Both the position numbers and the translations under genes were made by a program. From Vibrio vulnificus CMCP6 (GTDB lineage Bacteria > Pseudomonadota > Gammaproteobacteria > Enterobacterales > Vibrionaceae), in NCBI RefSeq assembly GCF_000039765.1, contig NC_004459.3, forward strand, positions 360,001-392,000: a DNA stretch of 32,000 bases, given 5' to 3'. Shown one piece after another: positions 1 to 32,000 of this stretch. Each line of letters starts with the position of its first letter. Positions within the stretch are counted from its first letter, which is position 1. Below the pieces are notes generated by a model, which saw only the letters and a list, made by a program, of their open reading frames with translations, did no database searches and was not told the origin of the DNA.

Positions 1-1348
1 CTTCATCTGCGCTAACGAAATAGAGTCCATCCCAGTCAGCATGGGCGAACTGGCTACTGGCGCTGACTGGCACGATGCTATCACTGAGCTTCAAAGCTCA
101 TACAGACATAATCCACACGTCAAACACCCCTTCCGACATTTCGTCATCTCTATAGACGAAGGAGAGCGACTTACAGACAAGCAATGGCGTAGAACAGTTA
201 GAAAGACTATGAATCGTCTTGGTTACAAAAACGCACGCTACATCGCATTTAGACACGAAGATACTGATTCTCAGCACGTACACATAACAGTATCAACACA
301 AGACTTGGAAACAAACAAAGTCATCAGCAACTGGATGTCTGTTGAAGCTGCACAAGAAATCATGCGCGAACAAGAAAAAGAGTTTGGATTAAGACAGCTA
401 GAAAACTCATCAGAGATATTAGCTAAAGGCGAAGCAGTCGTTTCGGACAAGTACTCTCACTCAGTCAAGTTAATGATGAGACGGCTAATCGGATCAAGTA
501 TTAAAGAGCTACCGATGCTAGTGCAAGCCAGGGCAAATAATCTAACAAAACTAGGTGTAAATGATGAGCACACTAGTAAAGCGAGCTTGGCTCTTTATCA
601 AATAGCACTGCTAAGGAACGGCGTTGAGATAATACTTAAAGAAGACAGAAACAACGAAAAATTTATCGGTCTTGTTTACAAATACAATGACTTCATCATA
701 CCCGCCTCAAAACTCAGGAGCGGTAACAAATTCACGCTCGGCGGTTTAATCAAATCTGGTGTTCTAGCAAGTGATGCAAACATGATAAGTAGTTATGACG
801 AGTCACAAGTTGAAAATTACGAAATTAGAGAAATGTTTGAATCGCAGAAAGATTTTGCAGAGCAAAGATTTGAAACAGTAAGAAAAGACGCTGAAGCACA
901 TGCTGATAAAGTAAAGAAGCAAGCTGAAGAGTGGGATAAGCACATGTTTAACTGCTTCATTATCTCGTGTAGAAAGCAGCACCAAAAAGCGATGGAAGAT
1001 GCTATCGACTTTTGGCTCTATCATGGCAAGCGCATCAACAAACGCGACAAAGCTTTCGTTCACGCAATTTACGAACAAGAAAAAGGCATTTACTCAGCAT
1101 CTAAGACGCTAAGTAAATTCTTCTATCACCTGCTTCTAATCTTGTTCGAACTGAACAAGAAAAATCACTGGGAATTGAAAATCACCCCTGTCGCGACACA
1201 TGAAGATCAAGAGCTAGCAATTAACCAAGCTATTGAAAACATAGAAAAAGCGTATGAAAACGAAGGTATCTTTGCTGACAATAAAAAGCAGAATAGAAGA
1301 CATAACACTAGGAATAAATCAAAAGATATCGCTGAAAACACATATTAA
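1..1348 (+). CDS. MOB relaxase / mobilisation nuclease, 5' end outside window
   Basis: The frame is open from nt 2, with no stop upstream of the listed Met41, so the N-terminus including the catalytic Tyr is off-window. Histidine triad HEDTDSQHVHITV (HxD-x4-HxH) is typical of MobA/VirD2-type relaxase domains. Long Lys/Glu-rich variable C-terminus. A hairpin plus T-run follows. Confidence 0.8.
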   Translation, partial: FICANEIESIPVSMGELATGADWHDAITELQSSYRHNPHVKHPFRHFVISIDEGERLTDKQWRRTVRKTMNRLGYKNARYIAFRHEDTDSQHVHITVSTQDLETNKVISNWMSVEAAQEIMREQEKEFGLRQLENSSEILAKGEAVVSDKYSHSVKLMMRRLIGSSIKELPMLVQARANNLTKLGVNDEHTSKASLALYQIALLRNGVEIILKEDRNNEKFIGLVYKYNDFIIPASKLRSGNKFTLGGLIKSGVLASDANMISSYDESQVENYEIREMFESQKDFAEQRFETVRKDAEAHADKVKKQAEEWDKHMFNCFIISCRKQHQKAMEDAIDFWLYHGKRINKRDKAFVHAIYEQEKGIYSASKTLSKFFYHLLLILFELNKKNHWELKITPVATHEDQELAINQAIENIEKAYENEGIFADNKKQNRRHNTRNKSKDIAENTY

Positions 1349-1357
1349 TTTAAAAAA

Positions 1358-1384
1358 AGAGGGCTGAAGCTCTCTTTTTATTTT
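1358..1384 (+). terminator. Rho-independent terminator after relaxase
   Basis: AGAGGGC-TGAA-GCTCTCT stem (one G.T pair) followed by TTTTTATTTT. Confidence 0.6.
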
Positions 1385-1535
1385 AATAATACAAACAACA
1401 AATAGCTTATTATTTAAAACCACCAAGCTAAATAGTAATTTTAATATAAATACTTGCATTATAATTGATATTATAAATTTAAATGCTACAATTAAAACAC
1501 AATAATAATAAATATAATATTAAAGAGATAATAAT

Positions 1536-2315
1536 ATGAGCATTTTTAAAAAAATAAATAATGAGTTAACTTATAACGTTACAGTCACACCTAAACAAAA
1601 GAAATCTCCCCTTCCTCGATTTCAGAAAAACAAAAGCGGCAAGATGCTTTACATCATTGTCCGAGACCCTGAGTCGACAAACTCAAGTGGCAACGCAACG
1701 CATGTAACATTAATAAAGCTACCAATAACAGCTCCTGCATGTCCTCGCTCAATAAAAGACTTAATTGCAAAGTTCGGTACTGAAGAAGCTAAATCTGGAA
1801 AGTACGAAATCACGGAGCACAACTTTGAAGAAATCATGTCTCACTTTAAACCAGCTAATGCGCTATACAAGAAGTACAGAAAAGAAGAACTGCATGAAAA
1901 GCAAAGTGTTGTTATCAATGAAGATAAACACTCTCTTTGTGCAATAGCTGCGAAACTGCATGAAGCTGTAGAGATGTTTGACGAGCTAGAAAGTGAGGAT
2001 GAGATTAATGCAGAAGAAGCGCAAGAACTACATCAAGCTTTGTATAGAATAAAAACAAGGCTGGACGCTGCTAAGTTCCCCGCAGTGTTATTCAATGACT
2101 ATGTGTTCAGTCCTAGCGACAGCAATAACTTACAAGCTATCAAGAGAAAAAGAAAAGGCATTACATCAGTATCTGACGCATCAAGCTTAAAAAGATTTGC
2201 ACCTTACTCAAGCACTTTAACGCCTTTCGATTACAAGCCCAAACCGAAAAAAGCAGGAGAAGATGCTCAAAAGCTAATCGCATACTTAGCGAAAGCAGAA
2301 GCAAACACAAACTAG
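1536..2315 (+). CDS. Hypothetical Lys-rich protein (259 aa), no recognisable motif
   Basis: Long ORF preceded by an AT-rich promoter-like region (TTGATA-16-TACAAT at 1465-1492) and AGAGATAA-type RBS context. Followed by a strong terminator. Confidence 0.6.
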   Translation: MSIFKKINNELTYNVTVTPKQKKSPLPRFQKNKSGKMLYIIVRDPESTNSSGNATHVTLIKLPITAPACPRSIKDLIAKFGTEEAKSGKYEITEHNFEEIMSHFKPANALYKKYRKEELHEKQSVVINEDKHSLCAIAAKLHEAVEMFDELESEDEINAEEAQELHQALYRIKTRLDAAKFPAVLFNDYVFSPSDSNNLQAIKRKRKGITSVSDASSLKRFAPYSSTLTPFDYKPKPKKAGEDAQKLIAYLAKAEANTN

Positions 2316-2320
2316 AACCA

Positions 2321-2346
2321 ACAGCCCCATAGGGGCTGTTTTCTTA
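2321..2346 (+). terminator. Rho-independent terminator
   Basis: ACAGCCCC-ATA-GGGGCTGT followed by a TTTTCTT run, 6 nt after the stop. Confidence 0.7.
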
Positions 2347-2367
2347 TTCTCACACGCTAAAGTTGTC

Positions 2368-2419
2368 TTTTACCCTTGACCGAGGGTAAAACCTTATTTA
2401 CCCTCCATAAAGGGTAAAT
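2368..2419. promoter_or_regulatory. Two tandem operator palindromes TTTACCC-N8-GGGTAAA upstream of hipB
   Basis: 2368-2391 is TTTTACCC-TTGACCGA-GGGTAAAA. 2396-2419 is ATTTACCC-TCCATAAA-GGGTAAAT. The half-site/N8/half-site geometry matches E. coli HipB operators (TATCC-N8-GGATA). They end 14 nt before the hipB ATG. Confidence 0.6.
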
Positions 2420-2432
2420 ACGAGGAATTGTT

Positions 2433-2690
2433 ATGTTGATAACATCACCAAGGCAGTTAGCAATATATCTGCGTGACGAAAGAAAACACGAGAATCTGTC
2501 GCAAGCAAAAGTTGCCGCCCCTGTTGGTCTTAAACAGGACACCATTTCTAAGTTTGAGGTTAATCCTGAAACTACAAGGATTCAGACGCTATTTCGCATC
2601 TTATCTTCTCTAAACCTTGAAATGCATATTGTTCAGAAAGGCGAAAGCATCTACTCGAAAGTTGATGATGATGGCGAAGAGAAATGGTGA
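2433..2690 (+). CDS. hipB: HipB-type XRE-family HTH antitoxin/repressor (orphan, no hipA)
   Basis: SPRQLA...LSQAKVAAPVGLKQDTISKFEVNPETTRIQTLFRILSSLNLEM aligns by eye along its length with E. coli HipB (SPTQLA...GIKQATISNFENNPDNTTLTTFFKILQSLELSM). This includes the acidic tail ending in a C-terminal Trp. Confidence 0.85.
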   Translation: MLITSPRQLAIYLRDERKHENLSQAKVAAPVGLKQDTISKFEVNPETTRIQTLFRILSSLNLEMHIVQKGESIYSKVDDDGEEKW

Positions 2691-2698
2691 GTCAAGTC

Positions 2699-2783
2699 AT
2701 TCCCACGCATGGGAATCCACCGAAGTCAGATGCTTAACGAAATCGAGTGCTGCTGGTATTGTAGCTCACAACTGGACAGAAGC
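2699..2783 (+). repeat. Solitary hairpin unit (ATTCCCACGCATGGGAAT) plus right half-unit plus trailer (TGTAGCTCACAACTGGACAGAAGC)
   Basis: The hairpin at 2699-2716 is identical to the array consensus. 2717-2759 is homologous to the array variable block (..cttaacgaaatcgagtgctgctgg..). 2760-2783 matches the trailer seen at 15281-15306 and 11946-11970. Confidence 0.7.
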
Positions 2784-2849
2784 AATTTAGGTTGGTTACG
2801 CTACCTTGGTTCTTTCAAATTTGCTTTACTAAGCCAAAAAACTAGGTAT

Positions 2850-2868
2850 CAAAAGGCAAGAACTGACC
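2850..2868. repeat. Left 19-bp inverted repeat of cassette 1 (CAAAAGGCAAGAACTGACC)
   Basis: Its reverse complement matches 4697-4715 at 17/19 and 15169-15187 at 17/19. It matches 12059-12077 in the same orientation at 17/19. Confidence 0.6.
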
Positions 2869-2917
2869 GTTTTGGTCTATTAATACCTTTGGTTCTAGTT
2901 AATAGCTTATTGATTTA

Positions 2918-2941
2918 GTTTGTGTTTGTGTTTGTGTTTGT
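2918..2941. repeat. Hexanucleotide microsatellite (GTTTGT)x4
   Basis: Read directly. Lies about 70 nt upstream of the 3013 start. Confidence 0.9.
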
Positions 2942-3012
2942 GACCCACTGTGATGCATATTAACCCCTATAAGTGGTAATCTAAGCAAATTTACTCATAT
3001 AGGATTTATAAA

Positions 3013-3861
3013 ATGGAACAAGTTATCCTCCGCTATGATGGCGAAGCTCTCGTTGAACACAGCATGAACCTTAAATTGGTTGCTGACTCTCTACAAGGTA
3101 TTGAAGCCTTAGTAAGAGAAGTCCATGAAGAAATGGGCGGCAAAGAAGAAGAGCTGAACCTTCAAATCAAAGGAGGATTCCAAAAGGGTTCATTTGAGTT
3201 TTTATTTACCTTAGGGCAGCAACTACCTGATGGTATTGAGTTACTTAAGATTATCGGCTTCGGTAGTCCAATAGCTGCTGGATCGTTGATGGCTTACCTT
3301 GAATGGTTGAAAGGTAAGAAAATCCAAAAAATAACTATGACAGAAGAAGGTGACTGCAAAATAGTGACCGAAGATGGTGAAGATAAAGTTGCACCTAGTT
3401 ACATGCGCCCTCTCCTAGCTTCAACATCTGTCCGTGGTGCTTTCAGCAAAATCATCAGTAAACCACTACGTGATAGTGGTATAGAAGTCTTCGAGGCTCT
3501 ATCTACAGAAGAAAAGAAAGCTGACCGAACTCAATATGTATCAGTAACTACAGCCAACGAGAAAAACTATCGAGCTAAAAATACTACTGTAATTGACTTG
3601 ATAGATAATAAACCGATGGATGAGAAGGTAATAACATTCCTTACGGTACATAAAGATAAAGACACTAGTTGGCGTGTTGAAGACGTTGATGGCATCACCT
3701 ACACCGTGAAAATGGAAGATGAAGACTTCCTAGCTAACTTCCGCAAGGGTAACGAGCCAGATATTTTTGTGAACGCATACGCAGTTGAGATTGTCGAAAA
3801 AGAAAATACGATAAATCTGGACAAAACCTATTCTATAGTTAAAGTATACGCTCCTGAATAG
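3013..3861 (+). CDS. Hypothetical cytoplasmic protein (282 aa), first gene of a 3-gene operon
   Basis: Long ORF with an AGGA RBS context (ataggatttataaaATG). No motif I can assign. Confidence 0.65.
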   Translation: MEQVILRYDGEALVEHSMNLKLVADSLQGIEALVREVHEEMGGKEEELNLQIKGGFQKGSFEFLFTLGQQLPDGIELLKIIGFGSPIAAGSLMAYLEWLKGKKIQKITMTEEGDCKIVTEDGEDKVAPSYMRPLLASTSVRGAFSKIISKPLRDSGIEVFEALSTEEKKADRTQYVSVTTANEKNYRAKNTTVIDLIDNKPMDEKVITFLTVHKDKDTSWRVEDVDGITYTVKMEDEDFLANFRKGNEPDIFVNAYAVEIVEKENTINLDKTYSIVKVYAPE

Positions 3862-3880
3862 GCGTGTATTTCTTAACCAA

Positions 3881-4141
3881 ATGGAGAATGTGATGGGTGA
3901 AGTAGCCAAAATACTACTACTCATAGTAGCTTGTGCGCCCATCCTTTACTGGCTGAGCAAGATAGTGACTTCATTCGTCCTATACAAGCTATCCCCACCT
4001 CACTACGTAGCTATGCAGTTCGAGGACAAAGAAGGGAATGTACGTAATAGCAAGGTAGTTGATGTCTCTAAGGATAAAAACTTCTATGCCGTGGTTGCTC
4101 AGATCTACAAAAACAGCCAGCACAAGGAAGGGAATACTTAG
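3881..4141 (+). CDS. Small membrane protein (single N-terminal TM); true start probably ATG 3893
   Basis: GGAGA RBS lies 6 nt before ATG 3893. Hydrophobic segment ILLLIVACAPILYWLSKIVTSFVLY. Its stop overlaps the next start (TAGTG). Confidence 0.5.
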   Translation: MENVMGEVAKILLLIVACAPILYWLSKIVTSFVLYKLSPPHYVAMQFEDKEGNVRNSKVVDVSKDKNFYAVVAQIYKNSQHKEGNT

Positions 4142-4629
4142 TGAGTAATAAGAACTCTATTGCGGCACCAACATTTGCGAATGGTAGCGCTGCGATTTTA
4201 GGTGGTTTTGCTCTGGAGTTTGCCGCTGGTCTTGAACAACCTCTATTGAAAGAGTACGCAATCTACGTTGTTCCTGCCTTTACGATATTTCTTGCTTATA
4301 TCTTCAATATCCTTGCTAGCTTGAGTGCTATGTCAGTTACCGAATTGGTGGCTATTTGGTCTTCTCGAGGCTACTTCAAAGAGCTTAAAGACCAAATAAG
4401 TGACCCTCTAACTTCAGAGGCAAGGCGAGAAGAAAAGCGTAAGGAATATGAAGAAGCTCTTGACGCGAAGTTAGCTATGAAGAAAGGCAAGTTTTCGATC
4501 TTCAACGCAGCCAACCAAAGAGCTACTAAACAGGCAGAAAAAGCACTTCAGCACGCACCAACACAGACTGATCGGGAAGCCCTCGAGAAGCAAACTAAAG
4601 AATTCCAGCAAACCACCCCCCAAGAATAA
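4141..4629 (+). CDS. Membrane protein (2-3 TM segments plus charged C-terminal tail), GTG start
   Basis: The GTG start overlaps the upstream stop, suggesting translational coupling. Hydrophobic stretches AAILGGFALEFAAG and IYVVPAFTIFLAYIFNILASL. A strong terminator follows. Confidence 0.55.
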   Translation: MSNKNSIAAPTFANGSAAILGGFALEFAAGLEQPLLKEYAIYVVPAFTIFLAYIFNILASLSAMSVTELVAIWSSRGYFKELKDQISDPLTSEARREEKRKEYEEALDAKLAMKKGKFSIFNAANQRATKQAEKALQHAPTQTDREALEKQTKEFQQTTPQE

Positions 4630-4633
4630 CAAG

Positions 4634-4657
4634 AGCGGTCTGTACGACCGCTTTTTT
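4634..4657 (+). terminator. Rho-independent terminator of the 3-gene operon
   Basis: AGCGGTC-TGTAC-GACCGCT followed by TTTTTT. Confidence 0.75.
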
Positions 4658-4696
4658 AATACTCTCGAGCACAATAAACGTATGAAAAACAAGAAG

Positions 4697-4715
4697 GGTC
4701 AGGTTTTGCCTTTTG
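4697..4715. repeat. Right 19-bp inverted repeat of cassette 1 (GGTCAGGTTTTGCCTTTTG)
   Basis: Inverted partner of 2850-2868 (17/19). Same orientation as 15169-15187 (17/19). Confidence 0.6.
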
Positions 4716-4731
4716 CCTTTTGCCTTTTGCC
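4704..4731. repeat. Heptanucleotide microsatellite (TTTTGCC)x4
   Basis: Read directly. It expands the outer end of the 19-bp repeat. Confidence 0.9.
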
Positions 4732-4795
4732 TGTCATTAGCTCTAGTATCATAAAAGTAGATCGTCAAGGCTTGCTATTTCTTCGACGCATACAT

Positions 4796-4847
4796 TTTGG
4801 GGCAAAGTGTGCTAGAACTGTTCGCGTGACACGCCTCTGGGCAGAAG
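4796..4847 (+). repeat. Junction-family copy a: core TTTGGGGCAAAG plus trailer-like CTCTGGGCAGAAG
   Basis: The 12-mer is identical to 7282-7293. The GGGGCAAAG-TGTG context resembles 20528-20541. The trailer resembles 15291-15303. Confidence 0.5.
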
Positions 4848-4953
4848 TAAGTTAAGATTGTCCCTTAAGCCATTGGCTTCGAATAAACTACGTTCAGGCG
4901 AATCCATATTGAAGGCTTTTCTAATGCGCCGTTGGTATGCATTCAGTGTAACA

Positions 4954-6660
4954 TCACGTGTGGTCAGTCTCAGAACTGACTAAATCTTGAACAATCTCTT
5001 TAAGCATACTTAGTCTGCCTGCATCTAATGCATTTTCATGGTGTGCTTTCAACACGTTGATAGGCTTTAAATCGCTCCGTTTTTTATCAGGTTTAGGTAT
5101 TTGGAGGAAACCTTCTAAATCAGACTCAAACTGATGCAATCCTGTTGTACAAGGTGTCTTGGCTCCTTGGATGATGCCATTCCAAACTTTATGATTAATG
5201 AACTTATTTACAGCGTCATTATCTCCATCAAACAGTACAGAGTGTTTAATACCTATTACATTGAGTAAGTGCATAAATCGATGCAAATTAAATTTACCTA
5301 CACAATCTAAGATGTATACGCGATGTTCTCTCAAAAACTCCCAATCACTATCAGCTAAGCAATCAAGCAATACTTTTTCAGATGGTCCTTCACACAATAG
5401 TACATGTCTTGCAAAGAAGAGATTTGAACGCTCTGTATCTAGCCACAAAAAGTACTTTATCGCTTCATCAGCAGCTCTTACTTCCTCATCAAATTCGGGA
5501 GACTTATCTTCCCCATGAACTCTTGCAGCAACTAGGTTGTTTGATAGTATTTCCTTTAGAGAACGCTCTGTTATTTGATAAGCTGTTGTAGAATCTGTTT
5601 CTTTGAAAAGTCGAGAAATAGAGTTTATTGAGTCGATTGACTTGCTAACGAAAACTGATGAATGCGTCGAAACTAATACTTGTTGCTGCTCGTCTGAAAC
5701 TAGTTTATTTAAGCTTCGGTAAAGCACATCTTGCTGTGCGGGATGTAAAAATGCCTCAGGCTCTTCAAATAGTATCAATGAAAAATCGGGGTTAAAATCT
5801 TTTTTGGTCGATTTGGTTTTAGCACTATATTTAGCTGAAAGCTTGATGAGTGTATATATCAAATGGCGTTGTAAACCTTGGCCAAATGACGAAATATCCA
5901 CTCGCTCACCAAGGTTACTATCTTCAATATGTGGCTTTAACAAGCTCTTGACTAGGTCATCAGTGTTAATAGGGGACACTTCAATATCAAAACCTACACC
6001 CCATTGTTTCAGTTCACTATTTATTTCAGATTTAACACCATCAATTGAAAATCCGCTAATTTCTTCCTGTTTAAATACTTTATTGAATTCGTTAAATGCG
6101 GTTGTTAACGTCTTAAATGACTCACTACTAGCAATAGCCTTTTTCATCACCACGTTAACCATATTTCTAAATGGTGAAGGTCCTGTAGTTTTCATGCTAT
6201 CTTCGACCTTACTAACTGCTGGTATGTAGATAACACTACCTAGCTTAGATGTGGATACGTTAGCAGCACCGTAAAACAAATTGTTAGATAACTGCCCGTT
6301 CTCATAAGCATAAATATTTGATTGTTTAGACTGAACTAATCCATGCTCTGACTGAAGATATTTACGTACCTTAAGAACTCGATCCGCTGAACGGTACTCT
6401 TCCTTCAGAGAGTCTTGTTCTTCTGGTGTAGTTAAGAAAGAAAGTTCAATCCAACTCTCTTGATCATCAGTTGAAAATTTGGGGAAATCTCTCTTAGTAT
6501 CGAACTTTAAGCCACTTTCTTCATAAAATACGCGCAACGCCGACAAAAGGTTTGTTTTTCCTGAGTTATTTTCTCCAACAATCAAAGAATAAGGGTTAAC
6601 CTCAATAGCAATATCCTTGATTGAACGGAAATTATGCACTTCAATTTTTTTGAGTTTCAT
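4954..6660 (-). CDS. OLD-family nuclease (ABC/AAA15-type ATPase plus C-terminal TOPRIM), stand-alone class-1-like
   Basis: N-terminus MKLKKIEVHNFRSIKD...IVGENNSGKTNLL (Walker A). LILFEEPEAFLHP (Walker B/D-loop). C-terminal TOPRIM signatures VLLCEGPSEKVLL and LFDGDND. Its 568 aa is similar in length to P2 Old/GajA. No UvrD-like GajB neighbour. Confidence 0.85.
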   Translation of the reverse strand: MKLKKIEVHNFRSIKDIAIEVNPYSLIVGENNSGKTNLLSALRVFYEESGLKFDTKRDFPKFSTDDQESWIELSFLTTPEEQDSLKEEYRSADRVLKVRKYLQSEHGLVQSKQSNIYAYENGQLSNNLFYGAANVSTSKLGSVIYIPAVSKVEDSMKTTGPSPFRNMVNVVMKKAIASSESFKTLTTAFNEFNKVFKQEEISGFSIDGVKSEINSELKQWGVGFDIEVSPINTDDLVKSLLKPHIEDSNLGERVDISSFGQGLQRHLIYTLIKLSAKYSAKTKSTKKDFNPDFSLILFEEPEAFLHPAQQDVLYRSLNKLVSDEQQQVLVSTHSSVFVSKSIDSINSISRLFKETDSTTAYQITERSLKEILSNNLVAARVHGEDKSPEFDEEVRAADEAIKYFLWLDTERSNLFFARHVLLCEGPSEKVLLDCLADSDWEFLREHRVYILDCVGKFNLHRFMHLLNVIGIKHSVLFDGDNDAVNKFINHKVWNGIIQGAKTPCTTGLHQFESDLEGFLQIPKPDKKRSDLKPINVLKAHHENALDAGRLSMLKEIVQDLVSSETDHT

Positions 6661-6772
6661 ATTAGTTATCTGCCACTTCTATAAAAATTTCCAAATGCCG
6701 CACTCTAAACCAATTCTGGGGTATCTATTCAGTAAGCCGACTTCAGGTATCAAATAATAAATTATCGCCACG

Positions 6773-7117
6773 TTAGACACTTTCAGCGGCTGATCTAACT
6801 GCTTTAACGATTGAAAATGGTCTTATCTCGTCATTGGAGAAATGAACCTTATAACAAGGATGTGATGCCCATACACCATTATTTTGACGTTTCTCGTAGG
6901 CAACACTGAAAGCTGTAATCAATCGACCATTTAGCTCATAACCAGGTGAGTTATCACAGTATCTTACGTATACATCTTTGAGTGCTTCATATAGCTCACC
7001 TGCCTGAATTAATCCGCTTGATAGCTGTTCTTCCTTCTGCTCGGTGAAATAGCTAATAGCGTCGCCTTGTTTCTTAAATAGCTTCCCTGCAATTGTGACT
7101 GATTTTGCTTTGCCCAT
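6773..7117 (-). CDS. Small hypothetical protein (114 aa) upstream of the OLD nuclease
   Basis: ORF with a GGATAA-type RBS context. Same strand as the OLD gene, 112 nt upstream of it. The pattern is loosely reminiscent of DUF3223/DCL-type small domains, but I cannot support that. Confidence 0.55.
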   Translation of the reverse strand: MGKAKSVTIAGKLFKKQGDAISYFTEQKEEQLSSGLIQAGELYEALKDVYVRYCDNSPGYELNGRLITAFSVAYEKRQNNGVWASHPCYKVHFSNDEIRPFSIVKAVRSAAESV

Positions 7118-7281
7118 TAATATTATCCTTTAGATCTAGTTGTTGACTTATCTTACGCCCCTGACTTGAACCCAACTCTTTTTGTCCGCTTATAAGTTAG
7201 CTTAATATTCAACTAAATACATAATGAGGCGTTAGATAAACTTGGTCAAACTGAAGTGACTAGAAATGTGTCCTAAACAGG

Positions 7282-7392
7282 TTTGGGGCAAAGCTATGTT
7301 TGCCGTGATTGGCATGCTTTGTGATTGGCATGCCTAGCGAAATTGAGTGGCGCTGATTTTAAGCTACTTGCCCTATTCCCACGAATGGAAAT
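7282..7392 (+). repeat. Junction-family copy b: leader plus one (degenerate) hairpin, abutting the IS remnant
   Basis: 7282-7374 aligns with the array leader 20527-20601 at about 80 percent by eye, plus an internal ~17-nt duplication (TGATTGGCATGC twice). Hairpin 7375-7392 is ATTCCCA-CGAA-TGGAAAT (two changes). Confidence 0.7.
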
Positions 7393-7975
7393 TAACTCTT
7401 TACGCCTCTAGGCTTACCTCGTGACTCAAATGCCATAGAGAGTGCCTTTCCTGTCATCTTGCTATCGGGAGAGACTGACATCGCCCAAACAATTGGCTTT
7501 CTCGCGAATAGGTCGATGACAACAGCAAGATACATCCAGCGCTGACCTGTCCAGACATACGTCACGTCTCCTACCCAGACTTGGTTGGGAGCAGTAACGG
7601 CAAACTGTCGAGATAGATGGTTTGGGATCTCTACATGCTCTTGTGATGTTTTTCGATAACGGTGCTTCAATGTTTGGCAGCTTACCAGGCCTAATAATTT
7701 CATCACCTTAGAAGCTCGATAACGTGCCAGTTTTACACCTTGGGCCGTTACCATGTCGGCAATGCTTCTCGCACCCGCAGAGCCATTGCTTGCCGTGTGA
7801 ACTTCTTTAATGAGACTCTTGAGTTTCACCAGCTCAGGGGAAACACGTTTGGGGCGACAACGCCAGTATTTGTAGCTGCTACGCTGGACACTGAACACAT
7901 GACACAAGGTGGTTACACTAAAGCTCTGCCTGAGTTTCTCGATTATCGAGAGCTGTTCAGCGAGTCCGACATCAA
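7392..7975 (-). pseudogene. IS3-family transposase OrfB, disrupted and truncated
   Basis: The -1 frame reads [16 protein letters not shown] then a stop. The expected continuation IIEKLRQSFSVTTLCHVFSVQRSSYKYW is in another frame, which indicates an extra 1-nt indel. The first DDE Asp region (VWVGDVTYV) is present. The ORF ends at ..ESRGKPRGVKS, before the HSDQG second-Asp motif. Confidence 0.8.
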
Positions 7976-8253
7976 GAGAGCTGTAGCTTTTTTAATATTT
8001 CATTGTGCTCTTCAAGGCGTGCAAGTTTCTTCTTCAGCTCACGTATCTCAATTTGCTCTGGTGTCATAGGTGCGGCTTGGGGAGTGACTCCCTTTCTTTC
8101 TTGCTTAAGCTGCCTTACCCACTTGTCCATTGTCGATTTACCGACACCCATGGCTTTTGCAGCTTCAACAACGGTGTAGTTTTGGTCGAGCACAAGCTGT
8201 GCTGCTTCGAGTTTAAATTCTGCACTGAAAGTGCGTCTGGTACGCTTGGTCAT
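7972..8253 (-). CDS. IS3-family transposase OrfA (HTH)
   Basis: [53 protein letters not shown]...[24 protein letters not shown] closely parallels IS911 OrfA. An AGGTGA RBS precedes ATG 8253. Confidence 0.8.
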
Positions 8254-8345
8254 AGCTTCACCTGTCATGCTATGAGGTGCATCTTAACACCTCTAATCAG
8301 GTGGCCAAATTCACTATGTCACTACAAAATACAGTAAAAAAACCA

Positions 8346-8374
8346 TTGCAACAGTATAGTTATTGTAATATTAT
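8346..8374 (+). promoter_or_regulatory. Candidate sigma70 promoter TTGCAA-17-TATTAT
   Basis: Read directly; about 45 nt upstream of ATG 8419. Confidence 0.4.
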
Positions 8375-8418
8375 AAAAATACAAGCTAAACAATAAGAAT
8401 AATAAAGAGAGCAGTAAA

Positions 8419-8787
8419 ATGACTAGATCAGAAATAATGAAAACAGCTTGGAACATCGCAAAAGAAGCAGCAGCAAAAACAGGTTACAAAGCAAAAGAGT
8501 TTTTTTCAGAGTCACTAAAGATGGCGTGGACAATGGCTAAACAAGAAGTCAAAACAATAAAAGAAAGACTAGTAGAGCTTGGCGGTAAAGAATACACAGC
8601 TCACAACTGCAACAGAGTTTACTTAACACTAGATCAATTTAACGAAATCACAAACCTCGGCTATAACTTGAATGAGTATCGCAACAAGTTCTACGCTGAC
8701 TTAGATGATAATAGAATTTACAGAAAAATATCTAAAAACGGCAAGTCAAAAATCTATCATGAGTTTGACTTAGCGAGCTGGGCATAA
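8419..8787 (+). CDS. Small hypothetical protein (122 aa), plasmid/phage-type
   Basis: AGAGAGCAG RBS region. The N-terminal pattern MKTAWNIAKEAAAKTGYKAKEFFSESLKMAW recurs in many uncharacterised phage/plasmid proteins (from memory only). Confidence 0.6.
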   Translation: MTRSEIMKTAWNIAKEAAAKTGYKAKEFFSESLKMAWTMAKQEVKTIKERLVELGGKEYTAHNCNRVYLTLDQFNEITNLGYNLNEYRNKFYADLDDNRIYRKISKNGKSKIYHEFDLASWA

Positions 8788-8832
8788 TAAGAATAACCAA
8801 AATAAAAAACATAATAAGAAGGCATTAAAAAC

Positions 8833-9237
8833 ATGAAAGATTTAATAATTAAAAGCATTATTTTCGGAGCAGTAAAAGGCGAGCTTAGAAGAAGTGTTAT
8901 CGAAGTTATCAAAAACAACAAAACTGCATACGAAGCTGCCCAAGATCTAGGCAACATCAACAAGCAGGCTACGATAAGAAACAATATCGATAAAGTTATA
9001 CAAGCATTTAATATGTTGATTTATACTGAAGTTGCAAGCAAGGTAGACCCGACCGACACGCACGAGCTGGTTGTCTACAGCGAAGGTGGCAGCACACACT
9101 ACAAAAACAATCTTTCTACGCTTTTGAAATATATCAACTACAGAAAAAATCTTTTCGAGCTGGAGTTTGAAATAAATAAAGTAAGAATAGAAGATAATGA
9201 AGTTATTGAATCAGAGACAGTATTCTCTTTTAGATAA
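8833..9237 (+). CDS. Small hypothetical protein (134 aa)
   Basis: AAGAAGG RBS context. ORF followed by a strong terminator. Confidence 0.6.
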   Translation: MKDLIIKSIIFGAVKGELRRSVIEVIKNNKTAYEAAQDLGNINKQATIRNNIDKVIQAFNMLIYTEVASKVDPTDTHELVVYSEGGSTHYKNNLSTLLKYINYRKNLFELEFEINKVRIEDNEVIESETVFSFR

Positions 9238-9243
9238 CAAAGT

Positions 9244-9270
9244 AAACCACCGCATCGGTGGTTTTTACTT
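9244..9270 (+). terminator. Rho-independent terminator
   Basis: AAACCACCG-CAT-CGGTGGTTT followed by a T-run. Confidence 0.75.
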
Positions 9271-9625
9271 TTGGGCATTTCTAATTTTTTTACTTTTCTT
9301 TTTTCAATTTTAAAAAGTAAGAGACTTGTCGTTTTAAGCGTGTTACTTTTCAACCTCGGCATGATACAAAAATATAAAAGCAACAAGTTGTGTAATTAAA
9401 TTACAGAAAAGAAATATTGAAATTTTATTGACCGATATAATCATTTATGCATTCCATGGCTTTAGGTGTGGTTTATATGAAATTATAAAAACCCCAATGC
9501 AATGCCAACCCCAAAGCCTTATAATGACAATTTTTTAATGTAATCACATTACAACAAAAACAGCCCCTTTATTTTAAAATCTAACAGACTTAAAAAGCAA
9601 AAATACCGCAGATTTTAAAATCCAG

Positions 9626-10003
9626 TTATCCATTTAACATTTTCAAGGTTTTAGTAATTTCAGCTACTTCATCAGTCTTATGATAAAAACGACTCTCATC
9701 ACTTACGAACCTACATTTGTGCAGCAAAGAACACTGTTCCACAGCTATCTCAGATAAAGCTGAATCAAGCTCTAAAAGCTCTGTGTTACCTCTCGCTGTT
9801 GCTTTTACTGCTTCTCTTAATTCAATAGAACCATCGATCATCAAAAAATAAAGATGCTTATAATTAGCATGCGTATAGCTGCTGTAGTAACAGTTCTCGA
9901 CAGCAATTGTTTTCGAAGCTGGGTTGCTATCAAGTACGTTTAAATCGTGTCTAAGCGTTGGATACCAAAATGCTTCGTAACGTCCCTTATGTGCATGAGA
10001 AAT
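9626..10003 (-). pseudogene. Possible 5'-truncated gene remnant (or a 72-aa ORF starting at 9841/9844)
   Basis: The minus-strand frame is open for 126 codons from 10003. It contains no ATG/GTG/TTG upstream of 9844, and the upstream part reads like protein (..GRYEAFWYPTLRHDLNVLDSNPASKTIAVENCYY..). Confidence 0.3.
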
Positions 10004-10208
10004 CTAAGAAATGCTGGGTTTCTTCTTTGCTGAAACAGCTAAACCCTCTTTTCATGCATTTTTATCGGTGTATGTATATGAAATTGGGGAATTATGCACG
10101 ATAGGTAGCCCTACTGCCGACCCGACACATCCTAAAACACTTAGTAGGATAAGTGCGGTATTTTCTTTCTAATGTCCTTGACGATCAAACCGTTTAGTTC
10201 CAAAATAA

Positions 10209-10224
10209 CTGTATATATGTACAG
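10209..10224. promoter_or_regulatory. LexA (SOS) box CTGTATATATGTACAG
   Basis: Perfect CTGT-N8-ACAG palindrome 12 nt upstream of the umuD ATG. A possible TTGACG (10178) -17- CAAAAT promoter lies just upstream. Confidence 0.85.
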
Positions 10225-10235
10225 TTATTTTTATT

Positions 10236-10649
10236 ATGAAAGTTATCCCTATCTTAGCAAGCGCTGGTATTACAGGCTTTGAAAGCCCTGCTGCTGAATA
10301 CAGACAACTAGGAATGAGCCTTGATGAACTGCTAGTTGAGCATCCAAGTGCTACATTCATCGGACAAGCAATGGGGGAATCTATGCAAGAAATTGGCATT
10401 TTTGATGGTGACTTGTTGATTGTAGATCGTCACGTTGCCGTCCAAAACCTTGATGTAATCGTGGCCAATTATAATGGTGAGTTCGTTTGTAAAATGCTAG
10501 ATATGACACGTCGATCACTCTTATCTGCAAATGAAACAATGATGCCTATTTGTATTCATGCTCAAGATACATTTTCGATTGAAGGTGTAGTGATTCGATC
10601 TATCCGTTGTCACCGCCCAAGCTATTTACTCTCATCTCGTAGAAAATAA
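10236..10649 (+). CDS. umuD: UmuD-like S24 peptidase, translesion polymerase V accessory subunit
   Basis: FESPAAEY...LLVEHPSATF...GESM...GDLLIVD...GEFVCKML matches UmuD, including the Ser (GESM) and Lys (CK) dyad and an Ala-Gly cleavage site near the N-terminus. Confidence 0.9.
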   Translation: MKVIPILASAGITGFESPAAEYRQLGMSLDELLVEHPSATFIGQAMGESMQEIGIFDGDLLIVDRHVAVQNLDVIVANYNGEFVCKMLDMTRRSLLSANETMMPICIHAQDTFSIEGVVIRSIRCHRPSYLLSSRRK

Positions 10650-11905
10650 TGTTTGCCCTAGTTGATGCTAATTCCTTTTATTGTAGTGCTGAGCAAATTT
10701 TTAGACCCGAGTGGAGAGGTAAGCCCGTAATCGTTCTGTCGAATAATGATGGCTGTGTCGTTGCAGCTAATCGTCAAGCTAAAGAAGCAGGTATAGCAAA
10801 GTTTAAACCTTACTTTGAAGTCAAAGCGTTGTGTGAGTTGAAAGGTGTAATTGCTCTATCATCTAATTATGAACTTTACGCAGATTTGTCGTCCAAAATG
10901 ATGGATGTTATCGGGCGGTTTGCGCCTGAGCAATATATATACTCCATTGATGAATCATTTCTTTCCTTTCATCGCTGCTTTCCTGCCATTAAAGACTTAC
11001 GAGAACATGGCTCTTTAATCCGACGAGCCGTTTGGAAAGAGTGTCGATTACCAGTATGTATAGGTATGGGAACAACGCTAACCCTCGCCAAAATTGCCAA
11101 TCATGCAGCTAAAAAAATTCAAGGCTGTAAGGGCGTTTGCGTTATCGACAATGAACATCAGCGTACCTCTATATTAAAGCAGCTAGAAGTTGGTGATGTA
11201 TGGGGGGTGGGCAAAAAAATATCAACACGATTAAAACATATGGGGATTAACTCGGCTTATGATTTGTCTCAGTATGCCCCAGAACAAGCACGTCGAGAAT
11301 TTTCAGTCGAAGTTGAAAGAACCGTTCGTGAATTAAATGGTGTCGCTTGCAAGGGCTGGGACACAGCTAGAGCTGATAAAAAGCAGATTTACTCAACTCG
11401 TAGTGTTGGAACAAGAATCACCGACCTTGAACTACTGAAGCAAGCACTAAGTAAACACGCCGCTATAGCAGCACATAAAGCACGAAATCAAAAGTCGCTG
11501 TGTAAAGCTATGCTCTGCTTTGCTTCCAATTCACCATTCGATGATAAACCTCAGAGCTTCCGTATAGTTCATCATTTTGCTTATCCAACTGCTGACTCAA
11601 TGCAGTTGGTCAAAATTGCTACACAGGCAGCAACACAATTGTTCAAACCTGGTGTACGTTATTACAAAATTGGCATCGGCTTGATCGATCTAGTTAATGG
11701 GCAGCACGAACAATTAGATCTGTTAAATCAAACTCCGAGTAATGATAAGTTAATGAAAGTGTTTGATAGTCTTAATAATCGGTATGGCACTGATACGCTT
11801 TTTGTTGGTTCCCAAGGCATAGAGCAGAAATGGAGCATGCGGAGAGAAATGCTTACTCCGCAATATACAACCAACTGGCTAGATATACCTAAAGTAAGGT
11901 GTTAA
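10649..11905 (+). CDS. umuC: UmuC, Y-family DNA polymerase V catalytic subunit
   Basis: MFALVDANSFYCSAEQIFRPEWRGKPVIVLSNNDGCVVA...SSNYELYADLS...YSIDESF closely parallels E. coli UmuC. The start overlaps the umuD stop (TAATG). Confidence 0.95.
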   Translation: MFALVDANSFYCSAEQIFRPEWRGKPVIVLSNNDGCVVAANRQAKEAGIAKFKPYFEVKALCELKGVIALSSNYELYADLSSKMMDVIGRFAPEQYIYSIDESFLSFHRCFPAIKDLREHGSLIRRAVWKECRLPVCIGMGTTLTLAKIANHAAKKIQGCKGVCVIDNEHQRTSILKQLEVGDVWGVGKKISTRLKHMGINSAYDLSQYAPEQARREFSVEVERTVRELNGVACKGWDTARADKKQIYSTRSVGTRITDLELLKQALSKHAAIAAHKARNQKSLCKAMLCFASNSPFDDKPQSFRIVHHFAYPTADSMQLVKIATQAATQLFKPGVRYYKIGIGLIDLVNGQHEQLDLLNQTPSNDKLMKVFDSLNNRYGTDTLFVGSQGIEQKWSMRREMLTPQYTTNWLDIPKVRC

Positions 11906-11920
11906 CAGTTCAATTCTTAA

Positions 11921-12030
11921 CAAAGGTGTATTTTCTGTGAGCTGCGTTAGTACACCTTTGGACAGAAATGAGTTTTGGAAAATCAAACATTAGCAAATGA
12001 CTAATAACTTCAGGTATGACAAATAGCTAA
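11921..12030 (+). repeat. Junction-family copy e: CAAAGGTGT.. core remnant plus trailer (CCTTTGGACAGAAATG..)
   Basis: 11921-11941 resembles 20531-20552. 11946-12030 aligns with 15281-15365 at roughly three-quarters identity by eye. Confidence 0.55.
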
Positions 12031-12058
12031 ACATGATAGAAAAACTGCCACCAAAAAG

Positions 12059-12077
12059 CAAAAGACAAGACCTGACC
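12059..12077. repeat. Left 19-bp inverted repeat of cassette 2 (CAAAAGACAAGACCTGACC)
   Basis: Perfect reverse complement of 15169-15187. Confidence 0.85.
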
Positions 12078-12182
12078 CTATTGGTTTTTACTCTGGAATA
12101 TGCAACCACATTGAGTTAAATTATTTTATATGAATCAGATGTATAGTAAGCTACAAAAAATTACAACAGATAAAACGGAAGC

Positions 12183-12845
12183 ATGTCAGAGAATACCCCC
12201 GCTAGTCCTAGCATCTACAAGGCAATCTTTTTTGTAAGCTTAATCACATGCTCACTTTTTTGCATTGTGCTACTGGCGCTACTCGTATGTTTACCTTCCC
12301 CATCACTGCTATCTTACCTTGGCTATGCCGACTCAGTTGCACTTGCTAATGCTGATAATATCAACGATCCATTCACATCCCACATTATTGGTGAATTAGT
12401 CAAGAGTGGGACATTAATCAGCCTTAAAGATGTCTGGTCATTTCAAACTGGCTTTTATCAAACAATAATCACCGTCCTTATAGCTATTAACGGTTTGATC
12501 GCTGCAATATCCGTGATTTACATCAAAAGCACATCAGAAGAAAAAGCTGAAGAAATCACAAAAAAATATATGCATAGTGATACGTTCAATCACGTACTCA
12601 ATACAAAAGTCGAGAATGAAGCAGAATCACGGCTTCGAGTTGTGCAAAGCGATCTAAATGCTACTGCTAGTGATTTTGAAAGGTCATTAGGAACTGTCGA
12701 TGAAGCTCTAGAACGATTGCAACTTTTAGAAACAGAAAACCAAAGCCTACGCCAACAAATAAAGGTCATTTCGGAACGTGTAGCTCAGTTAGATATATCC
12801 GAATCTGAAGGCAAAGAATCCCTACTTGTCAAAAAGGAACAATAG
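12183..12845 (+). CDS. Membrane protein with two TM segments and a C-terminal coiled coil
   Basis: Hydrophobic IFFVSLITCSLFCIVLLALLVCL and IITVLIAINGLIAAISVIYI. The C-terminus is heptad-like (LERLQLLETENQSLRQQIKVISERV). Its stop abuts the next start (TAGATG). Confidence 0.65.
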   Translation: MSENTPASPSIYKAIFFVSLITCSLFCIVLLALLVCLPSPSLLSYLGYADSVALANADNINDPFTSHIIGELVKSGTLISLKDVWSFQTGFYQTIITVLIAINGLIAAISVIYIKSTSEEKAEEITKKYMHSDTFNHVLNTKVENEAESRLRVVQSDLNATASDFERSLGTVDEALERLQLLETENQSLRQQIKVISERVAQLDISESEGKESLLVKKEQ

Positions 12846-13388
12846 ATGGCATTCGTTAGAAAATCTGGTAGAAAAACTCAAACAACTACAGAATTTGAAG
12901 ATTTGTCTACACCTGAACATCTAATAGCACTTGCTGAAGACAAGGGCTTAGAAACTGACCCTGTCAATGTATCTGAATTAGCCAAACATCTAGGGATTAC
13001 CGTTAGATACGAGCCAATGCAAGATGAAGAATCAGGCTCGCTTAAAAAGGAGAAAAAGTCAGGTAGTTGGGTAATGACCGTTAATTCATTACACCATCCG
13101 CATAGGCAAAGGTTTACAATAGCCCACGAAATTGCACATCGAATTCGTCATGCTGCTAACAATGATTGCTTTGAAGATACAACTTTCTTTAGAAATGGGG
13201 AAACAAACTGGATGGAAGCTGAGGCCAATGATTTTGCAGCCTCACTATTGATGCCTAAAGATGCTTTCGATAATTTCATAGCCAACGTATCATCAAAGGT
13301 TGAAGATGTTGCTATGCACTTCCAAGTATCTTCTCATGCAGTTCGAATTAGAGCCAAAGTTCTTGGTTATGACGGACATAATCTATGA
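12846..13388 (+). CDS. ImmA/IrrE-family (M78) zinc metallopeptidase, P4 Gop-like
   Basis: HExxH motif in FTIAHEIAHRIRH, plus the downstream family signature EAEANDFAASLLMP. Confidence 0.85.
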   Translation: MAFVRKSGRKTQTTTEFEDLSTPEHLIALAEDKGLETDPVNVSELAKHLGITVRYEPMQDEESGSLKKEKKSGSWVMTVNSLHHPHRQRFTIAHEIAHRIRHAANNDCFEDTTFFRNGETNWMEAEANDFAASLLMPKDAFDNFIANVSSKVEDVAMHFQVSSHAVRIRAKVLGYDGHNL

Positions 13389-14459
13389 GTGAATTTGTCT
13401 ATTTCCCGATCATAAAAACTAGAGATGGCGAACTCCGCTGTTTTGAACACATCAATGATGATGATTTTTCAAAGATTTTGCCAATTTACGAACTAACCAA
13501 ATCGAGAAAAACAAAAAAAGCACCTGATGGTGATATATATCGCCGTATGAAGCAAATTGCTGAAATTCAGAAGAAGCGACCATTTATACTTGATTTGAGT
13601 ACAAACGAAAAATATATCAACCCTCAGATTGAGCAATTGTTATCAGAACACAACGGCTTTAAAGAGTGGCAGTATTTTCTGTTTGATCTACATTGCGACT
13701 TAAACATCATCCCGATGGTTCACTTGTATGAAGATGATGACGGTAAGTTCGAAGACGTTGAAGAATTCGTAAGAAGTGCTTCTGCAAGAACTAATTGTCT
13801 TGCGGTTAGATTGCCATATGACTTAAGTGACGAAGAAGTTGAATATTATTTAACCCCTATAACAAGAAACCTGAACGAAAATTGTAAACTCTACGTAATT
13901 CTAGATGCTGAATTCGTAAGAAAGAAAGCCATTAATGATGTAGTTGATACTTTCCTTGAAGCATGCTCGGGTACGGAGTCTTTCGCTGATAAAATAGAAG
14001 ACGTTGTAATGCTCTGCTCTAGTTTCCCATCGAATGTTGCTCAAACTGGTGGCGAAGCATATTGCAGGTGAGTTTAGAATCTGTGAAGAAGATATCTATC
14101 AGGGTATTAGTGAAGAGTTCCCAATCAAATATGGCGACTACGTTTCAATTAACACCGAACAAATTGAAATGAAAGGCGGTACTTTTGTACCTAGGATTGA
14201 TATTGCATCTTTAGACGGAAAATCGTTCACCTATAAAAGATACCGTCGAAACAATGGTGGGTATGTTAGAGCCGCAGAGCACACCGTCAGAGATACAACA
14301 TCATATAAGCCGCTTGGAGTGTGGGCTGATGAAGAGATCCAAGCAGCAGCAAATGATAATCCATCAGGTATTAGCCCTGCATTTTGGATATCAGTTCGCA
14401 TGAACTACTACATTAAAAGTCGAATTTTACTCAGAGAATCAGACGATTCTTCGTTTTAG
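13385..14459 (+). pseudogene. Beta-protein family (phage P4 Beta-like, PF14350-type) gene split by a frameshift near 14050-14070
   Basis: The N-terminus FVYFPIIKTRDGELRCFEHI is the typical Beta-family start (YxPILKxxxGExxAL). ORF 13385-14071 and ORF 14034-14459 are adjacent frames that join as ..CSSFPSNVAQTGGEA / IAGEFRICEEDIY..YGDY.. The combined ~358 aa fits the family length. An ATGA overlap links it to the peptidase gene. Confidence 0.65.
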
Positions 14460-15062
14460 TAATGACGGAGCTTTCTTTGTAATTGTGTATATGTCATCCG
14501 ACGTCAAATGAAGGGTGGTTTCTTGTTTCAACAGTTTTGAAGCTACCCCATATCTTTCATTAAAATCGTTTCTTGATAACTGTCTTAATGACTCTAACGT
14601 ATTGTTTTTTGATACGTAGTCGCATAATTCGTGCTTCGATCTTAAATTGCTTCCTTTCGATAGAGCACTCAACTTTTGCACACTTAACGCACTGGCTAAC
14701 ACTCTTTTATCGTGTCGTTTGAACTGTTTTGATTGGCGAACATGAGTAATTTTGCCATTTTCGACCAGAAAGATGCCAACATCTCTTGAAATCGTTGCTC
14801 GTACTTCAGCCAGATTGCTTGGTTCACACACAACAAAGCAAAAATCAAAAAACTTTTTATAACTTTCAATTTGATAATTCAACCTAGATACAGTGTCACG
14901 AGCACCTTTTATTTCAAAGGCAGTTAAGTAGCCATCATCCAGCAATGCTAGATCCGCTCGTCTTTCACCAAATTGAAATGAAAATTCAGAACCAACAACA
15001 AAATTTTCATACTTTTCTAGAAAGTACCTTACTATTAGTTTTTTAATTTCTAGCTCTGTCAT
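14439..15062 (-). CDS. PD-(D/E)xK-type nuclease-like protein (sce7726/MmcB-like)
   Basis: ERRADLALLDDGYLTAFEIKGARDTVSRLNYQIESYKKFFDFCFVV shows the D...E-x-K restriction-endonuclease-fold core, followed by the DT..RL..Q...Y motif I associate with that family. Convergent with the Beta gene, overlapping its 3' end by 21 nt. Confidence 0.65.
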   Translation of the reverse strand: MTELEIKKLIVRYFLEKYENFVVGSEFSFQFGERRADLALLDDGYLTAFEIKGARDTVSRLNYQIESYKKFFDFCFVVCEPSNLAEVRATISRDVGIFLVENGKITHVRQSKQFKRHDKRVLASALSVQKLSALSKGSNLRSKHELCDYVSKNNTLESLRQLSRNDFNERYGVASKLLKQETTLHLTSDDIYTITKKAPSLLKRRIV

Positions 15063-15076
15063 CTATGCCACTTTAA

Positions 15077-15092
15077 CTGTATATACAAACAG
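15077..15092. promoter_or_regulatory. LexA (SOS) box CTGTATATACAAACAG upstream of the minus-strand PD-(D/E)xK gene
   Basis: CTGT-N8-ACAG with an AT-rich spacer, 15-30 nt upstream of ATG 15062. Confidence 0.7.
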
Positions 15093-15168
15093 CATTATCG
15101 TATATCACTAGCCTATCAGCAAGCATATTGTTGACACCTTTTTTATTGTTATTTCTCCCGAACTTCGA

Positions 15169-15187
15169 GGTCAGGTCTTGTCTTTTG
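15169..15187. repeat. Right 19-bp inverted repeat of cassette 2 (GGTCAGGTCTTGTCTTTTG)
   Basis: Perfect reverse complement of 12059-12077. Confidence 0.85.
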
Positions 15188-15254
15188 ACTCTTATTACTT
15201 TTTGTATATCAAAGTTGACTGAGTATCATTGTGTGATTTGAAGGCGTAACTAAT

Positions 15255-15365
15255 TTTGGGGCATTTTCGTGTTTCATGCCCTGTAGCACACTCTTGGACA
15301 GATACGTGTTTCGGGTAATCGAATATTAGCAATTCACGAATAACTATAAGTATGGAAAGTGCTTT
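15255..15365 (+). repeat. Junction-family copy c: core TTTGGGGCA plus trailer (CTGTAGCACACTCTTGGACAGATACG..)
   Basis: The core is shared with 4796, 7282 and 20527. The trailer is homologous to 11946-12030 and 2760-2783. Confidence 0.55.
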
Positions 15366-15639
15366 AGTTCAGTATCCAGTATGGATGGTGTATATCACCG
15401 CCGCTGGGTGAAGCAAAAAAATTAAACAAACAATCGGGTGGATATCTGTTGACGGCGCATCAACGAGTTGACATGGTCGAGAGTTGTAGACGGTATTGAA
15501 ACGAGAACAAATAGACATTGAAGGTGACACTGCCTTTGAGCGATTCTAAGCACTCGCAGGATAATTGTACCTAGAGGATAGGTCTGCCGCGTCTTTCACT
15601 ATATTTGCGACAGACCCCATCTAACGACTTAAAATATCA

Positions 15640-18201
15640 CTAAATGATGCGGCATTTGCCATTTTCTAAGTCGTTTATGAATTTTTTGTACTTACCAACT
15701 TCGGTAGTATCATTTTCAATGTATAGAACGGAAATTAACTCATTTCTTTTATATTTTCGTTCATGAATCACCTGTTTAATAGGTGTATTTTTAATTATGA
15801 TACCTTTAACGTTTTTTCGTATATTGTCTACTTCTTTCATATTAAGCCTAGCATGAGCAACGTTCTCAACGGTTATTTTATCTAGTAGATTATCGAGTTC
15901 TTTAGCTAGTGATACCTTTTTATCAGTATTTTTTGAACGAATCATTCTAATGTACATTATTCTTATAAGAATGACCTTAGTTGAGGTTGATGAGAGAACA
16001 TCTAGGCTATGAACTAAGTCTGATAGCGATATTGCTTGTTCATCTTTACCTTCATCATATAGTCTTATTATTTCACGTTCAAAAATCTCAGCATCGATTA
16101 TTTCTGGTGTTGAGCTATAATTTTGAATACCTTGAAAGTATAAAGACCTTGCTTCTTCATTCTGTGGTTCCAAATATGTAGAAAACTTATTGCACAAAAA
16201 TTCAAATTCAGGGTCTATAATTTCTCTATCTAATGATTTAATAAAGTTTAACGTAGATATCCACCTTTCCTTTTTAGACTTATTTTGTAAATCAAGCACA
16301 AGACACATGATTAAGTTGTGGAAAAAGTCAATATTTAGTGATTCTGATTGTTCAATTATTTTTTGTATACATTTTAGATATTCCAAAAATCTATCATCAT
16401 CAAGACATTGAGATAGGTTTATAAAAGATTTTATATGAGTGTCTTTCAATAGGTATGGGTTGGAATTTTTATTGGAAGTGTGGATTTTTTCACTCTCATT
16501 AACCTTTAGGAATATAGAATCCCAAAATAAATCACAGTCTTCATCTTTTTCATATCGCATAATAGAAGGAACTATAACATCCAGTCCAACAGCATACTGA
16601 CATGCACTATCTATATGCCGTTCAGAATTCATATTATCTAGCTCTTGAAGAATCATACTTGCAATATATAATACTTCCATAATTGAATTCTTTATATCAA
16701 TTAAAGGTTCATTTTCAACTGATATAGATAATTCTTGAATTATTGATTTACAAAGTCGTATTATTTCATCGGTATGATTATTATTAGACTTTAACAGAGC
16801 TAGACAATAATCTACTGTTGCTCGATACTTCAATGAATCTAGCTCTTCGCCACTAACTAAAATTGATAGCTCTTCGATAGCTGGCTCTATAGAGTTTGTT
16901 TTAAAAAAACTAAACCCAAGCATCCAAGAAACTTCTCTTTGATCTATTTTTTCTACGTCTTTTAATAACTTGCAATACTTAATAGTATCAGTATATTTAG
17001 CATTAAATAGCGTACAAGCAGCTAGCTTGTAACGAATAAAATCCAACATTTCATCGTTGATTTCAGACTCAATTAATGTCAGAAACTGCTTTTCAGCGGC
17101 TATATATTCTTTTTTATTGAATAGTTCTAGTGTTGAGTCAATAGATACATAACTATTTAGACTTAGACTACTTAACCAGGTTTCAGATAGACTTGCTTCA
17201 ACTACTCTATTTTTAAATGCTACAGATTCGTCAGCTTCAGATGGAGCAGCAATGCCCGCTAAATATAACTTAGACCTTATGTGATCGGATACTGGTTTAT
17301 TGTAGTGCATTGAAAATAAACCACTTTGTAAATCTTTATCAGCAGATGCAAGAACTCTTATATGATCTATTGGTGGTCGATCATAATTTGAAAGATATAG
17401 GTCTTTTATTACAGAGTTAATTGAATCAACATCAATATTTATACCAGCTTTTACCTTGTCTTCTATAGTAGATAAAACTTCCCATGACATTCTAGGATTC
17501 CCCTGAATCCAATAATAAATACGCTCAATGACAATATCGTTCAGTTCTAATTTTGACTTCTCGACAAATAAACGAAACTCGCTAAGGCTAAAATCAGTTA
17601 AGAATATTTTCTGACCAATGTTAAATGGTGATATAGATTTATCTTTTATTATCTCACTTGGTTCGGCAACACCAGATATTACATATGTTAAACGCTTTAA
17701 CTCTGGGAAGTTTACTCGCTCGAAATATACACTTCTAATATGTGCGAATATTTTATCAGAGTAATCTGATGAAGTAAGGGAATCAATTTCATCAAGGTTG
17801 ATAATTAGTTTTCCAGAAATTTTATTTAGTATCTTTCTTATTTCAAATCCATGTTCTTTATGTGATGGTATTTTTCTGTTGTTTCTTCTGTTTTCTATTT
17901 CTTCTTCTATATCTTCCAATTTCTCATAGTTAGATTCAATGATTGTGTCTATTATACTTCTAAAACACTCTCTTGCTGTATCAAAACGATTAGATAGATC
18001 TATATAAGCAAAGATATCATTCTCAGTTTCAAGTTTTCTTTTTGTATGGATTAATAAATTTGTTTTACCCATTTGTCTAGATACTAGTATGTATCCAGGT
18101 CTCCCCATATCATTGACTATTTGCTCAATCTGCCTATCTGCGTCTCGTTCTATATATAATTCTCTAGGAATTATTGTTTCTGATATTAATTTTTTAGTCA
18201 T
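15640..18201 (-). CDS. STAND-type ATPase with AAA_35-like N-terminal NTPase domain and long helical (TPR-like) C-terminal region, 853 aa
   Basis: GYILVSRQMGKTNLL (Walker A, Lys46). LIINLDEIDSL (Walker B). SPFNIGQKIFLTDFSLSEF and YYWIQGNPRMS match the PF14516 AAA-like signature (RQMGKTSL / SPFNIG / L.DF..E / GhPyL) as I remember it. The remaining ~600 aa is Leu/Ile/Glu/Lys-rich and repeat-like. Confidence 0.8.
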   Translation of the reverse strand: MTKKLISETIIPRELYIERDADRQIEQIVNDMGRPGYILVSRQMGKTNLLIHTKRKLETENDIFAYIDLSNRFDTARECFRSIIDTIIESNYEKLEDIEEEIENRRNNRKIPSHKEHGFEIRKILNKISGKLIINLDEIDSLTSSDYSDKIFAHIRSVYFERVNFPELKRLTYVISGVAEPSEIIKDKSISPFNIGQKIFLTDFSLSEFRLFVEKSKLELNDIVIERIYYWIQGNPRMSWEVLSTIEDKVKAGINIDVDSINSVIKDLYLSNYDRPPIDHIRVLASADKDLQSGLFSMHYNKPVSDHIRSKLYLAGIAAPSEADESVAFKNRVVEASLSETWLSSLSLNSYVSIDSTLELFNKKEYIAAEKQFLTLIESEINDEMLDFIRYKLAACTLFNAKYTDTIKYCKLLKDVEKIDQREVSWMLGFSFFKTNSIEPAIEELSILVSGEELDSLKYRATVDYCLALLKSNNNHTDEIIRLCKSIIQELSISVENEPLIDIKNSIMEVLYIASMILQELDNMNSERHIDSACQYAVGLDVIVPSIMRYEKDEDCDLFWDSIFLKVNESEKIHTSNKNSNPYLLKDTHIKSFINLSQCLDDDRFLEYLKCIQKIIEQSESLNIDFFHNLIMCLVLDLQNKSKKERWISTLNFIKSLDREIIDPEFEFLCNKFSTYLEPQNEEARSLYFQGIQNYSSTPEIIDAEIFEREIIRLYDEGKDEQAISLSDLVHSLDVLSSTSTKVILIRIMYIRMIRSKNTDKKVSLAKELDNLLDKITVENVAHARLNMKEVDNIRKNVKGIIIKNTPIKQVIHERKYKRNELISVLYIENDTTEVGKYKKFINDLENGKCRII

Positions 18202-19721
18202 GATCTAGCCTTTAAAATGTCTAATGACTCACGATAGTGGCTTTTTAACTTCCTAGGTGAACCTTCTATAAGTTCAATATCAACATTAGGTAGGTTATCA
18301 ATATTCAAGTGTCTGTTTATTATATTGTCTAATTCAATTAGATCTTCTTTATTCCAGTAACCAAGAGAGAATATACTAAAGTTGTCTGATATCTTTTCAA
18401 ACTCCGTTCCAACTAGAGAGTCAGGCTCAAATATAGAAGATAATACTAGTTTGAAATTTTTAATTTCTTTTAATTTTACCAATATAGAATAGATGCATTG
18501 CGAAAATTCTTTAAACGCACAATGATCACTGATTGGTATTTCCTCAATGAATAAAACAAAACTATCAGATTTACATTTGTCTCGTATGATTAACTCTATA
18601 TTATTTAAAATTACAGATATTCGTTCAGACTCATTGATTATGACATTTTCATCGAGATCGTAGGCAATACTTGTAAACATTTGTTGAATGTTTTCATTTA
18701 TAGATGTACCTAAAGAAATATATTGAAAGTCAACTCCGTTTTTGAATAACAGTCTTTGAATAATAGCAGTTTTTCCAACACCAGATGGGCCACAAATCCA
18801 TAGTCCTGATAATCTGAATTTATTTAAAACTATTTGGTCTACATCTCTATGTAGGTAGAAATTTTCTTGATTAGGGGTATATAAATCGAAAAGGACATCT
18901 TCCTTGGAGTCATCTGTTTTTGCTGATGAACTTGTTAACTTTATTTTGCAGAAGTCATTTCTTTCAATAAAACCCCAGAGTGCTTTGTGTGATTGGCTAT
19001 CTTCATTTTCTGGCTTTACGATAGATGAATGATCTGTTCCTGCTATAAGTTTAGCTTTACCAAAGTAGCGTGCGGCTGACTCCTTGGATACAACTCGGTG
19101 TTTTGAATGATTTAACAAGGTCAAATGAAAAGGAGACCTATTTTCATAGCACTCTAAACCGACAATATCAAGCTTAGATGATTGCAATAACTCTTTAAAT
19201 CTACCATCAAGATCATCTAATAATGCACTTCCCCAAGCTAGTTCTTGAGCTAGTTGGTTTTTGAATCGTTTTGCAATCCAACCGAAGCTAGATGCCATCC
19301 GTGAGCCAAAAGAAGGAGATGCATATAGTGCCAATCCAATTTTCTTTCCAACAAATTTGTCTGATTTTGACTCTAAAATATACCTTGCAATTATTCCACC
19401 AGTACTGTGAGTTACGAAAATGATATTACTTTTACTTAGAGCTGGACTTCTCATGTGTTTGTCGGTTTGGCTAATGTGATCCCAAACTTCGTCTGAGCAG
19501 TTTTGAACTCCATAATCATTTGAGTCTATTGATGTATAAAAGTTGGCTAGAAATATATCAATTCCATTAAATCTAGGATCGCTTGCGATTAAGTCAGGCC
19601 AGTAGCGCTGATTCTTATCGTTGAACCAGCATTTTTTACTACTAGAAAATAATCCATGGATAAATATTATGACAGTGTTACTGTTTGAGTACCTTAACCA
19701 ACCATTTTCTTGGACGTTCAA
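18198..19721 (-). CDS. Alpha/beta-hydrolase (DUF676/lipase-like) fused to a P-loop NTPase, 507 aa, TTG start
   Basis: VIIFIHGL (oxyanion region). FVTHSTGG nucleophile elbow (Ser106). GTDHSSIV (His231). Then GPSGVGKT (Walker A, 311-318) and FVLFIEEI (Walker B-like). The stop overlaps the next gene's start (ATGA at 18198-18201). Confidence 0.8.
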   Translation of the reverse strand: MNVQENGWLRYSNSNTVIIFIHGLFSSSKKCWFNDKNQRYWPDLIASDPRFNGIDIFLANFYTSIDSNDYGVQNCSDEVWDHISQTDKHMRSPALSKSNIIFVTHSTGGIIARYILESKSDKFVGKKIGLALYASPSFGSRMASSFGWIAKRFKNQLAQELAWGSALLDDLDGRFKELLQSSKLDIVGLECYENRSPFHLTLLNHSKHRVVSKESAARYFGKAKLIAGTDHSSIVKPENEDSQSHKALWGFIERNDFCKIKLTSSSAKTDDSKEDVLFDLYTPNQENFYLHRDVDQIVLNKFRLSGLWICGPSGVGKTAIIQRLLFKNGVDFQYISLGTSINENIQQMFTSIAYDLDENVIINESERISVILNNIELIIRDKCKSDSFVLFIEEIPISDHCAFKEFSQCIYSILVKLKEIKNFKLVLSSIFEPDSLVGTEFEKISDNFSIFSLGYWNKEDLIELDNIINRHLNIDNLPNVDIELIEGSPRKLKSHYRESLDILKARS

Positions 19722-19846
19722 AATATGCCTTAAAGCTTTGATTTTTAATTATGATACAGCGCTCGCATCAATAAAATCAATAAACAGTGTCAGTCCTGTT
19801 TAACAATTCTTAAATTTCATTATTTAAGGAAAAATGCGTTAGGTCA

Positions 19847-20345
19847 TCAAGATTCCACTCTAATCGCTCTATGTAGGGCTGTAACACCCCTGTCAAAATC
19901 CTTACCATATCTATCAAAAACAATTGAGCCATTCTCACGCCCAACATTGCCCTGTACAAAGCAGCTCTCAACGGTGGAGTCTTGCTTTAAGTAGCTGATA
20001 AAATTATGTAAAAAAAATAAAAGTCATGCCCCTTGTCAAAACTAAGATTTGATTTAAATAGAGCAAACCAATTCGAAGCGTTACCACCTAATCCATTTGT
20101 TTTCTGCATAGAGTAGTTCTGGGAAAATTCCCTCTTCATTTGATGCCACATAATCTAAAAAGCCTAATTCGATTAGCTTTGAATGGATTGGGACTAAACG
20201 TCTAGCTGAATCATTTTCTAGTCTCTGGCCTTCAAGAGTGTCAGAGAAGCTAAGACAGCAAATATTGTCGTCTTTTTGTATGTCTGTACAGTGATGCTGT
20301 GCTAGCTTATTGAGTCTTGCACCAGAGAGTTCTCTCTGAAATTAG
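19847..20345 (-). pseudogene. Tyrosine recombinase (phage-type integrase) remnant, C-terminal catalytic domain only, at least 2 frameshifts
   Basis: Minus-strand frames read SGARLNKLAQHHCTDI..SARRLVPIHSKLIELGFLDYV..IFPELLY, then GGNASNWFALFKSNLSFDKGH, then FLHNFISYLKQDSTVESCFVQGNVGRENGSIVFDRYGKDF. This is the R..(VPIH)..HxxR..Y integrase pattern, with stops between segments and substitutions at catalytic positions (HNF instead of RHTF; GR instead of GH). Confidence 0.75.
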
Positions 20346-20526
20346 ATTTTATAGTCTTTATTATTGCAGGTAAGTAGATAAGTACTCGACAAGTAAACTG
20401 AAGGTTTTCGGAATCTCTTTTGCGCCCCCTAAGATAAAGATACTTTTAACCGTCGATTTCGAATAACTTTTTGTAGGGCAATTGCACATTAACAAGATAT
20501 TAATGAGTAATAGCACTAAGCAGAAA

Positions 20527-21691
20527 TGGGGCAAAGGTGTGTTTGCTATGATCGGCATGCTTTGCGAAATTAAGTGGCACTGATTTGAGATTAACTACCC
20601 CATTCCCACGCATGGGAATCAGTCAGAATCGGCATACTCAATGAAACCGAGAGTCGCTGATGTGAAGTTGACTCCCCCATTCCCATGCATGGGAATCAAC
20701 CTAGATCGGCATCGTCAGTGGAAACCTGTGCCGCTGATGTGAAGTTGACTACTCCATTCCCACGTATGGGAACCAACCTAGATCGTTATGGTCAACGAAA
20801 TCCAGTGCCGCTGATTTGAAGTTGGCTACTCCATTCCCACGCATGGGAATCAGTCAGAATCGGCAGGTCAATAAAATCGAGAGCCGCTGATGTGAAGTTG
20901 ACTACCCTATTCCCACGCATGGGAATCAGTCAGAATCGACAGGTCAATGAAATCGAGAGCCGCTGATGTGAAGTTGACTCCCCCATTCCCATGCATGGGA
21001 ATCAACCTAGATCGGCATCGTCAGTGGAAACCTGTGCCGCTGATGTGAAGTTGACTACTCCATTCCCACGTATGGGAATCAACCTAGATCGTTATGGTCA
21101 ACGAAATCCAGTGCCGCTGATTTGAAGTTGGCTACTCCATTCCCACGCATGGGAATCAGTCAGAATCGGCAGGTCAATAAAATCGAGAGCCGCTGATGTG
21201 AAGTTGACTACCCTATTCCCACGCATGGGAATCAACCTAGATCGGTATCGTCAGTGAAAACCAGTGCCACTGATTTGAGTTAGTTACTCTATTCCCACGC
21301 ATGGGAATCAGTCAGAATCGACAGGTCAATGAAATCGAGAGCCGCTGATGTGAAGTTGACTCCCCCATTCCCATGCATGGGAATCAACCTAGATCGGCAT
21401 CGTCAGTGAAAACCAGTGCCACTGATTTGAAGTTGGCTACTCCATTCCCACGCATGGGAATCAGTCAGAATCGGCAGGTCAATGAAATCGAGAGTCGCTG
21501 ATGTGAAGTTGACTACCCCATTCCCACGCATGGGAATCAGCCATGTTCGGCATACTCAATGAAATCCAGTGCCGCTGATGTGAAGTTGACTCCCCCATTC
21601 TCACGCATGGGAATCAACCTAGATCGTTATGGTTAACGAAATCAAGTGCCGCTGATTTGAAGTTAGCTGCTCTATTCCCACGTATGGGATT
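20527..21691 (+). repeat. Leader (20527-20601) plus tandem array of 15 hairpin-bearing 76-77 bp units
   Basis: Hairpins ATTCCCA-YGYA-TGGGAAT start at 20602, 20679, 20756, 20833, 20909, 20985, 21062, 21139, 21215, 21291, 21367, 21444, 21520, 21597 and 21674. The conserved block is CGCTGATKTGAAGTTGRCT. 20679-20928 is repeated at 20985-21234 with one mismatch. Confidence 0.95.
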
Positions 21692-21927
21692 GCTTTATTC
21701 TAGGTTATTCATATTACTGTTGCGCTGTAAAAGCCTACACCTTTAAATTCAACTCGAATGTAAACTGTAAATTATAGATAAAAAGTAACACCACTACCTT
21801 TCATTAAATTATTATTCAATATAACACATTACATTATTGCCACATGGCAAAGAAATATATCATTAAAACAAATCAACAATAGCCCCTCACTACCACACTA
21901 AAAACAAGAAACATAAAGCATTAAAAC

Positions 21928-21956
21928 TTGAAAGACTTAGATAGATAAGCTATAAA
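21928..21956 (+). promoter_or_regulatory. Candidate sigma70 promoter TTGAAA-17-TATAAA
   Basis: Read directly; about 30 nt upstream of ATG 21987. Confidence 0.45.
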
Positions 21957-21986
21957 ATAAAAACCAACTCATAAATACTTATAATC

Positions 21987-22697
21987 ATGAACAATAAAGT
22001 TAAAGATATCATTGATAATATATTAAAAAACATTTTCAACCATTTAGCGACAAGAAATTCATTCACTCTTTACTACAATGAAGTTTTTCAAGAGTTAGAA
22101 ATATCACTTGCTCAAGATATACCTAACCCCAACATCTCTTATCCCGCAATTAACTCAATATACTTAACAGAACACTGGCAAAACAAAGGAGTTTTGAACT
22201 ATTTAGTAGAGCGGTTACTTGAGCTAGAGTGGGTAAATGGTGTTGCAATTCAATCAATAACCAACCCAATTTTAGGAATGAGCTTGCTACACAACCCCAA
22301 ATGGATTCCGATTATAAATACTAACCAGTTTCATCGGCTGGATCGAATTATCCCGCTCGTGAGAGATAATAAAGAATACTACGATTTATTTTTACAAACA
22401 TTCGAAAAGAAAAGGCCTGCATTCAGTACATTAGATCTATCTATACTAAAAGAAAGTTATATAAGAGTTACTAGTAGAAAAGAAACAGACATACCGTATC
22501 TAACAGATGACCAACTATGTGGATTCGCTCCAGAATATGATGGTACTTCGCTAATAAAACTACCAGAGTGTCATTATAATAATTATAAAAATCAAATCAC
22601 AGCATTAGCTGAAAATCACGGTATATCAGCGCATCACTACATCGGTATGTCTAAATTTTTTGATAGTTTTATAACTTTAAAAAACCCACGTAGTTAA
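21987..22697 (+). CDS. Hypothetical protein (236 aa), no recognisable motif
   Basis: Single ORF lying between the array end and the solitary hairpin at 22828. Very AT-rich. Confidence 0.6.
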   Translation: MNNKVKDIIDNILKNIFNHLATRNSFTLYYNEVFQELEISLAQDIPNPNISYPAINSIYLTEHWQNKGVLNYLVERLLELEWVNGVAIQSITNPILGMSLLHNPKWIPIINTNQFHRLDRIIPLVRDNKEYYDLFLQTFEKKRPAFSTLDLSILKESYIRVTSRKETDIPYLTDDQLCGFAPEYDGTSLIKLPECHYNNYKNQITALAENHGISAHHYIGMSKFFDSFITLKNPRS

Positions 22698-22827
22698 ACT
22701 ATGTTATAAAAAAGTAAAAACGAATAAAACTCACCTTATTTAAGGCATTAACATTTCGTATAAGTAACGCAATATCAGTTGAGATCACTTCCGATTTTAG
22801 GAATGGCAATTACAGCTAGCTAGTTCA

Positions 22828-22845
22828 TTCCCATGCATGGGAATG
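22828..22845. repeat. Solitary hairpin ATTCCCATGCATGGGAAT with left half-unit only
   Basis: Identical to the array B-type hairpin. The left flank ccgattttag..gctagctagttc loosely matches the unit's ctgatttgaagttggctactcc. The right flank GGCTTATTC resembles the array's terminal flank TGCTTTATTC (21692). Confidence 0.75.
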
Positions 22846-22994
22846 GCTTATTCAATATGTGTCGGTTTGTATGTGCGAAACAGAGCCAAAACCTAAACAT
22901 TAACCCGAAACAGAAACTTAAGGTCACTAGGACTGTAACTTCCTTCTAGCGCACGGCTCAGAAACAGTATTCACAAGCCTATGTTTAGAAAACA

Positions 22995-23015
22995 AACAGC
23001 CCCAATGAGGCTGTT
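22995..23015. terminator. Possible bidirectional terminator hairpin
   Basis: AACAGCC-CCAATGA-GGCTGTT. T-rich on the minus-strand side (TGTTTTCT), weak on the plus side. Confidence 0.4.
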
Positions 23016-23289
23016 TGTCATCTAAGGAGATAACATTGTAAGACCTAAGCGATGGCTAGAGCTGAAGAAGCCTTGAAAGATTGCTCTGTCAGTTCTGCCC
23101 CCAAGTTACTTAGAGTAGATGCTCTTTACTCAACCTATAAATACTTAGTGACCGACGTTTTCTAATGTAAGATTTTAAATTTAATTCGGTCACCGATAAG
23201 CCTAAATGGGCCACAAAAGCAAGGCCTGATTTTGTCTTGTTTGTTACCACTCCTTGGGAGTATCTTAGCGGTGGATTGGAACTCTTATG

Positions 23290-25128
23290 CTACTTGTTCA
23301 GGATAAAAACTGGCAAACCATCAGAACCAATATAACTTTTTTCACCAGCCCGCCTTGCTTTGATCGATCTTTTCGATGCAGCATTATCTTTTTCATATTC
23401 TTTAGGGCTTAATACTTTCAGTGCTTTCTTTTTTATGCCATCTGTTAAACGAAGATACTTATCAACACTAGGTGGAACAATCGCATTGCCATCTTTAAGT
23501 TTCACACCAAATATCTCTATGTAAAATTCAATATCTCGTAATACTTCATATACTGACGAGCGATCTACCCTCCAAAAGCGGTTAGGTTTAGTTAGCACTT
23601 TCGCCTTTGTCTTATCAAACTTGCCGTTATGGTATGAGTCGATAAATTCTTCTAACTGAAAATCCATGTGCCAAAATGGGAGTATTAACTTACCCGACCA
23701 ATCAGACACGTGTAGGCTTTCAATCAACCGCATATTGTACACTTTAATTGAATATGCAATTAGCTGACTATCTTCATTGAAACGATTGATATCAATGAGC
23801 GTCTTTGTTCTTCGATCAAAAGGCGTAGAGAATGGTGGCAAAACAACAAAATCTCCAAAAGAACTCAAACAATTTCTAATTGCAGCAATGAGTTTCGTCA
23901 TTTTATTGTGTTGGACGGTTTGTAAGCACACTAATGAGATAGCCAATACTATGCAAGACAAAACAAGTAATTGCTGAGATGAAGAGGAACTTTTTCTAAC
24001 CTTTTCAATAAAGTTAATAAATTCCTGTCGTGCTCGTTCATGAGCATTAGATATTATAATTCCGTAGGTATTGTCATCAACATGCTTACTTTTATCAATA
24101 ACACTTTGTAATAGTGTAGGGTCAAAACCTTCAAAATCAGCCATGTGCTCATGCAATATCAACAAGATATACTCAAAGCCATTATTAGCTGCAACCGTAG
24201 GAAAACCTCCGACTAACTCATTGATAGCATGTATATTTTTCAAGGTGTGTTGGCTGGTTTCTTTTACCAAGTTAGATTCTAGATAATTAAACACCTCAAT
24301 AAGTGAATCAGAAGCGTCAGTTTCAGTACCCGTTTCAAAATTATCTTGTATCTTTTCAAAGGAAAGAAGGAAATTGTCCATTTTTAGCATTACTTCATCA
24401 GCATCAGAAATAGTCAACTCTTCAAAATCAATGCCTTTTATAGCTTTTCTTAATACACCGCCAGCCTTAACCACTGATCTAATCTGGGGAAGTAATTTAG
24501 CATTTTCACGACCAACTAAATCAGCTTGAAACTTTTCAAGCAAATTTTTATTTAACTCGTCACAATATGAAATTGATTTCCATCCCTTATTCGAGGCCAG
24601 ATCGCTTTTTATATCTCCACTGACTCCCCTTGGAAGCACTAGAGCCAGTTTTTGGCGAATGAATGATTCAACATCACAGCTTTTAGATTTTGTAGCTTTT
24701 CTTACATCATCGCTTCCTTGCAAGATCTCAATCAACCAAGTCCTCATAGTAGACAATGGCGATTCTCTATCAATCCTACCTTCTAGTTTGCCTATTGCTG
24801 AAATTGCGTATGGTATGCACCAATAACTGATGAATATCGCCCTATTTTTCTGTTGATTAGCTTCATCCCTAGCTAAAGGGCCTAGTAGCAAATTAAGTTC
24901 CTGCATTGCTCCTAAAAGCGTCCCTATCGTTTGATCTATGTATAACCATATGTCGGGATCATCTGAAGATAAAGCAGAAGTTATAAGAACGCATTTTTCT
25001 TTGAATATCTCATTTTGACTCTCAAATTCTGAGCGACTATCAATAGCAATCTTTTTGTTTTTACTAAGCTTCAGATCCAGTAACTCGAACACAAAGTCAA
25101 CAGTCTGAGCAGTATTTGGAATCAACAT
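23290..25128 (-). CDS. Large hypothetical protein (612 aa), no recognisable motif
   Basis: Uninterrupted ORF with one hydrophobic stretch (LLVLSCIVLAISLVCL). Monocistronic context. Confidence 0.7.
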   Translation of the reverse strand: MLIPNTAQTVDFVFELLDLKLSKNKKIAIDSRSEFESQNEIFKEKCVLITSALSSDDPDIWLYIDQTIGTLLGAMQELNLLLGPLARDEANQQKNRAIFISYWCIPYAISAIGKLEGRIDRESPLSTMRTWLIEILQGSDDVRKATKSKSCDVESFIRQKLALVLPRGVSGDIKSDLASNKGWKSISYCDELNKNLLEKFQADLVGRENAKLLPQIRSVVKAGGVLRKAIKGIDFEELTISDADEVMLKMDNFLLSFEKIQDNFETGTETDASDSLIEVFNYLESNLVKETSQHTLKNIHAINELVGGFPTVAANNGFEYILLILHEHMADFEGFDPTLLQSVIDKSKHVDDNTYGIIISNAHERARQEFINFIEKVRKSSSSSQQLLVLSCIVLAISLVCLQTVQHNKMTKLIAAIRNCLSSFGDFVVLPPFSTPFDRRTKTLIDINRFNEDSQLIAYSIKVYNMRLIESLHVSDWSGKLILPFWHMDFQLEEFIDSYHNGKFDKTKAKVLTKPNRFWRVDRSSVYEVLRDIEFYIEIFGVKLKDGNAIVPPSVDKYLRLTDGIKKKALKVLSPKEYEKDNAASKRSIKARRAGEKSYIGSDGLPVFILNK

Positions 25129-25275
25129 AATGGCGTCCCAACCCTCTGATTAAATTAGATTATCATCTTGCACCTCTTAAGCTTCATTTTCAAATAAAGC
25201 TGGCTCGAATAAAACTGGGGGTATAAAAAAATTCGCTCTTACATACACTAACCCTAGATGATGAAGGAGAGTGAA

Positions 25276-25506
25276 ATGCAACTTTACAACAATATTGATT
25301 TCGGAACTGGTGTCCCAAACCATGTAGTAAAAAAAGCATCAGAAATCTTGTCATCATCGGTCATGGAAAAACGGTATCCCAGAAAAATTAAGACAAGATT
25401 TGGTATCAAATTTGTATTTAATGTAGGGGCTAGATACCGACTACTTTCCACTGACAAACAAAATTGGAAGCTCTTAACACATGAGACTTACAACAGATAC
25501 TCATAA
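25276..25506 (+). CDS. Small hypothetical protein (76 aa from ATG 25276)
   Basis: AGGAGA RBS 5 nt before ATG 25276; the ORF track starts at 25258. The C-terminal ..GARYRLLSTDKQNWKLLTHETYNRY is faintly RelE/HigB-like, which I cannot support. Confidence 0.5.
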   Translation: MQLYNNIDFGTGVPNHVVKKASEILSSSVMEKRYPRKIKTRFGIKFVFNVGARYRLLSTDKQNWKLLTHETYNRYS

Positions 25507-25527
25507 CCAACGATCAAAGGTGATTAC

Positions 25528-25755
25528 ATGAAAAAACAAGACAGGTGGTGTATGCCATTAAAACGAAAGGGTAAACCTACTATTTCAGGTGGAGCGGCAA
25601 GAAATGTTAGAATTGCAGAATCTGGAGGAATGGATTCGATTGTAGCAAACGCAGTCGATTTCGCACTAAACCAAGCCAATCTAATATCTGGTTCAATTCC
25701 CAATGAAACATCATTGCTACCCACAAATACAGGCGATAACCGCCCACTTCATTAA
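25528..25755 (+). CDS. Small hypothetical protein (75 aa)
   Basis: AAGGTGA RBS before the ATG. An overlapping antisense ORF (25524-25724) is less likely. Confidence 0.45.
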   Translation: MKKQDRWCMPLKRKGKPTISGGAARNVRIAESGGMDSIVANAVDFALNQANLISGSIPNETSLLPTNTGDNRPLH

Positions 25756-25782
25756 TGACGGTTATACACAGGAGAGTTCAAA

Positions 25783-26040
25783 ATGAAAGAAGTACTTTGT
25801 TCGCTATGTAATGGTCGTGGTAGTGACGTAACTATTAGATGCACTAACTGCCATGGTTCAGGTTATGATCCAGAAGAAGACAAGCCGTTCGCGCAGTGCC
25901 ACACCTGTTATGGCGAAGGTGTTGAGGAAGTTGAAGTTTGTCCTAATTGTGGTGGTGAAGGCTATTGTTACGAAGACGAAAATGATTATGAAGATGAAGA
26001 TGATTATGAAGATGATTATGAAGAAGGTGGAAGGCCGTAA
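25783..26040 (+). CDS. Stand-alone DnaJ-type cysteine-rich zinc-finger protein with poly-acidic Tyr-rich tail (85 aa)
   Basis: Four CxxCxGxG motifs (CSLCNGRG, CTNCHGSG, CHTCYGEG, CPNCGGEG), followed by YCYEDENDYEDEDDYEDDYEE. AGGAGA RBS. Confidence 0.75.
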   Translation: MKEVLCSLCNGRGSDVTIRCTNCHGSGYDPEEDKPFAQCHTCYGEGVEEVEVCPNCGGEGYCYEDENDYEDEDDYEDDYEEGGRP

Positions 26041-26091
26041 ATAGTTCTGTTTGACTGCCAACGCTTAGTTTCAATTTCAAGATAGTTATCC

Positions 26092-26138
26092 CAAGTTGAC
26101 AGAAGCGAGCATCCGTCTAGCTCGCTTCTGTCAACTTG
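26092..26138. repeat. Perfect 19-bp inverted repeat with 9-nt loop between convergent genes
   Basis: CAAGTTGACAGAAGCGAGC-atccgtcta-GCTCGCTTCTGTCAACTTG. No T-run on either side. Confidence 0.9.
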
Positions 26139-26186
26139 TGGATTTAACGAAGCAGCTCCGCGGTTGGTCACAGGCCGACTTTGGTA

Positions 26187-26447
26187 TTACTGATATTTTC
26201 TTGCTATCTCTCGAATCTCTTTCATTTTCTTCTTGTCATCAGTAACAATGATTTCAAGAAGTTCGAGAACTTTAACTTGTAGCTTACTGCATTTCTTACC
26301 CGCAAATGCTTGCTGAACAGTGTTCCTAGACAGACCTGTCAGCTTCACCATGCCGCTGACAGGGTTGATGACTGAGTTATTGTATCCATGTCTTTCTTTG
26401 AACAGATACTTGTCTGCAAATTCAATTACTTCGTTAGTGTGTTGCAT
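26187..26447 (-). CDS. Small hypothetical protein (86 aa), possible HTH
   Basis: ORF with the segment LTGLSRNTVQQAFAG, which resembles an HTH recognition helix. Confidence 0.5.
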   Translation of the reverse strand: MQHTNEVIEFADKYLFKERHGYNNSVINPVSGMVKLTGLSRNTVQQAFAGKKCSKLQVKVLELLEIIVTDDKKKMKEIREIARKYQ

Positions 26448-26460
26448 GTTGTGCCTCTTT

Positions 26461-26491
26461 ATTATTTTTATTAAAGCCCCTGACAGGGGCT
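26461..26491 (-). terminator. Probable Rho-independent terminator (minus strand)
   Basis: GCCCC-TGTCA-GGGGC (minus-strand reading) followed by TTTAATAAAAAT, 10 nt after the stop of 26501-26833. Confidence 0.5.
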
Positions 26492-26500
26492 TCTGGAGGA

Positions 26501-26833
26501 TTATGAGTCGTAGCGCTCGACTAGCTCATTAACCAACGCATGCTGCATGTCTCTTGCGTTGTCGATGAAGCTGCAATCAGTTAGTTCAAACTTATCGTCC
26601 AGCTCGTGAATATCGATGAACTCGCTTAGAACTTGCTCACACACATCTTCGTCACCAAACACTAACTGTTCACAGAAACCTCTGACGGAACCGCTTTCCT
26701 TTTCCATATAATCGACATCCCACTCTCTTAACATAAGCTTTTCTCTTTGAGCATCAACAGCTTTGATCATTAGAGATAGAAGTAGTTCTTTTTTGCTTTC
26801 AACTTTTATTTCAGTTTCTTTAAAATCTTTCAT
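26501..26833 (-). CDS. Acidic hypothetical protein (110 aa)
   Basis: ORF rich in Asp/Glu. No assignable motif. Confidence 0.55.
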   Translation of the reverse strand: MKDFKETEIKVESKKELLLSLMIKAVDAQREKLMLREWDVDYMEKESGSVRGFCEQLVFGDEDVCEQVLSEFIDIHELDDKFELTDCSFIDNARDMQHALVNELVERYDS

Positions 26834-27120
26834 TTTGTATTTTCCATTTTTATTATTAACTTTCGGTGTTTAAGTGTCCCCCTTTACTTTATGTTTATAT
26901 TGCAAACTTTTATATTACAAATACAAATAACAAAGTTATAATGAGTGGCATTTTTAATGATTATTTTTATTTTATTTAAAAATAATACATAAAGAAATAA
27001 AAAGGCAAAAATGGCGATTTGATGTCAATTACCTTTTTTAATTAATTAAACCCATGCAACTAAAACAGATAATTTATTTAAGATAAAAAATGCCCCGACC
27101 AGTAGCGAAAAGGTCAGGGC

Positions 27121-27147
27121 GAAAAAGACCCCAGTTTTAACTGGGGT
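27121..27147 (-). terminator. Rho-independent terminator (minus strand) after the helicase operon
   Basis: ACCCCAG-TTAAAA-CTGGGGT (minus-strand reading) followed by CTTTTTC. Confidence 0.6.
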
Positions 27148-27227
27148 TAAAAGCTTTGTAAAGTATGAGTTGACGTACAATCACCTCACACTTTTAATAT
27201 AATAAATTAAAATATTATAATCAACTT

Positions 27228-27470
27228 TTAAATGTCACTTTCAGCAAGGTTGAATTGCAAATAAAACAATGCAAGGGTGCTTTTATCTTTTAAACCATCA
27301 TTTATTATATTAATCGCTTTTCTCTGTGTGCAAAACAGCATTTCACTTAAGGCTTTACTAGATGCCTTGTTTCTGTATGTATAACCATTTTTGATTAAGA
27401 TGGATGACACTTCACTTCCGCTCAGAAATGGTTTTGATTCGATTAAATTATTAACACTATGCATGTTCAT
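27228..27470 (-). CDS. Small hypothetical protein (80 aa) overlapping the helicase gene's end
   Basis: The start overlaps the 3' end of 27457-29955 by 14 nt, which suggests an operon. Confidence 0.5.
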   Translation of the reverse strand: MNMHSVNNLIESKPFLSGSEVSSILIKNGYTYRNKASSKALSEMLFCTQRKAINIINDGLKDKSTLALFYLQFNLAESDI

Positions 27471-29955
27471 TTACCTTCTTATTATTATTTATATTATTAT
27501 CTGTTTTTTCTGCTGCCGCTTTTTCTGCCGCGACTTCTGCTTCAACTCTAGCTCTTTCACTTTCTCTTCTCTTGTCATCAACAAGAACGAACTGCGCTTG
27601 AATTTCGTCTATTGCATTGCTTTCAAACAAAGCTGACTTGGCAAGCTTGTGCAACGTGTAGATTTTACCGTTTGTGGTGTTACCTCTTCTGTTTCTCTTC
27701 TCTACAAATCCAAGTGCAGTCATGATTTCTTTAAGTGCTCTTGATGCTGCCTTCTTACCTTTTGTGTCTGAGCGCTTCTTGCCTGCCTTTAATTCACATA
27801 GTCCAGCGGCGTTAAAAGTTGATCTACGCTGTTTGTCAACGATATGGTTGTAAACTGCTGTTGTGTCCTCAACTACAATTTCAGTGTCTACACTAAGCTC
27901 TTTAACTCCAAGCGCATCAGCAAGAACTTTCATAGCTTTTGCCTCTTTTGAGCTGGTGCCTCCATTAAGCAAGTTGCCCTTAAACGCTTTCAGAAAATCT
28001 TTTTTGAAAACTTTGTTAAACTCATACACATCTTCATCAACACGCTCAGTGCTAATGCGCAGTCTTTGTGCTATCTCGTACTTCTTAACTGCGTAGCTTT
28101 CATCTGTTGTCAGTTCTTCTTTTTCTTTTAGTTCTGCAATTGATACATTATTGAGATTAAGTGCTTCAGTAGTAGCTTTCATCTCTGACTTTTCGAAAGC
28201 TTCTTTTGATACCTTATCTGCTTTTGAAGCTGCCTTAATTTCTTCAAAATCAACATCAACACGCTCAACATTAAAACCTAGGAGCTGTAGTGTTTTAGCT
28301 AGCGTAAATCGAAGATTACTTTTAAGTAATTCTTCTCGAACCAGAAACTCAGCTTCTAGTTCGCTGTTGATATTGCCTTTGATTGCATCAGCACGATAAT
28401 CAGTGTAAGCAGCCGCTTGTGAGAATGTCGGTACAGCAAAAGTCAACCTGATTGCTGTTCTAAGTCTTCTTGCTAATTGCACCAGTGCTGTTGGCTGAAG
28501 AACGCGATTACAAAGCACTATGACTTCATCAGCATGATTTGCTGTAATGCTGAAACCTTCTCTTAAACATGGCGATACAATAACAGTGCGGTATTTAACG
28601 ATCTCCTTGTTTGGATTCTTAAGAAATGCACGTTGTTCTTTCCCGCCTTTATTTTCGCTGTGTACGACCAGGATTCCCGCTTTTAGCGCTTTATTGTAGT
28701 CAACCTTGCCTTTCGAGTTTATATAGCCAGATTGCTCGACTAGACGGTCGATTTCGCCCTTTCTGTCGCAAGCAATGAACATCTGACTTTTACCAAGTAA
28801 CTTTTTAGCTATTAGCTCCTGATTCATCACCTCAATACTTTCGACTGTAGTAGCGATATCTCTGTATACGTTTTTACGCATATTCACAGTTTTAACTTTG
28901 CGACCAAAAGCTTTTGCATATCTCACAGAAATCGCGTCAGTAGCATCAGCGTCCATGAAGATCACTTTCTTGTTGCTTCTTATAGCTTGAGCTAGTTCTG
29001 CCCTAATCGTTCTTTTAGCTAACTCGCTGATATAGTCAGAGCGAGGATCGAAGATAGACTGTAAAACCTTTTCGCACTCATCAATGATGATTGTGTCCGC
29101 TTCTTTTACTGTCTCTGCTGTAAAAGCGTTGGTAAGAGAGTTGACAGTAGCACTTAGATGAGTCGCATTTTCAATGACATGCATTTGTTCATCATAAAAC
29201 GCTGAGGCAACATTTGATGGTGTGTGCTGCTTAACCACAGCGATAAGACCAGTTATAGTGGCTGTCTTGCGTCCTTTACTAGCTTCTCTTTCAATTAGAG
29301 CTTTTGCAAACTCAGTTTTGCACGTACCTGTAGGTGAGCGCAGAACAACCACATTGCGCTGGTTCTGAGCGAAAACTTCCATCTCCATGTCGTGAAGTTC
29401 GTACGCATTGTGGTCAGCAGTAAGAGTGACAGATTTGATGATCTCTTCCATCAGGTCTGAATGAGATTCTTCGTAGATAGCTTCTGCTTTTTCTGTGCTA
29501 ACTCCAGTCCATTCCATCAGATTTCTCACTGCTTCTTCATCCGATGAGATCATAGAAGGAACTAGTGATTTAACAGCCTTAGCGCTCTCTCTAAGAAGCA
29601 ACTGAGAATTGAACTGGTTAAAAGCTTCGCAAACGTATTTCGCAAAACTTACATCACTGTAACCAGTAGTAATTTTTGTGTCAGTGCTTATGTCATGCAT
29701 ATTTAGCTTATGCTTAATCGCAGTAAGAGCAATGCTTGATGCATACTTAGCTTTGAAGTCGAAGTTGATAGCTGTAATGACCTTATCTTTAGCGTCATGC
29801 TTTCTGATAGTTAAAACAAGATGGCTTTGAGTTGTAACTACTATTCTGTCTGTAGAATTGAATGCTTCTGCTTTAGCTAGAAGTGTTTCATCACCTGATG
29901 ATATGAAGAGTTGAGTGTCTACCGCACTTTCTCCTTTAATGCAACTGTACGTCAT
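27457..29955 (-). CDS. SF2 (DEAD/DExH-like) helicase, candidate plasmid replication initiator/origin-binding helicase, 832 aa
   Basis: Motif I VVLRSPTGTCKTEF. Motif II TIIIDECEKV. VIFMDADA. Later VIVSPCLREGFSI and QLARRLR (motif VI-like). Basic, coiled C-terminal third. Adjacent to an AT-rich repeat region. Confidence 0.75.
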   Translation of the reverse strand: MTYSCIKGESAVDTQLFISSGDETLLAKAEAFNSTDRIVVTTQSHLVLTIRKHDAKDKVITAINFDFKAKYASSIALTAIKHKLNMHDISTDTKITTGYSDVSFAKYVCEAFNQFNSQLLLRESAKAVKSLVPSMISSDEEAVRNLMEWTGVSTEKAEAIYEESHSDLMEEIIKSVTLTADHNAYELHDMEMEVFAQNQRNVVVLRSPTGTCKTEFAKALIEREASKGRKTATITGLIAVVKQHTPSNVASAFYDEQMHVIENATHLSATVNSLTNAFTAETVKEADTIIIDECEKVLQSIFDPRSDYISELAKRTIRAELAQAIRSNKKVIFMDADATDAISVRYAKAFGRKVKTVNMRKNVYRDIATTVESIEVMNQELIAKKLLGKSQMFIACDRKGEIDRLVEQSGYINSKGKVDYNKALKAGILVVHSENKGGKEQRAFLKNPNKEIVKYRTVIVSPCLREGFSITANHADEVIVLCNRVLQPTALVQLARRLRTAIRLTFAVPTFSQAAAYTDYRADAIKGNINSELEAEFLVREELLKSNLRFTLAKTLQLLGFNVERVDVDFEEIKAASKADKVSKEAFEKSEMKATTEALNLNNVSIAELKEKEELTTDESYAVKKYEIAQRLRISTERVDEDVYEFNKVFKKDFLKAFKGNLLNGGTSSKEAKAMKVLADALGVKELSVDTEIVVEDTTAVYNHIVDKQRRSTFNAAGLCELKAGKKRSDTKGKKAASRALKEIMTALGFVEKRNRRGNTTNGKIYTLHKLAKSALFESNAIDEIQAQFVLVDDKRRESERARVEAEVAAEKAAAEKTDNNINNNKKVNEHA

Positions 29956-30125
29956 TTTAAAAACTGCCTTTCCCTCTATGGGGATTATAATTATATTTAT
30001 ACTTTACCCTCTCAGCATAAGTGAATTATTTTCACTTTACAAGTTACAATCTTATAAATTAACTATTTTTATTAATATAGAAATTAAAGGTTAGTTGATT
30101 ATTATTTTATTATACATGAGTAGCT

Positions 30126-30297
30126 GGTTTTTATTTTATGCAAAATGCTTCGCATGTTTGCTTGCTCTATCGGTTGTTTACTTGTTACTTGTTTTTTTAT
30201 TCACACTAACCTATGGACTATGTAGTGTTGATTTATATATAAAATAAGTAAAACATAGTCCACACCTCAAACCTTATCTAGCAAGGCTTTAAGGCAG
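30126..30297 (+). repeat. Copy 1 of a ~170 bp direct repeat (origin-like), containing a 10-bp inverted repeat around an AT-rich core
   Basis: Aligns with 30627-30803 (offset 506-507) at high identity by eye. TGGACTATGT (30214-30223) and ACATAGTCCA (30253-30262) flank 29 nt of AT-rich DNA. Confidence 0.85.
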
Positions 30298-30626
30298 ATT
30301 CACTTTCAAAATCACCAAAGGGAAATTTTTTTTAAAAACAAGGAGCATAACCACTCTTTAAAGTCGATTGAAAATTCAAAGGTTATATCAGGGGGAGCTA
30401 ATGAGGATGCGAGTTTGGAGTGTGGTTATAAAAACCCTCATAACTATCACCCCCAGAAATATTTTTCTTCATTATATTTCCTAGCAACGCTATGAATGAC
30501 GGTGGTTCAATTTTCGGTTAACTATAATCATAAGGAGCTAGATTATAAATATTAGCGTCATAAATAAGTTCACCAAAAGGATCGGGTATAATAAAACCAT
30601 TTTTAAATATTATATTTATCTTTAGC

Positions 30627-30803
30627 GGTTTTGATTATATTTAAATGCAAAATTCTTCGCATGTTTGCTTATTCTATCTGTTCTTACCTTCTGGATGCTT
30701 TTTTATTCACACTAAACTATGGACTATGTAATGTTGATTTATATATAAAATAAGTAAAACATAGTCCATGCCTAAGCCCTTATCTAGCAAGGCTTCAAAG
30801 CGA
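30627..30803 (+). repeat. Copy 2 of the ~170 bp direct repeat
   Basis: Same internal TGGACTATGT..ACATAGTCCA inverted repeat and the same ..CTAGCAAGGCTT.. end. Confidence 0.85.
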
Positions 30804-31065
30804 GTTAGAACTTAAAAATGGATAAAAGCTAGCCTCTAAACTTATGGCAATTAAATATTCAAAAATGATGCATAAAAAACAAAGAGGCAGACAAGCTAGG
30901 AAAGTTAACTGCAAAGCAGTTAACACTTCTGTTCCTTAACTCTCTCCACCTAATCGAACTAGGAAGAACTACTTCCTGGTTGAAAGAGCGCACAAAATCA
31001 CAGGCAGGGGTATGCGCAAGTAGAATGGGTATAATACTAACCCCTCTTAATCACACCGATGGTTC

Positions 31066-31341
31066 ATGATGAGACAAGTCAAGAAGCAGAGCGAGAAGCT
31101 CGGTCGCACAAGTCGAGCAAAAATGCTTCGTCTTGCTGATGTAGTTAGAACGGTAAGAATTCGACTTGAAGAAGTTAAAGACAAGCAATTAGACAAGTTA
31201 GATCGTTTATCAGATCATTTGCTAGATCGTGTTAAAATCACAAGCCCTAGCAATCTTGAGATTCAGATCTCGGTTCAGTTCCCCATTACACAGTTGAATC
31301 GGAAAAAAACAATGTGGGGAACATCAAAAAAATGCAATTAA
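31066..31341 (+). CDS. Doubtful ORF (91 aa)
   Basis: No convincing RBS. The basic, low-complexity sequence may be non-coding. Confidence 0.2.
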   Translation: MMRQVKKQSEKLGRTSRAKMLRLADVVRTVRIRLEEVKDKQLDKLDRLSDHLLDRVKITSPSNLEIQISVQFPITQLNRKKTMWGTSKKCN

Positions 31342-31467
31342 ATCATCTCTTTTGACTACTGTTCCCCAATTTGTTCCCCAGCTCACTCACTTGCAAATAA
31401 ATACAAATAAAAACAACAACTTAAACACCTCATTCAGAGTACGCCAGCTCCACCAAACGTTTGGAAA

Positions 31468-31499
31468 GGGCGATAACTCTTTGAGTTATCGCCCTTTTT
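31468..31499 (+). terminator. Strong Rho-independent terminator
   Basis: GGGCGATAACTC-TTT-GAGTTATCGCCC followed by TTTTT. Confidence 0.75.
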
Positions 31500-31785
31500 G
31501 TATTCTGTCTCTCAATAACTGGCTATGAGTACTAAAACAAGGTACTAAACGATGCACTACCTGAGCCTTTCAACATCTGGTAACTGGTACTTTCACGACC
31601 AAAATATCGTCACCTCTTTGTTCACCATACTGAAGTCAAACAGTCGCTACGTACCTAATCAAACATACCCTACGTAAGAGAAAGGAGACCGGCCTTGGAA
31701 TCATTGGCGATTTCAAGACCTACGTCAAAAATTAATAAATAGTTCCATCCATTCTGTTCATCAACAATTTGGGCTTACAGATTAC

Positions 31786-31883
31786 GAGTAATTATTTACT
31801 CACAAAGAGTCTCGCCACATACTTATGAGTAAATAGTTACTCATAAGTTGAAAGATAGGAACTTTAAGAGTAAAGTTTTACTC
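31786..31883. promoter_or_regulatory. Three operator palindromes GAGTAA-N4-TTACTC spaced exactly 41 bp apart
   Basis: 31786-31801 is GAGTAATTATTTACTC. 31827-31842 is GAGTAAATAGTTACTC, which extends to 11-bp arms over 31822-31847. 31868-31883 is GAGTAAAGTTTTACTC. The last ends 24 nt before ATG 31907. Confidence 0.6.
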
Positions 31884-31906
31884 ATTGATAAGTAGAGGTG
31901 TTGTTG

Positions 31907-32000
31907 ATGGAAGAACTAACCGTACAAGCTTTTATCAGAAGTGAATGGATAGACATTGGTATCATCTCATTCCCAAAAAGTAGCCAACATAATTTCCGAG
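31907..32000 (+). CDS. Start of an ORF running off the window (MEELTVQAFIRSEWIDIG..)
   Basis: GAGGTG RBS 7 nt upstream. Open to the window end. Confidence 0.45.
   Translation, partial: MEELTVQAFIRSEWIDIGIISFPKSSQHNFR

Follow-up and report, generated by a model that had tools for sequence, protein, structure and literature searches.

The locus

The DNA analysed here, a stretch of 32,000 nt that we call the window, belongs to chromosome 1 of Vibrio vulnificus CMCP6 and spans most of a ~36-kb mobilizable island at ssrA. Its backbone begins with int-alpA-hns-relaxase-259aa-hipB and, beyond a variable region, closes with rep and attR (31442-31458). An IME at ssrA is recognised by an integrase adjoining the tmRNA gene, att repeats, a relaxase and a replication gene, all of which are present, the only att repeat detected being a partial one, the 17-nt attR. 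Other loci are cited below by their L numbers. The features of the window are, from left to right:

2433-2690, +, hipB-like HTH gene (Pfam HTH_3), with which the conserved genes of the left arm end
2698-2790, +, junction S1: one hairpin unit (2699-2716), then trailer with TGGACA at 2773-2778; homology with L030 and L032 stops at 2781 and 2794
2779-4843, +, cassette A1: genes 3013-3861 (PDC-S42/LAPAL family), 3881-4141 and 4141-4629; 19-mers at 2850-2868 (-) and 4697-4715 (+); repeat (TTTTGCC)4 at 4704-4732; at its end core a (TGGGGCA, 4798-4804) and weak trailer a' (TGGGCA, 4838-4843)
4844-7283, -, OLD cassette, between a' (left) and core b (right): Old-family nuclease 4954-6660 and 114-aa gene 6773-7117 (Pfam, PADLOC)
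7284-7392, +, junction S3: core b (TGGGGCA, 7284-7290), linker and one hairpin unit (7375-7392), truncated by an IS3-family remnant (7393-8333)
11921-11990, +, junction S4, 3' of umuC: core remnant CAAAGGTGTA, linker and trailer e, with TGGACA at 11959-11964
11965-15300, +, cassette A2, a gop(M78)-beta-cII defence system (PADLOC) whose ends are shared with eight loci: genes 12183-12845, 12846-13388, 13385-14459 (beta, interrupted at 14058 by one inserted nucleotide) and 14439-15062 (-); 19-mers at 12059-12077 (-) and 15169-15187 (+); core c at 15257-15263; trailer c with TGGACA at 15295-15300
15301-20526, -, STAND cassette: AAA_35 STAND gene 15640-18201 and hydrolase/ATPase 18198-19721; its leader (15303-15354) is homologous to 11967-12018
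~19830-20345, -, degraded tyrosine-recombinase-like remnant within the STAND cassette
20516-21691, +, junction S6: core d (TGGGGCA, 20527-20533), leader and 15 tandem hairpin units, without trailer
21700-21775, -, 3' end of a phage tail-protein gene, a remnant matching the end of a 761-aa tail protein in L003
21987-22844, +, hub segment: 236-aa ORF (21987-22697) and solitary hairpin (22827-22844)
23096-23103, -, junction S7, hybrid site CTCTAAGTAACT-TGGGGGCA-GAACTGACAG; homology with L031, L032 and L070 ends at 23101
23104-26128, -, right-hand inverted-array cassette: 612-aa gene 23290-25128 (-), ParE-like gene 25258-25506 and small ORFs to 26040
26129-26134, -, junction S8, trailer-type site CCACAAGTTGACAGAAG; homology with L070 starts at ~26117
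31442-31458, +, attR, 17-nt ssrA 3'-end repeat CGCCAGCTCCACCAAAC, right end of the island

The first junction begins at the hipB stop codon, and conservation of hipB with its hairpin and trailer extends to V. sp. EA2 and V. olivae. The hub segment is kept in most island variants; its 236-aa ORF matched no family and no PDB entry. In L003, a phage contig, the 761-aa tail protein abuts a hairpin array. S8 is the first site beside the conserved right arm and has a counterpart in L070, CCACAGTTGGACAGAAACG (nhmmer E 8e-5). A palindrome (26088-26143) encloses S8, and L070 and L071 carry a second integrase island in tandem at attR.

Anatomy of the junction sites

A sequence-only reading of this DNA had described a family of junction sequences, made of cores, hairpin units and trailers, that partitions the variable region. 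This family is real: its extended alignments are significant, homology between sister islands stops exactly on a YTGGACA trailer or a TGGGGCA core, and its members mark the exact points at which blocks of anti-phage genes are swapped. Core and trailer represent the same site of ~26-30 bp in two versions, each a crossover site beside a short linker. The site consists of a left arm, TGG(A or GG)CA and a right arm, and reads GTAGCWCAC-N2-3-YTGGACA-RAARTGAGT in the trailer version and CTAARCA-N3-4-TGGGGCA-AAGGTGTG in the core version. The linker between the two holds 0, 1, 15 or 16 copies of a 77-bp hairpin unit.

All four core/leader copies proposed earlier, a to d, were recovered, with TGGGGCA at 4798, 7284, 15257 and 20527. 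Taken by itself, the short core motif is weak, with 3 matches where 0.44 would be expected; leader b (7273-7392) aligns with leader d (20516-20619) over 120 nt with an E of 2e-11, and 11948-12018 aligns with 15284-15354 at 76% identity (E 2e-8). The list of trailers stands in part. Those at ~2760, 11946 and 15281 do belong to the family (nhmmer E 1e-7 to 5e-12), the candidate at 4835, CTCTGGGCAGAAG, is a weak match (E 0.11), and TACACCTTT at 21736 was rejected, as it sits in the 3'-end remnant of the phage tail gene. Nor do all parts lie on the plus strand, as had been stated: the two extra junction sites at ~23096-23103 and 26129-26134 are on the minus strand, and the 19-mer alternates in orientation.

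Hybrid sites, whose left arm is of the core and right arm of the trailer version, occur at 23096-23103 of the window and in L030 (17670), L070 (357), L088 (10074) and L090 (11922); they are the products expected from core-by-trailer recombination. In L030 the site forms a partial dyad, AGCTCA-N14-TGAGCT, in which symmetry extends to 18 of 26 positions, more than at other junctions, a layout that would fit a tyrosine or serine recombinase. Four sites folded on both strands gave different structures, with z-scores of -2.1 to +0.35 and no consistent fold, and the junctions had no Rfam match at gathering score or at E<=1. The flanks on both sides of the crossover are moderately conserved over 40-110 nt, and the right flank has a recurring promoter-like motif, ATTAGC...GATAACTNNNRGTATG. 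Site-like sequences are also found between genes in eight Vibrionaceae plasmids, and L116 has a complete core-linker-trailer.

The hairpin ATTCCCAYGYATGGGAAT, an 18-bp palindrome carried by the 77-bp unit, was recovered in 18 copies where chance would give 0.03, in agreement with the sequence-only reading: one at 2699, one at 7375, 15 in the array at 20550-21691 (period 76-77) and one at 22827. The array holds 16 units in L031 and L032 against 15 in the window. Across 185,579 species genomes the hairpin pattern was found in 19 stretches, five of them Vibrio, and none of the 19 has an array comparable to that of the window. The 19-mer GGTCAGGTYTTGYCTTTTG occurs four times, at 2850 (-), 4697 (+), 12059 (-) and 15169 (+), with 0 expected, and belongs only to two cassettes, those upstream of OLD and STAND. 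The common frame proposed for the OLD and STAND modules thus holds, with 19-mer, core and trailer on the left and core/leader with hairpin unit(s) on the right, except that the 19-mer is part of the upstream cassettes and not of the modules.

Cargo turnover at the sites

Between strains, cargo differs at the sites, identical cassettes lie behind different sites and in unrelated elements, and the crossovers are confined to <=6 bp. The same left flank at S1 is followed by three different cargos, and that at S4 by five. Window homology ends at 11968-11975 in L033, L035, L036, L038, L039 and L063, and at 15300 in L061; 20527 is the left edge of homology in four contexts (L031, L032, L061 and L063), with L061 and L063 carrying other cargo in place of the STAND cassette. 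Other strains have unrelated genes in front of core d. On the right, the S7 motif carries a different flank in L070, where IS110, Sel1 and OLD-like genes replace the cassette at 23104-26128. A module encoding a 981-aa AAA_22 protein lies behind the hipB trailer in L030 and behind the umuC trailer in L033; the copies are 100% identical and their HSPs overlap by TGGACAGAA. A 237-aa module likewise lies behind hipB in L032 and behind umuC in L036.

In 42 pairwise comparisons of junctions, the crossover falls within <=6 bp, (T)GGACA. Most of the 35 pairs with a common left flank split immediately 3' of GGACA, and nearly all within 9 nt, while the seven pairs with a common right flank have only 1-3 nt in common to the left of GGACA. 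One junction, in L032, is an ordinary microhomology deletion and not a site event. The search for related replicons with the same flanks around different cargo, which the sequence-only reading had suggested, was answered by junction-exact differences between sister islands, and an empty site was seen in a metagenome contig that has the L090-type left flank without A2.

Cassette A2 is the best-documented mobile cassette and carries no integrase. It is >=99.2% identical in eight further loci (L085, L086, L088, L089, L090, L092, L093 and L094), in unrelated contexts with six different left flanks and nine different right flanks. Its ends do not vary: they lie at 11953-11958 of the window on the left and at 15300-15302 or 15263 on the right, and the left flanks of its insertions are unrelated past ~15 nt. 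In L093, A2 takes the place of a 4-kb segment that L001 has between the same two sites. No protein common to the A2-bearing contexts was found. Three of them (L086, L089 and L094) encode a protein of the VPA1267 family, which is named from the gene adjoining the GMT trio in VPaI-6, and may therefore be GMT-type islands. For the exact OLD and STAND proteins, no occurrence was found outside this island lineage.

A proposed cassette-exchange system and its rivals

We consider it probable that the junctions are short recombination sites that split the accessory region of the island into exchangeable cassettes, acted on by a recombinase in trans. Each cassette would extend from just 3' of one TGGACA to the next site and hold a single gene or several, which may point either way and form mostly anti-phage systems. 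There would be two arrays, one anchored at hipB (plus-strand sites) and the other at the right arm (minus-strand sites), meeting at a hub formed by the hairpin array and the 236-aa ORF. Exchange would be conservative site-specific recombination, by circle excision and reinsertion or site by site, with the recombinase presumably supplied in trans. No recombinase co-occurring with the sites was identified, so we infer the site-specific nature of the exchange from junction anatomy; the sole intact recombinase of the island is the P4-like Int, which uses a different att site. Its own att is the ssrA 3' end, CGCCAGCTCCACCA, which differs from the junction sites. The att core at the ssrA 3' end, GGTTCAACTCCCGCCAGCTCCACCA, had no match at the internal junctions with <=3 mismatches allowed, and we rejected the island's own att as an identity for the sites, as the ssrA 3'-end sequence is absent from the internal junctions.

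Of the two interpretations offered by the sequence-only reading, a system of integron-like cassettes whose site is non-canonical is favoured, with the anatomy of the site revised, by the junction-exact cargo differences, the identical ends of A2 and the <=6-bp crossover. The other, serial accretion of small islets each with its own integrase (attL-cargo-int-attR), we regard as very unlikely. It could draw on whole islands in tandem at attR in L070 and L071, on an integrase fragment behind a trailer in L023, and on the degraded integrase-like remnant that adjoins core d. This 'integrase remnant' (~19830-20345) has no Pfam match of its own, although one database homologue has PF00589. Most cassettes, however, are without an integrase, and A2 moves though it carries none; unrelated genes lie before core d elsewhere, and none of the internal junctions contains the island att core. 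That the junctions are chance similarities, or reflect ordinary intergenic conservation within a duplicated backbone, is scarcely credible: the shortest motifs alone barely exceed chance, but the extended alignments are highly significant and cargo and order vary among strains. Neither outcome that the sequence-only reading had named against itself was therefore found.

Two further explanations deserve weighing. Vibrios are naturally competent, and the junctions could be portable homology, that is, a conserved intergenic frame (promoter or terminator modules, for instance) offering short arms for RecA-dependent swaps, e.g., after natural transformation. The 40-110 nt recognisably conserved around each crossover and the promoter-like motif of the right flank suit this explanation, as does competence itself, yet we judge it unlikely: the crossover is confined to <=6 bp in 42 comparisons, the left flanks of A2 are unrelated past ~15 nt, and flank identity is just 60-80%, well under the RecA requirement at such lengths. 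The sites could also be hairpin-adjacent nick sites for a relaxase, a rolling-circle Rep or an IS91/IS200-like enzyme, and single-strand, HUH-type mobilisation that starts and stops at different same-strand sites would delete, circularise or insert segments. Within each array the sites have one orientation, the island encodes a relaxase, and many linkers have a hairpin just 5' of the trailer (the 18-bp palindrome units among them; also GGGGCAT..ATGCCCC in site c and L116, and an 11-bp stem in site e). We nevertheless think this distinctly improbable, given that a single nick site would not be expected to give the pair of crossover points, core and trailer, of a junction, that the position and sequence of the hairpin vary, that cassettes also occur in elements without this relaxase, and that the putative oriT region 5' of the relaxase has no site.

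Comparison with known systems

Set beside known systems, the junction sites point to a candidate for an undescribed integron-like, site-delimited system of cassette exchange. As in integrons, there are same-orientation arrays of cassettes, each with its own 3' recombination site, and identical cassettes recur in different arrays (A2 in eight further loci, the AAA_22 module at two positions); the breakpoint lies within a few conserved bases, the first site stands beside a conserved platform, and the cargo is defence genes. Unlike integrons, the island has sites with two crossover points per junction and two convergent arrays, and its cassettes are multi-gene and 2-5 kb long, can face either way and seem to have promoters of their own. 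No intI was found in the window or the sister loci, and the only recombinases found in the island are the P4-like Int at ssrA and the degraded remnant. The attC boxes RYYYAAC/GTTRRRY are absent from the junction consensus GTAGCWCAC-NN-YTGGACA-RAARTGAGT. Identification of the sites as attC was rejected on the lack of GTTRRRY and of a consistent hairpin fold, and because the true attC in L001 is quite different. One such cassette is nested within a true integron cassette (L001, L093).

The pdif modules of Acinetobacter (XerC/XerD) resemble the cassettes in being discrete modules without a recombinase of their own, with bounding sites of ~28 bp, identical ends in different replicons and an enzyme presumed to act in trans. 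The sites here, however, are direct within an array, where those of pdif are alternately inverted, and the hosts are Vibrionaceae islands rather than Acinetobacter plasmids. By eye, the junction sites show no likeness to the dif sequences of Vibrio, and dif was rejected as their identity.

GMT islands, the strand-biased circularizing integrative elements of Vibrio, have two tyrosine recombinases and an StbA-like protein. Their target is a ~30-bp site with short inverted repeats around a ~14-bp spacer (bioRxiv 10.1101/2023.03.28.534373), and AGCTCA-N14-TGAGCT of L030 may follow the same layout, an architectural resemblance judged from the published description. GMT moves a whole island and requires its own trio, whereas the cassettes here are without such genes, and GmtY, GmtZ and GmtX are absent among the window ORFs. 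The hairpin units, in turn, recall REP/BIME and sopC-type centromere arrays in being tandem, each unit with a short perfect palindrome, but they are in direct orientation and not genome-wide. No partition genes were found near the hairpin array, and identity with REP/BIME was rejected, since hundreds of dispersed copies would be expected and the genome collection has just 19 stretches.

The island as a whole is like the defence hotspots of IMEs and satellites (PIMEs, P4-like satellites, pipolins), being an int-alpA-rep-relaxase element at a tRNA/tmRNA gene with over half of its length given to variable defence cargo, including P4 gop-beta-cII. Descriptions of those hotspots lack a mechanism or site of turnover, whereas here the points of turnover are defined to a few bases.

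The window lies within a mobilizable island

Look-ups with the window's proteins place it as most of a ~36-kb island inserted at the tmRNA gene. Mobilizable islands that store defense genes are a known type of element, e.g., the PIMEs (10.64898/2026.01.12.698999).

Features of the island (window coordinates)
Left arm: ssrA, P4-like integrase, alpA, hns, a 250-aa gene, MobA/VirD2-type relaxase and a 259-aa gene, in that order
2433-2690: hipB-like HTH gene, after the 259-aa gene and before the variable region
Between the hipB-like gene and the small genes plus rep: variable region, ~23 kb
27457-29955, minus strand: CyRepA1-like replication gene, preceded by small genes
Right end: a 91-aa gene, then attR
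31442-31458: attR, a copy of the last 17 nt of ssrA

A tandem second integrase island follows attR in some strains. The sequence CP037931.1 (V. vulnificus CMCP6 chromosome 1) equals the window except for one 1-nt indel, the stretches compared together covering 11986-32000. Two ~230-bp direct repeats (30082-30312 and 30590-30819, 78% identical), which lie immediately outside the start of the replication gene, are possibly the island's replication origin. Near both island ends, TGTTCCCCAAT is repeated (31362-31384 here, 3250-3285 in the sister island L031); the P4-like integrase probably uses these repeats as arm-type binding sites. Paired palindromes, TTACCCT-N-AGGGTAA, upstream of the hipB-like gene (2369-2418) look like its operators. 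This lone hipB-like gene closes the left arm, and immediately beyond attR is a hipA-HTH pair (31900-32000 and beyond; compared loci L072 and L075). An anti-hemB Rfam match at 27083-27168 on the minus strand reaches 28 bits (E 0.009), below the gathering score of 49.5, and is probably chance.

One site in two versions delimits the modules

The sequence-only reading had proposed a family of cores, hairpins and trailers that frames two defense modules, OLD and STAND, alike. The common frame is borne out. Leaders b (7273-7392) and d (20516-20619) are alike at E 2e-11, as claimed, and the hairpin family ATTCCCAYGYATGGGAAT has 18 copies against 0.03 expected, at 2699, 7375 and 22827 and in a 15-unit tandem array. 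The segment at 11948-12018 also aligns with 15284-15354 (E 2e-8). Of the five trailers proposed, three have firm support (nhmmer E 1e-7 to 5e-12) and one, at 4835, matches weakly (E 0.11). That at 21736 was mistaken: comparison with the viral contig L003 shows it to be what is left of a phage tail gene's 3' end. The 19-mer GGTCAGGTYTTGYCTTTTG, taken as a left bound of both modules, is real (0 expected), but its four copies alternate in orientation, bracketing cassettes A1 and A2 as inverted repeats (2850-2868, 4697-4715, 12059-12077 and 15169-15187). The copies sit, inverted, 100-130 nt inside the mobile unit, and the likeness extends to 38 nt between 4685-4722 and 12052-12089. No cassette other than A1 and A2 has one; given this restriction, their internal position and the lack of target duplications, we reject the idea that the 19-mers are transposon ends or belong to the sites in general. 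Right behind the 19-mer copy of 4697-4715 is a (TTTTGCC)n microsatellite (4704-4732), whose unit is repeated four times here and twice in sister islands such as L031.

Core and trailer are versions of one site, composed of a left arm, TGG(A/GG)CA and a right arm. The trailer has GTAGCWCAC-NN as its left arm and RAARTGAGT as its right; the core arms are CTAARCA-N3-4 and AAGGTGTG, the latter being an inverted repeat of the trailer left arm. In the best cases, the 26-mer is mostly dyad symmetric (AGCTCACAACTGGACAGAAATGAGCT, 18/26 positions symmetric). The linker between core and trailer measures 30-45 nt, and in some junctions 77-bp hairpin units sit in it: one at hipB, one at core b, two in V. 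olivae and 15-16 at core d. Hybrids that combine a core left arm with a trailer right arm occur in five places, including 23096-23103, and would be the products expected if the linker recombined out.

Sites and hairpin array in the window
2773, plus strand: site
4798 and 4838, plus strand: sites a and a'
7284, plus strand: site b
11959, plus strand: site e, downstream of umuC
15257 and 15295, plus strand: site c
20527, plus strand: site d
20550-21691: hairpin array, 15 tandem units of 76-77 bp each
~23100 and ~26130, minus strand: sites adjoining the right arm

Since the sites are on the plus strand except near the right arm, where they are on the minus strand, the window contains two convergent arrays. 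These meet at a hub consisting of the hairpin array, a tail-gene remnant, a 236-aa ORF and a solitary hairpin. In the viral contig L003 (400-600), the same hairpin is repeated with a 44-bp period right up against the end of an intact 761-aa tail-protein gene. The window retains the array and the last ~25 codons of the tail gene in degraded form (21700-21775), and the sister islands L061-L063 have intact tail-like genes; on this comparison, a phage may have been the source of the array. A 56-nt near-perfect palindrome at 26088-26143 holds the right-arm site S8 plus an inverted copy of it, and may double as a terminator.

Cargo differs between the sites

The cargo varies among sister islands, whose homology to the window breaks off on the junction motifs (at 2781, 2794, 11968-11975, 15300, 20527, 23101 and ~26117). 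The hipB junction leads into A1, into an AAA_22 module (981 aa) or into a module of 237 aa. The last two also occur behind the umuC junction, where the other units are A2, an XhoI-like gene, a cassette with a cold-shock gene and four unknown genes. Both positions have the AAA_22 module in 100% identical form, and the two alignments overlap by TGGACAGAA. After the equivalent site c', L063 has SIR2-HerA. In L061, chromosomal-looking genes (DUF2913, GGDEF-hemerythrin and MCP) stand in place of the STAND module, in a "cassette" from site c to core d (10329-19300); cargo is therefore not limited to defense genes. The same L061 segment has a sequence that, judging by eye, we take to resemble a Qrr small RNA. 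In the V. alginolyticus plasmid CP014052 (L002, 17690-17700), the umuC-trailer sequence is cut off within the site, after CCTTTG; umuC itself is split in this plasmid by an element carrying three genes besides a site-specific integrase.

The key case is cassette A2 (11965-15300), with a 220-aa gene, an M78 peptidase gene, a beta gene and a cII-like gene, labeled capP-like, beta and cll by PADLOC; it corresponds to the P4 gop-beta-cII system. It recurs in eight further loci at ≥99.2% nucleotide identity, with six left and nine right neighborhoods that differ, including P7-repressor/mer, islands with a resolvase, VPA1267 and a RecD2-like helicase, HipA, and the interior of a V. alginolyticus-type integron array. 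In this last context, A2 replaces a 4-kb four-gene segment that the compared locus L001 holds between the same two motifs. The left end of A2 is always at 11953-11958, and the right end is at 15300-15302 or, twice, at 15263, in the core of site c. A metagenome contig joins one A2 left flank directly to a different right flank, with A2 absent between them. Searches of PLSDB and phage sequences returned no full copies of A2. The window's beta gene is broken into two ORFs, 13385-14071 and 14034-14459, by one extra nucleotide at 14058 (GAAGCATATT, where CP037931.1 and other strains read GAAGATATT). The cause is either a true frameshift or a discrepancy in sequencing among the CMCP6 assemblies.

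Exchange points fall within a few bases

To map the crossovers, junctions were anchored on GGACA, and pairs sharing a left or right flank were compared. Most of the 35 pairs with the same left flank diverge directly after GGACA, and nearly all do so within 9 nt; the two exceptions are a pair with similar right arms and a pair involving the compared locus L032, which is a microhomology deletion. The seven pairs with the same right flank have only 1-3 nt in common left of GGACA. On the core side, leader d meets four different left flanks at TGGGGCA, and A2 exits at its own TGGGGCA to three different right flanks.

Because the crossover window is narrow, the flanks are unrelated and the units are portable between element types, the pattern points to exchange by conservative site-specific recombination. 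Three other routes appear less likely: RecA-dependent recombination across the conserved flanks, single-strand events of the HUH type and accretion of integrase islets. The integrase-like remnant at ~19830-20345 is degraded and present in one cassette only; the island integrase uses the ssrA att. We consider it rather more probable than not that the junctions are true sites of site-specific recombination, and we have much less confidence in any particular enzyme class for the recombinase. A co-occurrence search for a recombinase revealed no protein common to the contexts, and the 236-aa hub ORF and the 259-aa ORF gave no informative matches.

Known sequence types do not fit these sites. Superintegron attC, the first guess for a Vibrio, is out, since the true attCs in L001 differ and the sites have no GTTRRRY. 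A genome scan excludes a genome-wide REP. A centromere or iteron array is likewise out: there are no par genes nearby, and the rep gene and a ~230-bp direct repeat pair are elsewhere (27457-30819). On inspection the sites bear no resemblance to dif, and a tmRNA-derived att is rejected because the ssrA att of the island integrase differs. The hairpin is unlikely to be an operator of the hipB-like protein, which has typical palindromes upstream of its gene. Core and trailer are not two arms of one folded site, as the 10-bp inverted repeat is present only in site e and d-type sites and absent from c. No Rfam family matches at the sites.

Distribution and implications

Site-like sequences are intergenic in eight Vibrionaceae plasmids, one of them adjoining a RiPP-like cluster. 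Scanning with the site pattern gave no match among viral contigs and a single one among metagenome contigs. When the exact OLD and STAND proteins were looked up, only the same island context came back, and the motif strings had no match in the papers searched. It is tempting to propose that Vibrionaceae have a second, integron-independent system of cassette exchange, and we regard this as about evenly balanced. Such a system would carry mostly anti-phage multi-gene modules and use a ~26-30-bp site with a TGG(A/GG)CA crossover; a recombinase acting in trans would shuttle the modules among mobilizable islands, possible GMT-type islands, plasmids, phage-plasmid-like elements and DNA inside integron arrays.

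To our knowledge, integrons aside, no site or mechanism is known for the exchange of defense systems. Defense systems move fast between islands, plasmids, phages and satellites, and the studies concerned describe the exchange of defense genes without a site or mechanism (PMC11551731; 10.64898/2026.01.12.698999; 10.1101/2023.03.28.534373). If true, our proposal would explain in concrete molecular terms how defense systems are shuffled so rapidly among mobile elements. With exchange points mapped to a few bases and a 3.3-kb defense cassette found in many unrelated contexts, the question is directly testable. The sites could also serve as landmarks that delimit unknown cargo, leading to the discovery of new defense genes.

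As a lead, the sites may resemble, by description, the insertion sites of GMT islands, which are short inverted repeats around a ~14-bp spacer. Gene cassettes delimited by sites are a known kind of system, and we rate the one described here as a variant of that kind.

What the first reader, a model, noticed from the sequence alone, without database searches (positions are those of the whole stretch)
12059..15187. Perfect 19-bp inverted repeats bracket a 3.1 kb four-gene cassette that encodes no recombinase
CAAAAGACAAGACCTGACC (12059-12077) and its exact reverse complement (15169-15187) enclose the ImmA/Beta/PD-(D/E)xK module. There is no transposase, invertase or obvious target-site duplication (flanks ..CAAAAAG | and | ACTCTT..). 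The structure fits three possibilities: a non-autonomous transposable cassette mobilised in trans, a module bounded by inverted recombination sites (analogous in layout to pdif modules of Acinetobacter plasmids, though the sequence is not dif-like), or an invertible segment.
Basis: seen in the sequence. Interest (0 to 1): 0.7.

Follow-up and report, generated by a model that had tools for sequence, protein, structure and literature searches.

The report
REP-like repeats inside a mobile defence cassette
The two perfect 19-base inverted repeats are real, but they sit about 100 and 76 bases inside the true ends of a 3.3 kb anti-phage gene cassette that carries no recombinase, occurs nearly unchanged at many unrelated places in marine bacteria, and appears to move through a different, palindromic recombination site at its tips.

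Summary
CAAAAGACAAGACCTGACC (12059-12077) and its exact reverse complement (15169-15187) bracket four genes with no recombinase and no target duplication.

1. The mobile unit is larger, about 11959-15263. It is 98.5-99.5% identical in at least 11 unrelated contexts, always with ends TGGACAR... and ...TTTGGGGCA. The repeats are therefore subterminal, not terminal.
2. The junctions form an imperfect dyad around a 7-bp centre (TAACTCATTT-TGGRSMR-AAATGAGTTT), like a recombinase core site. Cassettes sit in arrays, and different cassettes replace one another at these sites.
3. The 19-mer is not unique. That family flanks REP-associated tyrosine transposase (RAYT) genes and forms hairpin doublets.
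4. A second pair (2850/4697) brackets another cassette, and a third cargo carries the same arm plus end.
5. Homologues of the cargo exist without arms or ends, so the arms belong to the cassette frame.
6. No inversion was seen, and the arms are not specially conserved.

Cargo is a Gop-beta-cII-like defence module. The recombinase and the role of the arms are unknown.

The parts
12059..12077 (+). Left 19-mer arm CAAAAGACAAGACCTGACC (REP-type repeat, A-variant)
   Evidence: the same 19-mer occurs 24 times in other genomes
15169..15187 (-). Right 19-mer arm, exact reverse complement of the left arm
11959..15263 (+). The actual mobile unit (cassette 3): conserved as a block at 98.5-99.5% identity in unrelated contexts. 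A longer variant includes the 31-bp mini segment and runs to about 15294-15300.
11949..11975 (+). Left junction core site: half-site GTACACCTT, 7-mer TGGACAG (11959-11965), half-site AAATGAGTTT
   Evidence: homology to the V. alginolyticus plasmid stops at 11960
15244..15275 (+). Right junction core site: half-site TAACTAATTT, 7-mer TGGGGCA (15257-15263), then a target-type half-site TTTTCGTGTTT
11966..12058 (+). Left end module of the cassette frame. Its first ~70 bp are shared with arm-less cassettes (this is the 71-bp direct repeat with 15284-15354). It contains motif M, AATAACTTCAGGTATGACAAA, at 12003-12023.
15188..15256 (+). Right end module. It contains motif M, ATTACTTTTTGTATATCAAAG, at 15194-15214. 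The motif is close to identical in the aligned text of an unrelated cassette of E. coli/Salmonella (no position count was computed).
15264..15294 (+). 31-bp mini segment between two consecutive core sites. The next core, TGGACAG, at 15295-15301 starts cassette 4 (AAA_35 + DUF676, to 20533).
12183..15062 (.). Cargo: 220-aa membrane/coiled-coil protein, ImmA/CapP-like protease, Beta protein (frameshifted in the window at 14058), and a P4 cII-like protein on the minus strand. This is a Gop-beta-cII-like anti-phage module with its own promoter regions (12119-12182, 15063-15113).
15077..15092 (.). SOS (LexA)-box-like palindrome CTGTATATACAAACAG upstream of the cII-like gene
   Evidence: conserved in Shewanella, Alteromonas, Photobacterium and V. 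harveyi homologues; identification as a LexA box rests on the known consensus CTGT-N8-ACAG
2773..4804 (+). Cassette 1, same architecture: core TGGACAG at 2773-2779, (+) arm at 2850-2868, three ORFs (PDC-S42 candidate), (-) arm at 4697-4715, core TGGGGCA at 4798-4804
4838..7290 (+). Cassette 2 (Old-like nuclease plus a 114-aa ORF) bounded by TGGGCAG and TTTGGGGCA, without 19-mer arms

Best explanation
The two 19-mers are arms of a REP/REPIN-type inverted repeat. This sequence family flanks REP-associated tyrosine transposase (RAYT) genes and forms hairpin doublets in many Beta- and Gammaproteobacteria. Here the arms are not transposon ends. They lie at the inner border of the ~100-bp end modules (the 'frame') of a recombinase-less defence gene cassette.

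The cassette moves as a 3.3 kb unit, roughly ACAG-AAATGAG ... TAACTAATTT-TGG. I infer that it moves by conservative site-specific recombination, through a circular form, at a dyad core site (about 10 bp - TGGRSMR - about 10 bp). The exchange would occur in or next to the invariant TGG, catalysed by a recombinase supplied in trans. Each insertion recreates a usable site, so cassettes pile up in arrays and replace one another.

In the circular form the two arms would lie about 70-90 bp on either side of the core. Their relative orientation would then match that of REPIN doublets and RAYT flanks. So the frame is topologically a REPIN-like hairpin element with the attachment core in its loop.

Shown: the repeat; its family and RAYT link; cassette mobility and exact boundaries; the site anatomy; arrays and replacement; arms absent from cargo homologues; no inversion. 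Inferred: the circular intermediate; the class of recombinase (probably tyrosine); and the role of the arms. I take the arms to be dispensable for present-day movement, either relics of how the frame arose or weak architectural elements.
For: Repeat family: a degenerate 19-mer scan found 175 copies in 120 genome stretches (capped). The consensus extends beyond the pattern (GG upstream in 119, CC downstream in 129). There are 17 close (-)(+) doublets and tandem arrays.

RAYT link: an IS200-like gene lies in 23 loci (Pfam Y1_Tnp E=3.7e-14; NCBIfam REP_Tyr_transpos 85.5 bits, cutoff 80). Where both sides are visible it is flanked by (-)...(+) arms.

Cassette mobility: the ImmA protein is listed in 131 collection blocks. 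The block 11953/11959-15263/15300 is 98.5-99.5% identical in different islands and chromosomes. It also occurs in Shewanella (90%) and Alteromonas (85%) with the same ends. At the umuC-proximal site other strains carry a different cassette. L122 and L126 differ by a cassette swap between identical flanks.

Site: 28 junctions share [..CTCAY N2-3]-TGGRSMD-[AAA nTGAGTT]. The circular junction would read TAACTCATTT-TGG.ACAR-AAATGAGTTT.

Crossover position: the last base of the 7-mer co-varies with a cassette-internal SNP in three contexts. It also co-varies with the downstream unit. A relative of one host has GAGGCAATTACGAGCTT at the target position.

Frame versus cargo: Photobacterium and S. morhuae homologues match only 12119-15113 and 12250-15129 and have no arms or ends. 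Arms plus ends occur with two other cargos.

Arms not critical: 6 of 38 arm positions vary, against 33 of 387 in other non-coding DNA, and no change is compensatory. There is a 5-bp deletion in L170 and decay in Alteromonas. In an E. coli/Salmonella cassette the arm differs at 4 of 19 positions from the degenerate arm pattern, while motif M and the core are kept.
Against: - No circular form, excision product or empty site in a close relative was observed. The only 'empty' comparison is to a host whose flanking protein cluster is 90% identical to the query protein.
- No recombinase could be tied to the site, and the neighbouring recombinases differ between contexts.
- Two of about eight cassettes carry arms at both ends at similar distances, and in Shewanella both arms are 19/19 despite 10% overall divergence. 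This argues that the arms may matter more than I assume.
- No cargo-free 'arm-core-arm' unit was found among 120 loci.
- Cassettes 1, 2 and 4 were each found in only one context. Their status as cassettes therefore rests on end anatomy.
Confidence: 0.6

Rival explanations
1. The 19-mers are the terminal inverted repeats of a non-autonomous transposable cassette (12059-15187). A transposase supplied in trans, for example the RAYT-type Y1 enzyme linked to this repeat family, moves it.
For: The repeat family is associated with an IS200-like/RAYT transposase and with short MITE-like doublets. The pair occurs around three different cargos. Other genomes show (+)...(-) pairs around small cargos such as HipBA.
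Against: In every one of at least 11 contexts the shared block runs 100 bp and 76 bp beyond the repeats and stops at the same core sites. There is no target duplication. The arm orientation is inside-out relative to RAYT flanks: the CTGACC end faces the cargo. No RAYT is in the window. The arms decay without loss of the cassette.
Confidence: 0.08
2. The arms are functional accessory (arm-type or architectural) sites of the cassette's attachment region. In the circular or single-stranded form they pair, or bind a protein, and present the core for recombination, much as folded attC sites or phage attP arms do.
For: The positions are symmetrical in three cassettes. The right arm lies 69 bp from the core in two cassettes. 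In the third it is 82 bp, or 68 bp if two extra 7-bp repeats are discounted. Both arms are perfect in the 90%-diverged Shewanella copy. The orientation in the circle equals that of hairpin doublets.
Against: Most cassettes of the family lack arms yet keep the ends. Arms vary at least as much as other non-coding DNA, with no compensatory changes. There are deletions and decay in otherwise intact copies. The Shewanella end regions are conserved as a whole, not just the arms.
Confidence: 0.22
3. The pair marks an invertible segment, or acts as operators for a shared regulator of the two convergent transcription units.
For: The repeats are inverted. Both arms lie 105-106 nt upstream of, and point toward, the first codon of the two outward-facing genes (12183 and 15062).
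Against: No inverted copy was seen among more than 20 copies, and there is no invertase. In cassette 1 the (-) arm follows a terminator-like hairpin and has no gene downstream. Cargo homologues with conserved promoter regions lack the arms. No promoter-like site was called near them.
Confidence: 0.05

Closest known systems
REP/REPIN sequences and their RAYT (REP-associated tyrosine transposase) genes
   Same: It is a short conserved sequence, repeated in extragenic DNA. It forms inverted doublets that make long hairpins, and it flanks an IS200-like Y1 transposase gene in inverted orientation (background in PMC5581495 and PMC3337134).
   Different: Here the two arms are 3.1 kb apart and inside-out relative to a doublet. 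They enclose cargo, lie inside another kind of mobile unit, and no RAYT is in the window. The same 19-mer is shared across bacterial classes, whereas classical REPs are lineage-specific (that last contrast is from my own knowledge).
Integron gene cassettes (attC x attI/attC, IntI)
   Same: The units lack a recombinase, are apparently circularisable, carry one recombination site, stack in arrays, swap at precise boundaries, and often carry anti-phage genes (cf. 10.1101/2024.07.02.601686, listed).
   Different: There is no IntI next to any array. The junctions do not fit G|TTRRRY or RYYYAAC (compared by eye with the consensus as I recall it). Cassettes hold several genes in both orientations with their own promoters. 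The site is a compact dyad of about 27 bp, not a 60-140-bp folded attC. Arrays occur inside many kinds of islands and plasmids.
pdif (Xer) modules of Acinetobacter plasmids
   Same: They are modules without a recombinase that are exchanged between replicons by a recombinase supplied in trans.
   Different: Sites at the two ends are direct, not inverted. Neither the 19-mer nor the core resembles the XerC-spacer-XerD layout, with no TTATGTTAAAT-like arm (compared with consensus from memory).
Strand-biased circularising integrative elements (SE) / GInt-type islands
   Same: They also have imperfect 19-bp inverted motifs (C, C') at their ends (PMC9345347). Cassettes of this family sit in the cargo region of SE/GInt-like elements in Vibrio (L125, L128). 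They also sit in an E. coli element inserted in umuC.
   Different: SE motifs are terminal and different in sequence (CACCNNTACAC..TTTTAC in the E. coli element). SEs encode their own tyrosine recombinases. The cassette encodes none, and its 19-mers are subterminal.
Gop-beta-cII defence system of P4-like satellites
   Same: The cargo proteins match PADLOC beta (E=3.9e-48) and cll (E=3.5e-20).
   Different: No gop match was found. Instead there is a 220-aa membrane protein and an ImmA/CapP-like protease. Defence activity was not tested.

Membership tests
REP/REPIN-RAYT repeat family | Short sequence repeated many times, mostly extragenic, with a conserved consensus | tested here: met
The extended consensus is GG-19mer-CC. 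Several contigs of the same MAG are hit. The window holds 4 copies against 0.01 expected.
REP/REPIN-RAYT repeat family | Occurs as closely spaced inverted doublets able to form a hairpin | tested here: met
   In other genomes there are 17 (-)(+) pairs spaced 3-142 bp. This is not so in the window, where the arms are 1.8-7.3 kb apart.
REP/REPIN-RAYT repeat family | Flanks a RAYT gene (Y1 HUH transposase) in inverted orientation | tested here: met
   23 loci have the gene. Both arms are seen around it in L007, L023, L060 and L078. NCBIfam REP_Tyr_transpos scores 85.5 bits against a cutoff of 80. No RAYT is in the window. The rest of the host genome is not testable with these tools.
Transposon bounded by terminal inverted repeats (MITE-like, mobilised in trans) | The inverted repeats are the termini of the unit that moves | tested here: not met
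   The shared block extends 100 bp and 76 bp beyond the repeats in all contexts.
Transposon bounded by terminal inverted repeats (MITE-like, mobilised in trans) | Target-site duplication | tested here: not met
   The flanks of the 19-mers (CAAAAAG / ACTCTT) and of the whole unit show no duplication beyond the shared TGG of the core.
Integron gene cassette | attC with RYYYAAC ... GTTRRRY boxes and crossover at G|TT | tested here: not met
   The base before TGGACAG varies (T, C, A) and the right end is ...TTTGGGGCA. No folded structure above background was found in the ends. The consensus was taken from memory.
Integron gene cassette | Array adjacent to an intI gene and attI | tested here: not met
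   No IntI lies within the window or within 10 kb in 10 contexts.
pdif / Xer module | 28-bp XerC-6bp-XerD sites in inverted orientation at the two ends | tested here: not met
   End sites are direct repeats of one type and are unlike dif (dif consensus from memory).
Invertible DNA segment | Both orientations present in a population or among relatives; invertase nearby | tested here: not met
   All copies are colinear. No invertase is in the cassette. Population-level reads are not available.
Site-specific (tyrosine-recombinase type) attachment site | Two inverted half-sites around a 6-8 bp central region; conservative exchange without duplication | tested here: inconclusive
   The dyad TAACTCATTT-TGGRSMR-AAATGAGTTT and precise junctions fit. 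No recombinase, circle or empty site was observed.
Gop-beta-cII defence system | gop, beta and cII genes together | tested here: inconclusive
   beta and cll models match strongly, and no gop match was found.

The most novel reading that the evidence does not exclude
This would be an undescribed gene-cassette system independent of integrons, distributing anti-phage modules among islands, SE/GInt elements, plasmids and chromosomes from Vibrionaceae, Shewanella and Alteromonas to E. coli and Salmonella. It would use a compact dyad core (TGGRSMR centre) plus a conserved accessory motif. In one subfamily the portable attachment unit would be a co-opted REPIN-like hairpin element. Two such units landing on either side of a gene module, followed by core-to-core recombination, would create new cassettes. 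That would explain the inward-facing subterminal 19-mers.
Probability: 0.25. Interest if true: 0.85.

Novelty: new variant of a known kind. Interest (0 to 1): 0.68.

Why it matters
How defence systems are shuffled between 'defence islands' is largely unexplained outside integrons and whole-element transfer. Here one multi-gene defence module appears, base for base, in islands of at least five different kinds and in bare chromosome. Its junctions are precise and its end anatomy recurs in unrelated cassettes, including on enterobacterial conjugative plasmids. If a trans-acting recombinase works on this core site, that would be a second general cassette-exchange route for immune genes. It is directly testable, because the predicted circular junction sequence is known. 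The link to a REP/RAYT repeat family would also give a concrete case of such repeats being built into another mobile system.

Tried and rejected
- Rfam, on the window at gathering threshold and on 8 hairpin loci at E<=1: only spurious microRNA look-alikes.
- Full-text searches for the 19-mer, the core and motif M: nothing relevant. Topic searches found no description of such cassettes.
- Single-strand folding of both cassette ends: no structure beyond shuffled controls, z from -1.3 to +1.0.
- Promoter/terminator scan: uninformative.
- Viral contigs: 7 hits, all minor variants without the extended consensus and without a RAYT; judged chance.
- PLSDB near-search of the cassette: only the umuC flank matched.
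- Subterminal repeats in cassettes 2 and 4: none found.
- Other contexts for cassettes 1 and 4: the exact proteins occur only in the same context.
- Cargo-free 'arm-core-arm' unit: none among 120 loci.
- Test of whether the (+) arm is an insertion relative to the V. harveyi homologue: the alignment was ambiguous.
- Empty-site search: only a host whose flanking protein cluster is 90% identical to the query protein was available. This was suggestive, not decisive.
- Comparisons with attC, dif/Xer, Hin/Gin hix, Rci sfx and relaxase nic sites were made from memory of their consensus sequences. They showed no convincing match, and I treat them as leads only.
Full report
**1. Observation**

The 19-mer CAAAAGACAAGACCTGACC lies at 12059-12077, and its exact reverse complement lies at 15169-15187. 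Allowing three mismatches, the window holds four copies, against 0.01 expected from shuffles. The other two copies (2850-2868 +, 4697-4715 -) form a second inverted pair around three other ORFs.

The four enclosed ORFs match Peptidase_M78/ImmA, Beta_protein (twice, because the window carries an extra C at 14058 that splits the gene) and P4 cII. No recombinase family matches. The flanks show no duplication.

**2. What the 19-mer is**

- The copies share bases outside the pattern: GG before it in 119 and CC after it in 129. They are therefore homologous, not chance matches.
- The window's exact variant occurs 24 times.
- Hosts are mostly Beta- and Gammaproteobacteria.
- The copies occur in three forms. 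There are 17 close (-)(+) pairs, 3-142 bp apart, that would fold into long hairpins. There are tandem arrays. There are also inverted arms around a ~250-aa gene, found in 23 loci.
- That gene matches Pfam Y1_Tnp (E=3.7e-14) and NCBIfam REP-associated tyrosine transposase above its curated cutoff.

This is the anatomy described for REP/REPIN sequences and RAYT genes (PMC5581495). No Rfam family covers it. No RAYT is in the window.

**3. What the cassette is**

The ImmA-like protein is on record in 131 blocks of the assembly collection. In ten fetched places the DNA matches the window at 98.5-99.5% identity from 11953/11959 to 15263/15300 and nowhere else.

The surroundings are unrelated to one another:
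- an island next to smpB/ssrA with a P4-like integrase and a relaxase (the window's own context);
- islands with a recombinase trio;
- an SE-6283-like element in bcp;
- P4-integrase islands;
- plain chromosome between dnaE2 and a DUF2301 gene.

A Shewanella chromosome (90% identity) and an Alteromonas chromosome (85%) carry the cassette with the same ends. Two metagenome contigs add further flanks.

Behind the same umuC gene, some strains carry this cassette and others carry a different one that starts with TGGACAT-AAATGAGTTT. Two otherwise identical islands differ only by which cassette sits between the same two junctions.

Its ends, however, lie 100 bp left and 76 bp right of the 19-mers.

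**4. The real junctions**

Twenty-eight junctions share one layout. A left half-site contains CTCAY. A 7-mer TGGRSMD follows: TGGACA[GAT] at cassette starts and TGGGGCA at cassette ends. A right half-site AAAnTGAGTT completes the site.

Joined head to tail, the cassette's ends give TAACTCATTT-TGG.ACAR-AAATGAGTTT, in which the 10-bp arms are 9/10 complementary.

Three observations place the exchange in or beside the invariant TGG:
- The last base of the starting 7-mer (A or G) goes with a cassette-internal SNP in three independent contexts.
- The 7-mer after the 31-bp mini segment changes with what follows it.
- A relative of one host has GAGGCAATTACGAGCTT where the occupied site reads TGGGGCAAAAGTGAGTTT.

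This is the form of a recombinase core site. I infer conservative site-specific recombination through a circle, but I saw no circle and could not name the enzyme. Neighbouring recombinases differ from place to place.

**5. Frame versus cargo**

Homologues of the four-gene module in Photobacterium damselae (85%) and Shewanella morhuae (75%) match only 12119-15113 and 12250-15129. They keep the promoter regions and an SOS-box-like palindrome but lack both the arms and the cassette ends.

Conversely, arms plus ends occur with two other cargos: cassette 1 in the window and metagenome contig L169.

The end modules of cassettes with and without arms are homologous and share a ~20-bp motif, ATAACTTTTnGTAT..CAAA, on both sides of the core. 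The 71-bp direct repeat found is simply the left end module of this cassette and of the next one.

The same right-end module, motif and core appear behind unrelated defence-type genes in E. coli, Salmonella, Shigella, Proteus and Klebsiella plasmids. They also appear in an SE/GInt-like element inserted in E. coli umuC. There the arm differs at 4 of 19 positions from the degenerate arm pattern, while the motif looks nearly unchanged by eye.

**6. Are the arms needed?**

Evidence that they are not:
- Among 12 distinct copies of the cassette, 6 of 38 arm positions vary, against 33 of 387 in other non-coding DNA and 2-3% in coding DNA. No change is compensatory.
- One 98%-identical copy has lost five bases of the (+) arm, and the Alteromonas copy has 15/19 and 14/19.
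- Most cassettes of the family have no arms.

Evidence that they may matter:
- The Shewanella copy keeps both arms perfect at 90% overall identity, although its whole end regions are well kept.
- The arm-to-core distance on the right is 69 bp in two cassettes. In the third it is 82 bp, or 68 bp if two extra 7-bp repeats are discounted.

I conclude that the arms are not required for present-day movement, but I cannot exclude a helper role.

**7. Geometry**

In the circular form the order would be: arm(-), right end module, core, left end module, arm(+). The arms would then have the same relative orientation as REPIN doublets and RAYT flanks, 166-176 bp apart. This is a fact of the sequence.

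Its meaning is inference. The frame may descend from a REPIN-like element that carried the core in its loop. Two such units either side of a gene module could then generate a cassette with inward-facing subterminal arms. I found no cargo-free unit of this kind.

**8.

- 'Non-autonomous cassette mobilised in trans' is right in substance but wrong about the ends.
- 'Inverted recombination sites, pdif-like' is not supported, because the sites are direct and lie elsewhere.
- 'Invertible segment' is not supported, because all copies are colinear.

**9. Limits**

- Cassettes 1, 2 and 4 were seen in one context only.
- No close empty site, circle, or enzyme was available.
- Comparisons with attC, dif and other known sites rest on my recollection of their consensus sequences.
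- Literature searches found no description of this cassette type, but the library is incomplete.

Noticed in passing
window 20566-21689; solo units at 2698-2773, 7292-7392 and 22809-22855: A 77-bp tandem array (14.7 copies, 80% matches, with higher-order periods of 153 and 306 bp). Each unit contains the palindrome ATTCCCACGCATGGGAAT. The three solo units at 2698-2773, 7292-7392 and the start of the array at about 20534 lie directly next to cassette ends; the unit at 22809-22855 was not checked for this. The public record of the same contig appears to carry about 306 bp more of the array. Function unknown.
   Followed up: partly
window 15077-15092: An SOS (LexA)-box-like palindrome, CTGTATATACAAACAG, lies in the promoter region of the cII-like gene. 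It is conserved in the Shewanella, Alteromonas, Photobacterium and V. harveyi homologues, which suggests that the defence module is DNA-damage inducible.
   Followed up: partly
window 14058: The window has one extra C relative to the public record CBCSKP010000002.1. This splits the 357-aa Beta protein into ORFs of 228 and 141 aa.
   Followed up: yes
window 15264-15294 and 4805-4837: Mini segments of 31 and 33 bp lie between two consecutive core sites. They look like empty or minimal cassettes. The 31-bp one travels with the cassette in some contexts and not in others.
   Followed up: partly
window 4709-4729: The 7-bp unit CCTTTTG is repeated three times in tandem and overlaps the inner end of the (-) arm of cassette 1.
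   Followed up: no
upstream of the window (L132 4250-9813) and window 41-2690: The whole array lies in an island next to smpB/ssrA. The island has a P4-like integrase, AlpA, an H-NS-like gene and a MOB relaxase, so it is probably an integrative mobilisable element. An IS3 remnant lies at 7392-8330.
   Followed up: partly
L191 (E. coli NCTC86 chromosome) 656-10805; also Salmonella plasmid pSC138 (L189): An SE/GInt-like element (a tyrosine recombinase plus three further genes) is inserted in umuC and shares a 6-bp AATAAT/AATAAC junction. Its cargo is two cassettes of the same family (AbiH + PIN, and a 362-aa protein). The identical cassette lies on chromosomes and plasmids in 29 E. coli genomes.
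   Followed up: partly
L164 (Shewanella mesophila) 7870-8300: The sequence after the cassette's TTGGGGCA end is repeated about 390 bp downstream, after a second TTGGGGCA. This suggests a small extra cassette or a duplicated target.
   Followed up: no
window 25258-25506: A ParE-like toxin ORF (Pfam E=3e-11) lies in the distal part of the island. Several large ORFs nearby (612 and 832 aa) have no family match.
   Followed up: no

Follow-up and report, generated by a model that had tools for sequence, protein, structure and literature searches.

A two-gene STAND NTPase pair with an exchangeable enzyme domain in Vibrio vulnificus, a probable mobile Avs-like immune system

The window analysed here, a 32,000-nucleotide stretch of the Vibrio vulnificus CMCP6 genome, carries two overlapping open reading frames on its minus strand, gene 1 (18198..19721; 507 aa; WP_011078492.1) starting at a TTG codon and gene 2 (15640..18201; 853 aa; WP_011078491.1) at an ATG. 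RefSeq gives the products no more than the generic names 'ATP-binding protein' and 'AAA-like domain-containing protein'. A sequence-only reading had described two coupled frames with an ATGA overlap, and this was confirmed by the ORF coordinates and by direct reading of 18198-18201 (minus strand), where the TGA stop of gene 1 and the ATG of gene 2 share 4 nt in the junction sequence AGATCATGACT. The gene 2 ATG has an AAGG 7 nt before it, and the overlap is predicted to couple translation of the two genes, with the intergenic gap in homologous pairs mostly between -8 and +12 nt. The TTG of gene 1 (19721-19719) is preceded at a distance of 6 nt by a Shine-Dalgarno-like AAGG (19731-19728), the two read directly within 19719..19731 on the minus strand, and the starts of gene 1 homologues align with this one; RefSeq likewise gives 507 aa, with one GenBank record giving 514 aa. 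V. vulnificus shares an identical gene 1 protein with other species of Vibrio. The operon is AT-rich and foreign in composition, having 31.4% GC against 38.3% for the remainder of the window, and the two 60-nt lines that had been spot-counted at 17821 and 11041 do contain 23.3 and 45.0% GC.

Gene 1 had been read as the fusion of a lipase-like alpha/beta-hydrolase with a P-loop domain, and both halves were recovered by Pfam, with DUF676 above its cut-off (24.4 bits against 20.3; E 2.5e-5) and weak P-loop matches at residues 299-428. The DUF676/PGAP1-like hydrolase occupies residues 1-255 (18957..19721, minus strand; Pfam, family profile and Foldseek) and carries IFIHGL at 19, THSTGG at 104 and DHS at 230, with a nucleophile elbow of HSTGG containing Ser106 and with His231 as a further catalytic residue; E190 and E193 are candidates for the acidic triad member. 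Columns H105, S106, G108, G109, H231 and E190 are invariant in 30 homologues, and the AlphaFold2 (AF2) model (mean pLDDT 88) matches the esterases/lipases 7xrh and 6wpy in Foldseek. Residues 273-507 (18201..18905, minus strand) form a compact ATPase module of nucleotide-binding domain and helical lid, supported by invariant columns, hhalign and Foldseek, with Walker A GPSGVGKT at 311 (K317), Walker B IEE (E394) within FVLFIEEI at 388, and GSPR (R490). G311, G314, G316, K317, T318, E394, P489 and R490 are invariant, and the structural matches are to RFC, ORC, Cdc6 and the archaeal AAA+ proteins 2fna/2qen. The module has no winged helix and gene 1 no sensor domain of its own. Clustering at 50% identity divides the module family into 360 clusters; among the 150 listed, the module is C-terminal in all except a few fragmentary entries. 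Gene 1 is most likely the effector carrier, with the hydrolase as predicted effector on an AAA+/STAND-type ATPase.

The AAA_35-type NTPase proposed for the start of gene 2 was borne out by Pfam (62.3 bits, cut-off 27, E 4.4e-17), and every motif and residue quoted earlier for either gene lies at the position given for it. The AAA_35 NTPase and a winged helix span residues 1-335 (17197..18201, minus strand; Pfam and invariant columns) with SRQMGKTN at 41, LDEID at 136, SPFNIG at 191 and FLTDFSLSEF at 200, the elements of the domain being a pre-Walker LYIERDADRQ, Walker A GKT (K46), Walker B DE (137-138), ISPFNIG and GNPR (R237). A TPR-like alpha-solenoid of about 470 aa follows at residues 340-805 (15787..17184, minus strand), as the helical tail had suggested, with the family profile matching TPR structures at E 6e-42 and the AF2 model (mean pLDDT 83.4) all-helical throughout. 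The protein ends in a small beta-beta-alpha-beta domain at residues 815-853 (15643..15759, minus strand; strands 822-827, 832-837 and 850-852, helix 838-846 in AF2) that is conserved across phyla, with R819, N820, V825, K837, K839 and C850 near-invariant; a Pfam search of these residues returned no family. The best Foldseek matches are Avs3 bound to terminase (8dgc, E 1e-8), the STAND-TPR protein 6mfv and ORC2 (1w5t, ORC/Cdc6). Among 1185 homologues length is conserved at about 850-870 aa. Conservation within the system is highest in the AAA_35 module, where pairwise distances average 0.49, compared with 0.72 in the gene 1 ATPase and 0.80 in the TPR region, and the solenoid evolves fastest, its median pairwise identity being about 0.2 even inside one effector class (0.20 within classes, 0.17 between). 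The solenoid is the presumed ligand sensor and gene 2 most likely has the predicted role of sensor.

The two nucleotide-binding modules are paralogues, as hhalign of the gene 1 ATPase with the gene 2 NTPase gave a probability of 94.3% (E 9.6e-8, 198 columns), and Walker A and B are invariant in both families. The genes are obligately syntenic and co-diverge across phyla. A gene 2 homologue was present in 75 of 80 fetched genome loci and the gene 1 ATPase module lay directly upstream in all 70 that have upstream DNA (E 9e-15 to 2e-87), with the other five beginning too near a contig end for an upstream match. The same arrangement was found in the window and five look-up loci. Removal of duplicates left 69 loci from at least six phyla, with upstream DNA sufficient for a 200-aa module match, in which the distance matrices of the two genes are correlated (Mantel r 0.86, p 0.001); the loci come from Gamma-, Beta- and Alphaproteobacteria, Bacteroidota, Acidobacteriota, Planctomycetota, Myxococcota and Chlorobi.

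The N-terminal effector is exchanged on this constant two-gene chassis. The 69 loci carry PNP (24), hydrolase (20), Mrr (16), trypsin (4), metallophosphatase (1) and GT4-conflict (1) domains, with two unknown and one unassigned, and nitrilase, protein kinase and NUDIX enzymes were also found in this position. Effector classes track deep clades and do not reflect frequent swapping. PNP domains of similar type have been shown to serve immunity as ATP nucleosidases (Rousset et al., bioRxiv 10.1101/2023.01.24.525353) and those of the sister systems are putatively of the same type. In cyanobacteria the wider AAA_35 family includes fusions to kinase, CHASE2 and WD40 signalling domains.

Distribution of the pair is patchy and strain-variable, with copies of over 90% identity in another four named Vibrio species or isolates, a close homologue on one plasmid only and no homologue in 50,697 phage genomes. 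In the window the pair adjoins an Old nuclease gene (PADLOC 2e-55) and gop-beta-cII-like genes, within an island of 37.5% GC that holds a relaxase, umuDC and a replication gene. The cassette frame, integrase remnant and defence neighbours described earlier were upheld in part: the defence neighbours stand, as does the upstream remnant, an 86-aa frame with no intact ORF whose tblastn matches are annotated site-specific integrases (E 1e-12) and which a Pfam search did not detect, but no integron-type sites were found in the window and the cassette frame is not supported. A 77-nt tandem array lies at 20566-21689, with solitary copies of its core scattered elsewhere. In V. parahaemolyticus the pair sits between integrase and AlpA/VapE genes in a satellite-like island and in Aeromonas within a prophage replication region. 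The commonest neighbour families at 18 other loci, sampled without a matched background, were ResIII, Methylase_S and phage integrase, while many loci, such as that of Chitinophaga, have ordinary metabolic neighbours; no conserved third gene was present across the neighbourhoods examined.

That the pair is always co-inherited across phyla while its enzyme part is swapped points to an anti-phage immune system. The pair is probably a self-contained, horizontally mobile two-protein STAND/Avs (bacterial NLR-like) system, most likely acting in phage defence by abortive infection. We infer this anti-phage role from the domain anatomy, the paralogous NTPases with intact motifs, the synteny, co-divergence and effector exchange, and the mobile and defence context. 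The Avs/NLR-like logic split over two NTPase-bearing polypeptides, as first proposed from the sequence, is supported by the synteny, the effector swap, the Avs3 and STAND-TPR structural matches and this same context. In the proposed mechanism the AAA_35 NTPase and winged helix of gene 2 would act as a nucleotide-controlled switch, with the solenoid and its conserved C-terminal domain most likely binding a phage-derived protein; the sensor region is the most divergent, which fits a receptor in an arms race. Ligand binding would open the sensor and lead to its oligomerisation, the gene 1 ATPase would co-assemble with the sensor NTPase into a hetero-oligomer, as predicted because the two are paralogous, and co-assembly would cluster and activate the hydrolase domains. 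These may then degrade membrane lipid or another ester substrate such that the cell stops before phage release, with cell death the presumed outcome. In sister systems the same chassis would deploy PNP, Mrr nuclease, trypsin-like protease or other enzymes.

Activation could instead come by release and not assembly, as in a guard or toxin-antitoxin-like module in which gene 1 is toxic, gene 2 holds it inactive in healthy cells, and infection or element loss titrates or degrades gene 2 to free the hydrolase; the pair would still serve defence or addiction. A 1:1 inhibitory complex would fit the tight coupling and obligate co-inheritance, gene 1 has neither winged helix nor sensor and so needs an external regulator, and the pair travels on mobile elements, where addiction modules are common. 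The effector gene comes first, however, with the larger 'regulator' second, and the part of gene 2 that would bind the effector is either constant (the NTPase) or diverges regardless of effector class (the TPR region). The invariant, intact Walker B of both proteins suggests that nucleotide is actively cycled, as it is in STANDs driven by assembly, and the nearest structural relatives are activated by ligand-induced oligomerisation (PMC13581612). On balance we consider release from inhibition unlikely.

The pair may instead be a conflict module directed at targets other than phage, one that serves its carrier element, for example by keeping out competing plasmids, ICEs or satellites, or that acts in bacterial competition. 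The relaxase, replication protein and umuDC of the island are in line with this, as is carriage of the pair by a satellite-like island in one case and a prophage in another, but neither secretion signals nor T6SS/VgrG/PAAR or immunity-gene logic were seen, and the gene 2 NTPase is constant across effector classes, unlike the immunity gene of a polymorphic toxin, which would be expected to vary along with its toxin. In architecture and fold the pair agrees with Avs proteins that sense phage, and RM systems, Old and gop-beta-cII are among its neighbours, which makes such a role quite improbable. A role unrelated to conflict, as an ATP-regulated lipase or esterase with a TPR scaffold in lipid metabolism or stress signalling, would suit the generic RefSeq names, the metabolic neighbours at some loci and the cyanobacterial signalling fusions. 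Replacement of the hydrolase by nucleases, proteases, PNP, GT4-conflict and other domains on one chassis is nevertheless incompatible with a single metabolic role, and the patchy distribution with near-identical copies common to several Vibrio species, the AT-rich, foreign composition and the lack of a conserved housekeeping partner leave a housekeeping function very hard to credit.

The failure of the earlier reading to match the pair to a named system was reproduced: no name was found in PADLOC v2, NCBIfam or Pfam models or in the searchable literature, with PADLOC v2.0.0 having no model for gene 2 and NCBIfam 2026 naming neither protein. Gene 1 gave weak domain-level PADLOC matches to Lamassu LmuA (4e-5) and PDLC02918 'DUF626_VIII' (5e-7). 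The likeness to these, including the hydrolase/lipase effectors of LmuA, is confined to the alpha/beta-hydrolase domain; there is no LmuB SMC partner at the locus, and the C-terminal ATPase of gene 1 and the whole of gene 2 have no counterpart. Legionella PlaB (6zth) and DUF676/PGAP1-like serine esterases resemble the N-terminal half of the hydrolase domain, including the GxSxG elbow, but the family-profile match to the PlaB phospholipase is weak and partial (E 1e-5), PlaB lacks a P-loop module and substrate identity is not transferable.

Avs/AVAST antiviral STAND NTPases were reportedly described by Gao and colleagues in 2020 and 2022. The family now comprises Avs1-5 and Avs7-21 (Lee et al., 2026, PMC13581612). 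Like the pair, Avs proteins combine an effector, a STAND-type NTPase and a large TPR-like sensor, with overlapping N-terminal effectors (Mrr, trypsin, PNP and others), a hypervariable sensor and a mobile existence in defence islands, and Avs3 bound to terminase is the best PDB match of the gene 2 model. The pair differs in that its effector is on a second protein with its own paralogous, apparently active nucleotide-binding module lacking winged helix and sensor, and in that the gene 2 NTPase is of Pfam AAA_35 type with a DE Walker B and GxPR motif; the PADLOC v2 Avs models matched neither protein.

Paired sensor/helper NLRs, namely NAIP-NLRC4 in animals and sensor NLRs with NRC helpers in plants, also consist of two paralogous NBD proteins, one with ligand-sensing repeats and the other the executioner, for which heteromeric assembly is expected. 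Demonstrable homology is limited to the general STAND/AAA+ fold, co-assembly is only predicted for the pair, and gene 1 has a much more stripped-down module, without winged helix or repeats.

Among published ideas the nearest is a prediction by Kaur, Iyer, Burroughs and Aravind (2021, eLife, PMC8195603), the nSTAND2 two-gene, two-STAND operon, whose conceptual similarity tempers the 'novel' of the earlier reading. It too is a mobile two-gene operon with a STAND-type NTPase in both products, a predicted hetero-multimer, as proposed here, an effector that varies (GT4 or HEPN) and TPRs on one of the two proteins (PMC8195603). The layout differs, being ??+STAND+wHTH followed by nSTAND2+wHTH+TPRs+HEPN (PMC8195603), with the effector C-terminal on the TPR-bearing protein, whereas that of the pair is N-terminal on the short protein, and with eroded NTP-binding motifs in the TPR-bearing protein, whereas both Walker sets of the pair are invariant. 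An nSTAND2 member had no profile similarity to the gene 1 and gene 2 families by hhalign (probability <1%). One 'GT4+STAND -> TPR' operon in the supplement of that study (PMC8195603), that of P. donghuensis WP_010223837.1, has the same layout as the pair, a likeness read from its listed architecture.

Gene 1 (19721 to 18198, minus strand) encodes 507 aa and starts at TTG, with AAGG 6 nt before it, and gene 2 (18201 to 15640, minus strand) encodes 853 aa. The sequence-only reading had proposed an ATGA overlap, a set of catalytic and nucleotide-binding motifs and a marked AT-richness, and each was borne out: the start of gene 2 overlaps the stop of gene 1 as ATGA, the motifs are all at the residues it named (Ser106, His231 and Lys317 in gene 1, Lys46 in gene 2), and the operon has 31.4% GC vs 38.3% in the remaining window. 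The exact proteins occur in V. vulnificus, CMCP6 among others (WP_011078492.1 for gene 1, WP_011078491.1 for gene 2). V. cholerae, V. alginolyticus, V. cortegadensis and further Vibrio isolates have copies of above 90% identity, indicating recent horizontal spread.

The AF2 model of gene 1, built from a 30-sequence alignment (mean pLDDT 88), predicts an alpha/beta-hydrolase domain at residues 1-255, a disordered linker at 261-272 and a compact AAA+ module at 273-507 that has five strands plus a helical lid, such that the ATPase part would consist of the NBD and lid alone, without a winged helix. DUF676 (PF05057, putative serine esterase) matches residues 14-157 at 24.4 bits against a Pfam cut-off of 20.3, which together with the GxSxG elbow and the catalytic His places gene 1 in that family, while residues 299-428 give a series of weak P-loop matches and the ATPase module does not reach the Pfam gathering threshold of AAA_35. 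Across 30 homologues the nucleophile elbow H105-S106-x-G108-G109 and the catalytic His H231 are invariant, as are G311, G314, G316, K317 and T318 of Walker A, E394 of Walker B and P489 and R490 of the GSPR motif, with the Walker B glutamate also invariant in 150 diverse relatives. A family profile weakly matches PlaB, a phospholipase of Legionella, over the hydrolase half, and Cdc6/ORC over the ATPase half. In Foldseek the model resembles RFC, ORC, Cdc6, archaeal AAA+ proteins and esterases/lipases. PDB searches from single sequences gave nothing informative.

Gene 2 carries AAA_35 (PF14516) at residues 14-247 (62.3 bits against a Pfam cut-off of 27, about 4e-17). In its AF2 model (mean pLDDT 83) a five-strand NTPase with Walker A and B is followed by a lid, a winged helix at 258-330 (ending at about 335), an all-helical solenoid at 340-805 and a small beta-beta-alpha-beta domain at 822-852, so that the predicted order is the NBD-lid-winged helix-repeats architecture of STAND (NLR-like) proteins. 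The gene 2 family profile matches TPR structures (E 6e-42), and the best structural match in Foldseek is Avs3 in complex with phage terminase (8dgc, E 1e-8), with the STAND-TPR protein 6mfv and archaeal ORC2 also among the top matches. Over the first ~345 residues, 38 homologues share many invariant positions, including GKT 45-47, DEID 137-140, ISPFNIG 190-196 and G234-x-P236-R237, and the solenoid is hardly alignable, with conservation returning in the last ~35 residues (R819, N820, K837, K839, C850). These belong to a C-terminal beta-rich domain (residues 815-853, window 15643-15759; consensus YGRNE.VKV.Y.DG.....KYKKVE.DI..G.C.I), for which no Pfam family was found and which is kept across phyla despite the hypervariable TPR region before it. 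This domain is a candidate docking site, at which the partner could be gene 1 or else some conserved component of host or phage.

The association of the two genes was followed through 80 fetched genome loci using the gene 2 profile as query. A gene 2 homologue was present in 75 of the 80, and at every one of the 70 loci with upstream DNA the gene immediately upstream carried the gene 1 ATPase module (E 9e-15 to 2e-87), with an intergenic gap mostly of -8 to +12 nt. The same arrangement was recovered in three independent look-ups. Over 69 loci the gene 1 and gene 2 distance matrices correlate (Mantel r 0.86, p 0.001), with mean divergence lowest in the gene 2 NTPase (0.49) and higher in the gene 1 ATPase (0.72) and the TPR region (0.80). 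What changes is the N-terminal domain of gene 1, which in the same 69 loci is PNP_UDP_1 (24), hydrolase (20), Mrr_cat (16), trypsin (4), metallophosphatase (1) or GT4-conflict (1), two being of unknown type and one not assigned, and metagenomic relatives add nitrilase, protein kinase and NUDIX N-termini. An exhaustive search returned at least 360 clusters of the gene 1 ATPase at 50% identity, and among the 150 of these listed the module is C-terminal in all but a few fragmentary entries. Gene 2 has more than 1,185 homologues, and the family spans at least six phyla. Effector classes track deep clades, and TPR identity is similarly low inside an effector class (0.20) and between classes (0.17). 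Whatever the effector class, conservation is highest in the gene 2 NTPase.

Although BLASTP between the gene 1 ATPase and the gene 2 NTPase was insignificant, hhalign aligned gene 1 residues 281-495 with gene 2 residues 8-240 (94% probability, E 1e-7, 198 columns), pairing the pre-Walker 'Y..R..D', GKT, the acidic Walker B, the strand-4 'SS/SG..P' and GxPR. By this sequence comparison the two NTPases are paralogues, a relationship visible at the profile-profile level alone, and both families keep intact motifs.

The surroundings of the pair in the window include the further defence genes and the integrase remnant that had been noticed at the outset. Directly downstream of gene 2 is a gop-beta-cII-like system (12846-15062), comprising an M78 peptidase (12846-13388), a 'beta' gene present as two overlapping ORFs (13385-14071 for PADLOC profile positions 7-209, 14034-14459 for positions 217-343) and a convergent cII-like/sce7726-family protein (14439-15062, minus strand). 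The split of 'beta' is a frameshift, making it either a pseudogene or the site of a programmed shift. An Old-family nuclease with AAA_15 and an OLD-like TOPRIM lies at 4954-6660 on the minus strand (PADLOC 'Old', 2.4e-55), and the 114-aa ORF that comes after it at 6773-7117 has a faint DUF3223/HamC-like match. Upstream of the pair is a degraded tyrosine-recombinase fragment (20081-20340, minus strand) that ends in RRLVPIHSKLIELGFLDYVASNEEGIFPELLYAENKWIRW plus a stop and has in-frame stops upstream. It has no Pfam match but resembles site-specific phage-type integrases, with 44% identity to annotated site-specific integrases (tblastn, E 1e-12). Elsewhere in the window are a MobA/VirD2 relaxase (41-1348), a putative phage structural protein with a LAPAL motif (3013-3861), an rve transposase remnant (7392-7907), umuD/umuC (10236-11905), a CyRepA1-like replication protein (27457-29955) and two large ORFs without a family match (21987-22697, 236 aa; 23290-25128, 612 aa). 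The window, with an overall GC of 37.5%, contains no tRNA gene and gave no match in an Rfam scan, and as a whole it looks like a composite integrative or mobilisable element. Direct repeats of 106 nt (91% identity) and 73 nt (74%), in copies ~506 nt apart at 30125-30801 upstream of the CyRepA1-like gene, may be iterons or of origin type.

The 'cassette frame' of the sequence-only reading may correspond to a 77-nt tandem array at 20566-21689 (14.7 copies, 80% matches, higher-order periods of 153 and 306), which may be a REP/MITE-like intergenic repeat. Its unit contains a small palindrome, TTCCCACGCATGGGAA, and the array has a GC of about 0.48, richer than its surroundings. Rfam has no family for the unit, and one copy taken alone does not fold better than it does with its sequence shuffled (z -0.59). 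Solitary copies of its ~57-nt core occur at other module junctions of the island, at 2698-2755, 7340-7396 and probably near 22820-22930. The array and the copies at 2698 and 7340 do not bracket the operon, and no repeat family flanking it on both sides was found in the window. An integron cassette is not supported by the repeat families found in the window, none of which provides attC-like flanks.

In V. parahaemolyticus a satellite-like island holds the pair, with an integrase on one side and AlpA/VapE genes on the other. At the two look-up loci from this species (L001/L002, 5037-15723) the island that has it as cargo is ~10 kb long and inserted near rpoD/dnaG, and its layout resembles P4-like or PICI-type phage satellites. 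Such satellites carry defence hotspots. In Aeromonas veronii the pair is inside a prophage replication region. Among 148 neighbouring ORFs from 18 other loci there is no third conserved gene, the commonest neighbour families being ResIII, Methylase_S and phage integrase, followed by N6_Mtase, SWI2/SNF2, resolvase, Fic, HNH and Eco57I. These families are suggestive of a defence context, the 18 loci being a sample rather than a controlled enrichment test. Neither the DNA of the locus nor that of its upstream flank matched a plasmid in DNA searches, and tblastn with the gene 2 NTPase gave no match in 50,697 phage genomes.

The original proposal of an effector, an NTPase and a repeat sensor in Avs/NLR-like arrangement, split over two proteins, is supported. 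The pair fits a two-protein STAND/Avs-like immune system and is a widespread, unnamed candidate defence system. Gene 2 would be a nucleotide-switch sensor with a fast-evolving solenoid and gene 1 the effector carrier, whose paralogous nucleotide-binding module would most plausibly dock into the activated sensor oligomer, clustering and activating the enzyme. The Vibrio member carries a lipase-like Ser-His hydrolase, so its likeliest output would be abortive infection brought about by membrane or ester hydrolysis. We infer for the pair a role against phages, together with the trigger, the hetero-oligomer and the substrate. The main rival reading is one of guarding or release, with gene 1 held in check by gene 2. 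A tentative and rather unlikely elaboration is a sensor/helper NLR pair, in which ligand-bound gene 2 would nucleate polymerisation of gene 1 as a sensor-less 'mini-NBD', a counterpart of NAIP-NLRC4 and of plant sensors with their NRC helpers. The signal would then be amplified by growth of the hetero-oligomer, with the effector-carrier a plug-in part (hydrolase, PNP, Mrr, protease, GT4, kinase and others).

Non-defence readings fit poorly, being at odds with effector exchange and mobility. An ORC/Cdc6-type replication initiator was rejected given the effector and TPR domains and the swapping of the effector. A toxin-immunity or polymorphic toxin pair would call for a partner that co-varies, and the gene 2 NTPase is constant over the effector classes; a T6SS lipase effector with its immunity protein is likewise discounted by the constant partner and the lack of secretion genes. 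Lamassu, to which there is a weak LmuA domain match (4e-5), was set aside, there being no LmuB-like gene among the window ORFs scanned.

Yet another STAND family is no longer surprising by itself. With two paralogous NTPases, both of intact motifs, obligately paired and the effector carrier as a plug-in, a sensor/helper-NLR mechanism would become directly testable in bacteria. If validated, bacterial NLR-like immunity would gain a widespread two-protein branch in which a sensor STAND passes activation to a separate effector protein via a shared nucleotide-binding module, a hand-over that would bear on how the paired and helper NLRs of eukaryotes arose, and the lipase-like DUF676 domain would be defined as an immune effector. 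This is a large family over at least six phyla, yet unnamed and without a dedicated model in PADLOC v2.0.0 and NCBIfam, and its copies in V. vulnificus, V. cholerae and V. parahaemolyticus matter for phage therapy and for the phage ecology of pathogenic vibrios.

The initial impression that the pair matches no named system holds in PADLOC v2.0.0 and NCBIfam (June 2026), neither of which names it. Gene 2 matches no PADLOC v2.0.0 family at E <= 1, the matches of gene 1 there are confined to the hydrolase domain, a PADLOC scan of other hydrolase-domain relatives pointed to no named system, and neither protein has a sequence match to the Avs1-5 models of either collection. A literature search found nothing relevant tying AAA_35 (PF14516) or DUF676 to defence. 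A survey of STAND proteins has catalogued 589 clades, and that part of it which forms the main text mentions neither AAA_35 nor two-gene systems (Lee et al., 2026; PMC13581612). The working logic of the present pair would be like that of Avs, but in Avs the effector is fused with the NTPase and sensor, whereas gene 2 starts at the NTPase (Walker A residue 45) and the effector is on gene 1. One 'GT4+STAND -> TPR' operon, from P. donghuensis, has the layout of the present pair, the likeness being to the layout as described in the supplement (Kaur et al., 2021; PMC8195603); a search from the GT4 variant did not find its GT4+STAND protein. Among published concepts the nearest is the predicted nSTAND2 two-STAND operon (Kaur et al., 2021), which likewise has two adjacent genes each with a STAND-type NTPase. 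The one nSTAND2 member compared by hhalign (WP_094198012.1, nSTAND2.aln) matched neither the gene 1 ATPase family (probability 0.06%) nor the gene 2 NTPase family (probability 0.23%). In nSTAND2 one NTPase has eroded NTP-binding motifs and the effector is C-terminal to the TPRs, whereas in the present pair Walker A and B are invariant in both families and the effector sits at the N-terminus of the protein that lacks TPRs.

What the first reader, a model, noticed from the sequence alone, without database searches (positions are those of the whole stretch)
20527..21691. Fifteen tandem 76-77 bp units, each with a perfect 7-bp-stem hairpin, showing higher-order (306 bp) duplication
**Unit structure.** Each unit is ATTCCCA-YGYA-TGGGAAT + C + a ~32-nt variable block + the conserved block CGCTGATKTGAAGTTGRCTMCYCC.

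**Why it is not CRISPR.** The variable blocks fall into mutually homologous subtypes, so they are diverged copies of one sequence rather than spacers:
- A: cagtcagaatcggcaggtcaatgaaatcgagag
- B: caacctagatcggcatcgtcagtggaaacctgtg
- C: caacctagatcgttatggtcaacgaaatccagtg

**Evidence of ongoing unequal exchange.** 250 nt at 20679-20928 recur at 20985-21234 with one mismatch (a 4-unit offset). The unit at 20909 is identical to the unit at 21291.

**Extended pairing.** The hairpin flanks can pair further (TGACT/AGTCA in A units, GTTGA/TCAAC in B/C units, outer GCCG/CGGC) with bulged bases, giving an imperfect hairpin of about 58 nt. Each unit also holds a near-complementary GGTCAAY ... AGTTGRC pair, reminiscent of integron attC R''/R' boxes (RYYYAAC/GTTRRRY) but imperfect.

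**Context.** No ORF is present. The array starts right next to a decayed integrase.

**Competing explanations:**
1. An array of folded-DNA recombination sites (empty cassettes).
2. A sopC-like plasmid centromere (F sopC is 12 x 43 bp, each with 7-bp inverted repeats). No parAB is in this window.
3. A REP/BIME-like element.
4. A structured-RNA array.
Basis: partly seen in the sequence, partly recalled or inferred. Interest (0 to 1): 0.85.

Follow-up and report, generated by a model that had tools for sequence, protein, structure and literature searches.

The report
Palindrome repeat array bordering island cargo
A real, length-variable run of 77-bp repeats, each carrying the same 18-bp palindrome, is a fixed non-coding landmark at the edge of the gene-swapping hotspot of a family of mobile Vibrio defence islands; what it does is unproven, and it matches none of the known repeat systems I could test it against.

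Summary
Positions 20527-21691 hold a leader, 14 full 76-77-bp units and a terminal degenerate hairpin. The array is identical in two assemblies of Vibrio vulnificus CMCP6.

The same array sits at the same place in nine other island copies from V. vulnificus and V. parahaemolyticus. Eight are complete and hold 3-15 units, in shuffled order and with mosaic units. That pattern indicates unequal exchange, not an assembly artefact.

The host element is a mobilizable defence island inserted next to smpB/ssrA. The repeat tract starts 8 nt after an orphan hipB-like gene. The main cargo hotspot has opened inside the tract, so one hairpin plus 60 nt stay with hipB and the rest lies in front of a conserved GNAT-like gene.

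- It is not CRISPR, not a known Rfam RNA and not a genome-wide REP.
- It is not coupled to the GNAT-like gene elsewhere, and no par genes are present.
- attC features are not met.
- Pairing beyond the 7-bp core shows no covariation.

My best guess, at low confidence, is a cluster of palindromic protein-binding sites on double-stranded DNA in a divergent intergenic gap. A functionless satellite and an integrase docking tract remain serious rivals.

The parts
20527..20601 (+). Leader. It consists of the left half of a junction element (GGGGCAAAGGTGTGTTTGCTATGATCGGCATGC) followed by a partial unit (20548-20601).
   Evidence: Homology between islands with different cargo begins exactly at 20527. 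nhmmer matches unit positions 24-77 here.
20602..21673 (+). Fourteen full units of 76-77 bp. Each is ATTCCCA-N4-TGGGAAT plus 58-59 bp.
21674..21701 (+). Terminal degenerate hairpin ATTCCCACGTATGGGATT, whose final TT opens the T-rich run TTGCTTTATT (terminator-like on the + strand).
   Evidence: Terminator-like hit. The same ending is found in all nine arrays examined.
20655..21234 (+). Recent four-unit (306-bp) duplication: 20655-20928 matches 20961-21234 with one mismatch.
   Evidence: The duplication is absent from V. vulnificus GCA_965140105.1 (L012).
2699..2758 (+). Solitary hairpin plus the first ~60 nt of a unit, starting 8 nt after the stop codon of the hipB-like gene. This is the detached left end of the repeat tract.
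   Evidence: It is present at the same place in all 13 related loci. In L054 the tract after hipB has two hairpins and 1.6 units.
2433..2690 (+). Orphan hipB-like HTH gene (85 aa) of the island backbone.
   Evidence: Pfam HTH_3. A homolog sits in a true hipBA operon in Photobacterium.
7273..7396 (+). Decayed second copy of leader, partial unit and hairpin (ATTCCCACGAATGGAAAT) at an internal cargo junction. It abuts a truncated IS3-type transposase gene.
22827..22844 (.). Solitary perfect palindrome ATTCCCATGCATGGGAAT, 130 nt downstream of the GNAT-like gene.
   Evidence: It is conserved in the five other islands checked.
21987..22697 (+). Conserved backbone gene of 236 aa with a GNAT-like N-terminal fold, about 300 bp downstream of the array.
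   Evidence: AlphaFold2 with alignment A3 gave pLDDT 86.7. All top Foldseek PDB hits are GNAT acetyltransferases. Pfam Acetyltransf_1 is a weak hit in 2 of 12 homologs.
19847..20345 (-). Frameshifted C-terminal half of a tyrosine recombinase, at the right end of the cargo next to the array.
   Evidence: Three-frame translation shows the motif VPIHSKLIELGFLDYV.
20458..20526 (+). Cargo-end sequence. It is shared with another island (L022) and with intergenic DNA of Vibrio plasmids, and it contains the inverted repeat CACATTAA-N7-TTAATGAG.
4794..4854 (+). Complete junction element (TTTGGGGCAAAG...CTCTGGGCAGAAG) between cargo modules.
11920..11975 (+). Complete junction element immediately after umuC.
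   Evidence: It is found after the umuC gene (in L029, a truncated copy) in every related locus that carries one.
15252..15311 (+). Complete junction element between cargo modules.

Best explanation
**What it is (shown).** The array is the expanded part of a conserved non-coding tract. The tract belongs to the backbone of a family of mobilizable defence islands of Vibrio that integrate next to smpB/ssrA.

The backbone order is int, alpA, an H-NS-like gene, a relaxase, a hipB-like gene, cargo hotspot 1, the array, a GNAT-like gene, hotspot 2 and a Rep gene.

The 77-bp unit is an 18-bp palindrome (ATTCCCA-N4-TGGGAAT) plus 59 bp. The tract begins 8 nt after the orphan hipB-like gene.

The main cargo hotspot has opened inside the tract. 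One hairpin plus 60 nt stay with hipB (2699-2758). The rest (20548-21691) lies on the far side of about 18 kb of defence cargo. There it sits in a gap between a leftward cargo gene and the rightward GNAT-like gene.

**How it changes (shown).** Unequal homologous exchange between units changes copy number (3-15), shuffles unit order and creates mosaic units.

**What it does (inferred, low confidence).** It acts as double-stranded DNA, as a cluster of identical binding sites for a dimeric DNA-binding protein. This would be operator-style or centromere-style binding.

Each site would have conserved 7-bp half-sites and a free 4-bp centre. Single sites of the same kind mark two other backbone positions.

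The binding protein has not been identified.
For: **Structure and evolution.**
- The array has the same position, leader and terminal hairpin in V. vulnificus and V. parahaemolyticus islands that carry six different cargos.
- Homology starts exactly at 20527.
- In L054 the hairpin-unit-hairpin tract abuts hipB directly.
- The 306-bp block is polymorphic between two V. vulnificus genomes.
- Of 81 units, 38 are distinct, and their order is shuffled between islands.

**Function.**
- The palindrome arms are almost invariant: 78 of 92 hairpins are perfect. None of the 14 arm positions is polymorphic at a minor-allele frequency of 0.08 or more, against roughly a third of the remaining unit positions.
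- The 4-nt centre varies freely: CGCA, TGCA, CGTA, CGGA, and TGCG or CGCG in L054.
- Nothing beyond the 7-bp core shows covariation.
- No promoter is predicted to read into the array.
- In all six distinct cargos the adjacent gene points away from the array, so the array is not obviously transcribed.
- The island's own hipB promoter carries two palindromes of the same style, TACCC-N8-GGGTA (conserved). This shows that such sites are in use on this element.
- The array palindrome reads ATTCC-N8-GGAAT, the spacing I recall for the E. coli HipB operator TATCC-N8-GGATA (from memory, not tested).
Against: - No binding protein is identified.
- The hipB promoter palindromes have a different half-site, so HipB itself is not an obvious ligand.
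- No ParA or ParB was detected.
- A period of 76-77 bp is not in helical phase.
- Arrays of 3 and 6 units exist, so a high copy number is not essential.
- Apart from the palindrome arms, the spread of variable positions along the unit is not clearly non-random, so constraint on the rest of the unit is unproven.
- Two arm variants are T.G on the + strand. That would also fit a folded + strand.
- Candidate helices P1' and P2 pair better on the + strand than on the minus strand (87-91% against 59-77%).
- A neutral satellite that carries along one pre-existing functional hairpin explains most of the same facts.
Confidence: 0.35

Rival explanations
1. A functionless satellite (VNTR). A segment of the border sequence that held one functional hairpin was amplified by slippage or unequal crossing-over. 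It persists because it is harmless, and perhaps because its ~1 kb of shared sequence helps islands swap cargo by homologous recombination.
For: - Copy number ranges from 3 to 15, and unit order is scrambled.
- A 306-bp block is polymorphic within the species.
- No covariation is seen.
- There is no Rfam hit and no promoter.
- Islands with 3 or 6 units exist.
Against: - All eight complete arrays retain at least 3 units, and six have 10 or more. Bacterial repeats are generally thought to collapse through deletion (background knowledge, not tested here).
- Unit types about 25% apart are kept across two species.
- The palindrome arms are far less variable than the rest of the unit.
Confidence: 0.3
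2. A docking tract for recombination. The units, or the junction sequence they flank, are target sites for tyrosine recombinases carried by cargo modules. This would make the island a platform that captures whole defence systems, functionally like an integron but with unrelated sites.
For: - The hotspot lies inside the repeat tract, with sharp borders at ...CTGGACA| and |GGGGCAAAGG.
- The cargo is flanked by an imperfect ~18-30-bp direct repeat of unit sequence (GAAATCGAGTGCTGCTG against GAAATTAAGTGGCACTG).
- Junction elements of about 55 nt, all in the same orientation and imperfectly palindromic, separate the modules.
- A decayed integrase lies at the cargo end next to the array.
- An ATTAGGAAA-like motif recurs near both cargo ends.
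Against: - Crossover points are not at the palindrome, and they are not uniform. In L054 the break comes after GAAATCGAG; the umuDC module boundary lies about 50 nt beyond its junction element.
- Most cargos carry no integrase.
- Site-specific recombination does not explain why sites would be tandemly repeated 10-15 times.
- No attC signature is present.
Confidence: 0.15
3. An RNA element. The array is transcribed, originally as the 3' untranslated region of hipB, and its hairpins act as RNA: stabilisers or attenuators as with REPs, a protein sponge, or a repeat RNA antitoxin.
For: - The solitary hairpins lie just downstream of + strand genes.
- In L054 the tract follows hipB directly.
- The last hairpin is followed by a T-rich run.
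- Candidate helices pair better on the + strand, through G.U pairs.
- The layout of repeats, then a terminator-like end, then a gene resembles type III toxin-antitoxin loci.
Against: - No Rfam family matches and no promoter is predicted.
- The flanking genes are divergent.
- Single-unit folds are not better than shuffles (z from +1.0 to -1.7).
- No covariation is seen.
- The neighbouring protein is GNAT-like, not a ToxN, AbiQ, CptN or TenpN nuclease.
- Its 68% and 40% homologs show no such array in the upstream sequence available (595 nt and 378 nt).
Confidence: 0.1
4. A single-stranded-DNA signal. The hairpins fold while the island travels as single-stranded DNA during relaxase-mediated mobilisation or during replication. 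They would serve as priming or origin-like signals (ssi/sso-like, or crr-like for the Rep protein).
For: - The island encodes a MobA/VirD2-type relaxase and a replication protein (phrog_4913).
- The units can form imperfect hairpins of about 58 nt.
Against: - The extended hairpin has no covariation support.
- No motif of 8 nt or more is shared between the array and the repeats next to the rep gene.
- The array lies about 19 kb from the relaxase gene in this window.
Confidence: 0.07

Closest known systems
REP/BIME arrays of enterobacteria (tandem clusters of palindromic intergenic units)
   Same: Both are non-coding, hairpin-capable units of tens of bp. Both are tandemly amplified to about a dozen copies in intergenic DNA, vary in copy number between strains and lie next to the 3' ends of genes.
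   Different: BIMEs alternate REPs in inverted orientation and occur at hundreds of sites across the chromosome. They are tied to RAYT transposases. Here all units are direct, the element is confined to one island family, and no Y1 transposase was detected.
F plasmid sopC centromere (12 x 43 bp, each with a 7-bp inverted repeat bound by SopB). Described from memory.
   Same: Both are direct tandem repeats that each carry a short perfect inverted repeat with 7-bp arms, and both sit on a mobile replicon.
   Different: No ParA/SopA or ParB/SopB gene appears in any island copy. The unit is nearly twice as long. The sequences are unrelated. The copy number is highly unstable.
Integron cassette arrays and attC sites
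   Same: Both involve imperfect palindromes at the boundaries of exchangeable gene modules, a decayed tyrosine recombinase nearby, and modules and junctions in a consistent orientation.
   Different: There are no R''/R' boxes of the attC type at the ends of a 57-141-nt site, and no evidence of extrahelical bases. No IntI-type integrase was identified; the only adjacent recombinase is a frameshifted fragment that was not classified. The modules are multi-gene systems, and the units contain no cassette.
HipB operators (E. coli TATCC-N8-GGATA, from memory)
   Same: The palindrome reads ATTCC-N8-GGAAT, with the same TCC-N8-GGA spacing. The island encodes a HipB homolog, and its own promoter has two TACCC-N8-GGGTA palindromes.
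   Different: The half-site differs from the island's own predicted operators. The sites lie downstream of hipB, not upstream, and are repeated up to 15 times at 77-bp spacing.
Type III toxin-antitoxin loci (ToxI repeats upstream of toxN)
   Same: Both have a tandem non-coding repeat, then a terminator-like hairpin, then a gene, within a phage-defence setting.
   Different: ToxI-type units are about 34-45 nt and nearly identical, and are read from a promoter. The partner is an endoribonuclease. Here the partner is GNAT-like, it lies 300 bp away, and its homologs lack the array.
tmRNA-targeting defence islands (intY and alpA elements; PMC12595487)
   Same: The host element integrates next to smpB/ssrA, encodes a P4-type integrase and AlpA, and carries variable defence cargo.
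   Different: A term search of that paper's main text found no 'tandem repeat', 'hairpin' or 'palindrom', and the Vibrio islands also carry a relaxase and a Rep protein.

Membership tests
CRISPR array | Conserved repeats separated by unrelated spacers of foreign origin | tested here: not met
   The 'spacer' blocks fall into a few mutually homologous, mosaic types that recur within and between arrays.
CRISPR array | cas genes nearby | tested here: not met
   No Cas domain was found in the Pfam and PADLOC scans of the larger ORFs of the window, or in the gene tables of related loci.
Integron attC site array | R'' (RYYYAAC) and R' (GTTRRRY) boxes at the ends of an imperfect palindrome of 57-141 nt | tested here: not met
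   The only AAC/GTT pair (GGTCAAY...GTTGRCT) spans 38 nt and matches each box imperfectly. The 58-nt hairpin ends in GCTGAT/ATCGGC.
Integron attC site array | Folded structure maintained in evolution | tested here: not met
   P2 pairs at 87.3% against a shuffled mean of 87.1% (503 of 1000 shuffles as good). The extended hairpin pairs at 84.1% against 85.2%.
Integron attC site array | IntI integrase with attI next to the array | tested here: inconclusive
   The only adjacent recombinase is a frameshifted C-terminal fragment. It was not scanned against any family and the IntI-specific insertion was not examined. No attI-like site was sought.
sopC/parS-type plasmid centromere | Tandem repeats that each hold a short inverted repeat | tested here: met
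   There are 15 copies of ATTCCCA-N4-TGGGAAT at 76-77-bp spacing.
sopC/parS-type plasmid centromere | A cognate ParA/ParB-type partition operon on the same element | tested here: not met
   No ParA/CbiA or ParBc domain appears in the window or in the backbone gene tables of 14 related loci.
sopC/parS-type plasmid centromere | Binding by the partition protein, and incompatibility or stabilisation activity | not testable with these tools
   This needs EMSA, ChIP or plasmid-stability assays.
REP/BIME | Many copies dispersed through intergenic regions of the chromosome | tested here: not met
   An exact scan of one genome per species (185,579) found the palindrome only in the homologous island of Vibrio sp. 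EA2, plus chance matches. That collection should include V. vulnificus and V. parahaemolyticus representatives, and none of the nine matching loci came from either. Nothing was found in plasmids or phages.
REP/BIME | Alternating inverted orientation of palindromic units in clusters | tested here: not met
   All units are direct repeats.
Known structured RNA (Rfam 15) | A match to a curated covariance model | tested here: not met
   There were no hits at gathering score across the window. The best E-value hits in the array region were 0.67 and worse, to unrelated miRNA and snoRNA models.
Type III toxin-antitoxin (ToxIN-like) | An adjacent endoribonuclease toxin of the ToxN, AbiQ, CptN or TenpN type | tested here: not met
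   The neighbour has a GNAT-like fold and gave no PADLOC hit.
Type III toxin-antitoxin (ToxIN-like) | The repeat array is co-inherited with the toxin gene | tested here: not met
   Homologs at 68% and 40% identity show no array in the upstream sequence available: 595 nt to the contig end in L045, and the whole 378-nt intergenic gap in L042.
Bacterial minisatellite / VNTR | Head-to-tail units whose number varies between isolates | tested here: met
   Full-unit counts are 14, 10, 6, 3, 12, 14, 12, 11 and 15 (nhmmer; a regex split gives 12, 11 and 9 for three of these). A 306-bp block is polymorphic within V. vulnificus.
HipB operator | A palindrome of the TATCC-N8-GGATA type upstream of hipB, bound by HipB | tested here: inconclusive
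   The spacing TCC-N8-GGA is met. However, the half-site differs from the two TACCC-N8-GGGTA palindromes in the hipB promoter, and the sites are not upstream of hipB. Binding is untested.

The most novel reading that the evidence does not exclude
The repeat tract and the ~55-nt junction elements together form the recombination platform of an integron-like system that uses sites unrelated to attC. In this reading, tyrosine recombinases carried by cargo dock whole defence systems into a tandem run of landing sites behind hipB. That would explain the same-orientation junction elements, the sharp borders, and the consistent outward orientation of the cargo next to the array.
Probability: 0.12. Interest if true: 0.85.

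Novelty: new variant of a known kind. Interest (0 to 1): 0.5.

Why it matters
Defence islands swap their cargo quickly, and what defines their hotspots is mostly unknown. In this case one hotspot border is a precise, conserved, repetitive non-coding structure rather than a gene.

If the array binds a protein or serves as a docking tract, it would be a cis-acting part of how Vibrio islands capture and exchange anti-phage systems.

In practical terms:
- It is a strain-typing marker of variable length.
- Short-read assemblies break at it. Eight Logan contigs carrying the GNAT-like gene begin within about 530 bp upstream of it, at or inside the array.
- Its leader and terminal sequences are handy anchors for finding this island family and delimiting its cargo.

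Tried and rejected
**RNA and tRNA searches.**
- Rfam at gathering score and at E-value thresholds gave nothing relevant.
- ARAGORN found no tRNA or tmRNA. The tRNA-like unit length of 76-77 nt looks like a coincidence.

**Similarity searches for the unit.**
- BLAST against PLSDB plasmids and INPHARED phages found no match to the unit. Only the 70-100 nt upstream of the array matched intergenic DNA of Vibrio plasmids.
- Exact scans of genomes, metagenomes and IMG/VR found only the island family (L005, L054) plus chance palindromes and an unrelated repeat in L049.

**Hypotheses tested and dropped.**
- Type III TA: the neighbour is GNAT-like, and its homologs show no array in the available upstream sequence.
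- Iteron or crr for the Rep protein: no k-mers are shared with the repeats next to rep.
- Extended hairpin, P1' and P2 helices: no covariation.
- Single-unit folding: not significant on either strand.
- A promoter inside each unit: the TTGACT hexamer has no usable -10 partner, and the scan found no promoter.
- Derivation of the unit from the 5' coding sequence of hipA: the alignment is suggestive only for the ~20 nt before the left border and is not convincing.
- The array sitting in the loop of a final junction element: supported only by a 9-mer (TACACCTTT at about 21735) that can pair with 20531-20540.

- A literature search for the palindrome string returned nothing.
Full report
**1. The observation**

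Tandem Repeats Finder reports one array at 20566-21689. It has period 77, 14.7 copies, 80% matches and a score of 1289. The same array also scores at periods 153 and 306 (87% matches, score 1635).

Anchoring on the hairpin gives 14 full units of 76 or 77 bp between 20602 and 21673. A 54-nt partial unit (20548-20601) precedes them, and a terminal hairpin (21674-21691) follows.

- 20679-20928 and 20985-21234 differ at a single base. The duplication is really 274 nt long (20655-20928 against 20961-21234).
- The units at 20909 and 21291 are identical.

Three of the 15 hairpins are not perfect: those at 20756, 21597 and 21674.

No ORF longer than 37 aa lies in the array. The 'decayed integrase' is real. 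Pieces from the reading frames of the minus strand at about 19847-20345 assemble into the C-terminal half of a tyrosine recombinase, and they include the motif VPIHSKLIELGFLDYV.

**2. Source and reality of the array**

The window is 99.995% identical to CP037931.1, which PMC6639608 identifies as V. vulnificus CMCP6. The only difference over 20 kb is one extra base at 14058, so the window comes from a separate assembly. The array is identical in both.

Another V. vulnificus genome (L012) has 10 units and lacks exactly the 306-bp block. That record contains Ns.

Eight Logan short-read contigs that carry the downstream gene begin within about 530 bp upstream of it, at or inside the array.

The copy number is therefore a real, variable property.

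**3. The element that carries it**

I looked up exact and related copies of the gene just downstream of the array and of the HTH gene at 2433-2690. This recovered 14 related loci from V. parahaemolyticus, V. vulnificus and relatives.

They share a backbone. In order it runs:
- smpB, with ssrA expected between it and int, although I did not locate ssrA in any locus;
- a P4-type integrase with an arm-binding domain;
- AlpA;
- an H-NS-like protein;
- a 250-aa protein;
- a MobA/VirD2 relaxase;
- a 259-aa protein;
- the HTH gene;
- a variable region;
- the array;
- a conserved 236-aa gene;
- a second variable region;
- small ORFs;
- a protein of about 830 aa that matches a phage replication family.

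The variable regions hold defence systems. These include:
- OLD/Gabija-like nucleases;
- PD-Lambda-2-like genes;
- SIR2-HerA;
- Lit-type peptidase;
- HEPN and DUF4238 proteins;
- an nSTAND ATPase;
- restriction-modification systems;
- UmuDC.

Islands at the tmRNA gene that carry an integrase, AlpA and defence cargo are a described class (PMC12595487).

**4. Position of the array within the island**

BLAST between islands shows that conserved sequence stops at window position 2781 and resumes at exactly 20527. It stops again at 23101 and resumes near 26120.

Alignment of the right border in nine arrays shows that every cargo, whatever it is, ends immediately before GGGGCAAAGGTGTG. The left border is equally sharp: the conserved sequence ends at ...GTAGCTCACAACTGGACA.

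A solitary hairpin plus the first 60 nt of a unit sits 8 nt after the stop codon of the HTH gene in the window and in all 13 related loci where that region is held.

In a more distant relative (L054, an IMG/VR contig) the HTH gene is followed directly by hairpin, full unit, hairpin and partial unit.

Taken together, the repeat tract belongs behind the HTH gene, and the cargo hotspot lies inside it. The 2699 copy and the 20548-21691 array are two ends of one tract.

The cargo is flanked by an imperfect direct repeat of unit sequence (GAAATCGAGTGCTGCTG and GAAATTAAGTGGCACTG). It is also flanked by the two halves of a ~55-nt imperfect palindrome, which I call a junction element: TTTGGGGCAAAGGTGTG...CACACCTYTGGACAG.

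Complete copies of this element lie between cargo modules at 4794, 11920 and 15252. They are always in the same orientation, and one follows umuC in every island that has umuC.

**5. The HTH gene**

The HTH gene is hipB-like. A 66%-identical homolog in Photobacterium overlaps a full hipA. A 76%-identical homolog in another Vibrio island type is followed by a 56-aa hipA remnant.

In this island family hipA is gone, and the repeat tract starts where hipA would start.

The hipB promoter carries two palindromes, TTTTACCC-N8-GGGTAAAA at 2368-2391 and TTTACCC-N8-GGGTAAA at 2397-2418. Their centres differ while their half-sites are conserved in L005 and L054.

**6. How the array evolves**

The eight complete arrays give 81 units, of which 38 are distinct. 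Copy numbers are 14, 10, 6, 3, 12, 12-14, 11-12, 9-11 and 15; the ranges reflect two counting methods.

The leader and the terminal hairpin with its flank are the same in every array, and the last unit comes in three variants. The interior order is scrambled.

Many units are mosaics of a few block variants. For example, L022 unit 4 joins an A-type left half to a B/C-type right half.

This is the signature of repeated unequal homologous exchange.

**7. Structure tests**

The 7-bp core is nearly invariant. Seventy-eight of 92 hairpins are perfect. The centres are CGCA (62), TGCA (18), CGTA (11) and CGGA (1), with TGCG and CGCG in L054.

None of the 14 arm positions is polymorphic at a minor-allele frequency of 0.08 or more. 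Roughly a third of the remaining unit positions are.

No arm shows a compensatory double change. Two variants are T.G on the + strand and three break a pair.

The extended 58-nt hairpin was tested on 38 distinct hairpin-centred junctions. It pairs in 84.1% of cells against 85.2% after shuffling partners, and its covariation score is below the shuffle mean. Real combinations of flanks are therefore no better paired than random ones.

On the minus strand the figures are 59% and 77%. Again neither exceeds shuffles: 503 and 329 of 1000 shuffles were as good.

Single units do not fold better than shuffled sequence on either strand (z from +1.0 to -1.7).

The only structure the data support is the 18-bp palindrome itself. 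The data cannot say whether it acts as a duplex site or as a hairpin.

**8. Known kinds excluded**

- **CRISPR.** The 'spacers' are homologous to one another, and no cas gene was detected.
- **Rfam.** There is no match.
- **REP/BIME in the strict sense.** The palindrome is absent from the representative genomes of 185,579 species except the homologous island of Vibrio sp. EA2. It is also absent from plasmids and phages.
- **attC.** The box sequences, site length and evidence for folding are all missing.
- **sopC-like centromere.** The repeat style fits, but no partition genes are present.
- **Type III toxin-antitoxin.**
  - The neighbouring 236-aa protein models confidently with an alignment (pLDDT 86.7).
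  - All its top structural matches are GNAT acetyltransferases, including TacT and AtaT. Its motif is QNKGxFNYLV.
  - Its 68% and 40% homologs sit in other contexts, with no such array in the upstream sequence available (595 nt and 378 nt).
  - The array therefore goes with the island, not with that gene.
- **Rep iterons.** No k-mers are shared with the direct repeats upstream of rep.

**9. What it most likely does**

The array lies in a gap between genes that point away from it. In the window and in all six distinct cargos the nearest cargo gene is on the minus strand, and the GNAT-like gene is on the plus strand. No promoter is predicted to read into it.

That argues against an RNA role and against a role as a read-through barrier. 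It favours a DNA-level role.

A perfect 18-bp palindrome with fixed 7-bp arms and a free 4-bp centre is what a dimeric DNA-binding protein recognises. The same element already uses palindromes of this style at the hipB promoter. Read as ATTCC-N8-GGAAT, the site has the spacing I recall for the E. coli HipB operator TATCC-N8-GGATA.

I therefore commit, at about one chance in three, to a cluster of protein-binding sites of the operator or centromere type. Single sites of the same kind occur behind hipB and behind the GNAT-like gene.

The steps that are shown are the anatomy, the distribution, the mode of evolution and the constraint on the arms. The steps that are inferred are binding, the identity of the protein and any consequence of binding.

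Almost as likely is that the tract is a harmless satellite built around one functional hairpin.

The most interesting alternative is that the tract and the junction elements are the docking sites of a capture system for whole defence modules. The sharp borders, the flanking direct repeat, the same-orientation junction elements and the decayed integrase at the cargo end all point that way. Against it, the breakpoints are not uniform, and tandem repetition itself is not explained.

**10. Novelty and score**

I found no description of this array. The palindrome string is absent from the paper library, and a term search of the paper on tmRNA-linked defence islands found no mention of tandem repeats, hairpins or palindromes.

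It is a new variant of a known kind, namely tandem palindromic intergenic repeats on a mobile element. It is notable for marking a cargo hotspot border.

It would interest specialists in mobile elements and phage defence, but its function is open. Interest: 0.5.

Noticed in passing
window 4794-4854, 11920-11975, 15252-15311 (complete); 20527-20560 and 7283-7320 (left halves); 2760-2781 (right half): A ~55-nt imperfect palindrome (TTTGGGGCAAAGGTGTG...CACACCTYTGGACAG) recurs between cargo modules. It is always in the + orientation, and a copy follows umuC in every related island that has umuC. One stem change looks compensatory (GGTGTG/CACACC against GGTGTA/TACACC). It resembles an att-type or cassette-boundary site.
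   Followed up: partly
L002:4071-6230 (V. campbellii pVIBHAR) and L034:~18300-20085: In L002 a group II intron (Rfam D1-D4-7 and domain V/VI hits, ltrA RT) is inserted exactly after ...GAGGGG, the point that corresponds to window 20530/20531 at the start of the array leader. In L034 an RT/maturase gene lies immediately upstream of the leader, but the insertion point was not read. The cargo-end/junction boundary seems to be a homing site.
   Followed up: partly
window 2368-2391 and 2397-2418: Two palindromes, TTTTACCC-N8-GGGTAAAA and TTTACCC-N8-GGGTAAA, lie upstream of the orphan hipB-like gene. Their half-sites are conserved and their centres vary in L005 and L054. They are probably HipB autoregulatory operators.
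   Followed up: partly
window 14058: The window has one extra base relative to CP037931.1. It splits the Beta-protein gene (357 aa in L012 and L013) into ORFs 13385-14071 and 14034-14459. This is either a sequencing error in one assembly or a real frameshift in a PD-Lambda-2-like defence module.
   Followed up: partly
window 7392-8337: An IS3-family transposase (rve and HTH_21 domains) appears truncated at its 3' end, exactly where the decayed hairpin copy ends (7396). This suggests recombination at the hairpin border.
   Followed up: no
window 30125-30295 and 30632-30801: Two direct repeats of about 170-180 bp (74-91% identical), 506 bp apart, lie in the AT-rich region upstream of the ~830-aa replication gene. 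They may be the island's origin or a regulatory region. They share no motif with the array.
   Followed up: partly
window 20458-20526; L001:4001-4100; L022:9080-9152: The ~70 nt to the left of the array leader is 76-85% identical to intergenic DNA on several Vibrio plasmids. It contains the inverted repeat CACATTAA-N7-TTAATGAG, which could be a core site for a tyrosine recombinase.
   Followed up: partly
window 31066-32000: A second, apparently intact hipBA-like pair lies at the right end of the window: a 91-aa ORF followed by a HipA_C gene that is 453-456 aa in L012 and L013. Its upstream region has a perfect 9-bp-arm palindrome, GTTAACTGC-AAA-GCAGTTAAC.
   Followed up: no
window 23085-23110: The left border of the second cargo hotspot (23101) carries CTTGGGGGCAGAACTGACAGAG on the minus strand. 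This resembles the TTTGGGGCA start of the junction element, but inverted.
   Followed up: no
L049:941-1216 (metagenome contig Ga0209230_10178819): An unrelated dense run of TCTTCCCATATATGGGAAG-type palindromes, about 38 bp apart, turned up in the palindrome-pair scan.
   Followed up: no
window 2918-2942 and 4704-4732: Perfect microsatellites (GTTTGT)x4 and (TTTTGCC)x4 lie in cargo intergenic regions close to the hotspot borders.
   Followed up: no
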